Shown here: positions 1-33,654 of the stretch, piece after piece
Layout: each line of letters begins with the position of its first letter
How positions within the stretch are numbered: the stretch's first letter is position 1
DNA from: Chrysochromulina tobinii
Taxonomy: Eukaryota
NCBI GenBank assembly: GCA_001275005.1
Contig: JWZX01002254.1
Location: 1 to 33,654 of the forward strand
Reading direction: 5' to 3'
DNA: 33,654 nucleotides
Position numbers and translations under genes: made by a program
Notes under the pieces: generated by a model
Seen by the model: the letters and a program-made list of their open reading frames with translations, nothing else
Database searches by the model: none
What the model was told of the DNA's origin: nothing

Positions 1-326
1 CGCACCCGAGCGACCGCGAGACGACCGAATCAGCGGCCGACTCAACGGCCGCAGCCCCGGAGCCGACCGCTCCCCGCGGCCGACTCGGTAAGCAAGGGGC
101 TGGGGTTAAGCGGCCGTGAACCAACGTGTGAAGAGACAGACAGTCGGCGGAGCCATCAGCCCGGCCAGGGGGAACGGGTACGCGGGGAGATGTCTCCCTG
201 CCGTTAGGGATATTGGGCATACCATGGGGATACATATCGGGAGTTCTGCTGCTCGGGATCGAGGCCCAAGGGGTTCTCGAACCTATTCGATGCGTGTCCT
301 GATTGGTCCCAACGGGAGATAGATGA

Positions 327-399
327 GGCAGATTGTGTGCCATTCGGCACCTATGCATCTCGTCGGCAGATTGTGTGCTACTCGGCACCTCTGCATCTC
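327..399. repeat. Two imperfect 35-bp direct repeats (327-361, 365-399)
   Basis: ggcagattgtgtgccattcggcacctatgcatctc versus ggcagattgtgtgctactcggcacctctgcatctc. The first copy has an internal GTGCC/GGCAC hairpin. Confidence 0.85.
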
Positions 400-867
400 T
401 CTGGGGGAGATTCGAAGCGCAATGGTGCGCATGATGTCGGTCTCTCTGTCGAGAGTGAAGTGTTACGTTTCAACGCGCGACCAGGTTTACGCCGACTGCG
501 AGATCATCTTGCGCGTCGCGCCCCAAGCGAGTGTGAATGGGCTGTTATTGATGGCTGGTGAAGTCATATCGTAAGTTTAGCATATTATAACCTCCTGAGA
601 GAGGTGGTGGGAAGCCGGCCGTTGCCGTTAGGCTACGGCGGATCGGACCTCGCGCCCGTCCGCGGTTTCGTCAAGTTTCGTCAATCGTCTGACGAAACCC
701 GTGCGGTGGGCGCTCCACCACCCGCGACCCCGGGCAGGACCTTCAGTCCCTGCCCCTACTGGGATACCATGCGCATGGTTCTATACACGTATGGGTCATG
801 TAGCATGGATTGTATGATATGTAATGTTCGAGTCATTGCGCAATGCGTAGGCTACCTGCAGCTCACG

Positions 868-994
868 CCGAGAGTGCTCACGAACGAAGCCATGTAGCTG
901 CCCTCTCAAGTGATGAATGGCTCGCCACCATCGAGTAGTAGCGGCGCGCCATCGTCTCGTCCTCCGGGAAGCCCCAGATGCCATCAGCGTATGC
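868..994 (-). pseudogene. Degenerate duplicate of the 3' end of the adjacent U-box/Sel1 gene
   Basis: 922-994 nearly matches 1083-1155. The minus strand reads AYADGIWGFPEDETMARRYYSMVA...ERAATWLR, with a deletion and a frameshift, versus AYAKGIWGFPKDETMARRYYSMVA...EGAATWLREH in the intact gene. Confidence 0.8.
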
Positions 995-1005
995 CATTCA
1001 CCGAG

Positions 1006-1785
1006 TCAAGCTGCTGGATGCTCACGCAGCCATGTGGCTGCTCCCTCTTTGTTGGCGTCGATGCAATCATCGAGCGAGGCGATCGCCACCATCGAGTAGT
1101 AGCGGCGCGCCATCGTCTCGTCCTTCGGGAAGCCCCAGATGCCTTTAGCGTATGCGCGCCCCAGATGGTAGCACGCGCGTTTGCTTCCACGTTCAGCAGC
1201 CTGGCACATCAGCGTATTGGCACGCATGGGGCACTTTGGCACGCCCTTCCCAACCAAGTAGCAAGTGCCAAGGCAGCAAGTCCCAGTTGCATCCCCGGCC
1301 TCGTGGCTCTTCTTGTACCACTCGAAAGCCTTGGCATCGTCCTTTGCGAGGCCCTCCTGACCAAGCTTGTACCAATGCCCCAGGTTGCACATCGCCGCGC
1401 CATCGCCAGCCTCGGCCTCACGCAGCATCTCCGCCACCTCCTCCTCCTCCTCCAGCTTCAGCTTCCACGCGTCCACCTTGTCACCCGTGAGAGCGCCCGA
1501 GCTGACCATCGCGCGGATCATGTTCTTGACCCGCAGCGCCGGCAGCAGCCTCGTGCCCATCTTCAAGTTCGTCACCGGGCTCTTGTGCTGCTTCTCGAGC
1601 CAGTCCACGATGGCCGAGCGCTCGTACACGTTGCCGTCCTCCGCCATGACGGGGTCGACGGGCAGCGAGAAGGTGATGGGGCAGACGAGCTCGGCAAAGG
1701 CCTCCTCGGTGGCGCTCTTGTGTCGGCGCAGCTGCACCGTCTCGTCCTCGGCCTCGGCAGCCTCGCGGCCGCGCTTGGGCGGCAT
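1006..1785 (-). CDS. U-box domain + Sel1-like repeat protein (putative E3 ubiquitin ligase), intronless, 259 aa
   Basis: U-box motif LVCPITFSLPVDPVMAEDGNVYERSAIVDWL...SPVTN...LLP, followed by Sel1 repeats (AMCNLGHWY..G..GLAKDDAKAFEWYKKS; LGTCYLVGKGVPK; ACYHLGRAYAKG). Confidence 0.93.
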   Translation of the reverse strand: MPPKRGREAAEAEDETVQLRRHKSATEEAFAELVCPITFSLPVDPVMAEDGNVYERSAIVDWLEKQHKSPVTNLKMGTRLLPALRVKNMIRAMVSSGALTGDKVDAWKLKLEEEEEVAEMLREAEAGDGAAMCNLGHWYKLGQEGLAKDDAKAFEWYKKSHEAGDATGTCCLGTCYLVGKGVPKCPMRANTLMCQAAERGSKRACYHLGRAYAKGIWGFPKDETMARRYYSMVAIASLDDCIDANKEGAATWLREHPAA

Positions 1786-2260
1786 ATTGTGAACGGGCCC
1801 TGTTCGAGTGTGAATGGGCTGTTAACGGTTGATAATTGCCAACCATTGGATGCCGCCATCTCGTGATGACACGGGAACCTTCGCACCCCATCCGCAGACG
1901 TTCTGCAGGAGTGTGACGCCGCGCCGGGCGCATCTTAGTGCTCTCATCTTCAACTCTGAACTCATGTCGAGCATGCACGTAGGACCGGTGACGCGGCTAC
2001 GCGGCTCCGGCCGCAGGGAGACGCGCGGGGACTGCATAACGGTGCTGACACTCTGAAATCTAGAACCTCGGTACTAAATGTACACTGAACGATCGCTAGT
2101 AAAAATGCTGTTTTGGGGATTCACTAATGAGCCGAGACGCGAGCGCTCGAGCTCTTCCTTTTGGGTTTTGGCCAAGAGCATCATATCCTCTTTTTTGGCG
2201 ATTTGAGGATATGTGTTTTGGCGACAACTGAAAGAGCATCATATCCCCCCCCGGCGCATT

Positions 2261-4562
2261 TCAGTTGTCGCCCTCGTCCTCATCCCCGTCCTCGTCATGC
2301 CGCCTGAATGGGTTGTGCTCGCTCCAGTACTGCACCCCCATCTCGATGCCCGGCGCCGCAGCCGCCTGCACGCTCGTCAGAGCACGCTGCAGGAGAGACT
2401 GCGGCTTTGGCACCGCGACCGGCTTGACCCTTTGCAGCCGCTTGTGGGGATTGAGGACGGCAAAGACCTTCCCGATCTCGCCCGGCGAGACACAGTTGTC
2501 ACTGTTGCTATCGACGGCACTGAAGAGCGCCTCGAACTGAGAGCGCGCCATCAGAGGAGTAGAGAGCAGCCGCAGCATCCGCTCGCAGCAGCGTGTATCG
2601 AGTGGCAGGTGGTCGAAGCGCGAGTCGAGTTCCACAGGCACCTGATGGGGGAGGCCATCAGCGCTCGTGAGAGAAGCACTCAGAGGCGTTAGAGATGCAA
2701 TCTCATGGCGCGAGCTCAAGCTCCATCGGCACCTCAGCTTCGTCAATCTCATGGCGCGAGCTCAAGCTCCATCGGCACCTCAGCTTCGTCCGAGGGGCGA
2801 GCATCAGGCGCAATCAGGGATCATCAGGCGCAATCAGTGAGCATCGGCACCTCAGCTTCGTCAGAGCCGCGGAAACTGCGTCCGAAACTTGTGCCGCCGC
2901 GGAAGCTGCTGTTCTCGCCGCGGGCGAGGGCCGCAAATGAGAAGCTGCTGTCACCCCCCCTTTTGAAGCTGCTGCTGTCACCCCCCCTTTTGAAGCTGCT
3001 GCCTCCGCCCCCCACCTTGAAGCTGCTCCCATCCCCCGCGCGGAAGGAGGCGCCATGTTGGGCACTTGCGCCCAGGTTGAACGACGTGTCGCTCGGCTCC
3101 TCGTCGAAGTTGACGTCGCTGAAGCGCTCGGCATTGAACCGGAGCACCCGCCACGCCTTGTGGGCGGCCTCGGACCCAATGTGGCCCGGCTCGCGGCACA
3201 GGTACAAGGCACCCACGAGGACGTGGATGTGGCGGTGCGGGAAGTGGTGTTCCCTCAAGATGGCGACGGACTTCCCAATGTACTTTGCTTGCCACCCCGG
3301 GATGAGCGCTCGCAGGTGTGTAGGGAGGGTCACGAGGGGATCCACCTGATGAGGGATGCAATCAAGGAAGGTCATCAGTGAGGTCATCAGGATCCTCAAG
3401 GGGAGGGTCACGAGGGGATCCACCTGATGAGGGACGCAATCAAGGAAGGTCATCAGTGAGGTCATCAGGATCCTCAAGGGGATCCACCTGATGAGGGATG
3501 CAATCAAGGAAGGCTATTCGAGAGGAGACCAGCCATGGAATCGCTGATGACCTTCCTTGAGTGCATCTTTGATTGCATCCCTCATCGGGAGGCCATCCAT
3601 GTCAATCAATGGCAATCCATGGCAATCAGGGGCCATCAGCGCCCATCAGCGACACTCACGTCTTCGGCCCGCTTGATGATCGGAGCAATCAGCGACGAGT
3701 GCACTTTCGCATCGATCGCCTCGCCCAGCATGATAGCGCTCTGAACCCCGTCGTCCAAGCTCATTCCACAGCTCTCGAGCCAGCTCAGCCCAATCCGATC
3801 GCCATCCAACTCCGCTCTGAGCGCCGTGCCGAGCACCGACGACGAGGGCGACTTCTGTTTCAGATAGCGCCGAAGAGGGTTCGCGAAGGATTCGTCACTC
3901 ATGGTCGACTTTCGGACGGTTTGAGCCCACTGACCCTTGAAGGCGAGTAGCCCGTTGATGCCCGTGCTCTTCGCGGCCGCACCGAGCGATTGGAATGCAC
4001 TCTCCTCGATGGCCTCAAGTGGTGACATGAAGTCTTTCGTGCTCATCTCGTCCAGCGCCTTTCGCGCCTCGCACATCACGGCGCAGAACTGAGCAAAGGT
4101 CAGGTCCGACCGGCCTTGCAATGCGGCCTCCTTGAACGGCGCGAGCACCTGATGAGGGTGGCAATCGGATGCGCTCAGTGAGCATCAGGCGCAATCAGAG
4201 AGCATCAGGCGCAATCAGCGAGCATAAGCGAGCATAAGCGGCGCAATCAGCGAGCATAAGCGGCGCAATCAGCGAGCATCGGCAGCGCCCTCACCGGCTC
4301 GCTAAACCCGTGGGGCATGTAAAGGGCCTCAGCCAGGAGGACCAGGAGGTCCGAGAAGGCGGCAGAGTCCACCCCGTGCGCACACATCCACCGGTCGGCA
4401 TTCGAAACCAACTCGGCGGTGGCGAGGTGCTCAGCACGGCGCCCGTGCTGGCTCGAATGGCTGCTCTTGAAAGTTTTGAAATCGAACGGGTTGGCGGGAA
4501 GACGCACGAGCTCGCCGCCACCCAGGGCTGTCCATGCTGCGCGCAGGGGTACGAGGGGATGG

Positions 4563-4605
<43 letters not shown>

Positions 4606-7600
4606 TGCCGCCGCCATCGTTCCTCTCGATGCTGTGACTGACTACTCCACCGACGTTGGCAGTTGCATTCACACTCCCGTCGGGGGCCTCGGGCGCATGG
4701 TGTGAATAGAGCGCCAGCAGAATGCTGAGGATGGCCTCATCATCGTATCCGAGGTCGCGCATCGTGAGCAGCATCGCGCCAGCTTCTGCTCGGCGTGGCA
4801 CGGGCACGATTTGACGAACCTCACGAGGCCGACCGTTCTTGACATTCGTCAGCTCCAGAAAGGCGGTTGAGCAGGCCTCGGCGCTGTTGCGCGCCTTATT
4901 CTTAGGCTTGAGCTTTCGGATCATCGTGACGAATTCGTCAAATTCTACCTTACCGGAGTGGTCGGCGTCCACCTGCCATAACGGGACGCACTCGCAATCA
5001 AGAGGTGCAATCAAGAGGTGCAATCAGCGGGGCAATCAAAAGGTGCCATCAGCGGTGCAATCAAGAGGTGCCATCAGCGGTGCACTCAGTGCACTCAGTG
5101 CAAACAGCAGTGCACTCAGTGCACCTCCTCGAAGAGCCTCTCGACGCGAGATAGCGGCAGATCGTCTCCGAGCAGCGGCAGCAACCGTGCGAACTCACTC
5201 AGCTTCATATCACGATCGAGCACGTCGTTTGTTTCCTTTTTGAGCTCCCCCTTGGCCTCACGCTTCTGCTTGCGCGTCTGTTGGGAGGCTTTCATCTGAC
5301 TGCCTGGCGACGGTCGACCGCCCGTACGGCGCAGCTCGTCCTCGTCCTCGTCGTCCGCACACACAGCGACGAGAACGACCCAAGCCTTGCGGAGCGCGTC
5401 ACGTGATCGGGACAGGTACACCGCATCGACGACTAGCGAGGCTTGCTCATCATCGAAGCCTGCCGTGAGGATGAGATGACCCACAATCAGACCAATCAGA
5501 GGCCATCAGAGGCAATCAGACGCAATCAGAGGATGCGATGGCCCACAATCAGAGGCCATCCAGAGGCCATCCAGAGGCCATGCAGAGGCCATTCAGACAC
5601 AATCAAGAGGAAATCAGAGGCCAATCAGAGACACTCAAGAGGCCCTCAGTGGTACTCACCTGCCGAGCGCAGGCGTGAGATGATCCGGCCCGCAGAAGCA
5701 AGCTGCTCGAGTGTAAGGCGATGGAGGAGCTGTCCACGGAGCACGATGAGCGATTGCAAGGCGGAGAGTGCTAAGCCAAAAGACGATTCTTCGACCGTGC
5801 GCTGCAACGGCAGGGCTCCGAGCACCTCACAGAACTCGCCGAAGTCGAGTTCATCTGATGAGGGAGGCGATCCGAGGCGCTCAGTGGCTGATGAGGGAGG
5901 CCATCAGAGATGATGAGGGAGGCGATCCAATCCGAGGCGCTCAGAGGCTGATGAGGGAGGCAATCAGAGATGATGAGGGAGGCAATCCAATCCGAGGCGC
6001 TCAGAGAGCATCCTACGTGAAATCAAAGAGCATCCGGCGTATTCAGAGAGTATCATCAGGCGTAATCACGGATCGTCAGATGATAGCACACCGTTGCCGT
6101 CCTGGTCGAAGACGGAGAAGAGCTGATCCGCCTCAGCTGCCGTCAGCCCCATCCCGCCAGTGATCAGACCGAGCACCGACTTCCAGTCGGACTTGCCGAG
6201 CACCCCCTTCTCACCCGCCGGCACAAAGACGCTCCATGCCGCGAGGAGCCGTTGGCGGGTCCCATGGAGGAGTCCAAGCACCACGTCACGCGCCTGGGCG
6301 GTCGTGTAGATGGTCGCACCCAATCAGAGGCCATTAGGGGCAATTAGGGGCAATTAGAGGCCATCCGAGGCCTTTCGAAGCCATCGGAGGTCATTAGAGG
6401 CAATTAGGGGCAATTAAAGGCAATTAGAGGCAATCAGAGGCCATTCGAAGCCATCGGAGGTCATTACCTGGGCGGTCTTGTAGCCAGCTGAAGCCATTGT
6501 GCGCGCGATGCCCGCCGCACGCTGCCGCGCGTCCCACTCAAGCCCGTACTCGCGTGCCACCTGTTCACCCAGAAGCCATCATGCGTCATCAGTCATCTTA
6601 GGTCATCAGAGGGTCATCAGAGGGTCATCAGAGGGTCATCAGAGGGTCATCAGAGGAAATGAACACACCTGTTCGACCCACGGAAACTCCGCGCCCGGGC
6701 GCAGCCGTGCATGCAACCTCGAATCGGCTGTGCTTTGCCGGAGGAGGCCCGGCCCCGAGGGCACAGCTGCGTGTCCTTTTCGGGTGCCGTTATAATGGTC
6801 CGCTGCAGCCATGGCTGTTGGTGAAACCAGGTGTGAGTGGCACTGAGTGGTGGTGGCAATCAGTCGCAATCAGTGGCGATCACGAGCACTCACCTGCCCG
6901 TTGGTCAAACCAGGTGTTGAGAAGGGTCTCCCAACGCCCCGCTTCACAAAGCCGTTCTTGCCTCTCCTCGACGAGCAGAGCTGAGACCGCGTCTGCGTGC
7001 AACGTGCGGGAAAGCATCTGCAGCGTGCGTAGATGACTGGCCTCGCCCGTCCCATCGGGCGCCGTCTCGAGCGCCACCTGCCTATTTTGTAGCGCCGTCT
7101 CGAGCGCCGTCTCGAGCGCCGTCTCGAGCTCCAAATCTCCCGCGGCGACGCCAACGGTCGAGCCGTTGGCAGCCGCCTCCGCGAGCGCGAGTGCCTCGGA
7201 GAGCCCACGAAGACGCTCGGGTCGCTCGACCCTGATGAAGCACGCAATCAGAGCCACTCAGGTGGGCCGTCACGAGGCACTCGGCGGCCATCACGAGGCA
7301 CTCGGCCGGCGTCCATCACGAGGCACTCTAGATGGCCGCATGTACAGCCATTCATAGCGCGCATGTGGCTCATCAATGGCAATCAAAGGCAATCAAAGGC
7401 AATCGAAGGCAATCAAAGGCAATCAAAGGCAATCAATGGCAATCCATGGCAATACGTACAGCCAAACGTAGCGCGCATGCGTCTCATCCTGCTCAGGGTT
7501 GAGCGACGTGCCCGGAAGCATGACGGGTGGGGCCAGCACCGCCGCGTCCGCACGCGCCCGTTGCTCTATCCCGAAGAGCATCCTTCGCGCCTCCCGTAAC

Positions 7601-8487
7601 CTCTCCCCGGCCGCCCTGGAATTCGCAGCAGCACCCTTCGCGCTATCGAACAAGGGTCGCCTCTCGACGACTGCCTGCCGAACGCCGGTCGCAATCTCGT
7701 GCAGGTCGAGCTTCCCGTCGCCATCTGCGTCCAGAGCTTCCCACAGCGACGACACGTCCCTTTTTGAGGACGAAGTTGACGAAGTTGACGAATTCATGGC
7801 CTGGCTGAGCGATTGGCGCACGCGGAGCAGCTCGCGCGAGTATCCAGTAAAGAGGCCGACTTGGTCGTCCGCCCCTGTCCTCGGGCCGGCCGCCATCAGC
7901 ACCTCGTTGTACAAGCTGTACGTGTCGTCGGACGAGACACCTGCTGCTGAGGCCGTGGAGCCGCCATCGCCGCCGCTCACTATGAGCAGTCGCATTTCGC
8001 GCAGCTTCTCAAGGTTGCCCATCGCCTGCCACCCCGCGTCGTCCTCGTTGAGCTCGACAAACGACGGCCGCCGACCCAGGCGCCCGGCGAGCGTACTCTC
8101 GGCGGTTCGCGCCGCGGCGATCGCCGCCCTCCAGCGCAACCGGAAGAAGTGTGGCAGTGTCGCGTCGTCGCCGCCATCCGTCTGCATGAGCTCCGTCAGG
8201 TAGCCCTCGAGTAACGAGACCTTGCTGCTGCGAGCTGGCGCCTTGCTGGAATGCGCCTGCTCAACCTGCGCTGCTGCCGCCGTACCGCCCGCGTCGAGTC
8301 GGATAAGTGCGGTGCTGCTCCCCATGCCACGTGCCTCGAACAGCGCTGACAGGGCTCGCGAGGTCTGCTCTTCGATGGATGCGCTGCCGTGATCGGAAAC
8401 GCGGAGTATGGCCGACGACTTCTTCGACGATTGTCGAGCGCGCTCGCGCTCGAGAGCACGGGCGCGTCGCTGCACGGTGGCCGACAT
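2261..8487 (-). CDS. Large multi-EF-hand calcium-binding protein, 11 predicted exons, ~1459 aa
   Basis: Predicted exons (minus strand): 8487-7460, 7231-6894, 6814-6669, 6560-6468, 6293-6092, 5854-5660, 5459-5125, 4972-4295, 4148-3660, 3345-2851, 2641-2261. All introns are GT-AG and phases are consistent (4380 nt). EF loops: DADGDGKLDLHE, DQDGNDELDFGE (formed only after splicing), DADHSGKVEFDE, DSNSDNCVSPGE. The ORF-track start at 8598 is TTG, so the ATG at 8487 is preferred. Confidence 0.82.
2698..2789 (-). repeat. Two tandem 46-bp intronic copies resembling the exon10/exon11 junction
   Basis: The unit is repeated at 2698-2743 and 2744-2789. The minus strand reads gacgaagctgag-gtgccgatggagcttgagctcgcgcc. 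Confidence 0.85.
3324..3513 (-). repeat. Three tandem acceptor cassettes (TTGATTGCRTCCCTCATCAG|GTGGATCCCC) in intron 9
   Basis: The AGs end at 3488, 3424 and 3346. They are followed by ~10 nt, ~22 nt and the full exon 10 start, respectively. Confidence 0.85.
7372..7453 (-). repeat. Intronic 10-bp minisatellite, (TTTGATTGCC)n-like on the sense strand
   Basis: About 8 units of ggcaatcaaa/ggcaatcaat on the plus strand, inside intron 7459-7232. Confidence 0.9.
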
Positions 8488-8760
8488 CGTCGCTCGTCGG
8501 TCGCGGCGCCCCAAAAATCGCGATCCGCTAAAGATGGGTTTTTTCACAGGCTGCAAGGATGTCGAAACAGTGAAGTGGGGAGGCCGCTCAGGTTCCAAAT
8601 GTCACTTCCACATCGTGCAGGTAGGTCGCGATTTGGGTTTCGTCGAAAACGCTCCGTCTGTTTCATCCAGCGACTGACGTCGGCCACTCGCTGCGCACCT
8701 TAGTCCGGGTCGGCGATCTTTTGTACACTGTTGTCCCCCCCAGGGCAGTGACTCTTCCAT

Positions 8761-11700
8761 ATGCTCGTCCCGGACGGCCCCGTGGTCTTCGTGCTCGGCG
8801 GCCCAGGCAGCGGGAAGGGCACGCAGTGCGCCAAGCTCGTTGAGCGGTACGGAGCGGCGCACTTCTCAGCGGGCGACCTGCTGCGCGCGGAGGCGAAGAA
8901 GGGTACCGAGCAGGGCAAGATGATCGACGAGATGATAAAGCAGGGGGCGCTCGTGCCTACGCAGATCACTCTCGACCTGCTCAAGGCGGCGATCAAGTCC
9001 CGCAAGGGGCCCTACCTGATCGACGGCTTCCCGCGCTCGCTTGACAATCTGCAAGCCTTTGACAACCAGGTGTACGGTGGGTGTGCCCTAACGCTGGTTT
9101 ACGACCTGTCGGAGGCGGCCATGGAAGAGCGCCTTTTGAAGCACGGCGAGACGTCGGGCCGAGCCGACGACAACGCCGCCACCATCAAGAAGCGTTTCAA
9201 GACCTTTTGGGATGAGTCGATGCCGGTGATCGACATCCTTCGAGCACGCAAGGGGGGCCTGATGGTGTCGACCATCGACGCGTCCCGGACGCCCCAAGAG
9301 GTGGCGATCGATACCTGGCGCGTGTTCGACAAGATCGCAAACGTGATCAACATGCTCGTCCCGGACGGCCCCGTGGTCTTCATGCTCGGCGCCCCTGGCA
9401 CGGGTAAGGGCGCGCAGTGCGCTAAGCTCGTCGAGCGATACGGCGCTGCACACATTAAAGTGAGTGACCTGCTGCGCGCGGAGGTGAAGAAGGGTACCGA
9501 GCAGGGCAAGATGATCGATGAGATCATGAAGGAACATGACGTAGTCCCCGCTCCAATCACTCTCGACCTGCTCAAGGCGGCGATCAAGACCCGCAAGGGG
9601 CCATACATTATCGACGGCTTCCCGCGCTCGCTTGACAATCTGCATGCCTTTGACGACCAGGTGTACGGGGGCCATCGAGGCTTTGGGTGTGCACTCGCGA
9701 TCTTTTACTTCATGGCGGATGCGGAGATTGCGGTAAAGCGGAAGCTGGAGAGGAATCAAACGCAAAAGAAAGGCATCCAAGATCTCGACGAGCACGCCGA
9801 AGAGCTCAGGAAGAAATTCCACAAGTTCAAGGGGCAGTGTATGCCGGTGATCGAGAAACTGAAAAATCGCGGCTTGCTCGCGACCGTCGACGGGCACCCC
9901 TCTTTCAATGCCGTGTTCACCGCCACCTGCAAGGCCTTCGATAAGGTGGCCGCCCCTCTCGTGACGTGGCGAAAGGCCCAGGTGACCGAATACCTCGCGA
10001 AGCATGCCATGAAGGAGCGGCTCGAGGCGGCCTTGCATGCGGCCGTTGGCTCCCAGGCGCCCGACCCGGCCAGTTTTGTCGCGGAGTGCATCGCACCCCC
10101 GGGCCCGCGCCGCCCACGAACCGCGTGCGGCACGTTCTTGCGTATTGTCACCGTGAACGACGTGTACAAGCTCGACAACTACCCCCGCGTCGCGAGCGCG
10201 GTCGCCGCCGCTAAGAAAGCGGCCGCGGCCCTCGACTGTGTAGTGATCTCAACCTTGCCAGGTGATGAGCGCTGACGACCTCCGATGACCCCCGATGGCC
10301 TCTGATGACCTCTGATGACCTCTGATGACTCGACTCTGTGTGGTGATCTCGACCTTGGCAGGTGACTTCTTGTCTCCGTGCCCTCTCACCGCTCTCGACG
10401 GCGGGCGGGCGATGACCGAGGGGCTCAACAAGGCTAAGATCGAATACGTCATGCTCGGCAACCACGAGCTTGACTATGGCTTCCAGTGGTCCGTGGATCG
10501 CATGCAAGCCTTCAAGGGCAAGGTGGGCCATGATTGCCTTGACTGCGATTGCTCTCGATCTGTCACTGAGGGGCTGCGCGTGCTCGATGCTCTGATGGCT
10601 CTGATGGCTCTGATGGCTCTGATGGCTCTGAGGGGCTGCGCGTGCTCGATGCTCGATGACCTTCTCTTGACGACTTACTCTCGTGCTCGATGCGCGATGC
10701 GGCAGTGCATCAACTCGAACATCACGACGAAGCCAATCGACACGTTCCCCAAGTACGCCGCCATTCCACGTGTGGGTTGATGACCTCTGAGGACCGCTGA
10801 TTGCGTCTCTCATGAGGGCTTGATGACCTCTGAGGACTACTGATTGCGTCTCTCATGATGGCTTGAGGACCTTTGAGGACCCTGATTACGTCTCTCCTCT
10901 CACAAGTGCGTCCATGATGACCTCTGGGGACCTCTGATGACCTCTGATTGCTTCCTCTCATAGGTACGACGTGATCCACGTGGGCGACCGAAGGGTGCTC
11001 ATGACCGCCTTCCTCTCGGCGGATACCTCCATCTACGCCCCGGCCAACACACCTACGGTCATCCCGCCCGCCGAGGCAGCGGTGGCGATTTGGAACGAAG
11101 CCAAGGAGGCCTTGGGGTACACCCCAGACGTGCACCTGCCCATGACGCACCAACTGGTGCCCGAAGACAAGGCCTTCTGCCTCGCGCTCGCCAAGCACAA
11201 GGAGCTGGGCCCACGCACGCCTATCGTACTGGGCGCGCACGAGCACGAGGTATACATTGACTCGTGTGGTGGTGCAAAGATCATCAAGACGGGCGCCGAT
11301 GCTGAAGAGATTGGATACGTTGATATTTGGTGGGGGACCGATGGCGTGATGCACTCAAAGGTAGAGCTGGTGCCCGGCTGTGAATTTGACGAGGAGCCTG
11401 AGGCGAAGAAGTTCTGCCTGGAGCAGGAGGACTTTGTTCGGCGGGTGATGTCCGCACCGCTGATGCCAATCCCGGCGTTCATGAGCTCCAAGACGGTGCG
11501 CCACTCGCCTTCTGGGGTGGAGATGATGACCTCTCTGATGACCACTGATTTCCTCCCTCATCAGGTGCGCCACTCGCCTTCTGGGGTGGCCACGCTACTC
11601 CTCACCCAAATGCTGCGTGGATTCCGAAAAGAGAAAGTGGAGCTGTGCGTGGTCCACGGCGGCAGTGTGCGCGCTGGCAAGGAGTATCAGGCCAATACGA

Positions 11701-12326
11701 CCTTTACGATGGGCGATCTCTTCGCGGAGTTCGCATTTGATGGACCTATGGCGGTGATCTTGGTCAAGGGCTCGATCCTTCAAGCATCCACGGCCAACAC
11801 GCGCAACGCTCCCAAGCCCGCGCCCGACTTCCTCCACTTTGATGAAGGAGTCGTCATCGAGCCCGAGAAGCATGCCATCCTCTCTGTTGGGGGCGTTCCC
11901 TTCGACCCCGAGAAGATGTACAAGATTGCGATCAACCAGCTGCTGCTCACCGGGCTCAACGTGATCGAGCCTCTGATGAGCTACGTGCGCGCCAACGTCA
12001 AGGTGCCCACCGAAGAGAGTTGCCGCCTGAGCAAGAACGTGGTCATCGAGGTCTCCATGAAGGACGTCTGGCGCCACCTGATCGACTTCCAGTCTTTTGA
12101 TGAGGACGGGAACGGAGCGATCGAGGACGCGGAGTTGCGCGCGGGGATCAAGAAGTTCTTCGCGCAGGTGGCGAGCCGACCAGAAGGAATCTCCGTCGAG
12201 GAGGTGGCCGCCCTCATCAAGAAGAAGCAAGGGCACCTCTCCCTCGTCGAGCAGCTCGTCAAGACGCTGGACACCAACGGCGACGGCTACATCGACGAGG
12301 AAGAGATGCTTGCGTTGTCCCACTGA
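8761..12326 (+). CDS. Fusion protein: two adenylate/UMP-CMP kinase domains + Dpy-30/RIIa-like motif + 5'-nucleotidase (metallophosphoesterase and C-terminal domain) + EF-hands, 5 exons, ~1000 aa
   Basis: Predicted exons 8761-10261, 10362-10522, 10706-10752, 10964-11495, 11565-12326 (3003 nt, phases consistent). P-loops GGPGSGKGTQ and GAPGTGKGAQ; DGFPR twice; EYLAKH...LEAAL...PDPASFVAE; NDVY, GDFLSP, GNHELD, MTH, GAHEH, GGSVR; EF loops DEDGNGAIEDAE and DTNGDGYIDEEE. Confidence 0.88.
11496..11564 (+). mobile_element. Candidate young introner-like intron: perfect 25-bp duplication plus a 44-nt insert supplying the acceptor
   Basis: gtgcgccactcgccttctggggtgg is identical at 11496-11520 and 11565-11589. 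The insert is agatgatgacctctctgatgaccactgatttcctccctcatcag. The mobile-element interpretation is inference. Confidence 0.55.
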
Positions 12327-12798
12327 TGACCCACTGTGATTCCCCACAGACTGTTTCGTCACAGCCGTTCTCATGTGGGATTCTCCGACGGAAGGCATAG
12401 CACAGGACGAGGATCGACGAGCAAAGGGGTTGCAGCGTCCACTGTCCATGTATGCCAGACGTCATGGGCTAGGCTTCTTGGGATGTGGTTTGATGCGCTG
12501 TGGAGGCTCAACTTCAGTTGTCTTTAGATCTAGGGCTGGCATTGACGAATCATTGAGCATGCGGAATAGCATGGAATGGGCCCCGCGCCTTCGAGAGCGC
12601 TCCGTGTTGTATGTGACTACGGCCTCCCGTGTGAAGCTGTGAACGCCTCTCCGGTGCTATGACATGTATGTAGTGTTGCGTCACGGGCCGAGAGTTCTCG
12701 GGAACTGAAATTCATGTATTATTATGACGAATTACCAAATGAAGAGACGAATTCCAAATGAAGAGTTCCGTTCCTTGTTTCATCATCAAGAATCTTTT

Positions 12799-13377
12799 AT
12801 GAGGTCCATGCTCACATGCCTTCTGCTCGCCACCGAGCTGACGTGCGCGAGCGCGCTCTCGTTGAGGCGAACCGTCCTGCAATCGTCTCTGCCGCGGCGG
12901 ATGCCGCCACAATCGCCGGCGCAGAGCAAGCGCACCACGATCACCCAAGCGTCTCTCCTCGAGCCACTCGCCGTTGTCTTGCGTCGCGCCGTGCCTACGG
13001 TGGCGCGAAATTCGTCGCCGCTCGCCTTTGCCGCACCGGTGCTCGCCTTTGCCGCGCCTGGCCTCATCTTCAGCAAGCCTCGAATCATCGTCACCCTCGT
13101 TGCGGCCATTGGATTGATTGGAGGCAACTTCATCCACCGCCAATTTTGCAAGGATGCGGTAGATGAGTGCCCAGTTTCGATTCCTGACTGGTGGGAGTCC
13201 AATGCGTTTACCAACCTTGCCGTGGCCATGGCCAGTGCTGGCGCCGAGGCTGCGGCCGCAGCCATCAGCGTGGGTGCGGCAGCTGTGAGCAGCACTCTGT
13301 CCGAGGACTCCCTCGAATCGTCCAAGGGGGACCCCAAAGTCTGGCTGACCTCCGGGGACAGGGCAGACGACATTTGA
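12799..13377 (+). CDS. Hypothetical protein with a signal-peptide-like N-terminus and hydrophobic segment(s)
   Basis: MRSMLTCLLLATELTCASA-LSLRRTVL... is followed by an S/R/P-rich stretch (bipartite targeting-like) and the hydrophobic IIVTLVAAIGLIGG. No family recognised; start codon uncertain (12724, 12799 or 12808). Confidence 0.5.
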   Translation: MRSMLTCLLLATELTCASALSLRRTVLQSSLPRRMPPQSPAQSKRTTITQASLLEPLAVVLRRAVPTVARNSSPLAFAAPVLAFAAPGLIFSKPRIIVTLVAAIGLIGGNFIHRQFCKDAVDECPVSIPDWWESNAFTNLAVAMASAGAEAAAAAISVGAAAVSSTLSEDSLESSKGDPKVWLTSGDRADDI

Positions 13378-13698
13378 GCAACGAGTCGCGTATGAGTGCT
13401 TGAGGCGTGGCAGGCGGTCTGTCCTTAAGGAGTTGTCGTCGTATTTATAATCTGTGGGTGTCATCTGATACCGTATCGACCGGATCACCCGACACCCGCG
13501 AGCCGCGGGGCACTGTTGCACGACAGCGGGACAGCGGTTTCCATGGCGCTCGAACCCGTGCTGTGCCTGTGCCAGCCTAAGTGCCAGCCGGCGTGCGCGG
13601 CGCACACGCGCGGACGAACGCCTTGACATGTCCAGACATCTGGCTCGACCCAAATATGGACACCTGGCTCGACCGCTTCATCGCGGTCTGCTCCGCCC

Positions 13699-13824
13699 CA
13701 CACCTTGGAGCGCCGTGGGAGGACCTGTGTTCACACCTTGGAGCGCTGGGAGGACCTGTGTTCACACCTTGGAGCGCTGGGAGGACCTGTGTTCACACCT
13801 TTGAGCGCTGGGAGGACCTGTGTT
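13699..13824. repeat. 31-bp minisatellite, 4 copies
   Basis: The unit cacaccttggagcgctgggaggacctgtgtt starts at 13699, 13732, 13763 and 13794, with no spacers. Confidence 0.92.
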
Positions 13825-13909
13825 CGTGCCCGCGCCCGTCACAGCGCCCGTCATGCGCCTGTCCCTTTGCGCCTACGCCTTGGATTTCGTCATCATCGCC
13901 GCGTCATGA

Positions 13910-16654
13910 TCATCGCTTCTTCTTGCGCTTCGTCTCCTTGCCTTTGGCGCCCTTGTTGATGAAGATCTTCATCGCCCTCTTCTTGAGCGCCTCGCGATCG
14001 AGCACCTGGTTCAGCGGGTCATCGGCAGCTCCCTCCTCGTCGCCCTCCTCGCCCTCGTCGCCTTCCTCCTCGTCGTCCTCGTCCCCGGGCACCTTGAACT
14101 CCTTCGCAGACGCGCCCGCCGCCATCAGCAGCGGAGCGAGCGCCTCCGCCGACTCCATCCCATCGCGGGCCACCAGTCCCCGCCCCTTGAGAGCGGCGAC
14201 CAAGCTCATACGGTACTCCTCTCCCGTCATCACTGGCGAGGGTGCCCCAGGCGCCGTACTGGGCGAGAAGGGGGACCTCTCATCAGGCGCCGTACTGGGC
14301 GCAGGCGGCTCCGTCACCACCGCCAGTCCGCCCTCAGCCTCTTCACCGTCGGCGTCGCCCGGGACGGCGCCTTCGGCGTCGGCCGGTCTGGCACTGCCCT
14401 CTGCCGCTTCGGAACTGCCAGCCGCCTCGTCGGCGGCATTGGACAGCGCCGCCGCCGCCACCGCCGCCGCCACCGCCGCCACCGCCGCCTCCTCCTCCTC
14501 CTCCGCCGCCTCCGCCTCCGCCACCGTCGCCGTCGCCGTCGCGTTCGCCGGCAGCGCCGTCCTGTGCGCCGGCAGCGCCGCCTTCCCGATGAGCTCGCGG
14601 AGCAGCCCGAGGCTCTCCTCGAGCGCCTCGACGGTCAAGTGGTCCTGGCTCCTCTCCGCCTCCAGCGCGCCCGGGACGGCGCCGGGTCGGGCGCCGTGTC
14701 GAGCGCCCTTGAGGGCCATCTGCGCCGTCGTGGGCGTCGAGCCCTCCTTCGCGGGCGTCGTCCCGGGCGTGCCGAAGGCCTGCTGCACCGCGCTCTCGGC
14801 GGAGCGCTTCGCCTTCACCTTGCCTGGAGAGGGCGAGGCCTCGGGCAGCATCAGGTCAGCACGGGAGTCGAGCACGGCGGCGGTTTCGCCACTCAAATCT
14901 CCCGCCTTGAGCAGCCCCGTCGGAGGCGGGACTGAGGGCGGATGCAGGATCATGAGCCCCAGCGCGAGATCGCTGGCGTGCTGCTGCCGACCGCCCTTAC
15001 GCCAGACGCCCGTCCCTTTGCCCTCAGTGCCCGAGACGGCGCCCGCGAGCGGCGCGGCGCCGCGGAGCCCCTTGGCAGTGTGGAGCATGCGGCTGAGCTG
15101 CGCTACAGCGGCGTGGGCGTGCTGCATGATGGCCGCCGTGCGCTTCGCTCGTGAACGAGCCGCGCGCAGCTGGCGCTGCTGCTCGAGGCGAGACTCCTCG
15201 CCCTGGCCCTGTGGGGATTGGGCGCGCGCTGTGGTGAGCGCTTGCATGCAGGGCAGGTAACATCAGTGGCAATCAACGTACCTGGCCCTGTGGGGATTGG
15301 GGGCGCCCTGTGGGGATCGGCGGCGAGCCGGCGCGGTTATCGGACGTGTAACGGAGCTGCAGCAGCTTCTTCTTGCGCTCGTGAAACCTGAGGACGGGCG
15401 CCCGATACGGCGCGCGATCAGAGCTCCTCGGCGGCAATCAGAGGTCCATCAGCGCACTCCTTGGAGAGCAATCAGAAGCTCATCAGAGGTCCATCAGAGG
15501 TCCATCAGAGGTCCATCAGCGGTCCTTCAGAGGTCCATCAGAGGTCCATCAGCGTACTCCTTGGAGAGCAGCTCGATCGACCTGGTCGCCTGTCGATGGA
15601 GGTTGGCTAGCAGAGCGAAGGTCTCCTCCTGCGCCTTGAACTTCTCAACGATCAGGTCAGCTTCCGAGGTGCCCATCACCTGGCGCGAAGAAGGGCGCAC
15701 ACTTCTTATTAGTCGTCATCCAATGGGTACTCAGAGGTCATCCGAGGCACTCAGAGGTCATCCGAGGCACTCAGAGATCATCAGAGGTCATCAGAGGTCA
15801 TCCGTGGCACTCAGAAAGCACTCTGCGCGCCCTCAGCCACCCTCAGCGCACCTCCGCAATCAAGAGCCATCACGAGTCATCACGCGCCATCACGCGCCCT
15901 CACGCGCCCTCACGCGCCCTCAGCGCACCTCCGCTATCGAGTCGAAGATGAGCTGGAGCTTGGCGATGCGATCTCGCTCATCGTCGAGCGAGCCGACGGA
16001 TGTGAGGTGCTCGTTGCGAGAGAGCGCGTCCAGCCGCTCCGCCTCCAGAGCACGCAGCTTCTCCGCCGTGCGTGTCGCGTGATCCGCCGCGGCCTGCTGC
16101 CGGGCCTGCAGCTTGTCGCGCTTGGCCTGTAGCTTCTCCGCCTGCGCGGCGAGCTCGAACGAGAGTGTCTTATCCTGACGGAAGAGCTCTGCCTCGGCCG
16201 CGTTGCGCACGTCCGTCGCGTCCTTGAGCATCAGGTACAGCTTCTTCGCGTCCGCCTGCTTCGCGCTCGATTGGAAGTCGATCTCGTTCAGGTCGCGCCG
16301 GTAGGTCTTCTCCTCGCTGCGGATGCGCTCGATCATCAGCCCGTAGGTGCTATGGTCGTGGTTGGCCACATCAATCTCCGCCTCGACGTCCGCGAGCTCC
16401 GCCTCGAGCTCCGCGACCTCCGCCGCGTCCTCGTTGGCGCCAGCCGACAAGTCTGCCGACTTTGTGAAGCCGCTGGTACGCTCGACCATCTGGTGGAGCT
16501 TTTGCCGCAGCGTGATGCACTCGGCAGTGATCTCATCGTGCCGCTTGCGCAGCTTCGTCGCCTCCGCGTTCAGCGCCCTCAACGCCACCTCCGGCTCGGG
16601 CTCCGGCTTCAACTCCGTGCTCATGGCGCAGAAACCCGAACCGCCAGCGTCCAT
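13910..16654 (-). CDS. Coiled-coil protein resembling outer dynein arm docking complex subunits (ODAD1/ODAD3-like), 4 exons
   Basis: Predicted exons 16654 (or 16624)-15929, 15679-15558, 15387-15282, 15202-13910, phases consistent. The spliced product reads ...KLQLIFDSIAEVMGTSEADLIVEKFKAQEETFALL...KKKLLQLRYT, which resembles the docking-complex family as I recall it. Low-complexity acidic/basic C-terminus. Confidence 0.72.
15203..15281 (-). mobile_element. Family A introner-like intron (79 nt) with a perfect 20-bp duplication supplying the acceptor AG
   Basis: Sense sequence gtacgttgattgccactgatgttacctgccctgcatgcaagcgctcaccacagcgcgcg + cccaatccccacagggccag. The last 20 nt are identical to the upstream exon end (15282-15301). 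The core matches introns 31025-31098 and 32151-32229. Confidence 0.65.
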
Positions 16655-16788
16655 TCATGAACAGGGCTGTGAAAGCAGTTGTCTTGCAACGATGGGACTT
16701 AGGGAAAGGGTATGCGCGCGATCGCTCGCCTGCAACTGAAAGTAAGCAGACCCTCCGAAACCGTGGCAGGAGTCATCCGCACGCGTCA

Positions 16789-18255
16789 ATGAGCGCTGCG
16801 TTGCGTGCGTGCCAGAGAGTCGCGATGATCGATGCCACCGCGCCGGATGGCACGCGTCTGCACCTCTCCGCGCATTCAGTGAGCGGTTACAAGGGCGTGT
16901 TCGAGTCTGCGGGACGCTACCAGGCTCAAGTGCGCGTCGGTGGCAAACAAAAATACATTGGCATCTTTCCGACGAAGATGGAGGCCGCGATCGCCGTCGC
17001 GCGCGCCATAGGCGAGCCATCGGATGATCCCGATGCCGATCTTGCGACGGCGACGGACGTTCGCGACGGAGGCCATGGCGCGGCCACGGAGGACGCAGAC
17101 ATGGCCGAGGCCGAGGCAGACATGGCCGAGGCAGGGGACGCTGGAAGTGGGCCCCAGGTGGAGGTCACATCGACCAAGGTGGAGGTCACATCGACCAAGG
17201 TAGACGACGACGACGACGACCAGGGCGGCTCGTCCATCGGTCCGTACTCGGCCGAAGTGGTCGGGCAGATGCGCGGGCCGGAGCTACGCCGGGCGGTGCG
17301 CGGCGCCTTGACCGAGTCGGGCAAGACGCAGACTGCCTTCGCCATCGCGCTTGGTGTGAACCCCGCCTACCTGTCCCAGTGGCTGAACCAGAACTGGTAC
17401 GGGCACACGCATGGCAGGCCCAAGGTGGAGAGATTCATCGAGGGGAGGGTGCGCGCGTACCTTCGCGGCGGGGCCCTCGAGCCCGTGCATGCATGCATGG
17501 GGCCGCCGGCACCTGGCGGCGCCACCAGCAGTGCGCCCACCCAGCCCATGCATGCATGCAAACATGCACAAGGCGGCGCCACCAGCAGTGCGCCCGCCCA
17601 ACCCATGGAACGGCGGCGCCAGCCTAGGGCGACGTCGACGGCAGCGACGGGTGACGCGGCATTGCGCCAACGACTCTTTTCGAATCTGGTAGACGAGGTG
17701 CAAGGCGGGAGCTCGTCGACTGATGACCTCTGATGATCCTTGATGACACTTGATGACACTTGATTGCATCCCTCATCGGGTGCGAGGCGGGAGCTCGTCG
17801 ACTGATGACCTCTGATGATCCATGATTGCATCCCTCATCAGGTGCAAGGCAGGAGCTCGACAAGCACGAATGGTGGTGCGAGCGGCGGTGCGAGCGGCAG
17901 GGACGGCGGAGGAGGAGGAGGCCGCCATCATCGGGCCCTGAGCGCCGTCCTGAGCGTCGAACGGCCCGTCGCGTCGCCAGAGTCGATCGCGGCAGCGGAG
18001 CGAGCGAAACGGGACGCGCTCATGGAGGGCTTAGCCTTCGAACCAGACCGCAAGGGCCCCACTGGGTTGCTCGGGGTGCGGGCACGCGGTGCGGGCGACG
18101 CGCTGCGGTATACGGCCACGATCACCTGGATCACTGGACGGCTGAAGCGCAAGGCTCGTGTGCTGGGCACCTCCTTCCTGGCGGCCGAGGAGGCGGCGCT
18201 CTCCATCGCTCGTGCGCGGAAGGCCCTCAAGACGGGACAAATGCTGCCCTTTTGA
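16789..18255 (+). CDS. AP2-domain DNA-binding protein with a central Cro/C1-type HTH and a second AP2-like domain, 2 exons, ~440 aa
   Basis: Predicted exons 16789-17697 and 17842-18255. AP2: SGYKGVFESAGRYQAQVRVGGKQKYIGIFPTKMEAAIAVAR. HTH: TQTAFAIALGVNPAYLSQWLN. Second AP2-like domain: TGLLGVR...RYTATI...LGTSFLAAEEAALSIAR. Start codon uncertain (16657, 16789 or 16825). Confidence 0.82.
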
Positions 18256-18755
18256 ACATGGCCTTGGTACATTTCGTGCCTTCTGGTCCAATGGTCTATT
18301 ATGCAACCGAACACGAAGAGCACGTGTATTATGCCGATGTGCCCCGGGACCTTAAACGTGTATTAAACGTGAACATAGGAAGTCACATAGAAAGGGTTGA
18401 CTTTGAACCGACACATACCTTTGACGTGATACCTAGCACGGCGCGGCACGACGTCGGCCCAGGGGGGATTAGGCGTCGGGAGCCGCGCACACCGGCCTCC
18501 CTCCTCCCGAACGCGAAACGCGTGTGCCACTGTGCTCACAGTCGACTGTGCCTCTACCTCTATGGTTTGTACGTCTTTCGTCTTTGGTTTGAATCTTTCA
18601 TCGCTAATATCGTTGAACCAAAGACGTACATGAATTAATCGGAAACGATACAAAATGGTGTCGTGAAAAACACGATCGTTCGACGTATGTGCACCGGCCG
18701 ATTCTACGACAAACCTTCCCGCTTTTCGGCCTAGCTGCCGGGTACTTTCTGGAGT

Positions 18756-21744
18756 TCATGCTTCAAAATTCGGAGCGGGCTCGCTGATGCTCGGGAGACC
18801 CTTGAAAAGCACAGAACCGAGCACTGTTGCGCCAATTGTTCCGAAGCCGCCGGCAGACACGCCAGCACGCTCGCTGGGCTTGATCTTATTCTTCAAGGCT
18901 TCGAGCTCCGCGCTCAAGCTTCGCTCTCGTAGCTTCGCCTTGAACGAGGTGCCAGGTTTCATCAGCCCGGCCGATTGCGCGGCAGATGGTGCGGCAGGGG
19001 CTCCGCCCATCGAGAAGCTGTCCTCGCCGCTCGAACTGCACATATTTGCACCCGTATCGGCGTATGCTTGGTGCTTCTGCTCAGCCTTGATCTTCTCCTC
19101 TGCCTCGCGCTTGGCTCTCTCCTTGCTATCGCGCTCCTCCTTGCGCTTGTCTGTGCCCTTGCGCAGCCGCTCAGCGAACATCTCATTGGTCGCAAGCTCC
19201 CGTGGCCAGAAGACATCGCGTTGCGGCGATCGATCTTGCGGGGGTGAACCAGGCGAGCGCGCGGAGGTGCTCCCCCCACGCATTTGGCTCGGGCTGGAGC
19301 TTGTCGTCGAGCGGGCCGAGACCGTCGAGCGTGCTGTGCTGCTGCCATAATTGTAATTGGGCAGCTTGAGGTCACCGTGCTCGTTTATCATGAGGCGCGA
19401 GGAGGAGAGCCGCTTATTACTCGCAATGAGCCGACGCTCCGAGGCGAGCGCCGCTCGACTGGACATGATGATGCCTTCCGCGGGCGTCGCCGAGGCGTAA
19501 GGGTTGCCGAGGATCCCACCTTGGGGATGCTCCGAAGACGTAGACGAGGCTTGCGACTGTACGTGCACGTCGTCCGAGTCACTGCATTCGCCGTCGCTGT
19601 GCACTGGCAGGAGCATCTTGCCCGTCGGCGGCAAACTGGAGCGGGCTAGCTTGAGCTGCTTGACACGTTCGGGTCCGCAGCGGATGGGGACATTGATGCG
19701 TGGCAGCCAGTCGCCATGGCGTGACGTGGACTGGTAAGGCTGGAACTTGATGGACGTGGGCTCAACGCGCGGGTTCTGCTTCGGGAAGGCCTCGCACGAG
19801 GGCACCTCAATGACGAGCTGGAGGGAGTGGTCCAACTTGACCGCACCTAGCCGGTTCTTGTTCAGATCGAGCCCGATGACGGTCTTCTCGTTGAATTCAA
19901 GGTAGGACGTCGGGCCGGCGGACTCATGCCCGGGCAGTGCGGTGGCCTTGTGCATCTTCTCCTTGATCCGCTCGCTCAGCGGCTTGACCAGCGAGACCTG
20001 TCCGTCCTGGTCAGAGACCCGCACGAAGAAGTAGATGGTCGAGGGCAGTCGCTGGTAGGCGGGCAGCCGCTCGGGCGAGGGCGCCCGACCCGAGAAGCGC
20101 GCGTTCTGGAAGAAGATGTTGGGCTCACCCTCCTTTTGCTCCTCACCCTCGCCCTCCGAAAACGCGTCGTCGTCCTCCCCTGCAGAATAATCCCCAGGAT
20201 TGCCCACCGCGGTGTTGGGCCGCATGCCGAGGGGGCTGCTGCTCTGGCTGCTGCTACGCGCGCCGGGGGGTGTGCCGTCTCTTTTGCCCTCGGTCGCCGC
20301 CTTCGGCTCAACCACCTCTACGCGCTGATTTGCCTCGCGCACCTTGCGCCGATACGCCTCCATGGGGCTTTCGCCGGGTCGCGGAACAAAGATGGCCGAA
20401 GAGGCAGGTTCCGCGGCTGGGGTCGGCACGGCCAAGGCAGCTGGCGAGGGCTGCTGCTTGGGATTGTCCACAGACGGCATCGCATCAGGGGCGAACGTTT
20501 TCTTGATCGACGCGTCAGCCACGGTCTGTACAGTCGCGGGGGATGCAGCCAAAGGGGCTGCAGCCGCGGGGGGCGCTGCCGCGGGGATAGCAGCCGCTAG
20601 CGCCGCTGGCACAGCTGTGGTTTCTAGAGAAAGGACGGCTTCATATCGTTGAGCCGCAGAGATGACGGGGGGCCGAGTGGCCGCGGGGGACTCGGACCGC
20701 CACGGGGCAGCAGACGCAGGCGCAGGAGACCCGGCCGACTTCGGCAACTTGGCCTTGGCAGCATTACTGCTTGTTTTGGCCTCGGCAATTGCTTGCACGT
20801 AACCTGGCGGCAATGATTCATTTGCTGGTGCTGGCACGTGGGCAGCGATAGCAGGAGCCGCTGCAGCCGCGGCGGCCTTCGAGGCCTCCGCTGCCTTCCG
20901 CTTCTTAATGGCCTGCTCGAGCCAGCCTGACATGGGCTGATGGCCTTCTGGGATGATTCTATCATCTGCCAATTCAGGCCTTTCCATGAGGTACCTCTTC
21001 AAGTCTGCCTCTTCCTCCTTTAGCAACTTTTCGAGCGAAGACATATCCTCGAGTTTCTTCAAACCCTTCGAGATCATCTCTGGGCTCGCCGAGAGTGCAA
21101 ACTTGTCGAGCAGGCTCCTCAGCTCTCTGAGAGCTTCAACAACCCCTTTGCAGGCAATCATGGCCGCATCACATGCTGCCATGCACGCCTCGAGAGCCGC
21201 GTCGGACTCCACCTCTGCTTTCTGCCTGTGCTCCTCTTCGCGTGCTGCCAACTGCTCCTCTTTCTGCTTCGCATTCTCGAGCGCCTTTGCACTCGCCAAG
21301 GACGCATATTCGTCCATCCCGCGTCTCAGCGTGTTGAGAGCTGCTTCTATCCCCTCGTAAGTATCCTCTAACGTCTCACATGACGCCGTCACCGCCTCGA
21401 GTGCCGCGTTGGCCTCCTCCTGTTTCTTCAGCCTCTCGTTGTCTGCCTTCTGCTTCTCCTCTGCTTTCTTCTGCTTCTCCTCTTGCTGCCGCTCGAACGG
21501 CGACTTGGGCTTCTCCTTCTTCTTTTTCGAAGACGACGGCTGAGGCGGCCCGATGGCTTTCGGCGGTGGCGCGACCGCTGCGACCGCCTTGAAAACGGGC
21601 GCCGTCTTGGGAGCGGGCTTGTGCTTGGGCGGTGCGGCGGGCTCGCGCTCCGGCGCCGGCGCTGGAGCCGGTTCACTCGTGGGCGCGGTTGCAGGAGCAG
21701 GCTCAGGCGCGGGCGCAGGTGCTTGTGACTGCTCGAACTCCACA

Positions 21745-21800
<56 letters not shown>

Positions 21801-22862
21801 GAAGATAGCGTTGTACCAGCGCAGCATGGCACCAGTGGCGGCACCAGAGGCGGTGAGCGCGCCGTCTGTGACAGTGCTGGGGAGCTTCATCGCCGAGCGC
21901 CAAAGGAGCTCGTGAGGGAGTTCGCGCGAGAGCTCGTCGTAGAGCCAGCGCAAACGTGGCGGGCCCTCTCGCTGCAGGAGCCACCAGACAAGGCGACCGT
22001 GCAGGCAGAGGCACACGAGGGCGAGCAACATTATGACGGAACTGAAGCCTAAGAAGTAACTGTCTGCATGATTCGCGTACCACGTTTGCAGAATGGTGGG
22101 AGCGCGCGGTGGTGAAGGTGGCGGCCTTGGTGGCATCGGCGGCGGCCGCGGTGGTGACGGCGGGCTCGGCTGCGGCGGCGGCGGAGGTGGAGGCCTTGGT
22201 GGCATCGGCGGCTGCCGCGGTGGTGGCGGCGGGCTCGGCAGCGGCGGCTTTGGAGGTGGAAGCGGCGACGGCGGCGGCGGCGGCGGGTCTGGCGGTGGAT
22301 GTGGCAAAGGCGGCGGTGGTGGTGATGGAGGCGATGGAGGTGGCGGTGGGTCTGGCGGTGGATGCGGCGACGGCGGCGGCGGAGGGGAAGGTGGCGCTGG
22401 AGGTGAAGGCGGTGGCGATGATGGAGGTGGCGGAAGCGGTGGTGGTGGAGACGGAGATGGCCTCGGTGGTGGAGGTGACGGCTGCGGCGGCGGCGGCGGC
22501 GGAGGAGGAGGAGGTGACGGGGGTAGTGGCGGCGGTTCCGGGCTGGGCGGTGGCGGTGGAGCGAATGGCGGCGATGGAGGCGGCAGCGGCGTGCACGAGC
22601 AGCACTGGCTGGCGGGTATGATGGGTCCGTAGACGTAATGCTGAACAGCTTGAGTGAGCACGATGCCGATCAGCAAACCTCCGACGGCTCCGGACCCCGC
22701 TCCTGACCACCAGCTTGTGCTCTGCCGCTTCTGGCTGGCTTGCTCTTTCAGGTAGTCGGCCGGCTTGTCCAGGGTCAGCAGCGATTTCCCCTTGGACAGC
22801 CGCCGGTCACTGCGCTCCACGCTCGTCGGCAGTAGTGGTGAGGCGTCGGAGCGCGGCGCCAT
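18756..22862 (-). CDS. Large intronless proline-rich membrane protein (~1368 aa): two predicted TM helices flanking a poly-Pro/SPPP segment, then a coiled coil and a low-complexity tail
   Basis: Uninterrupted 4.1-kb ORF. Hydrophobic segments GAVGGLLIGIVLTQAV and YFLGFSSVIMLLALVCLCL flank ~160 aa of P/S repeats; an E/K-rich helical region follows. ATG 22862 is preferred over 23069. Confidence 0.8.
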
Positions 22863-23164
22863 CGCCCTTCTGGCTCGCGCTCCTGGGCCTGCTCGCGGGA
22901 GTGGACTGGTCGGGTGAGCCTCTCCTTCGCTGCGCTGAAAAAAAGAGTGTCGCACAAGCGGTTTCGCGTTTTTGGATGCGACGCGATGTGGCCTACCAAA
23001 ATTAGATGCCGAAGAATGTAAGGTGTCTCGCCGCCTCCTTTTCGCGCACACGCAGACTTGTAACTGCATTTGGCTCGTACTCGCACTCGATCGATCGATT
23101 CATTCCACCGCAGGAAACCTCCGTGGGAAAATCATGAGTACGAAGCGTGCGAGCGCAGCCCGCA

Positions 23165-24322
23165 ATGAGCCTTGGCACCATTAGCTCGGTTTCACCGTCC
23201 GAATCCAAGGGGCTGACATCTGCGACCCTGGAGGAAACGCAGTCTATTGCCGCGGATGCGGCACAGACGCCCAAGCCGATCTTCGACGATGTGGCGCTCC
23301 TGGCGCTCCGCCGCAACGATAAGTTGACCTTTATAAAGCTGCTCGACGAGCGGGCCGGTTTGCACAGCGCAGTCGACCCGCACCAAGGGGCAACGCCGGC
23401 GCATTGGGCGGCATACGAGGGCTATGTGAGCATACTCGAGGAACTCTTCGCGCGCGACGGGCGCATGGACGGGCGAGCGAACAACACGGGTATGACACCG
23501 CTCCACTGGGCCTGCAATCAGGGGCACCTGCAGGTGGCGATGTTCCTGGTCGAGGTCGCGGGGTGCTCGGCGGACTCGTGCGACGGGACGGGTGCGACGC
23601 CGCTCATGCTCGCGGCGCAGCACAATTGGCCGCGCCTCGTCTTTTGGCTCAACCAGCGCGCGCCTGACACCCTCCGGGCCGTCGACCGCGACGGCGACAC
23701 GGCTCTGCACTGGGCGAGCTACAAGGGGTCACTCGCATGTGTGACGCTGCTGTGCGAGTTTGGCCTGACGCCGCTCACGCAGGACAAGCACGGTGCGACC
23801 GCGCTGCACCTGGCCGTCGGCCGTAACCAGGAACCGACGGTGCGTTGGCTGCTTCAGCATGCCCAGTCTGATGCAATGCTGGCGGCCGTGGACAATAAAG
23901 GTCGCACCCCGTTGATGATCGCGGAGGAGAAGGGGCTCGAGATGATGCACTGGCTGTGCACGGAGGGGCGGCTCGACAAGCGCGCAGTCCCTGTGCAGTT
24001 GCTTCACCGCAACGCGTTCACCGCCTACGCGAACGCCAACCACTTCATCTCTCGCGTCTCCTGTGAAGGCATGAGCAAGGCCATCCAGCTGCGAGAGAAG
24101 ATGTACGGCGGGGCGACGCCCCGGTCGGTGGAGATGACGCCTCGGGCCCCGTCCTCCGATGCACGCGAACCGGGGGGGGCGACGCCGGAGGGGGGGGCGG
24201 CGCCGGAGGGGGGGGCGACGCCGGCGCCCACGCAGGCGGCTGCGCCAGTTCAGCCCGCGGCAGAGGAGGAGGCGGAGGCGACGGGAGCACCGGTCGCCCC
24301 GAAGCCGGCCGAGATCGAGTGA
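23165..24322 (+). CDS. Ankyrin repeat protein (about 6 repeats), intronless
   Basis: GATPAHWAA, GMTPLHWAC, GATPLMLAA, GDTALHWAS, GATALHLAV and GRTPLMIA at ~33-aa spacing. Confidence 0.92.
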   Translation: MSLGTISSVSPSESKGLTSATLEETQSIAADAAQTPKPIFDDVALLALRRNDKLTFIKLLDERAGLHSAVDPHQGATPAHWAAYEGYVSILEELFARDGRMDGRANNTGMTPLHWACNQGHLQVAMFLVEVAGCSADSCDGTGATPLMLAAQHNWPRLVFWLNQRAPDTLRAVDRDGDTALHWASYKGSLACVTLLCEFGLTPLTQDKHGATALHLAVGRNQEPTVRWLLQHAQSDAMLAAVDNKGRTPLMIAEEKGLEMMHWLCTEGRLDKRAVPVQLLHRNAFTAYANANHFISRVSCEGMSKAIQLREKMYGGATPRSVEMTPRAPSSDAREPGGATPEGGAAPEGGATPAPTQAAAPVQPAAEEEAEATGAPVAPKPAEIE

Positions 24323-25446
24323 GAGAGGGCACCGCGTGGGAGGTGGGACGGGTGCAAGCGGCTAGGAGCCATGCGGTGGACGACGAGAGGGGGACGCGGA
24401 GGGGCGAGCCCGGATCACAGTAACGTTCACACCGAATCCTCCGGGGGCGGGCCGCAAGATCTCGCTTGATCTCGCGGCGCACCGCGCGTGGGGTAGCATA
24501 AAATAGACATCGTGTTTGTGGAGGGGAGAGCCCGGGGGGTGCATGCGTGCATGCGGGTCGAGGGGGCCGGGGGGCAGCGGCCACAGCGCACAATGGTACG
24601 CGGCGCGCCCGGCCGGCGGTACGACCCGTGCGTCGCGCGCGGCGTCGGTCGGCGTTGCGGGTCTCGGCGGGTCGGTCGCTCCGACCTCCGTGCGTGCCGA
24701 CTCGGTCGGGGTACGGGTAGACGCGCCGTACCGCGGTGGCGTCGCGCGTCGGCTGACGCGCTGACCGCGCGTCAAGCATGGCGTCAAGACGTCAACCTCG
24801 AACCTGTTGCGCGCGGGGGCGCGGGCCCCGCATTGCGGCATGGTCGCCATGGGATGGGCGCCATGGGATGAGCGTCCAGAACAGACACCATATCGAGCCA
24901 CACACAGCAAACAGGCGCTATTCAACTGTTAACTCTCTGGACACCCCTCCCGCTGTCCTCCCCCGCCCATTTGCGCCTTTGCGCCTTTGGCGCGGAGGCA
25001 CGAGCGAACGGCACATCCTCAACGCCTGCTTCACGCAGGCACGGGTCATGGGCTCGGGCTCGGATCCACGCGCACGGCACACGCACATGATCGGATGGGG
25101 GCAATGGATGAGATGACACACAGCACAAGTCGATCAGGAGGGCACAAAGTTTCAGTACGTACTCGCCGCCCCGTGAAGAGGCCGAGAAGAGGCGCTCAAC
25201 ATGACGCATCGACCCTCCGCATCTGGCTGCCATGGTCGTATGTAGCCAGCGTCCCCCCCTCGACAGTCCCCCCTCGACAGTCAGAAACCCACACGCCCGT
25301 TGGGCCACCCACGCATCACTGGCTGTGAACACCCACGCATCACTGGCTGTGAACATCCACGCGTCGCCGACCACATCGCCCGCGTGCGTTGTGGTCTGCG
25401 AATTCAGCCCTGCATGCCAAACACCCCTCTCCGCCGCTGGCTCGGG

Positions 25447-25507
25447 AGAGAATAATGACCCCCCCCCGGGGGGGCAAAGAGAATAATGATCCCCCCCCGG
25501 GGCAAAG
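25447..25507. repeat. Two direct copies of AGAGAATAATGA-Cn-Gn-CAAAG containing self-complementary C/G runs
   Basis: agagaataatgacccccccccgggggggcaa is followed by agagaataatgatccccccccggggcaaag. Confidence 0.8.
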
Positions 25508-25622
25508 TCCACAGAAGGGACAGGATGATGATGACGGGAGTCACTGATGTCTCATCATGTCGACCCCTTGCCATACCTCAAGTCGACGGGGATCTGCGCC
25601 GTGCTGGGGCACCGTGGGGTGC

Positions 25623-26408
25623 TCACATCTCGTCCTCCTCGTCGCCCCACACGCAATAGAGCGCCGGCTTGGGCAGGCCACGCTCATGCGCCGAGACGAG
25701 GTCGATGCGGCGCAGCCACTCCAAGTGACGCTTCCTGCAGTGCTTCCTCACGGCGTCGGTCGACGCGTAGAGCTTTTTGCAGCCGGGGAACCGGCAGCGG
25801 AAGCGGCTCGTCCCGGGAGGCGGTGCGCCTGCGCGTTGGGACAGGCGCGCGCGCGCTCGGTCAGGCGAGGGAATCGCCAAAGGGACATGTATGCGAACTT
25901 GGGGGATCAGTGGCCGACTCCCAGTAGGAATGGCGCGGCTGGGTGAGGGCGGCCGCGCACCGTCCTTGGGATTTCGCTGCCGCTTGGGCGAGCTTTGTCC
26001 GGGCGTATCGTAGTCGAGCGGCCGGAAGGTCTTTGGCGACCCGTCGCTCGGCGAGGAGTACCCTACACCGCTCAGATGTGGCCATCGCTTCGCATCGTGG
26101 TCGCCCCAGCGTCCCATCCCCCCAAGGTCGGCGCCCGTCGGCGCCGCATCGTCCTCCTCGCGAGAGTCTTCGTCAGGCGATGAGACCTCCACGCACGCGG
26201 TGTGCAGACCCAGCAGCGCGGCGACCGCATTCTGCTCGTACGCAGACTCCACGGCAGACTGAGGGCTGGAGTCCTCGTGCCTGACGTCCATCGCCGCGCC
26301 AGCAGCCGGTTCCGAGAACGAGCTAGCTGGCGACGGCAGGCCGGCGCCAACGAGCTCGAGATCCGGGGCTTTGGCTGCCGACAGATCGATGGTCGTCACC
26401 ATCGACAT
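25623..26408 (-). CDS. Single C2H2 zinc-finger protein
   Basis: C-terminal FRCRFPGCKKLYASTDAVRKHCRKRH (C-x4-C-x12-H-x4-H) with a disordered N-terminus. The ORF-track start at 26438 is GTG, so ATG 26408 or 26402 is preferred. Confidence 0.82.
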   Translation of the reverse strand: MSMVTTIDLSAAKAPDLELVGAGLPSPASSFSEPAAGAAMDVRHEDSSPQSAVESAYEQNAVAALLGLHTACVEVSSPDEDSREEDDAAPTGADLGGMGRWGDHDAKRWPHLSGVGYSSPSDGSPKTFRPLDYDTPGQSSPKRQRNPKDGARPPSPSRAIPTGSRPLIPQVRIHVPLAIPSPDRARARLSQRAGAPPPGTSRFRCRFPGCKKLYASTDAVRKHCRKRHLEWLRRIDLVSAHERGLPKPALYCVWGDEEDEM

Positions 26409-26805
26409 GAACTGGAAGGACTGATCTTGCCGCCTCACGTGGATCCGGCCGATAAGTTTTATCAGAGGGGCGTTTCTTTCGCGCGTTCGATACGGGAATC
26501 GGAAGCGCCGTCGGCAAAAAACTTTTGGGTCGTGCCGCGGAACACGACAGTCGAGAGTCTGTCGAAGCCAACCGCCGCATCGACGCTCCGCATCGCGCTA
26601 GGCGCGGCGCCGCAGCAGCACGGCTGCCGCTACATGCATTGGCCACATGAGACATGTACCAGCCTCCAGCGTGCCTCCCGGTCTGCGAAACTGCGAGACA
26701 TCACCCTTGCGCTTTGAACCCCAGCGGGTGTGTACTTACTTGTACGGAGTCGGTCGAGAGTCTGTATTCACACCGAATTTTGTTGAGTTGCCGAACATCT
26801 CCTTG

Positions 26806-27264
26806 ATGCGGCGTACCCCCTCGGTCCTGATACCAATTTGCCGCCACCGCGGTTTACATGCACGAGTCAGCGGTAGCAGCTCCTGCATCTTTGAGCACCT
26901 TGGGTTGCCGGCCGACACGCCGCGCAGCGAGGTGCGACGGCGATACCTGGAGGCGGCGCTGCGCACGCACCCAGACCACTGCTTGGATGCGGACGCAGCC
27001 ACACGCATGGCGGTGCTGCAGACCGCGTGGGAGAGCTATCGCCGTTCTGACGCTCGTCGAAGGCGCACCACAAGCCAAACGGGCGGCGCGCCGGCTGAGG
27101 GCTTCGCCACCTTTGGCGTTGGCTGCTCATTTGCAGACTCAGAGCAGGAGAGTGCGGAGCGTGCGGAAATCATAACAATGGCTTCGCGAGGCATGATGAA
27201 TCCACGACCACTGAGTGAATCCAAATGTGTGACCGCAGATACGGCTGCCGCGAGGCACGTTTGA
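26806..27264 (+). CDS. Small J-domain (DnaJ/Hsp40 type III) protein with a possible mitochondrial presequence
   Basis: FEHLGLPADTPRSEVRRRYLEAALRTHPD...AATRMAVLQTAWE contains the HPD motif. The N-terminus is Arg-rich and acid-free. Confidence 0.8.
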   Translation: MRRTPSVLIPICRHRGLHARVSGSSSCIFEHLGLPADTPRSEVRRRYLEAALRTHPDHCLDADAATRMAVLQTAWESYRRSDARRRRTTSQTGGAPAEGFATFGVGCSFADSEQESAERAEIITMASRGMMNPRPLSESKCVTADTAAARHV

Positions 27265-27626
27265 GAAAGCGCACGGGCGACGGGAAGTCCGCGGCAGCGG
27301 CTCGGTCGCGCCGCGCGCGCGCAGCTGCGTTTCGCGTTCTCGTGTTCGAGGTTCTGGCTCCGGTCTCATCACCCGCATAGGGTGGGTGAGAGGGTGGGTG
27401 GGTTTGCCGCCGAAGGCCACGAAATGGTATGGTAATTTTTCTTGAAGCCTTTAACCACAATCGAAATCTCGGGCATCGGCTGCAAGCCGGCCCGGCCGGT
27501 ACCGCGGTCCAGCGGCTAGCGACGCCGACGGCAAACCAACTCTGCGAGCCGCCGCGGGGACCACGCCGCGCCTCTGAGAGAGTCTTCTCGCCTGAACCTG
27601 TGACTGTGAGTCTCCGCGATAGTCGC

Positions 27627-27789
27627 GCGAGCACGCGGATCGGCGATGTGCAGTACCTGTGGGGAAATGGCGCCGTGGTGAGCACATGCATGCTGAGCGA
27701 GCACGCGGATCGGCGATGTGCAGTACCTGTGGGGAGAGGGCGCCGTGGTGAGCACATGCATGCTGAGCGAGCACGCGGATCGGCGATGT
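27627..27789 (-). repeat. 70-bp tandem repeat (2.3 copies) containing the family A intron core and an acceptor-like end
   Basis: Units start at 27627, 27697 and 27767. The minus strand reads gcatgcatgtgctcaccacggcgcc...tccccacag|gtactgcacatcgccgatccgcgtgctcgc. Confidence 0.85.
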
Positions 27790-28246
27790 CATCTTGACAG
27801 CGACGCCACCGGCTCCTCCGCGAGGATTTTGCCGCTTGATTTGTATTGGCATTAGAGGCATCCATGGTGACGGATCATGATGACGAAGCTCATTCGTGGC
27901 ATTAGTAGCATCCATGGTGCCGGCGGCAGCGGCGGCGGGGGTGACGGTGGAGGCGGTGACCAGGGCGGTGGCAGTGACGGCTCAGGACCGAGCGGAGCCA
28001 GTGGTGCAGCGTGGAGGCGGTGGTGGAGGCGGTGGTGCAGCGTGGAGGCGGTGCGGGTGGAATCCGGACGGGTCGAGGCAACATGGGCGTAGGCGGTGGT
28101 GGCGAGTGCGACGAAGCGCCTCGAGATCTCACGTCGATGTTAGTGTATGTGTATTCTGTGTATGTGGCCGGGGGCGCGCGGCCTCGCTCGCGTGCGTGCG
28201 CCAATGTGCGTTTGCACTCCAGTACCAGGCGCCAATGCCAACTAGA

Positions 28247-28918
28247 TCAACTCGGACTGAGGCCACAGTAGTGGTGCTGGCCATCGATGCTGATGAGGAC
28301 GCCATTCAGACGAAGTGCGGCGCCCAGCTCTTCCTGTGGTAGAGCCCGGTCCTTGGCGAGTCGGTCTATGAGGGCGGAGTAGGCAGGGCCTTGGGACTCC
28401 AAGCCCTCGTCGCCCTGCAGCTCCTCGTGCAGCTCAGCCAGAACCACTTGTCCTATAGCGCCACGCCACCAGCAGCGCTTGTGGCAGCCGCCAAACTCAA
28501 AGCAGGAGTTCCCGCCAGTCTCTAGGCGTTTGCACTCCCAGTACTCTGTGATCCAACGATGCAGCAACTCGGCTGCTGCATCACGAGAAGCAAACGGTCC
28601 GGCGTCCAATGGGTGCGCACGGGCACCGCACGCTGCTGCAAGACGAATGATGACATCCTCGGGCGCCCTGATGAGCGTGGCAGTCGGTGTGCTCGCTACT
28701 ATTTCAACCTCCCGTGCTGCTTTGAGAGATGAGAGAAACGCTTCTGGAAGCGCTGCCGTCTCAAAAGCAGCGTCAGCCCTCTTGGCAGAGCCTGCGGCAG
28801 ATGTCGGCGCATACTGTGATCCATACGGGAGGAACTTCGACCTATAGCCGTGAGCGAGCATAAGAAACTGGCAGAAGAGTGTGCCGCTGAGCCTCGAACG
28901 GCGTAATATCGACGCCAT
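28247..28918 (-). CDS. Hypothetical protein, 223 aa
   Basis: ATG-initiated ORF with protein-like composition, divergent from the next gene. No recognisable domain. Confidence 0.45.
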   Translation of the reverse strand: MASILRRSRLSGTLFCQFLMLAHGYRSKFLPYGSQYAPTSAAGSAKRADAAFETAALPEAFLSSLKAAREVEIVASTPTATLIRAPEDVIIRLAAACGARAHPLDAGPFASRDAAAELLHRWITEYWECKRLETGGNSCFEFGGCHKRCWWRGAIGQVVLAELHEELQGDEGLESQGPAYSALIDRLAKDRALPQEELGAALRLNGVLISIDGQHHYCGLSPS

Positions 28919-29174
28919 TCAGCTCTAGGCGAAACCCAGGGCGGACGGAAGATAGCGGAAAACACACCACGAGATGCGTTTTTTGCCTCCGGGATACGGT
29001 GTGGAAACAGACCTCCTCCCAGTGCATAAATGAAAGATTCGGGCTCATTCGTCAATTCGAAAAACAAGTCATGAAACTTATTGGCTCGATTTGGACTCAC
29101 CTGTGTGGAAGCGTCCAGACTATCGCGGTGTCGCCCCGTGCTACAGGCTGGGCGCTTGGCCACGGACTGGCGAG

Positions 29175-32100
29175 ATGTTCAAAGAATTCGACAAGGACGG
29201 CGACGGGAATGTCACCGTTGGCGAGGTTTTTCAGGGCGTATTTACCAAGATATCTGACCTTTTTACCAAGGAGACGAGGGAAGAGTACAAGAAGCGCATA
29301 TTTCAGCGAGCGGCGAGTGCGCTCCGGCACTCGCAGGAGGTCAGGGCGTGGAGCACGTGGGTCGACTCTATGCGCCAGCGGGCTGAAAACATGCGCGTGA
29401 TACGGAAGTGCGTGCTCGGCTTCATGTTTGCCAAGCAGCGAGCGTGCATTGAGTGCTGGCACGACGAGGCGATGGCCCGTGGCGAGGCGAAGTTGCGCGC
29501 TCAGAAAGCCTTGGCGCGGTTTAAGCATAACAACGAGAGCCGCGCCATCAATCACTGGGTCTTCATCTACAGGGAGGACAAGGCCGCGCGCCAGCGGCTC
29601 AAGAGCCTGATGTCACGCGTCTCCCCCGAAGGGCAGGCGAAGTTGAAGGTGCTTGATATCTTGCGTGCGATGCACGCCAAAGCGCTGCTGTTCCGCAAGG
29701 CTGCGATGGCGCTCTTGAACAGCCAGCTGTTCCGAGCGTACAATGCGTGGCACGAGCTGGCGGAGGACAACAAGCGAACCGCGGAGAAGATTCGGCGGGT
29801 ACTCGTGCGCCTCGACCCGGTGTGCATGCTGATGGCCTCCTGATTACTCGTGCGCCTCGACCCGGTGTGCATGCTGATGACCTCCTGATGACCTCTGATG
29901 ACCTTTGATGACCTCTGATGACTCGTGCGCCTCGACCCGGTGTGCATGCTGATGACCTCCTGATGACCTCTGATGACCTTTGATGACCTCTGAGTACTCG
30001 TGCGCCTCGACCCGGTGTGCATGCTGATGGCCTCCTGATGGCCTTTGTGTGACCTCCGAGTGACCTCCGATGGCCTCTGAGTGACCTCCGATGGCCTCTG
30101 ACGGCCTCTGGTGACCTCTGACGGCCTCTTGATGACCTCTGAGTGCCCTCTGATGGCCTTTGATGGCCTCTGATGGCCTCTGAGTGCCCTCTGAGTGACC
30201 CTTGATGACACCTGATGACCTCTGGTGGCCTCTGGTGGCCTCTGGTGGCCTCTGGTGGCCTCTGATGGCCTCTGATGGCCTCCCACACCAGGTGATGCGG
30301 AGCATGCTCAAGGTGATCGAGCGGCTCAGCATGCACGCGCAGCAAGTACACCAGTTGGAGTTCGCCGCGCGCGCCCTGCTGAACGCGGCGCCGAAGCGGG
30401 CGTTCCTCACATGGGCGGGTAGGCGAGAGCAAGTGATCGCACAGCGGCGGGCGGTGGTTTGGCTCGCCGTGCAACGCGGCCATCGCGTGGGCACCTTGCA
30501 AGAGATGTTTGAGGAGATCCGCGAGATTTCGGCCGTTGATGACTTGCTGCAGGTGAGTGCTAATGACCTCTGATGACCTCTGATGACCTCTGATGACCTC
30601 TGATGACCTCTGATGACCTCTGATGACCTCTGATGACCTCTGATGACCTCTGATGACCTCTGATGACTTCGGCCGTTGACGACTTGCTGCAGATGACAGA
30701 CGAGCTCGGGATGACGCCGCTCCTCTGGGCGTCCAAACGGGGATTCGCTGACATTGTCGAGGTGCGCGCGCCGAGGTGGGGCCTTGAGATATGGGGTTTG
30801 CAGGCGCTTTACCCTCTCCCACCCTCTCCCCACATCTCCCCACATCTCCCCACATCTCCCCACATCTCCCCACATCTCCCCACATCTCCCCTGTCCTCAG
30901 GTCCTCTTGACCTTCGCCGGCGACGTGCAGGCCGTCATCAGCGCTCGCGATGCTGAGGGCTCCACGCCGCTGCACCACGCCGCCCGCCGCCACCACAACG
31001 ACATCGTCGCCATGCTGATCGAAGGTACGTTGATTGCATGCGGATGGCCTGCCTTGCATGCAAGTGCTCACCACAGCGCGGCGCCCTGCTGATCGAAGCC
31101 GGCGTCAACGTGCACCAACCCAACGACGATCAGTCGACCGCGCTGCACTGGGCGGCTCGCAAGAACAATGCGCTTGCCATCCGCATGCTGATTGCAGCTG
31201 GCGCGGACCCGCATTGCAAGAACAAGTGGGGGGCGACGGCTCTCGAGAATGCGCAGTTTGGGGACAATCTGGAGGCGGTCTGTCTGCTCGCGAGGGACGA
31301 GGCCACTCGCAAGCAGGCCGAGGAGGAGCTCCAGCTCCAGCGCAAGCTTCGGTGCGATTGATTGAGATTGAGATTGAGATTGAGATTGAGATTGAGATTG
31401 AGATTAAGTAGCAGGCCGATGAAGAGCTCCAGCGCCAGCGCCAGCTTCGGTGCGTCAACTGAGGGCCACCGAGTGCCACGGATGGCCACTGATGGCCACT
31501 GATGACCGCGGGTGATCACATGTAATTGCCGCTGATGAGCACTGATGAGCGCTGATGAGCGCTGAAGAGCAACCCATTGCGCCCCTCATCAGGCCGACAA
31601 GCTCGGAGCTCTGATGACCTCTGATGACCTCTGACGACGCGATTGATTGCCTCCCTCATCAGACCGACAAGCTCGGAGCTCTGATGACCTCTGATGACCT
31701 CTGACGACGCGATTGATTGCCTCCCTCATCAGGCCGACAAGCTCGGAGCTGGCCGCCAGGCTGAGTGAGGCCGCGGGCTACGCCATCGAGCAGCGTGAGA
31801 AGAATCGGATGCGCATTCGAGGGCTGCACGACGCACGGGCCGCCATGGATGCCGCGGCCCAGGAGCAGGCGCGTTGATTGCTCACTGATGGCTCACTGAT
31901 TGCTATTGATTGCTATTGATTGCTCTTGATTGCGGCCCAGGAGCAGGCGCGTTGATTGCTCACTGATGGCTCACTGATTGCTATTGATTGCTATTGATTG
32001 CGGCCCAGGAGCAGGCGCGTTGATTGCTCACTGATGGCTCACTGATTGCTATTGATTGCTATTGATTGCGGCCCAGGAGCAGGCGCGTTGATTGCTCACT

Positions 32101-32880
32101 GATGGCTCACTGATTGCTATTGATTGCTATTGATTGCGGCCCAGGAGCAGGCGCGTTGATTGCTCACTGATGACCACCTGCCTTGCATGCAAGTGCTCAC
32201 CTACAGCGCGTTCGGCTCTTGTGGAGCAGGCTCGAGCTCAGAAGCGACAGCGTCTCGCCTTCAGTGCCCTCGCAAAGGCGGTGCAGGCATCCTCGAAGGC
32301 TCCCGCCAGGGCTTCGGCTGCTGCCGCCAAGGGTTGGGGCGTCAGCGTCAGCCGTCCCGGGCGTATCGGCGGCGACAGCAGCAGCATTTGGCTCGCGTGC
32401 ACAGCTGAAGAGTTGTCCACACTCGAGCGCTGCGTGGCCGAAGCGGCTGCGGCCGTGGAGGAGGCAGGTGATTTTGCCATGCTCATGGTCCAAGAGCGCC
32501 TAGCTGAGGGACAGGCGCGATTGGAGCAGTTACGTTCGCTCGCCGCCTCCGCCGCCGCCGCCGGCGCCGGCACGCCGTATCCCTCCGAGGACACGTTTGA
32601 CGCCTCGGGGGGGGCGGGCACGCCCACGCCCACCTCCGAGGAGTTTGCCTCGCCGACGAAGCACGCTGCCTCGCCTTTTGAAAGCGAGTCGACGACTCCT
32701 TCCCCATCATCCCGCTCGCCCACCTCCCATCGCATGTCCCACCGGCACCAAGGTGGCGAAGGCACCAAGGAATCCCCCATGGAGCGCCAGCTGCGCAAGG
32801 CGAAGCTCGCGGGCAAGAAGAGGAGCGGCTCGCCACGTAAGTCCACCAGCAAGTCCACCAGCCCCAGCAAGTCGCGCTGA
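29175..32880 (+). CDS. EF-hand + Sfi1-like (centrin-binding-type) Trp repeats + ankyrin repeat protein, 7 exons, ~712 aa
   Basis: Predicted exons 29175-29819, 30292-30552, 30693-30761, 30901-31024, 31099-31351, 31733-31868, 32230-32880. The last intron is GC-AG and phases are consistent. EF loop DKDGDGNVTVGE; RAxxxW motifs, the first three Trp 33 aa apart; ankyrins GMTPLLWAS, GSTPLHHAA, QSTALHWAA, GATALENA. The 5' end is uncertain. Confidence 0.8.
29801..30029 (+). repeat. Four copies of the exon1-end/5' splice site (actcgtgcgcctcgacccg|gtgtgcatgctgatg) separated by TGATGACCTC units
   Basis: Copies start at 29801 (the real donor), 29846, 29921 and 29996. Confidence 0.9.
30561..30667 (+). repeat. 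Perfect intronic (TGATGACCTC)n array
   Basis: Nine exact units at 30571-30660, plus one variant and one partial flanking unit. Confidence 0.97.
30831..30890 (+). repeat. Intronic (CACATCTCCC)6 array
   Basis: Six exact 10-bp units directly before the acceptor ctgtcctcag (30900). Confidence 0.95.
31025..31098 (+). mobile_element. Family A introner-like intron (74 nt) with a 17-bp duplication (1 mismatch) supplying the acceptor AG
   Basis: gtacgttgattgcatgcggatggcctgccttgcatgcaagtgctcaccacagcgcgg + cgccctgctgatcgaag, versus the exon end cgccatgctgatcgaag. Removing it restores the ankyrin sequence MLIEAGVNVH. Confidence 0.65.
31361..31402 (+). repeat. (ATTGAG)7 intronic microsatellite
   Basis: Seven exact units shortly after the donor at 31352. 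Confidence 0.93.
31573..31750 (+). repeat. Three tandem acceptor cassettes, 70-bp period
   Basis: ccctcatcag|(g/a)ccgacaagctcggagct, with AGs ending at 31592, 31662 and 31732. Confidence 0.9.
31854..32229 (+). repeat. Five tandem copies of the exon-end + GC donor unit (68-78 bp period), ending in a family A core
   Basis: gcggcccaggagcag|gcgcgttgattgctcactgatg starts at 31854, 31932, 32000, 32068 and 32136. The last copy continues cctgccttgcatgcaagtgctcacctacagcgcg...ggagcag. Confidence 0.9.
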
Positions 32881-33398
32881 GCTGAGCGCGGCGGAAGCCG
32901 ACGCGGCGCACGGAGCGCTGCAGCACGGAGTGGAAGGAGAGAGGAAGAGGACAAGCGCCCTCAGTCAGTACACTCATGTGCTGAGAGCTGAGAGCTGCAT
33001 ACAAAAATGGGTGGGGATTCGATTCTGAGGTCGTCTGATTTCTGTTCAAGCCGGGTAGCAGGCTTTGTTGCATGACGCATGACCGCGCATGGACCCCTCT
33101 AGCTCATGACAAGCATGACCGCGCGCGCACGGCAGCAGGTGAGACCGAGGTCGGAGGCGGCACGGCAGAGAGCGAAGCGGGAGCGTGTTCGGGAGGCGTA
33201 TCGTACGGTCGATGGTATACGCCCTACTTTTTACCGAGGCGAGAGGGGTCCACTGGCGACTGTGCACTGGCGTCGCGTTGAGGACGTCAGTTGTGTCACA
33301 CCGCGGACACGGGTCACGGGACACCGCACGCGTCACGAGGTCGGTGGAGGGGATTCACTTCCCAGTTCCCTGCTCGGTTCCGGGATAGAACATTGAAC

Positions 33399-33440
33399 AT
33401 AGAATATAGCTCCGTAGAATATAGCTCCGTACAATATAGT
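33399..33440. repeat. 15-bp tandem repeat (TAGAATATAGCTCCG, ~2.7 copies) in an AT-richer terminal segment
   Basis: tagaatatagctccg tagaatatagctccg tacaatatag. Confidence 0.8.
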
Positions 33441-33654
33441 GATTAGTGTGTAAATCCAGAACGCAGAGGAATACTCCGATGAGTTCAGGTTGAAGACCAT
33501 CCCGGCCAGCCGCCTACTGGGCGGCGGGTCGGTGTATACACCCACACCCAGCCGCGTGTGTCCATCCTGTTGAATACCATACACTCTACGGGGTAGACCG
33601 TACCCGACTCACTACACGACTCCCTGTTACCGTATTAGGAAAGGACTCCCAGTA

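Follow-up and report, generated by a model that had tools for sequence, protein, structure and literature searches.

Genes and splicing in the window

The window, meaning the whole 33,654-nucleotide stretch analysed here, contains five genes (A to E) in which 24 introns were catalogued; a possible intron near 7078-7135 was excluded. Once spliced, the five genes can each be translated with no internal stop, and all 24 introns yield open reading frames. Gene A (2261..8487, minus strand, ten introns) encodes an EF-hand-containing protein of 1459 aa, with the EF-hand match falling within one exon. Gene B (8761..12326, plus strand, four introns) encodes a protein of 1000 aa with two adenylate kinase regions, a 5'-nucleotidase and an EF-hand, and the spliced product is identical to protein P0076 at 998 of 1000 positions, free of gaps. 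Gene C (13910..16624, minus strand, three introns) specifies a coiled-coil-like protein of 740 aa with no Pfam match, gene D (16825..18255, plus strand, one intron) a protein of 428 aa, and gene E (29175..32880, plus strand, six introns) an ankyrin-repeat protein of 712 aa. Two further units, each a copy of about 30 nt joined to a family-2 3' half, lie at 27627..27789 on the minus strand in a sixth gene outside models A to E. An Rfam search returned no matches.

All 11 intervals listed in a preliminary description of this DNA start with GT and end with AG. The splicing it proposed is supported by RNA joints and by the P0076 match, and exact RNA or transcript-derived protein backing is available for 10 of the 24 introns. 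RNA joints were seen at 11496 (B4), 29820 (E1), 30553 (E2), 30762 (E3), 31025 (E4) and 31869 (E6). Intron B4 is skipped by RNA in three of three runs; the joints of E2 and E3 occur in four of four runs and those of E1, E4 and E6 in three of four, and splicing of E5 is inferred from a single RNA record (record 14). For genes A, C and D, the RNA support among the joints listed consists of piece ends. The public gene B protein retains B4 as 23 residues.

Intron C3 (15209..15281, minus strand) combines a family-2 insert with a 20-nt exon-end copy reaching 15203. One RNA contig, with a depth of 5, terminates at 15207, the end predicted by an acceptor at 15209 (an acceptor at 15203 predicts 15201), which indicates the first AG inside the copy. 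The acceptor is thus probably 15209 rather than 15203, and six duplicated bases would then stay in the mRNA. The earlier proposal that splicing restores the coding sequence exactly therefore does not apply to every case. In a protein search for this six-base retention, the sole match begins downstream of the site.

Copies of exon ends

The preliminary description assigned about 18 of the 24 introns to a single system in which a duplicated exon terminus donates one splice site. Two mirror geometries were distinguished: in geometry (i) the insert begins with GT or GC and the intron ends in a copy of the upstream exon end, and in geometry (ii) the intron begins with a copy of the downstream exon start and the insert ends in AG. 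The number of introns with a copy holds, at 19 by a lenient count. When 45-nt exon flanks are compared with the introns and 1104 swapped intron/flank pairs serve as the null, a copy at any position is significant (p<=0.005) in 15 of 24 introns. A stricter test accepts only ungapped copies ending exactly at a splice site, with 552 pairs per end as the null, and finds clean copies in six introns with scores of 14-25, where the null reaches 7 and 10 at most.

Four of these six have geometry (i): A4 (6294..6467, minus strand, 15/16 identical), B1 (10262..10361, plus strand, 23/26), E2 (30553..30692, plus strand, 26/28) and E4 (31025..31098, plus strand), in which a family-2 insert is followed by a copy matching at 16/17 (18/20 in the ungapped terminal test). 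The other two have geometry (ii): B4 (11496..11564, plus strand), composed of a 25/25 copy (11496-11520) and a 44-nt family-1 3' half, and D1 (17698..17841, plus strand, 17/18), which holds two tandem units and has the reading frame as its basis. The clean copies vary in length from 16 to 28 nt, which bears out the long, variable duplications in two mirror geometries. All six combine foreign filler with a one-sided copy, and in B4, E2 and E4 the foreign insert contributes one splice site and 44-112 nt. A4 and B1 are the older type-(i) cases in which the exon sequence that was copied contains an AG of its own, and both copies have lost that AG.

Weaker terminal copies are present in six further introns. 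Those of A3 (6561..6668, minus strand; short and diverged, 11/12 with a gap), A6 (5460..5659, minus strand; 6/6, with an RNA piece end at the predicted 5458) and E6 (31869..32229, plus strand) span 6-7 nt with p values of 0.004-0.009. Intron B3 (10753..10963, plus strand), common to relatives, has a diverged geometry (ii) with 7/8 matches ungapped or 16/20 allowing a gap, A2 (6815..6893, minus strand) has a 17/18 exon-end copy near its 3' end with 4 nt absent before the AG, and in C3 the acceptor sits inside the copy.

Internal copies occur in eight introns, E6 being counted in both sets. Intron A1 (7232..7459, minus strand; frame as basis) carries a 24/29 copy of the exon end plus donor, and A9 (3346..3659, minus strand) has exon-start copies of 11 and 23 nt within tandem units and an inverted repeat cluster at 3545-3576. 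In A10 (2642..2850, minus strand) the copies span both exon ends and only 5 nt match at the intron start, so that its earlier assignment to geometry (ii) is withdrawn. Intron C1 (15680..15928, minus strand; RNA pieces begin at the predicted 15926) has a short copy spanning the donor that is non-significant in the unanchored test (p=0.17), and the copy in C2 (15388..15557, minus strand) comprises 13 exon and 21 intron nt. Three copies span the donor of E1 (29820..30291, plus strand), E5 (31352..31732, plus strand) combines a 36/40 exon-end copy with 18-nt exon-start copies, and the GC-AG intron E6 contains four 68-nt units spanning the donor, a family-2 core and a 7-nt terminal copy; E1 and E5 are common to relatives. 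These eight are read as ordinary tandem duplications across pre-existing splice sites, that is, as later events, and the idea of one system for 18 introns is given up accordingly. Donation of a splice site by the copy is clear in six introns and extends to 12 at most.

The remaining five introns show no copy of the exon flank: A5 (5855..6091, minus strand) and A8 (4149..4294, minus strand; no significant copy), both with a family-1 3' end, A7 (4973..5124, minus strand), which one RNA contig retains, B2 (10523..10705, plus strand), identified by frame and the P0076 match, and E3 (30762..30900, plus strand), which has another repeat type and is common to relatives.

Empty sites and recurrence

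Close-range comparison with relatives covered B4, E2 and E4, and the empty sites were inferred from protein sequences, not DNA. The B4 site is empty in all 12 informative members of one cluster, eight of which are genomic because their ORFs read out of intron B3; P0072, P0076 and P0046 also lack B4 but may be transcripts. The E2 site is empty in 12 and occupied in one of 13 informative members, a presence/absence polymorphism, and the E4 site is empty in 10 of 10. The E2- and E4-empty ORFs read through the neighbouring introns E1, E3 and E5, and P0112 (775 aa, 19-kb contig) crosses the gene E intron sites without interruption. In the genomic ORFs of close relatives, the empty sites of B4, E2 and E4 carry a single copy of the duplicated sequence. 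The uninterrupted P0112, together with the one-piece alignments of L003 and L004 described below, points to gain rather than loss, and the proposed recent gain at sites that are single-copy in relatives is upheld for these three introns. The suggested age series is likewise found: introns shared with relatives have diverged or internal copies, and unshared ones, such as the young B4 and E4, have near-perfect terminal copies.

A metagenome scan gave 12 loci, of which L002 is the window's own sequence and L013 a chimeric fragment; the short loci L005-L008 and L010-L012 are possibly transcripts and were left out of the empty-site evidence. L003 and L004 align to the full-length gene B protein in one piece, and intron B1 is absent from both and from L009, a distant homologue that is empty at B1-B4. 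At 8825-8913, L009 has an intron made of a 22-nt perfect copy, repeats and a family-1 end, at a position where the window is empty. Judged from these alignments, gain of an intron with a long duplication has recurred in a second lineage.

Misassembly, or slippage that reshaped the ends of old introns, is highly improbable as an explanation and already largely refuted. Long 10-mer runs and arrays with units of 68-75 nt do assemble poorly, but an independent DNA contig spanning 10602-13745 shows no difference from the window, five proteins carry the B4 insert (one being the public model from the same contig), P0101 carries the start of E2, and relatives have empty sites. The anatomy of an insert with a 16-28-base coding duplication, its splicing together with one copy, the empty single-copy sites and the recurrence are taken as established.

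Origin of the inserts and comparison with known systems

The inserts had been described as shared, which holds at the level of motifs and not beyond. All 13 aligned family-1 introns, drawn from four sources, keep the last ~20 nt, and the family-2 core is found in six of six aligned; end-to-end similarity among copies is lacking, with a mean column identity of 57-60% and arrays that vary in length and unit. Repeats of 10-11 bp are abundant in haptophyte introns, a generalization that a literature search did not recover. All 29 repeat clusters in the window are intronic and 28 are in sense orientation, with none in 6,600 non-genic bases, and motif hits within introns number 139 sense versus 2 antisense. 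What looks like an antisense mini-insert at 14248-14301 was left out of these counts, since its repeat is also present in the 83%-identical relative P0113 with a different spacer. Scans of viral contigs yielded one chimeric-looking contig end bearing the family-2 core (L001) and five loci taken as chance matches (L014-L016, L018 and L019), and one further viral-contig motif scan gave no loci.

Random staggered-break repair, one of the two routes named in the preliminary description, is not borne out as the likely cause by this distribution. Splice dinucleotides occupy 4.3% (GT) and 7.0% (AG) of exon positions, and by a hand estimate that allows half the insertions the right orientation, the three proven gains alone would call for some 40 non-genic copies or more under random insertion. 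Copying of intron RNA is favoured over random repair because all 29 clusters are intronic and 28 are sense. The preferred reading, given slightly less than an even chance, is that half an existing intron is copied in one step, likely from its RNA, into a transcribed gene at a staggered break. A single event would generate insert and duplication together. A piece of another intron belonging to the 10-mer-repeat families would serve as template; one end of it would be joined with precision at that intron's splice site (AG at the 3' end in geometry (ii), GT at the 5' end in geometry (i)), and the opposite end would be truncated at a variable point within the repeats. A cut in the second strand 15-30 nt away, followed by fill-in, would produce the duplication. 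Orientation may be fixed by coupling to transcription or splicing, either through reverse splicing that runs half-way or through an excised intron that is reverse-transcribed by target priming at an R-loop; selection would retain inserts whose duplicate supplies the missing GT or AG and would later remove competing AGs from the copy.

Several observations weigh against the RNA route. Intergenic copies may be missing through selection or deletion, the genome being compact; DNA template switching is at work in the same places, as the local tandem and inverted duplications in A9, E5 and E6 show; only six of 24 introns are clean, C3 appears to leave six extra bases and A7 is retained once. DNA-templated break repair or fork template switching of the polymerase theta or MMBIR type is considered unlikely. 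By this account the growing strand picks up a stretch of a repeat array from elsewhere and anneals again 15-30 nt back; orientation and splice-site fit would be due to selection alone. It agrees with the eight introns that have tandem duplications across a splice site, the inverted copy in A9, nested events at one site in L004 and the one-sided repeats of new Daphnia introns (PMC4202315). It is disfavoured by the lack of repeat clusters outside introns (0 of 29), by junction microhomology near chance (mean 1.29 versus 1.03 nt, P=0.18, 14 events) and by target sites without enrichment of the repeat motif (3/24 versus a 17% background in a crude periodicity test).

A three-step origin is distinctly unlikely: a short-duplication introner would be gained, a tandem duplication across one splice site would follow and the original intron would be lost exactly. 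Two-step intermediates exist (A9, E5, 27627-27789 and L004), marine Chrysochromulina introners have 4-bp duplications (PMC9860276), and L017, a contaminating algal contig that was the sole product of a prokaryote-genome scan, bears a full-length family-1 intron flanked only by CAG|GT. This scheme demands three steps in a very short time for each of B4, E2, E4 and L009, however, and the relatives listed are either empty or bear the finished form. A dedicated non-autonomous element, SINE-like or HUH-mobilised, that makes variable duplications independently of splicing is improbable. A definite 5' end and core can be recognised for family 2 in E4, C3 and E6, and Replitron-1 gives variable duplications, with one C. 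tobinii Replitron protein reported (PMC10288648); against this, both families yield mirror geometries, no copies lie outside introns in the window, and neither a fixed element length, an A tail (in the 24 introns) nor a terminal direct repeat (in the family-1 and family-2 alignments) was noticed. The last 7 nt of family 1 match the repeat unit in reverse complement. In a test for a hairpin or terminal inverted repeats, however, five of six inserts fold no better than shuffled sequences, and half inserts have no paired terminus.

Within the preferred intron-copying reading, half reverse-splicing is an unlikely specific form. The spliceosome would join one end of an excised intron to a displaced DNA strand in a gene undergoing transcription, the other strand would be cut 15-30 nt away, and reverse transcription with fill-in would leave a copy, a half-intron and a copy. 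If so, the two geometries would record the two steps of splicing operating in reverse, and events still polymorphic in lake populations would make the process directly testable.

How new introns arise is still an open question, and for about 72% of the introner families on record no mechanism has been assigned (PMC12130899). In this cultured freshwater alga gain is ongoing and polymorphic, and it leaves a footprint (a long duplication of variable length and a half-intron insert, confined to genes and to sense orientation) that discriminates among candidate mechanisms. Similarity-based screens can miss such introns because they are part locus-specific copy and part variable repeat, and gene models can miss them as well, as the public gene B protein does with B4.

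Under the Gozashti/Roy definition of introners, the window has related intron sequences at unrelated loci, recent gains with empty orthologous sites (B4, E2, E4; L003, L004, L009) and splicing from mRNA, though not the end-to-end similarity of copies that the definition also includes. A 2025 survey lists no families for C. tobinii, and its haptophyte rows give duplications of 2-5 nt; one of five Emiliania families, annotated with '10bp terminal direct repeats', co-opts the 5' site and is a possible partial precedent, by annotation only. One splice site is co-opted by introner classes of Polarella and Symbiodinium (bioRxiv 10.1101/2020.10.14.339549) and by Micromonas IE1, according to a review (PMC11282704), and in family 5 of Chrysochromulina sp. 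TARA_PON_109 the insert supplies one site and the target duplication the other (Gozashti 2022, PMC9860276 Fig 2C). Like these, the introns described here are recent, related in multiple copies and exactly spliced, drawing one splice site from the insert and the other from the duplicate; the TARA family has no clear inverted ends, and its MAG has a strong gene bias (98% in genes). As to geometry, there is no departure from known introners. The differences lie in the duplications, which are fixed and short there (4 nt, or 3-8 nt by class; 2-8 nt for DNA-transposon-type introners) and variable here at 16-28 nt (22 nt in L009), and in the inserts, which are variable half-introns; both geometries also occur here.

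Target-primed (LINE/SINE) insertion produces variable duplications with one precise and one truncated end. That pattern is seen in the geometry (ii) cases B4, D1 and L009, whereas a poly(A) tail and both orientations are not, 28 of 29 clusters being sense. Spliceosomal intron transposition by reverse splicing into R-loop DNA predicts sense-only, genic intron copies, as found, but whole introns without duplication rather than half introns with long ones, and the route into DNA is itself unproven (PMC10996645, PMC3443670). In the AGGT tandem genomic duplication model (PMC3443670), duplicated exon likewise gives a splice signal and the coding sequence is restored, yet the intron is wholly duplicated exon with both sites from AGGT, which none of the six clean cases shows. 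Break-repair introns of Daphnia pulex (Li 2014, PMC4202315) share population polymorphism, internal repeats of secondary origin and, at the intron's far end, a repeat of the terminal bases of one exon. Their repeats measure 4-12 bp (33 cases) around AT-rich inserts mostly of unknown source, whereas the window combines the same one-sided direct repeat of an exon end with duplications of 16-28 nt and with inserts drawn, in sense orientation only, from shared intron families.

Intron catalogue and splicing evidence

The GC-rich, eukaryotic DNA of the window holds five genes in which 24 introns were rebuilt: A (2261..8487, minus strand; A1-A10), B (8761..12326, plus; B1-B4), C (13910..16624, minus; C1-C3), D (16825..18255, plus; D1) and E (29175..32880, plus; E1-E6). 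All five translate without an internal stop once spliced. The junctions hold in RNA at B4, E1-E4 and E6, and by deduction at E5, but probably not at the acceptor first placed for C3, and A7 was retained once. B4 (11496..11564) is skipped by RNA contigs in all three RNA runs, joints were found in 4/4 runs for E2 (30553..30692) and E3 and in 3/4 for E1, E4 (31025..31098) and E6 (31869..32229), and splicing of E5 (31352..31732) is deduced from a single RNA contig whose two pieces are separated by 36 letters. The matching protein P0076 (1000 aa) spans B1-B4 gap-free and is identical to spliced gene B at 998 of 1000 residues. RNA joints or contigs, or P0076, thus back 10 introns, and RNA piece ends coincide with the predictions for A6 and C1. 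A7 (4973..5124) is retained in one RNA contig at low depth. For C3 (15209..15281), the sole RNA piece stops at 15207, as predicted for the 15209 acceptor but not for the one first placed at 15203; six duplicated bases would therefore stay in the mRNA, in frame.

The public C. tobinii protein KOO30275.1 equals spliced gene B plus 23 residues; B4 (69 nt, no in-frame stop) is retained there as these residues, though RNA removes it. Overlapping the stop codon of gene B, at 12323-12349, is a short motif that resembles an intron and whose end looks like an acceptor; RNA contigs read through it. An in-frame 12-mer repeat at 7078-7135 (minus), with an acceptor-like end and matches to many other contigs, may be an additional intron. 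Long intron-free genes (18756-22860, 23153-24322 and 1006-1785) adjoin genes with 3-10 introns, so that intron gain looks clustered by gene.

Exon-end copies and insert families

Exon-end copies were evaluated against a null in which exon flanks were exchanged among introns (1104 pairs for any position, 552 pairs each for splice-site-anchored copies). An intron's own exon-end copy is significant anywhere within it in 15/24 cases (p<=0.005, 1104 null pairs), and in 6/24 it ends exactly at the splice site with 15-26 matching bases, far more than the 7 and 10 that the anchored nulls reached at most. Among these anchored cases, A4 (6294..6467), B1 (10262..10361), E2 and E4 follow geometry (i), in which the insert supplies a GT/GC donor and the copied upstream exon end supplies the AG, while B4 and D1 (17698..17841) follow geometry (ii), in which the copied downstream exon start supplies the GT and the insert the acceptor. 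The anchored copy is short, gapped or shifted in six further introns, and no exon-end copy is present in 5/24. Copies in eight introns are internal, extend 5-59 nt into adjacent intron sequence and are tandem duplications across a pre-existing splice site; A10 (2642..2850), originally assigned to geometry (ii), belongs to this group. The single class of about 18 copy-bearing introns first described therefore merged two phenomena: rare intron-creating events and more frequent later duplications.

Family 1 inserts combine a degenerate 9-11-mer array with a conserved ~20-nt acceptor end (13 introns in the window and in L004, L009 and L017, loci from metagenome and prokaryote-genome motif scans). 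In family 2, E4, C3 and E6 begin at a defined 5' start, and a core is common to six places. Geometry (ii) inserts are the 3' half, and geometry (i) inserts are the 5' part, stopping short of their own usable acceptor. In E4 and E6, RNA splices at the AG from the copy and not at the earlier AG of the family-2 core. L017, likely an algal contaminant contig within a bacterial MAG record, carries a full-length family-1 intron without a long duplication. DNA depth in repeat-bearing bins, a signal of abundance and not of copy number, reaches ~900x that of single-copy bins and shows that repeat-bearing sequence is abundant genome-wide.

In E5, a 6-mer microsatellite (31357-31405) acts as filler, separating an exon copy of 40 nt from its original, so fillers are not confined to the 10-mer family. 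At 27627-27789 (minus), in a sixth gene absent from the preliminary description, a unit made up of a 30-nt copy and a family-2 3' half occurs twice in tandem. The sole antisense repeat cluster (3545-3576), nested in A9 (3346..3659), is an inverted copy of that intron's family-1 3' half. An unspliced 18-nt perfect repeat in gene C coding sequence (14248-14301), flanking a spacer that resembles an opposite-strand family-1 end, was rejected as probably due to chance because the repeat is shared with the protein P0113, whose spacer differs.

Age and direction of gain

Close relatives were compared as predicted proteins, 96-98% identical, for the 15 listed of 30 cluster members of gene B (adenylate kinase x2/5'-nucleotidase/EF-hand) and the 15 listed of 28 of gene E (ankyrin-repeat); these come from genomic contigs, since their ORFs read out of or through introns. 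Among these listed members, B4 is absent in 12/12 informative relatives (3 uninformative), E4 in 10/10 (5 uninformative), and E2 is empty in 12, present in 1 and uninformative in 2. The anticipated empty alleles were thus seen, each carrying the duplicated peptide once only. B3 (10753..10963) is common to close relatives, 8/15 listed ORFs reading out of it, as are E1, E3 and E5 for gene E; B1 is shared by those listed close relatives with ORFs ending in it, and so is older. The copies form the age series originally suggested, near-perfect and terminal in unshared introns and diverged, internal or missing in shared ones. More distant genomic homologues are uninterrupted, with L003 and L004 aligning unbroken to protein B at 71% and P0112 crossing gene E, so the unshared B4, E2 and E4 are gains.

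The homologue L009 (50-59% identical) lacks introns at B1-B4. It carries one of 89 nt at a position nine codons upstream of B4, a site empty in the window. This intron consists of a perfect 22-nt exon-start copy, repeats and a family-1 end; L009:5789-5877 looks like a second such case with a 13-nt copy. Nested events with a copy of ~40 nt occur at L004:3219-3467. L004 also has additional upstream adenylate-kinase repeats (7172-8923) relative to L003 and the window.

Mechanism and relation to known systems

The window has 29 repeat clusters, every one intronic and 28 of them in sense; its 6,600 non-genic bases (gene bounds beyond A-E are rough) contain none. Hand arithmetic, assuming random insertion with only sense events bounded by GT or AG surviving in exons, predicts roughly 40 or more copies outside genes for B4, E2 and E4, the proven gains, and the absence of any therefore points towards a process coupled to transcription or splicing. 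The precise splice-site end, the ragged end and the long, variable duplication fit a putative intron-RNA template that would be attached by one of its ends, with copying from a second nick; no enzyme for these steps was found. DNA template switching is the main rival in view of the tandem and inverted duplications that occur locally within the same introns, but tests for microhomology and for a target motif both came out negative. Intron gain here is real and ongoing. Of the geometry-(i) copies, the two older ones made from an original with an internal AG no longer have that AG, whereas the C3 copy keeps it and appears to use it, which is what selection acting to tidy copies would produce.

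The literature describes marine Chrysochromulina introners with a 4-bp duplication, no TIR and a co-opted 3' site (PMC9860276); no introner families for C. tobinii, haptophyte rows with 2-5 nt duplications and one Emiliania family with 10-bp terminal direct repeats (PMC12130899); fixed introner duplications of 3-8 nt (bioRxiv 2020.10.14.339549); and 4-12 bp repeats at new Daphnia introns (PMC4202315). The abstract of PMC11782384 gives 4-30 bp repeats near the borders of 213 mixed introns and holds no gain data, and the passages of PMC4580454 give an average of one intron per gene and do not mention intron repeats. Across these papers, PMC3443670, PMC11282704, PMC10288648 and PMC10996645, and the others listed by literature searches outside subscription journals, none was found to describe haptophyte introns that pair long, variable duplications with inserts of half an intron. 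The process in the window works in the same way as introners that co-opt a splice site, but it has neither their fixed short duplication nor their end-to-end similarity, and it is therefore classed as a variant of that kind.

What the first reader, a model, noticed from the sequence alone, without database searches (positions are those of the whole stretch)
2642..31732. Family B: a fixed 20-nt 3' module, CTGATTGCNTCCCTCATCAG, ends at least ten introns
Seen as the terminal 20-mer in four genes. Minus strand: ctgatggcctcccccatcag (2642), ttgattgcatccctcatcag (3346), ccgattgccaccctcatcag (4149), cggatcgcctccctcatcag (5855), ctgattgcgtgcttcatcag (7232). Plus strand: ctgattgcttcctctcatag (10963), ctgatttcctccctcatcag (11564), atgattgcatccctcatcag (17841), ctgatggcctcccacaccag (30291), ttgattgcctccctcatcag (31732). 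The branch-like TGAT sits at a constant distance from the AG, and the module is two 10-bp units long. Inference: either a portable branch-point/acceptor cassette copied between loci, or an unusually extended lineage-specific 3' splice consensus.
Basis: partly seen in the sequence, partly recalled or inferred. Interest (0 to 1): 0.75.

Follow-up and report, generated by a model that had tools for sequence, protein, structure and literature searches.

The report
Copied intron-end cassette seeding new introns
In a freshwater alga, the same 20-base intron ending closes 10 of the 25 introns modelled here and is not needed for splicing; it likely spreads by being copied between genes, because one intron carrying it appears to be missing from a very close relative.

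Summary
The 20-nt module is real: 10 of 10 sites, far above chance. The window is a Chrysochromulina tobinii contig. It is not a general splice consensus: 15 of 25 modelled introns lack it, and 9 of those 15 are spliced in RNA contigs. It is the terminal form of a ~10-bp repeat filler found only in introns, always sense (32 of 32 arrays). Introns often carry a copy of their own flanking exon: 9 end in an upstream-exon copy (none with the module); 3 start with a downstream-exon copy (all with it). Intron 11496-11564 (25-nt duplication + filler + module) is absent from 11 of 11 sister-type ORFs at 97% identity, from the paralog and from distant relatives, so it is likely a recent gain. Intron 6294-6467 ends in the module in some alleles and in an exon copy in others. 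A second cassette behaves alike. Likely mechanism: templated capture of intron tails during break repair; a retro- or Introner-like route is not excluded. Relatives were seen as proteins only. The scan's notes hold junction duplications in animals, not this system.

The parts
11496..11564 (+). Intron B4 (69 nt, in frame): 25-nt copy of the downstream exon start (gives the GT donor), then 44 nt of filler ending in the module (11545-11564). Likely recent gain.
   Evidence: RNA skip in 3 of 3 RNA runs, 26 letters fit either side; anatomy; absent from 11 of 11 sister-type ORFs
17698..17841 (+). Intron D1: two tandem units of [18-nt downstream-exon copy + filler + module]; the first acceptor is mutated (17760-17779), the last is used
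   Evidence: NCBI model P0108; no RNA joint shown
10753..10963 (+). Intron B3: degenerate downstream-exon copy at the 5' end, variant module with a one-base shift at the 3' end; shared with the 97% sister
   Evidence: RNA joint; read-in peptide of P0001-type ORFs
10262..10361 (+). Intron B1: filler between two copies of the upstream exon end (26-nt anchored copy); no module
   Evidence: RNA joint
10523..10705 (+). Intron B2: filler, no module, no flank copy
   Evidence: RNA joint
6294..6467 (-). Intron A4: ends in a 16-nt upstream-exon copy here; ends in the module in alleles P0145-P0147 and P0152
   Evidence: inferred from read-in peptides
7232..7459 (-). Intron A1, module-ended, with an internal copy of the upstream exon end
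   Evidence: gene model
5855..6091 (-). Intron A5, module-ended, with four further internal module copies
4149..4294 (-). Intron A8, module-ended
3346..3659 (-). Intron A9: three tandem [filler + module + exon start] copies and one inverted copy of the tail (3544-3592)
2642..2850 (-). Intron A10, module-ended, with internal copies of the 5' junction
29820..30291 (+). Intron F1, variant module, with internal copies of the 5' junction; position shared with the 93% sister
   Evidence: RNA joint; P0063
31352..31732 (+). Intron F5: three tandem module + exon-start copies; the last acceptor is used
   Evidence: RNA piece lengths, 166 nt between aligned pieces
30553..30692 (+). Intron F2: pure 10-bp filler, ends in a 28-nt upstream-exon copy; no module
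   Evidence: RNA joint
31025..31098 (+). Intron F4: second cassette (M2), then an upstream-exon copy
   Evidence: RNA joint; alignment
31869..32229 (+). Intron F6 (GC donor inferred): 68-bp copies of the 5' junction, M2, then a 7-nt upstream-exon copy
   Evidence: RNA joint of 361 nt
15203..15281 (-). Intron C3 (predicted): M2 plus a long upstream-exon copy
15680..15928 (-). Intron C1: filler but no module; position likely old
   Evidence: RNA joint; read-in at the same site in P0189 and P0207
16141..16142 (-). Intron-free site in gene C where relatives P0187 (99%) and P0196 (95%) appear to carry an M2-ended intron
   Evidence: inferred from read-in peptides
6815..6893 (-). Intron A2, ends in a degenerate upstream-exon copy. 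A3 (6561-6668) and A6 (5460-5659) are of the same type.
25829..25960 (-). Intron E1: ordinary, no filler and no module (internal control)
   Evidence: RNA joint in 4 of 4 runs

Best explanation
The 20-mer ends 10 of 25 modelled introns and is likely a ready-made branch-point-plus-acceptor tail of a 10-bp repeat filler, probably copied from existing introns into other sites during error-prone break repair that also duplicates roughly 7-38 bp of the neighbouring exon. Shown: module, filler, exon duplications, splicing with and without the module. Inferred from proteins: B4 is a recent gain and A4 has two kinds of end. Inferred mechanism: a staggered break in a gene is filled in, duplicating flanking exon, and the free end captures filler by microhomology from another intron. 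If the duplicate starts with GT it supplies the donor and the captured tail supplies branch point and AG (B4, D1, probably B3). If the duplicate ends in AG it supplies the acceptor and filler alone suffices (B1, F2, A2-A4, A6, C3, F4, F6). Either product splices out without changing the protein, so it survives. The same template switching then makes tandem and inverted junction copies and swaps intron ends. The module's last 7 nt are the reverse complement of the filler unit's first 7, which would let ends anneal to filler on either strand (untested).
For: Complementary pattern: 9 of 25 introns end in an anchored copy of their own upstream exon (0.3% of 600 mismatched pairings) and none has the module; 3 of 25 start with a downstream-exon copy (1.5% null) and all have it. 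15 of 25 hold a flank copy somewhere (0.5% null). B4 is a 25-nt duplicate plus a 44-nt tail, spliced in 3 of 3 RNA runs. It is absent from 11 of 11 sister-type ORFs at 96.7-97.4% identity, 8 of which start inside unspliced intron B3, on contigs up to 10.5 kb (16.5 kb for the other three). It is also absent from the paralog's 1374-aa ORF (20-kb contig) and from P0003 (12-kb contig). A4: 10 exon-copy, 4 module and 1 uninformative among 15 listed of 20 members, exon differing by 0-2 of 75 residues in the 11 compared. M2 ends an intron in P0187 and P0196 at a site empty in the window. Inverted tail copy in A9. Variable duplication lengths fit repair better than a transposase.
Against: No relative's DNA was seen; presence and absence rest on gene-caller ORFs. 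P0051 (B1 read-in, B2-B4 absent) shows that partly spliced sources exist. Only one clean M1 gain. All 32 filler arrays lie in introns and none in about 7.6 kb of intergenic and UTR sequence, which random break-repair capture does not predict. A precise 3' end at AG with a variable 5' end also fits reverse transcription of intron RNA. Exon-copy ends can arise in old introns by junction duplication plus deletion, as A4 may show. C1 has filler at a likely old position, so filler does not mark new introns. The source template of the B4 tail is not identified. Gene A has no RNA joint shown and no long homolog.
Confidence: 0.5

Rival explanations
1. The tail is a non-autonomous mobile element: either reverse-transcribed intron RNA inserted by a retroelement's target-primed reverse transcription (variable long target duplications, 5' truncation), or an Introner that brings the 3' splice site and takes the 5' site from its target duplication.
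For: Exact 3' end at AG, variable 5' end and 18-25-nt duplications in B4 and D1. Strict sense and intron-only distribution. 7-nt self-complementary ends in several tails. Two distinct cassettes. [quoted passage not shown]
Against: Introner target duplications are 3-9 bp, not 18-25. Copies share only about 20-45 nt, not whole introns. Nine introns have a duplication but no module. C. tobinii is in that survey's genome list and was not found in its other tables in the part of the supplement held, which is cut. No poly(A) tail. I recognised no transposase or reverse transcriptase among the 15 proteins scanned.
Confidence: 0.25
2. Introns are mostly old and are renewed in place: junction-spanning tandem duplications ('mirages') followed by microhomology deletions rebuild their ends, and gene conversion plus selection homogenise a good acceptor.
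For: Junction copies in A1, A9, A10, D1, F1, F5, F6. A4 dimorphism. Filler in C1, a likely old position. Mirages are described in amphioxus (PMC3087553 passages).
Against: It does not explain B4, whose site is empty in sister, paralog and distant relatives, nor the M2 intron at 16141/16142. All four B positions read through in the paralog and in P0003.
Confidence: 0.15
3. The module is an extended, lineage-specific 3' splice consensus read by an altered U2 snRNA or U2AF.
For: A branch-like A sits 17 nt from the 3' end in 6 of 10 module introns by a strict five-base pattern. RNA uses the last copy where several are in tandem (F5).
Against: 15 of 25 introns lack it and 9 of these splice in RNA contigs. 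A4 exists with either end. The B3 copy, shared with the sister and so older, has drifted. A second, unrelated tail does the same job.
Confidence: 0.07

Closest known systems
Intron gain by tandem genomic duplication (Rogers model) and during double-strand-break repair (Daphnia), as reviewed in PMC3443670 (passages read)
   Same: New intron bounded by a duplicated exon segment holding AG/GT, with inserted filler and no change to the protein.
   Different: Here the filler is a recurring, splice-ready 10-bp repeat with a shared acceptor tail, and the pattern covers about half of the introns in the window. The review counts 5 unambiguous break-repair gains.
Introners (PMC9860276, passages and supplement look-ups), including the marine Chrysochromulina TARA MAG family
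   Same: One splice site from the insert and one from the duplicated target; restricted to genes; presence/absence among relatives.
   Different: Duplications of 7-38 bp and variable, against 3-9 bp. No whole-intron similarity. The marine Chrysochromulina family carries its 5' site and has a 4-bp duplication; here the 3' site is carried.
'Mirage' minisatellites of amphioxus (PMC3087553, passages read)
   Same: Tandem copies of exon-intron junctions inside introns; splicing unaffected; allelic length variation.
   Different: Mirages are local. Here a tail is also shared between unrelated genes and appears at likely new intron positions.
10-11-bp tandem repeats in Emiliania huxleyi introns (Read et al. 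2013; recalled, paper not held)
   Same: Haptophyte introns filled with ~10-bp repeats.
   Different: I recall no link to acceptor cassettes or intron gain there; I could not check the text.

Membership tests
Introner / introner-like element | Many introns similar along their whole length | tested here: not met
   Similarity is limited to the last ~20-45 nt and the filler; lengths run 69-472 nt
Introner / introner-like element | Short fixed target-site duplication (3-9 bp) where one exists | tested here: not met
   Anchored copies span 6-38 nt and sit on either side
Introner / introner-like element | Terminal inverted repeats | tested here: inconclusive
   7-nt complementarity between filler unit and module end, but every unit offers it; 2 of 10 folds had z below -2
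Introner / introner-like element | Empty orthologous sites in close relatives | tested here: met
   B4 and the 16141/16142 site, at protein level only
Tandem-duplication / break-repair intron gain | Direct repeat of exon sequence at the intron boundary above background | tested here: met
   12 of 25 introns (9 upstream, 3 downstream) against 0.3% and 1.5% null
Tandem-duplication / break-repair intron gain | Gain shown by outgroups | tested here: inconclusive
   Supported for B4 and the four B positions from ORFs; no DNA of relatives; other genes largely untested
Tandem-duplication / break-repair intron gain | Dependence on a repair pathway | not testable with these tools
   Needs genetics, or many filled and empty site pairs
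Mirage minisatellite | Tandem units spanning an exon-intron junction, authentic site still used | tested here: met
   A9, D1, F1, F5, F6; RNA for F1, F5, F6
General 3' splice consensus | Present in most introns, including old ones | tested here: not met
   10 of 25; absent from 9 RNA-supported introns and from likely old C1
General 3' splice consensus | Matching changes in U2 snRNA or U2AF | not testable with these tools
   No genome held; no Rfam match in the window
Non-LTR retro-insertion | Variable long target duplication, fixed 3' end, 5' truncation, a partner reverse transcriptase | tested here: inconclusive
   The first three fit B4 and D1; no tail and no partner seen

The most novel reading that the evidence does not exclude
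Freshwater Chrysochromulina runs a transposase-free, self-reinforcing route to new introns: the 3' tails of existing introns, as DNA or as excised intron RNA, are captured at breaks in transcribed genes beside a short exon duplication, so each intron seeds more introns, and at least two tail families are spreading within living populations.
Probability: 0.35. Interest if true: 0.82.

Novelty: new variant of a known kind. Interest (0 to 1): 0.62.

Why it matters
How new spliceosomal introns arise outside Introner bursts is a long-standing open question, and unambiguous break-repair gains are few (5 in the table of PMC3443670). One 34-kb window shows a likely fresh gain with its footprint intact, a second polymorphic site and an intron with two allelic ends, in a cultured alga with many environmental assemblies. 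That makes the mechanism testable genome-wide. It would escape Introner screens that need whole-intron similarity. It also misleads annotation: KOO30275.1 keeps the 23-residue B4 intron that RNA removes.

Tried and rejected
No own genome is held. The metagenome scan returned L001, the same sequence as the window (99.995%), and two weak hits, L002 and L003, which were not examined further. Scans of genome and viral contigs with a sister protein found nothing. The search for long homologs of a gene A exon found none. Cluster look-ups matched 7 of 7, 7 of 10 and 2 of 10 queries. RNA gave no listed joint for gene A, D1 or C3; 46 and 8 joints were hidden, so this is no evidence of absence. A conserved RNA hairpin is not supported: 2 of 10 folds had z below -2. 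Local co-variation of the module end with nearby filler is rejected (p=0.21). A template-switch artefact for the B4 skip was considered because of the 26-nt repeat; it is unlikely given GT-AG ends, skipping at full gene depth and fully spliced P0055, but raw reads were not available. An assembly artefact is unlikely: L001 and many ORFs from other contigs carry the same read-ins. Rfam gave 0 matches. Nine paper searches showed no description of this module in their listings. Read 2013 and Huff 2016 were not held, and the Introner supplement is cut, so prior description cannot be excluded. F4's 3' end and the acceptors of A6 and A10 showed no module/exon-copy swap in the listed members.
Full report
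Observation. Matches to the majority pattern number 12, 18, 23 and 25 at up to 2, 3, 4 and 5 mismatches, against at most 1.6 on average in Markov simulations. Nine of the 25 are terminal acceptors, 13 are extra copies inside the same introns, and 3 are weak matches outside introns. The site at 10963 needs a one-base shift.

Identity and gene models. An exact look-up of the window's ORF at 11001 falls in a cluster with KOO30275.1 of Chrysochromulina tobinii, recorded on a contig of 33,654 bases. I modelled six intron-containing genes: A (EF-hand-like motifs by eye, no Pfam match in the four pieces scanned), B (adenylate kinase, 5'-nucleotidase, EF-hand), C, D, E and F (EF-hand, ankyrin). All six translate without internal stops with 25 introns. 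RNA contigs from mixed-culture metatranscriptomes show joints for 12 of the 25, and piece lengths imply a thirteenth. I laid 5 of 14 RNA holders; they are probably one campaign and not independent. Gene A's ten introns rest on modelling alone.

Not a general consensus. Ten of 25 introns end in the module. Nine module-free introns (B1, B2, C1, C2, E1, F2, F3, F4, F6) are spliced in RNA. C1 has read-ins at the same site in relatives at 59% and 37% identity, so its position is likely old, although four other relatives read through it. It holds filler but no module.

The filler. A four-base core of the module occurs 182 times sense and 20 times antisense in 4,751 intron bases, against 98 and 81 in the other 28,903 bases. 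Its spacing peaks at 10 (66 cases) and 11 (25). All 32 arrays of three or more units lie in introns in sense orientation; 19 of 25 introns have one. The module's first half is a filler unit, and its second half is close to a unit's reverse complement. Summed contig depth over filler is tens to hundreds of times that of exons, and loose ends run from the module into unrelated sequence, so many other loci likely carry it.

Exon duplications. Nine introns end in a copy of their own upstream exon end and three begin with a copy of the downstream exon start. Mismatched pairings reach that score in 0.3% and 1.5% of 600 cases. None of the nine has the module; all three of the others do. The module appears where the duplication cannot supply the acceptor. 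Many introns also hold tandem junction copies, and A9 holds an inverted tail.

Dynamics in relatives, inferred from proteins called on contigs. (1) B4 is a 25-nt duplicate plus a 44-nt tail. Six window-type ORFs read through it in frame, and allele P0052 implies a perfect module. Eleven of 11 listed sister-type ORFs spanning the site (96.7-97.4% identity; 15 of 30 cluster members were listed) lack it. Eight of them begin inside the unspliced tail of B3, on contigs up to 10.5 kb. The 72% paralog (1374 residues uninterrupted, 20-kb contig) and P0003 (12-kb contig) read through all four B positions. Three window-type ORFs without B4 (P0018, P0051, P0055) are probably from transcripts; P0051 warns that partly spliced sources occur. 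(2) A4 ends in an exon copy in 10 listed members and in the module in 4, with 1 uninformative, of 15 listed from 20. The module alleles give the same read-in peptide as the window's own module copies. Polarity is unknown. (3) A second tail, M2, occurs in C3, F4, F6 and twice at 27656-27772. P0187 (99%) and P0196 (95%) show M2-like read-ins at a site where the window, P0186 and distant relatives have no intron. F1 and B3 are shared with the sister.

Mechanism. I favour templated capture during break repair (0.5): fill-in of a staggered break duplicates exon, the end picks up an intron tail by microhomology, and products that happen to splice cleanly persist. Variable duplication length, inverted and tandem copies and end-swapping fit this. 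The intron-only distribution does not follow from it and may mean an RNA- or transcription-linked step; hence 0.25 for a retro- or Introner-like route. In-place renewal (0.15) explains exon-copy ends but not B4. A splice consensus gets 0.07.

Comparison with what is known. It works like an Introner that brings the 3' splice site, but it fails two membership tests: whole-intron similarity and a short fixed duplication (PMC9860276, passages and supplement look-ups; C. tobinii appears only in the genome list in the part held). It meets the direct-repeat signature of tandem-duplication and break-repair gain (PMC3443670, passages), and the junction copies match amphioxus mirages (PMC3087553, passages). 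Ten-base repeats in Emiliania introns are recalled from Read 2013, which was not held. Passages of the C. tobin genome paper (PMC4580454) mention only about one intron per gene. Passages of PMC11282704, PMC12480563 and PMC8469720 added nothing on this module. Nine searches showed no description in their listings; subscription papers are not covered.

Verdict. The feature is real and the cassette reading is partly right. It is a new variant of known intron-gain routes, interest 0.62, limited by one clean M1 gain and by having no DNA from relatives.

Noticed in passing
window 11496-11564; KOO30275.1 (P0057): The public protein model retains the 23-residue intron that RNA contigs splice out.
   Followed up: yes
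window 27656-27790 (-): Two tandem units of [downstream-sequence copy + M2 tail], the same architecture as D1; the host gene is unclear and no RNA joint was listed.
   Followed up: partly
window 30762-30900 (+): Intron F3 uses a different, pyrimidine-rich 10-bp repeat: a possible third filler family.
   Followed up: no
window 17760-17779 (+) and 3569-3588 (+): Two dead module copies in different genes are identical over 20 nt, including the same loss of the AG; one is inverted relative to its gene.
   Followed up: partly
window 29175-29843: The NCBI-sourced protein P0076 stops inside intron F1, whereas RNA joins this exon to the ankyrin exons, giving a 712-residue protein in my model.
   Followed up: partly
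window 8761-9080 and 9352-9671: Gene B has two adenylate kinase repeats (86% alike in DNA over 320 bases); its intron-free paralog reaches 1374 residues with more repeats.
   Followed up: no
window 31360-31405: A 6-bp microsatellite derived from filler-like sequence; read-in peptides vary in length among alleles.
   Followed up: no
window 15282-15346 (-): The modelled exon end holds a tandem repeat resembling the M2 tail; it may be an exonised or unrecognised intron.
   Followed up: no
window 922-1155 and 1009-1785 (-): A U-box/Sel1 gene whose 3' end is duplicated 73 bases at 96% identity.
   Followed up: no
window 13699-13825: Four copies of a 31-bp repeat just downstream of gene C, unrelated to the filler.
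   Followed up: no

What the first reader, a model, noticed from the sequence alone, without database searches (positions are those of the whole stretch)
11496..11589. Snapshot of a newborn intron: perfect 25-bp duplication, 69 nt, in frame and stop-free
Seen: the 25-mer is exactly duplicated around a 44-nt insert made only of TGATGACC units and the family B acceptor. Unspliced, it adds 23 aa (VRHSPSGVEMMTSLMTTDFLPHQ) inside the 5'-nucleotidase region. Spliced at ACG|GTGCGC...CAG|GTGCGC, it restores a single VRHSPSGV. Inference: the minimal and probably most recent event in the window, tolerated even if splicing is inefficient.
Basis: partly seen in the sequence, partly recalled or inferred. 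Interest (0 to 1): 0.75.

Follow-up and report, generated by a model that had tools for sequence, protein, structure and literature searches.

The report
Young intron built from duplicated exon
In a gene of the alga Chrysochromulina, this 69-base stretch is a real intron that is cut out of the RNA and is missing in close relatives; it is made of a 26-base copy of the neighbouring coding sequence plus a splice signal likely borrowed from other introns, and the same layout recurs at other sites, so it likely shows one way new introns are still being made.

Summary
Real and spliced. The duplication is 26 bp (11495-11520 = 11564-11589) around 43 other bases. RNA contigs in 3 of 3 runs laid skip exactly these 69 nt. 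A sister lineage at 97% protein identity has the empty site in genomic ORFs, as does the C. parva homologue: a recent gain. It is young, not newborn: the filler already varies among conspecific records. The public gene model P0105 wrongly keeps the 23 aa. The anatomy recurs: 5 of 13 RNA-supported introns carry a junction-anchored exon duplication versus 0 of 156 controls, in two mirror forms, and the sister lineage appears to carry its own such intron where this window is empty (protein evidence only). Best reading: one-step duplicate-and-capture during break repair or template switching; the duplicate supplies the GT donor, a copied intron tail supplies the acceptor (inferred, 0.6). It works like splice-site co-option by introners but fails their tests (no end-to-end copies in the window, no TIR, long variable duplication); a published survey lists 0 introner families for C. 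tobinii. The scan had no look-alike note.

The parts
11496..11564 (+). Intron 4 of the gene, 69 nt, GT-AG, phase 0 (the finding)
   Evidence: RNA contigs of X12, X14, X16 join 11494 to 11564, equivalent to this cut within the repeat (table 8)
11495..11520 (+). Copy 1 of the 26-bp duplication; its GT (11496-11497) is the donor
   Evidence: donor placement from GT-AG rule and restored frame
11521..11563 (+). 43-nt filler: two TGATGACC units, a likely branch point (CTGAT, 11545-11549; consensus recalled), pyrimidine tract and acceptor
   Evidence: best match elsewhere in window 37 of 44 columns, longest shared exact string 13 nt
11546..11564 (+).
   Evidence: 17 matches in window, 0.00 expected
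11564..11589 (+). Copy 2 of the duplication = head of exon 5, coding VRHSPSGV
8761..12326 (+). Host gene: two adenylate kinase domains, 5'-nucleotidase, EF hands; exons 8761-10261, 10362-10522, 10706-10752, 10964-11495, 11565-12326; 1000 aa when spliced
   Evidence: Pfam; open frame; P0103 matches at 998 of 1000 residues, P0105 equals the 1023-aa retained form
10262..10361 (+). Intron 1, mirror type: insert carries the donor, a 26-nt decayed copy of the upstream exon tail supplies the AG
   Evidence: score 20 over 26 nt; RNA spacing of 211 nt fits; absent in L002/L003
10523..10705 (+). Intron 2, no junction duplication; 183 nt, in frame and stop-free
10753..10963 (+). Intron 3, same type as the finding but with a decayed ~20-nt duplication; shared with the sister lineage, so older
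   Evidence: score 10; sister ORFs begin with the translated intron-3 tail
9945..9946 (+). Empty site in this window where the sister lineage appears to hold its own ~65-nt duplication-plus-acceptor intron
   Evidence: 5 of 6 members of the P0093 cluster reach the site and read VAAPLVTW (one has M for T), then a repeat-derived peptide, then the same exon head in a shifted frame; inferred from protein only
30553..30692 (+). Mirror-type intron, 28-nt duplication with 2 mismatches
   Evidence: RNA joint in X16, X14; score 24
31025..31098 (+). Mirror-type intron, 20-nt duplication with 2 mismatches
   Evidence: RNA joint in X14, X15, X13; score 16
17698..17841 (+). Putative intron of the same type as the finding, 18-nt duplication with 1 mismatch
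   Evidence: sequence only, score 16; no RNA joint seen
6294..6467 (-). Putative mirror-type intron, 16-nt duplication with 1 mismatch
   Evidence: sequence only, score 14; no RNA joint seen

Best explanation
This is a spliced 69-nt GT-AG intron that close relatives lack, and it likely arose in one step when 26 bp of exon were duplicated around a 43-nt piece likely copied from the 3' end of another intron. Shown: it is removed from RNA, removal restores the ancestral protein, and the site is empty in a sister lineage and in outgroups. Inferred: at a staggered break or stalled fork, synthesis ran about 26 nt past a latent G|GTG site, switched to an existing intron tail, copied it to its CAG, and returned to the same G|GTG, perhaps guided by the few shared bases around AG|GT. 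The duplicate then offers the donor and the copied tail offers branch point and acceptor. One step is inferred because 26 bp alone would shift the frame. The mirror event (copied intron head plus duplicated upstream exon tail) would explain the other class of introns here. That the intron is real and recent I put at about 0.95; the confidence below is for the mechanism.
For: Splicing: 3 of 3 RNA runs laid (3 of 6 RNA holders) skip the 69 nt; all 6 RNA holders have 0.93 of the words against 1.00 for 10 DNA holders; P0103 and P0099 lack the 23 aa. Gain: 0 of 12 listed P0001-cluster members that span the site have it, and 8 of these start in intron 3, so are genomic; 0 of 25 spanning homologues; L002/L003 are one open frame across all four intron sites. 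Age series: decayed duplicate in intron 3 is shared with the sister, perfect duplicate is not. Recurrence: 5 of 13 RNA-supported introns (4 of 12 without the focal one) score 9 or more against 0 of 156 cross-intron pairs; lengths 16-28 nt vary; both polarities occur; a reciprocal case in the sister. Filler resembles other intron tails (37 of 44 columns) but has no identical copy in the window; 16 of 17 acceptor motifs lie sense to their gene (gene strands partly from my reading of the sequence). Precedent: staggered-break repair leaves direct repeats at new Daphnia introns (PMC4202315) and makes tandem duplications in cells (PMC8355091).
Against: No donor template was found; only 34 kb could be searched, as no genome is held. 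8 of 13 RNA-supported introns show no duplication at the threshold, and only 2 of 10 sequence-only candidates do. The precise register of insert end and splice site can come from selection alone. A fixed 3' end, variable 5' end and long variable duplication also fit target-primed reverse transcription (recalled). The sister's DNA was not seen. The RNA runs share year and habitat label and may be one campaign. Introns 1-3 rest on contig spacing, not listed joints.
Confidence: 0.6

Rival explanations
1. A non-autonomous mobile element (SINE-like or other introner) inserts with a long, variable target-site duplication, carries one splice site and co-opts the other from the duplication.
For: Same logic of splice-site recruitment as published introners. 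Shared 3' motif at 17 places; a second shared cassette at 3 exact matches; one inverted copy inside an intron and one possible antisense case in an exon at 14248-14301. Introners are common in marine Chrysochromulina MAGs.
Against: No end-to-end copies in the window (best 37 of 44 columns); no inverted repeat pair in 10200-11700 and folding no better than shuffles (z 0.28-0.65); duplication length not fixed; both donor-carrying and acceptor-carrying forms; C. tobinii listed with 0 introner families, though that pipeline filters partial and microsatellite-like similarity and depends on gene models that miss this intron.
Confidence: 0.24
2. Two steps: a full-length repeated intron inserted first, and one end was later overwritten by a local duplication of the adjacent exon.
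For: Local 64-78 bp tandem copies of intron tail plus exon head are frequent (3323-3506, 17698-17841, 31583-31750), so splice junctions here do duplicate after the fact.
Against: All 5 records with the insert share the same duplicated start; no intermediate allele seen; the focal intron is only duplicate plus 43 nt.
Confidence: 0.1
3. An old intron that was lost in the sister lineage and outgroups.
For: L002/L003 lack all four introns, as a retrocopy would; the C. parva gene may be a paralogue.
Against: The sister keeps intron 3 but lacks this one; the duplicate is still perfect; 0 of 25 homologues have the insert, several from long contigs.
Confidence: 0.04
4. Not an intron but a 23-aa coding insertion, as in the public gene model P0105; or an assembly artefact.
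For: In frame and stop-free; P0105 (KOO30275.1) includes it.
Against: RNA contigs skip it in 3 of 3 runs; it splits a stretch that no homologue interrupts, next to invariant R202 and S206; present in several DNA-derived records with variants.
Confidence: 0.02

Closest known systems
Introners that carry one splice site and co-opt the other from the target-site duplication (Gozashti et al. 2022, 10.1101/2022.06.06.494994 / PMC9860276; review PMC11282704)
   Same: One splice site comes with the insert, the other from duplicated exon; mRNA restored; introners occur in marine Chrysochromulina MAGs.
   Different: Duplications in the passages read are 3-8 bp (4 bp in their Chrysochromulina example); here 16-28 nt and variable. 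Introner copies are similar end to end; these fillers are not. C. tobinii was screened and is listed with 0 families.
Intron gain by staggered double-strand-break repair in Daphnia pulex (PMC4202315; review PMC3443670)
   Same: New introns flanked by a direct repeat of adjacent exon, later internal duplications, presence/absence among relatives.
   Different: Daphnia exon-intron repeats are 4-12 bp, inserts are AT-rich and mostly of unknown source. Here repeats are longer and the filler resembles the genome's own intron ends.
Tandem genomic duplication of an AGGT-bearing exon segment (review PMC3443670)
   Same: Duplicated exon sequence becomes intron and supplies a splice site.
   Different: That model needs only duplicated sequence and takes both sites from AGGT. 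Here the target is ACG|GT, has no AG, and 43 foreign bases bring the acceptor.
Non-LTR retrotransposon / SINE insertion by target-primed reverse transcription (recalled, not from a call)
   Same: Long variable target duplication, fixed 3' end, variable 5' end, short tandem units.
   Different: No parent element or poly(A) tail seen; the mirror class has its fixed end at the 5' side; copies are almost all sense and inside genes.

Membership tests
U2-type spliceosomal intron | Removed from mature RNA | tested here: met
   3 of 3 RNA runs laid skip 69 nt
U2-type spliceosomal intron | GT...AG ends with branch-like motif and pyrimidine tract | tested here: met
   GT 11496, CAG 11562-11564, CTGAT 11545-11549; exact cut is ambiguous within the repeat, branch point not mapped
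Recently gained intron | Empty orthologous site in close relatives and outgroups | tested here: met
   0 of 12 spanning P0001-cluster members, 0 of 25 homologues, L002/L003
Introner | Multiple copies similar from end to end in unrelated genes | tested here: inconclusive
   Not in the 34-kb window (best 37 of 44 columns over the filler only); whole genome not held
Introner (MITE type) | Terminal inverted repeats | tested here: not met
   0 inverted pairs in 10200-11700; a 7-bp stem no better than shuffles
Introner (MITE type) | Short, fixed-length target-site duplication | tested here: not met
   26 bp here; 16-28 nt across sites
Introner | One splice site carried, the other co-opted from the duplication | tested here: met
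   Donor lies in the duplicate, acceptor in the filler
Introner / SINE | Autonomous partner or parent element in the genome | not testable with these tools
   No genome held
Staggered-break repair intron gain | [quoted passage not shown] | tested here: met
   5 of 13 versus 0 of 156 cross-intron pairs; no set of old conserved introns was available as a second control
Staggered-break repair intron gain | Dependence on an end-joining or template-switch pathway; identified template | not testable with these tools
   No template found in window
Pure tandem genomic duplication | Intron made only of duplicated exon, both sites from AGGT | tested here: not met
   43 non-duplicated bases; target reads ACG|GT

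The most novel reading that the evidence does not exclude
The C. tobinii lineage is gaining introns genome-wide by a transposon-free 'half-intron capture': one end of an existing intron is copied into an exon while a 16-28-nt exon duplication creates the other splice site, in either polarity. It is ongoing (reciprocal gains in sister lineages within one gene), invisible to introner pipelines and missed by gene models, and could account for a large share of this genome's introns.
Probability: 0.35. Interest if true: 0.8.

Novelty: new variant of a known kind. Interest (0 to 1): 0.6.

Why it matters
The source of most newly gained introns is unknown. This locus gives a clean, datable case: spliced RNA, an empty site in a 97%-identical relative, an older decayed example in the same gene, and an apparent reciprocal gain in the relative. 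If the pattern holds genome-wide, it is a route to new introns distinct from classical introners and directly testable with one public genome plus RNA-seq. In practice, in-frame copies are absorbed into public protein models (P0105), so haptophyte annotations and the intron counts built on them are probably off.

Tried and rejected
No whole genome was held, so no genome-wide count. Three motif scans of viral contigs found 0 matches and one of genome contigs found 1 match in a bacterial MAG, taken as chance and not used. Loci L004 and L005 were weak hits and not used. PDB search gave only EF-hand proteins, nothing on the nucleotidase site. Hairpin or TIR origin of the filler: rejected. Retention rate: not measurable, all runs are contigs. 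Summed contig depth over repeat-rich bins is far above single-copy depth in X9, but the tool says this is no copy number, so it is not counted. P0038 (100% identical, no insert) may be RNA or an intronless allele; unresolved. The AlphaFold model does not decide tolerance; no fold search was run. Replitrons were read as a lead and dropped: no terminal direct repeats or transposase here. Two papers were not held, so the E. huxleyi genome paper and the Huff et al. introner paper are recalled only and carry no claim. Earlier scan notes on AT-ending introners concern other organisms.

Full report
Observation. The maximal exact repeat is 26 bp, 11495-11520 = 11564-11589, with 43 other bases between. 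The 69 nt from 11496 to 11564 start with GT and end with CAG. Left in, they add 23 residues without a stop. The filler is two TGATGACC units, linkers and an acceptor motif that occurs 17 times in the window with up to 2 mismatches, against 0.00 expected from shuffles. DNA run X9 has one contig across 10602-13745 with no differences, though it may be the window's source.

Host gene and organism. The gene at 8761-12326 encodes two adenylate kinase domains, a 5'-nucleotidase and EF hands. With four introns removed it gives 1000 aa without internal stops. P0105, named by its sources as C. tobinii flagellar adenylate kinase (KOO30275.1), is letter for letter the 1023-aa form with intron 4 left in. 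So the organism is taken to be C. tobinii, and the public model misses this intron.

Splicing. I laid 3 of the 6 RNA holders on this region. In X12, X14 and X16 a single contig runs 10964-11494 and then 11564 onward with no letters between (table 8). In X16 the same contig has 211 nt between 10258 and 10964, exactly what exons 2 and 3 plus 3 bases require, which supports introns 1-3 by spacing. All 6 RNA holders have 0.93 of the sampled words, all 10 DNA holders 1.00. The runs may be one campaign. Two protein records lack the 23 aa: P0103 (998 of 1000 residues match) and P0099, which still begins in the tail of intron 1. Contigs drop rare forms, so retention is not measured.

Gain and age. I aligned 26 of 30 hits (P0024, P0027-P0029 left out); 25 span the site and none has the insert. 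In the P0001 cluster, 15 of 30 members were listed, 12 span the site, none has it; 11 are 96.7-97.4% identical, and 8 begin with a peptide that matches the translated tail of intron 3, so they are genomic and share intron 3. L002 and L003, 74% identical in DNA and encoding the C. parva model P0064 exactly, are one open frame over all four sites; this gene could be a paralogue or retrocopy, so it is the weaker witness. In the P0091 cluster, 15 of 104 members were listed, 7 span the site, 5 carry the insert; two differ inside the filler (DFIP, DCLP for DFLP). The DCLP allele is compatible with the commoner acceptor motif, so it may be ancestral (inference). The intron is young but has had time to vary.

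The anatomy recurs. From 15 joints shown (12 more not shown) I kept the 9 that read as introns; with the four above that makes 13. Five have a junction-anchored exon duplication scoring 9 or more (4 of 12 without the focal one), against 0 of 156 cross-intron pairs. Two copy the downstream exon head and take the donor from it (10753, 11496). Three copy the upstream exon tail and take the acceptor from it (10262, 30553, 31025). Eight show no such signal. Among 10 sequence-only candidates 2 pass. Lengths run 16-28 nt. In the sister lineage, 5 of 6 members of the P0093 cluster read VAAPLVTW (one with M for T), then LHASAHH, then RWPPHS or GGRPTRDVA; the window's own exon head at 9946 reads RWPPLS and GGRPSRDVA in shifted frames, and LHASAHH is the translation of a cassette found in window introns. 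This implies a ~65-nt intron of the same build at a site empty here. It rests on protein only.

Mechanism. The filler is close to other intron tails (37 of 44 columns) but shares no exact string over 13 nt with them in the window, and TGATGAC units lie sense to the gene 51 times against 2. There are no terminal inverted repeats. A 26-bp duplication alone would shift the frame, so duplication and filler likely came together. I favour break repair or template switching that copies an intron end and rejoins 26 nt back, with the shared bases at AG|GT setting the register (0.6). Selection could set that register instead. A mobile element with long target duplications is the main rival (0.24). A possible test case lies at 14248-14301: an 18-bp duplication with an 18-nt filler ending in the acceptor-like motif, antisense in an exon and not spliced; it is a single short case. 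That invariant R202 matches a substrate-binding arginine of bacterial UshA is recalled and untested.

Comparison with print. Introners recruit splice sites from duplications of 3-8 bp in the passages read (10.1101/2022.06.06.494994; PMC11282704). Marine Chrysochromulina MAGs have many (PMC9860276 supplement, places 1-32 and 41-70 of 214, file cut when stored). C. tobinii is in that screen's input table and has 0 families in PMC12130899 (supplement row, 12 of 14 files searched; main-text passages). Daphnia neointrons have exon-intron repeats of 4-12 bp (PMC4202315 passages). Models of tandem duplication and break repair are from PMC3443670 passages, and duplication at staggered breaks from PMC8355091 passages. 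Passages of PMC4580454, PMC12480563 and PMC10288648 do not describe these introns. Ten searches listed no paper describing long-duplication introns in this alga; subscription papers are outside the library and two were not held, so absence from print is not established.

Verdict. A real, spliced, recently gained intron, and one of a recurring class. It works like introner splice-site co-option and like break-repair intron gain, but fails the MITE-type introner tests and has longer duplications than the Daphnia cases. New variant of a known kind; interest 0.6.

Noticed in passing
window 9945-9946; proteins P0093, P0109-P0112: The sister lineage appears to carry its own duplication-plus-acceptor intron here, where the window is empty: a reciprocal gain in the same gene, read from protein translations.
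   Followed up: partly
window 14248-14301: 18-bp exact duplication with an 18-nt filler ending in an acceptor-like motif, antisense inside an exon of a minus-strand gene, in frame; RNA contigs run through it.
   Followed up: partly
window 10523-10705: Intron 2 is also a multiple of 3 and stop-free in frame, 61 codons.
   Followed up: yes
window 15209-15281 (-): Intron with a 21-bp exact exon duplication where RNA uses an earlier AG inside the duplicate, leaving 6 extra coding bases.
   Followed up: partly
window 3544-3592: Inverted copy of the acceptor cassette inside a putative intron, 76-78% complementary over 49 nt to the sense copies.
   Followed up: no
window 3323-3506, 17698-17841, 31583-31750, 31854-32172: Tandem copies of 64-82 bp that span an intron end and the adjacent exon edge, so splice junctions are being re-duplicated.
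   Followed up: no
window 15233-15250 (-), 31055-31072, 32184-32201: A second shared intron cassette with 3 exact matches; the closest thing to a conventional introner in the window.
   Followed up: partly
window 31869-32229: RNA-supported intron that reads best as GC-AG, with 9 bases shared across the junction.
   Followed up: partly
window 25829-25960 (-): 132-nt intron spliced in X16, X15, X13 but run into by a contig in X14, a possible retained form.
   Followed up: no
L003 1932-4546; window 8756-9646: The adenylate kinase domain is tandemly repeated: two copies in the window, about four in L003.
   Followed up: no
proteins P0008, P0012: Two distant homologues carry in-frame insertions at other positions that look like retained introns.
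   Followed up: no

What the first reader, a model, noticed from the sequence alone, without database searches (positions are those of the whole stretch)
15203..32229. Family A: a ~55-nt sequence shared by introns of unrelated genes on both strands
Seen: introns 15281-15203 (minus), 31025-31098 (plus) and the last unit 32151-32229 (plus) share G(T/C)RCGTTGATTGC-N-GATG-N-CCTGCCYTGCATGCAAGYGCTCACC(T)ACAGCGCG. They are 74-79 nt long and end in a copy of their own upstream exon end. The core contains the palindrome TGCATGCA and a branch-point-like GCTCAC. In the first two introns the module's own CAG is out of phase, so the duplicated exon AG 22-26 nt further on must be used. Inference: similarity far beyond a splice consensus at non-homologous sites is the operational signature of an introner family.
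Basis: partly seen in the sequence, partly recalled or inferred. Interest (0 to 1): 0.85.

Follow-up and report, generated by a model that had tools for sequence, protein, structure and literature searches.

The report
Mobile mini-introns with duplicated exon ends
A ~55-base sequence shared by three introns in this alga's genes belongs to a family found at about a hundred unrelated gene sites, each copy bracketed by a repeat of the gene's own sequence, which likely marks a small element that creates a new intron when it is copied into a gene.

Summary
The three copies lie at the stated coordinates, share 49-51 of 58-60 aligned bases, and have unrelated flanks. Each ends in a copy of its upstream exon end (20, 12-13 and 7-9 nt).

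RNA contigs show the second intron (31025-31098) spliced exactly as predicted. They also show that the third copy is only the 3' end of one 361-nt GC..AG intron (31869-32229). The first intron (15203-15281) has no RNA test.

Most single copies carry a site-specific duplication of 10-43 nt. Removing one repeat period restores codon phase. Flanking protein domains lie on the element's sense strand at 13 loci and on the antisense strand at none.

Copies come in two half-forms. One carries the 5' splice site plus a branch-like site. The other carries the branch-like site plus the 3' splice site. The duplicated exon supplies the missing splice site.

The introner reading is supported. There are no terminal inverted repeats and the duplication length varies, so a classical fixed-stagger transposon is unlikely; how copies spread is inferred. 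An earlier report of this scan (e1-2577349) described the same footprint elsewhere in this genome. I rate it a new variant of a known kind.

The parts
15203..15281 (-). c1: predicted 79-nt GT..AG intron. Module = 15225-15281, core = 15233-15257. Its last 20 nt (15203-15222) copy the upstream exon end.
   Evidence: The frame stays open and codon phase is continuous across the junction. The same intron is read through in ORFs of related strains (P0001, P0002) and is present in locus L036. No RNA junction was seen.
15282..15301 (-). Upstream exon end that is duplicated at the 3' end of intron c1.
   Evidence: 21-nt direct repeat, 100% identical, spacing 79 (15281-15301 and 15202-15222).
31025..31098 (+). 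c2: 74-nt GT..AG intron, phase 1, splitting an ankyrin repeat. Module = 31025-31080, core = 31048-31072. Its end (31079-31098) copies the exon end 31005-31024.
   Evidence: The RNA-contig joint 31012->31087 skips 74 nt and reads GT..AG at cut +12 in X13 and X14. Contigs of X11 and X12 carry the upstream exon letters as a loose end at 31082. Direct repeat. Ank profile positions 2-22 end at the exon end.
31869..32229 (+). c3: the intron actually removed, 361 nt, GC..AG. It consists of about four 68-nt units (copy of the exon end plus an expanded 5' arm) followed by the last unit 32151-32229, which holds the module (32151-32210; core 32177-32201).
   Evidence: Joint 31861->32223 skips 361 nt, with 9 letters fitting either side, in 4 of 4 RNA runs. 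TRF array 31886-32172, period 68, 4.2 copies. Sequence.
31862..31868 (+). Exon end GGAGCAG, repeated at 32223-32229 (the last 7 nt of the intron) and before each array unit.
27627..27789 (-). Diverged relative of the family: core variant plus CACGGCGCC..CCCCACAG followed by GTACTG.., in 2.3 tandem copies of 70 nt.
   Evidence: TRF. nhmmer hits at 27662-27693 and 27732-27763 with E = 2e-7 and 4.5e-7 against the B-form model. Sequence.

Best explanation
Family A is a multi-copy family of roughly 45-57-nt sequences that sit in sense orientation inside short spliceosomal introns of unrelated genes, each flanked by a duplication of the local exon sequence; it likely spreads by being copied from existing introns into broken or nicked exon DNA, so that the duplicated exon end supplies the splice site the element lacks.

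Shown by the data:
- The element has a constant core, TGCCYTGCATGCAAGYGCTCAC, followed by CACRGCGC.
- Form A adds a 5' arm, GTACGTTGATTGCCACTGATGACC. It carries the donor, and the duplicated exon end (..AG) provides the acceptor.
- Form B has no arm but adds a pyrimidine tract ending in CACAG. It carries the acceptor, and the duplicate (GT..) provides the donor.
- In a third group the AG|GT lies inside the duplicate.
- Removing exactly one repeat period (element plus one duplicate copy) restores the uninterrupted coding sequence. RNA contigs show this for c2 and for the c3 array.

Inferred:
- The A of CTCAC in the core is the branch point. It lies a median of 29 nt from the acceptor used. The element's own CACAG is only 6 nt away from it, which would explain why that AG is skipped.
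- Spread does not use a transposase with a fixed stagger. The most likely route is microhomology-assisted copying of an existing intron into a staggered break (break repair or template switching). This would account for duplications of 10-43 nt, shared bases at the junctions, pieces of donor flank carried along, and tandem arrays.
- I put about 0.8 on 'introner-type family that makes working introns' and about 0.4 on this particular copying route.
For: - Identity and chance.
- RNA splicing of c2 and c3: (first hint).
The same pattern gave 0 matches in viral contigs and 0 in prokaryotic genome contigs.
- Site-specific duplication: score >=12 in 55 of 77 single-copy sites, against 18 of 231 chimeras with the right flank swapped. 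Of 62 duplicate pairs, 37 are identical.
- Splice geometry: GT..AG exactly one period apart in 42 of 62 on the sense strand, 6 of 62 on the antisense strand, and 0-8 of 62 at periods shifted by 1-3 nt.
- Classes: A 29, B 9, C 11, none 13.
- Codon phase: continuous in 36 of 49 after removing one period, against 19 of 49 left unspliced. The strand call is sense in 33 of 36, and the rule was right in 36 of 36 windows of Pfam-supported ORFs.
- Host genes: 13 of 96 sense flank ORFs hit 13 different Pfam families (10 above gathering score); 0 of 97 antisense ORFs hit any; none is a reverse transcriptase or transposase.
- Branch-like A to acceptor distance.
- No shared terminal inverted repeat.
- Junction overlaps of >=3 nt: 5 of 27 at the right junction (0.73 expected) and 7 of 18 at the left junction of B-like copies (0.49 expected).
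- Shared 3' tails at unrelated loci whose exon ends match the tail (c3, L009, L016, L026/L047, L049; L002 and L023).
- Tandem arrays: 14 sites.
Against: - No empty site or presence/absence polymorphism was seen, so mobility is inferred from footprints only.
- No whole genome is held. Copy number per genome and the share of copies outside genes are therefore unknown.
- The metagenome loci may mix several related species. My merging of duplicate sites is heuristic.
- c1 has no RNA evidence.
- 15 of 77 single copies have no duplication above chance, and 13 of 62 lack a GY..AG pair one period apart.
- When GC donors are allowed, the shifted-period control reaches 28 of 62 against 49 of 62, so that version of the test is weak.
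- The plain open-frame test does not tell the strands apart: 51 sense against 47 antisense of 61.
- The microhomology counts assume where the element ends, and one of the 7 left-junction cases (L015) is an array artefact.
- No enzyme or autonomous partner was identified.
- The branch point is not mapped.
Confidence: 0.75

Rival explanations
1. Retroposition of intron-derived RNA. An excised or partly trimmed intron RNA would be reverse-transcribed at a nicked exon (target-primed, LINE-like). That would give target duplications of variable length, annealing of the RNA 3' end to a similar target, and truncated copies.
For: Duplications vary from 10 to 43 nt. Microhomology occurs where the element's 3' end meets the start of the duplicate (in c1, 10 of 12 bases). 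Whole introns including their old 3' tail recur at unrelated sites whose exon ends match that tail (L002 and L023; the GAGGAGCAG group). Form A starts exactly at the first intron base. Form B looks like a 5'-truncated copy with 5'-junction microhomology.
Against: There is no poly(A) or other 3' tail, and no reverse transcriptase or endonuclease was found in the window ORFs or in 193 flank ORFs. Form A is truncated at its 3' end, not its 5' end, which sense-strand target-primed copying does not predict. B-form copies that share one 3' arm (L107, L108) do not carry the donor's 5' duplicate, so the unit copied is not the whole intron.
Confidence: 0.25
2. A classical non-autonomous DNA transposon (MITE-type introner), moved by a transposase that makes a target-site duplication, as described for Aureococcus, Micromonas and dinoflagellate introners.
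For: Flanking direct repeats are present. One splice site is carried by the element and the other is taken from the duplication, as in published introner families (passages read).
Against: The copies share no terminal inverted repeats. Duplication length runs from 10 to 43 nt within one family, instead of the fixed 3, 4, 5 or 8 nt reported. The element's boundaries are ragged on one side. Bases are shared at the junctions.
Confidence: 0.08
3. Not mobile: an old splicing cassette (branch site plus splice-site context) kept similar by selection or by gene conversion among pre-existing introns.
For: The core contains a branch-like CTCAC. The arms carry a donor or a pyrimidine tract with an acceptor. 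Some copies are shared between diverged relatives, for example L081 and L116, so some are old.
Against: Selection or conversion does not create a copy of the adjacent exon inside each intron. The duplications are site-specific (55 of 77 against 18 of 231 in the control) and 37 of 62 pairs are still identical. The host genes are unrelated. There is no Rfam family and no unusual fold (z between -0.17 and 0.63).
Confidence: 0.05

Closest known systems
Haptophyte introner families catalogued by Gozashti et al. 2022 (PMC9860276; bioRxiv 10.1101/2022.06.06.494994). One example is Chrysochromulina sp. family 5 (Fig. 2C legend). Supplementary Table 6 lists families of 68-113 nt (a few of 183-202 nt) in Phaeocystis, Prymnesium, Chrysochromulina and Haptolina; I read passages and 30 table rows.
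   Same: These are short (about 70-nt) introns repeated at non-homologous sites, with no terminal inverted repeats. The element carries the 5' splice site and takes the 3' site from a duplicated target.
   Different: The duplication reported there is 4 bp, and most haptophyte rows have TSD and TIR marked '?'. Here the duplication is 10-43 nt and variable, and a second half-form carries the 3' site instead.
Emiliania huxleyi fam11 and fam24 in Gozashti et al. 2025 (PMC12130899, supplementary file sd07; rows read).
   Same: These are introns of about 66-70 nt of class 'Unknown'. One family carries the 5' site and co-opts the 3' site, with a mix of GT and GC donors. The other co-opts the 5' site and carries the 3' site and is annotated '10bp terminal direct repeats'. 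That matches forms A and B here.
   Different: Only 5-6 copies per family are listed, and no sequence was available to compare. Long variable duplications, junction microhomology and arrays are not described.
Introner-like elements of Symbiodinium and Polarella (bioRxiv 10.1101/2020.10.14.339549, passages read), and Aureococcus and Micromonas introners as summarised.
   Same: One or both splice sites are recruited from the target duplication, and the position of the splice sites relative to the duplication is flexible.
   Different: Those classes have a fixed duplication length (3, 4, 5 or 8 nt) and mostly terminal inverted repeats, which points to transposases.
New introns of Daphnia pulex formed at staggered double-strand breaks (PMC4202315, abstract and passages read).
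   Same: [quoted passage not shown] The length is variable, and internal repeats arise from further events.
   Different: The Daphnia repeats are 4-12 bp and the inserted material is not one repeated family. Here the filler is the same core at about a hundred sites.
Earlier report of this scan, e1-2577349 (same genome, another piece).
   Same: A 66-nt intron is bracketed by a 15-nt copy of the gene's own sequence that supplies the GT donor, with more than a hundred related introns in lake metagenomes. That is the footprint of form B here.
   Different: It is a different locus, and I could not compare its sequence.

Membership tests
Introner (operational sense: near-identical introns at non-homologous sites) | High sequence similarity between introns of unrelated genes at non-homologous positions | tested here: met
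   Modules share 49-51 of 58-60 columns while their flanks are unrelated. There are 106 distinct sites. 13 different Pfam families occur in the flanks.
Introner (operational sense: near-identical introns at non-homologous sites) | The copies are removed as spliceosomal introns | tested here: met
   RNA-contig joints support c2 (4 of 4 runs, counting loose ends) and the c3 array (4 of 4 runs). c1 and the metagenome copies rest on geometry and codon phase only.
Introner (operational sense: near-identical introns at non-homologous sites) | Enriched in genes and in sense orientation | tested here: met
   Pfam hits on sense against antisense flank ORFs: 13 of 96 against 0 of 97. The codon-phase call is sense in 33 of 36. 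The share of copies outside genes could not be measured.
Introner (operational sense: near-identical introns at non-homologous sites) | Recent mobility: presence/absence between strains, with empty sites | not testable with these tools
Only unit-number differences between assemblies were seen (L026 has two units, L047 has one).
MITE-type (DNA transposon) introner | Terminal inverted repeats | tested here: not met
   c1 and c2 share no inverted repeat at the element ends. Only the internal palindrome is found.
MITE-type (DNA transposon) introner | Target-site duplication of fixed length | tested here: not met
   Duplicate length is 10-43 nt (median 21.5 over 62 sites; two longer values are array artefacts).
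SINE- or LINE-dependent retroposon | Variable target duplication, 5' truncation, microhomology at junctions | tested here: inconclusive
   Variable duplication and junction overlap are present. However, form A is truncated at its 3' side and form B at its 5' side.
SINE- or LINE-dependent retroposon | A 3' tail (poly(A) or simple repeat) and a reverse-transcriptase source | tested here: not met
   No tail is present at either end. No reverse-transcriptase domain was found in 18 window ORFs or 193 flank ORFs. The rest of the genome was not searchable.
Fungal introner-like elements (recalled: stable predicted RNA structure, no flanking duplication) | Unusually stable secondary structure and absence of target duplication | tested here: not met
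   Fold z-scores run from -0.17 to 0.63. Duplications are present. The defining features are recalled plus the summary.
Known structured RNA (Rfam) | Match to a curated covariance model | tested here: not met
   0 matches at gathering score in the whole window.

The most novel reading that the evidence does not exclude
These mini-introns spread without any transposase of their own. Existing introns, or their RNA, serve as templates that are copied into exon breaks through a few bases of homology. The copying duplicates 10-43 nt of exon. Because the element is a half-intron (a branch site plus one splice site), the duplicated exon completes it into a working intron. This would join the two rival models of intron gain, introners and break repair, into a single process.
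Probability: 0.3. Interest if true: 0.85.

Novelty: new variant of a known kind. Interest (0 to 1): 0.6.

Why it matters
How new spliceosomal introns arise is a long-standing question. The two best-supported routes have been treated as separate: introner transposons with fixed short target duplications, and one-off insertions at staggered breaks.

This family has the repeated, sense-oriented, gene-restricted character of introners. It also has the long, variable exon duplications and junction homology of break repair. It comes as two complementary half-introns that each borrow the missing splice site from the duplicated exon.

If confirmed on a complete genome, it gives a concrete, sequence-defined system for asking which enzymes copy introns. 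The system has about a hundred sites, many with still-identical duplicates. It would also explain why published surveys class haptophyte introners as 'Unknown'.

There is a practical point as well. Prokaryote-style gene calling on these contigs reads straight through such introns (P0001 and P0002).

Tried and rejected
No per-genome census or search for an autonomous copy was therefore possible.
- First read laying over 20 kb with a DNA run: the tables were swamped by repeat-derived joints. It only gave the hint that RNA contigs begin at 32223.
- c1 splicing: not shown in either read-laying run. A part without cover is no evidence either way.
- Homology search with the c1 downstream exon: 7 hits, all unannotated metagenome ORFs, with no spliced gene model. 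The protein atlas gave no usable hit.
- Rfam gave no match, and RNA folding of the three units and the core was no better than shuffles. I rejected the structured-RNA idea.
- The open-frame test for strand does not discriminate in this GC-rich DNA (51 against 47 of 61). I replaced it with codon-position GC and Pfam.
- The GY..AG test with GC donors has a weak shifted-period control (up to 28 of 62). I replaced it with the GT-only and antisense controls.
- Copies without a splice pair have a period divisible by 3 in 8 of 13, against 19 of 49 for the others. This is not significant (Fisher p = 0.21), so the idea of in-frame unspliced insertions stays a hint.
- The core pattern has 0 hits in viral contigs and 0 in prokaryote genomes.
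- Neither motif string appears in any paper of the library. The core string does not occur in the supplementary files searched: the one Gozashti 2022 spreadsheet and 12 of the 14 Gozashti 2025 files (files 13 and 14 were not searched).
- Our-findings look-up by sequence returned nothing.
Full report
**What is in the window.**
- Measured from the first intron base to CACAGCGCG, the three modules are 57, 56 and 60 nt. They share 49 of 58, 51 of 60 and 49 of 60 aligned positions.
- The 60 nt on either side show only chance-level similarity.
- Each unit ends in a copy of the exon sequence that precedes it. The copies are 21 nt at 100% identity with spacing 79 for c1, 20 nt at 90% with spacing 74 for c2, and 9 nt for the last unit of c3.
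- The ends of the element are not inverted repeats of each other. The only palindrome is internal: CTTGCATGCAAG.
- The window has no Rfam match. The units fold no better than shuffled sequence.

**RNA evidence.** No genome is held for this window, but public runs hold the stretch as DNA and as RNA contigs.
- I laid four RNA runs on 30700-33300.
- For c2, two runs join 31012 to 31087. The joint skips 74 nt, 12 letters fit either side, and it reads GT..AG at cut +12. This is the intron 31025-31098.
- The other two runs have contigs that run from 31082 and carry the upstream exon letters as a loose end, which is the same spliced form.
- For c3, all four runs join 31861 to 32223, skipping 361 nt with 9 letters fitting either side. 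At +7 the intron is 31869-32229 with a GC donor.
The unit 32151-32229 is only the tail of a longer intron made of about four 68-nt units, each consisting of a copy of the exon end plus an expanded 5' arm.
- No contig uses an internal donor, although contigs can miss rare forms.
- One contig links all these exons, so c2 and c3 lie in one ankyrin-repeat gene. The upstream exon of c2 ends at position 22 of the 33-position Ank profile.
- c1 lies in another gene on the other strand. Its frame stays open and its codon phase is continuous across the predicted junction. The intron is also present in related strains (L036; ORFs that read through it). I have no RNA junction for c1.

- These hold 148 instances. 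After merging the same site from different assemblies and merging tandem copies, they reduce to 106 distinct sites including the window's.
- The same pattern has no match in 2.9 million viral contigs or in the prokaryote genome collection.
- nhmmer models built from the copies also find a diverged pair in the window at 27662-27763 on the minus strand, in a 70-nt tandem.

**Flank duplication.** I analysed 109 representative sites with enough flank. Of these, 32 have a second core-like motif within 130 nt (arrays), which leaves 77 single copies.
- In the 77, the best direct repeat bracketing the core scores at least 12 in 55. The same score is reached in 18 of 231 chimeras whose right flank came from another locus.
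- In the 62 sites scoring at least 10, the repeat period is 52-123 nt (median 77.5). The duplicate is 10-43 nt (median 21.5), apart from two array artefacts. In 37 pairs the two copies are identical.
- A GT and an AG lie exactly one period apart in 42 of 62 on the sense strand. The figure is 6 of 62 on the antisense strand and 0-8 of 62 at periods shifted by 1-3 nt.
- With GC donors allowed the count is 49 of 62, but that version has a weak control, with up to 28 of 62 at shifted periods.
- 15 of 77 sites have no duplication above chance. Several of these are complete introns with both arms, and others look like old copies.

**Two half-elements.**
- In 29 sites the duplicate ends in AG and the element begins GTACGTTGATTGCCACTGATGACC, followed by the core. 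The 5' end is fixed, and the 3' end is ragged, lying 2-27 nt after the core.
- In 9 sites the duplicate begins GT and the element begins at or within 5 nt of the core in 6 of them (11-33 nt of other sequence precede the core in the other 3). It ends in CACGGCGC, a pyrimidine tract and CACAG.
- In 11 sites the AG|GT lies inside the duplicate.
- 13 sites have no such pair.
- The A of CTCAC in the core lies a median of 29 nt (interquartile range 26-35) from the acceptor used. The element's own CACAG ends only 6 nt after it. The branch point is inferred, not mapped.

**Orientation and host genes.**
- After one period is removed, the codon position with the highest GC content is continuous across the junction in 36 of the 49 spliceable sites. 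It is continuous in 19 of 49 if nothing is removed.
- The strand call from codon-position GC is sense in 33 of those 36. This rule called 36 of 36 test windows of Pfam-supported ORFs correctly.
- As an independent test, I took the longest flank ORF on each strand of each locus. 13 of 96 sense ORFs hit Pfam at E <= 1e-4, with 13 different families (kinase, HECT, helicase, ABC transporter, AAA_2 and others). Ten of these are above the gathering score. None of 97 antisense ORFs hit anything.
- No hit is a reverse transcriptase or transposase.
- A plain open-frame test did not separate the strands.

**How copies arise (inferred).** The duplication length varies fourfold within one family and there are no terminal inverted repeats. 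That argues against a transposase with a fixed stagger, which is what published introner classes show: 3, 4, 5 or 8 nt, and of constant length in Aureococcus. Further observations bear on the mechanism:
- The junctions share bases more often than chance. The duplicate starts inside the conserved CACRGCGC block by at least 3 nt in 5 of 27 arm-bearing copies (0.73 expected). It runs at least 3 nt into the core in 7 of 18 B-like copies (0.49 expected; one of the 7 is an array artefact).
- In c1, the target carried 10 of 12 bases of the element's 3' end.
- Some copies carry what looks like a previous site's duplicate. The tail GTTCGGCTCTCGAGGAGCAG recurs in c3, L009, L016, L026/L047 and L049, all at exon ends reading ..GAGGAGCAG or similar.
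- L002 and L023 are unrelated loci that share the whole 74-nt intron, and both of their exon ends match its last 10 nt.
- 14 sites hold tandem arrays of duplicate-plus-element units, and assemblies differ in unit number (L026 against L047).

Together these fit copying from existing introns into a staggered break with homology-assisted joins, through break repair or template switching. Target-primed reverse transcription of intron RNA fits almost as well. I cannot separate the two with these data.

**Comparison with what is known.**
- Introners are established in many lineages. Short haptophyte families are already catalogued, mostly with unknown mechanism.
- The nearest descriptions are a ~70-nt Chrysochromulina family with a 4-bp duplication that carries its donor, and two small E. 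huxleyi families, one of them annotated '10bp terminal direct repeats'.
- A copy of the adjacent exon end at the far end of a new intron is the footprint reported for staggered-break intron gains in Daphnia. There it is 4-12 bp with non-repeated filler.
- In what I read (abstracts, the passages found, and the table rows named) I found no description of an introner family with long, variable duplications, complementary half-elements and junction homology. Neither motif string occurs in any paper of the library. The core string does not occur in the supplementary files searched: the one Gozashti 2022 spreadsheet and 12 of the 14 Gozashti 2025 files (files 13 and 14 were not searched).
- Figures, the large PDF appendix of the 2022 paper and the bioRxiv supplements could not be seen, and they may bear on this.
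- An earlier report of this scan (e1-2577349) found the B-type footprint in another piece of the same genome.

**Caveats.**
- Mobility is inferred from footprints. No empty site was seen.
- The number of units in the c3 array rests on the window's assembly.

Noticed in passing
window 29874-30282, 30563-30667, 15481-15552, 7372-7453, 6321-6445 and many others: Many putative introns are filled with tandem 10-11-nt units such as CTGATGACCT or TGATTGC.. (94 TRF rows). The 5' arm of family A looks like two such units. Weak nhmmer hits of the arm fall on the strand of the local gene.
   Followed up: partly
window 31537-31750 (+), 3323-3482 (-), 17741-17859 (+): A second intron family ends in GATTGCNTCCCTCATCAG. 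It shows the same architecture: an 18-nt copy of the downstream exon start and tandem units of 62-78 nt. RNA contigs splice to about 31732/31733.
   Followed up: partly
window 30760-30900 (+) and 25828-25959: Two further introns are supported by RNA contigs. One is the joint 30759->30899, which skips 139 nt, reads GT..AG, and has only 4 letters fitting either side. The other is a 132-nt gap in X12 record 20. Neither carries the family A core.
   Followed up: no
window 31048-31134 and 32202: RNA and DNA contigs from other copies pile up on the module. RNA depth is 103-214 against 8-27 for the gene. In DNA run X1, contigs lacking the T at 32202 have depth about 1850 against about 100-130 for single-copy contigs. 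That means at least about 15 genomic copies share that exact stretch, and unspliced copies or DNA are present in the RNA libraries.
   Followed up: partly
window 8752-10272 (+): An uninterrupted 507-residue frame holds two adenylate-kinase domains in tandem (Pfam ADK, 2 stretches, E = 1.3e-72).
   Followed up: no
loci L025, L076, L053, L099, L030, L084 and others: 13 of 62 copies have a flank duplication but no GY..AG pair one period apart. In 8 of these the period is divisible by 3, and the strand calls are mixed (2 sense, 4 antisense). They may be unspliced in-frame insertions, but the excess is not significant (p = 0.21).
   Followed up: partly
locus L034 (and L113): Three tandem units interrupt an AAA_2 (Clp/Hsp104-type) ATPase domain at a native GGTACGT. 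This matches the element's own first bases, an example of target-element homology at the 5' junction.
   Followed up: partly
window 31663: All five runs laid (four RNA, one DNA) read G where the window has A, a strain difference inside an intron repeat.
   Followed up: no
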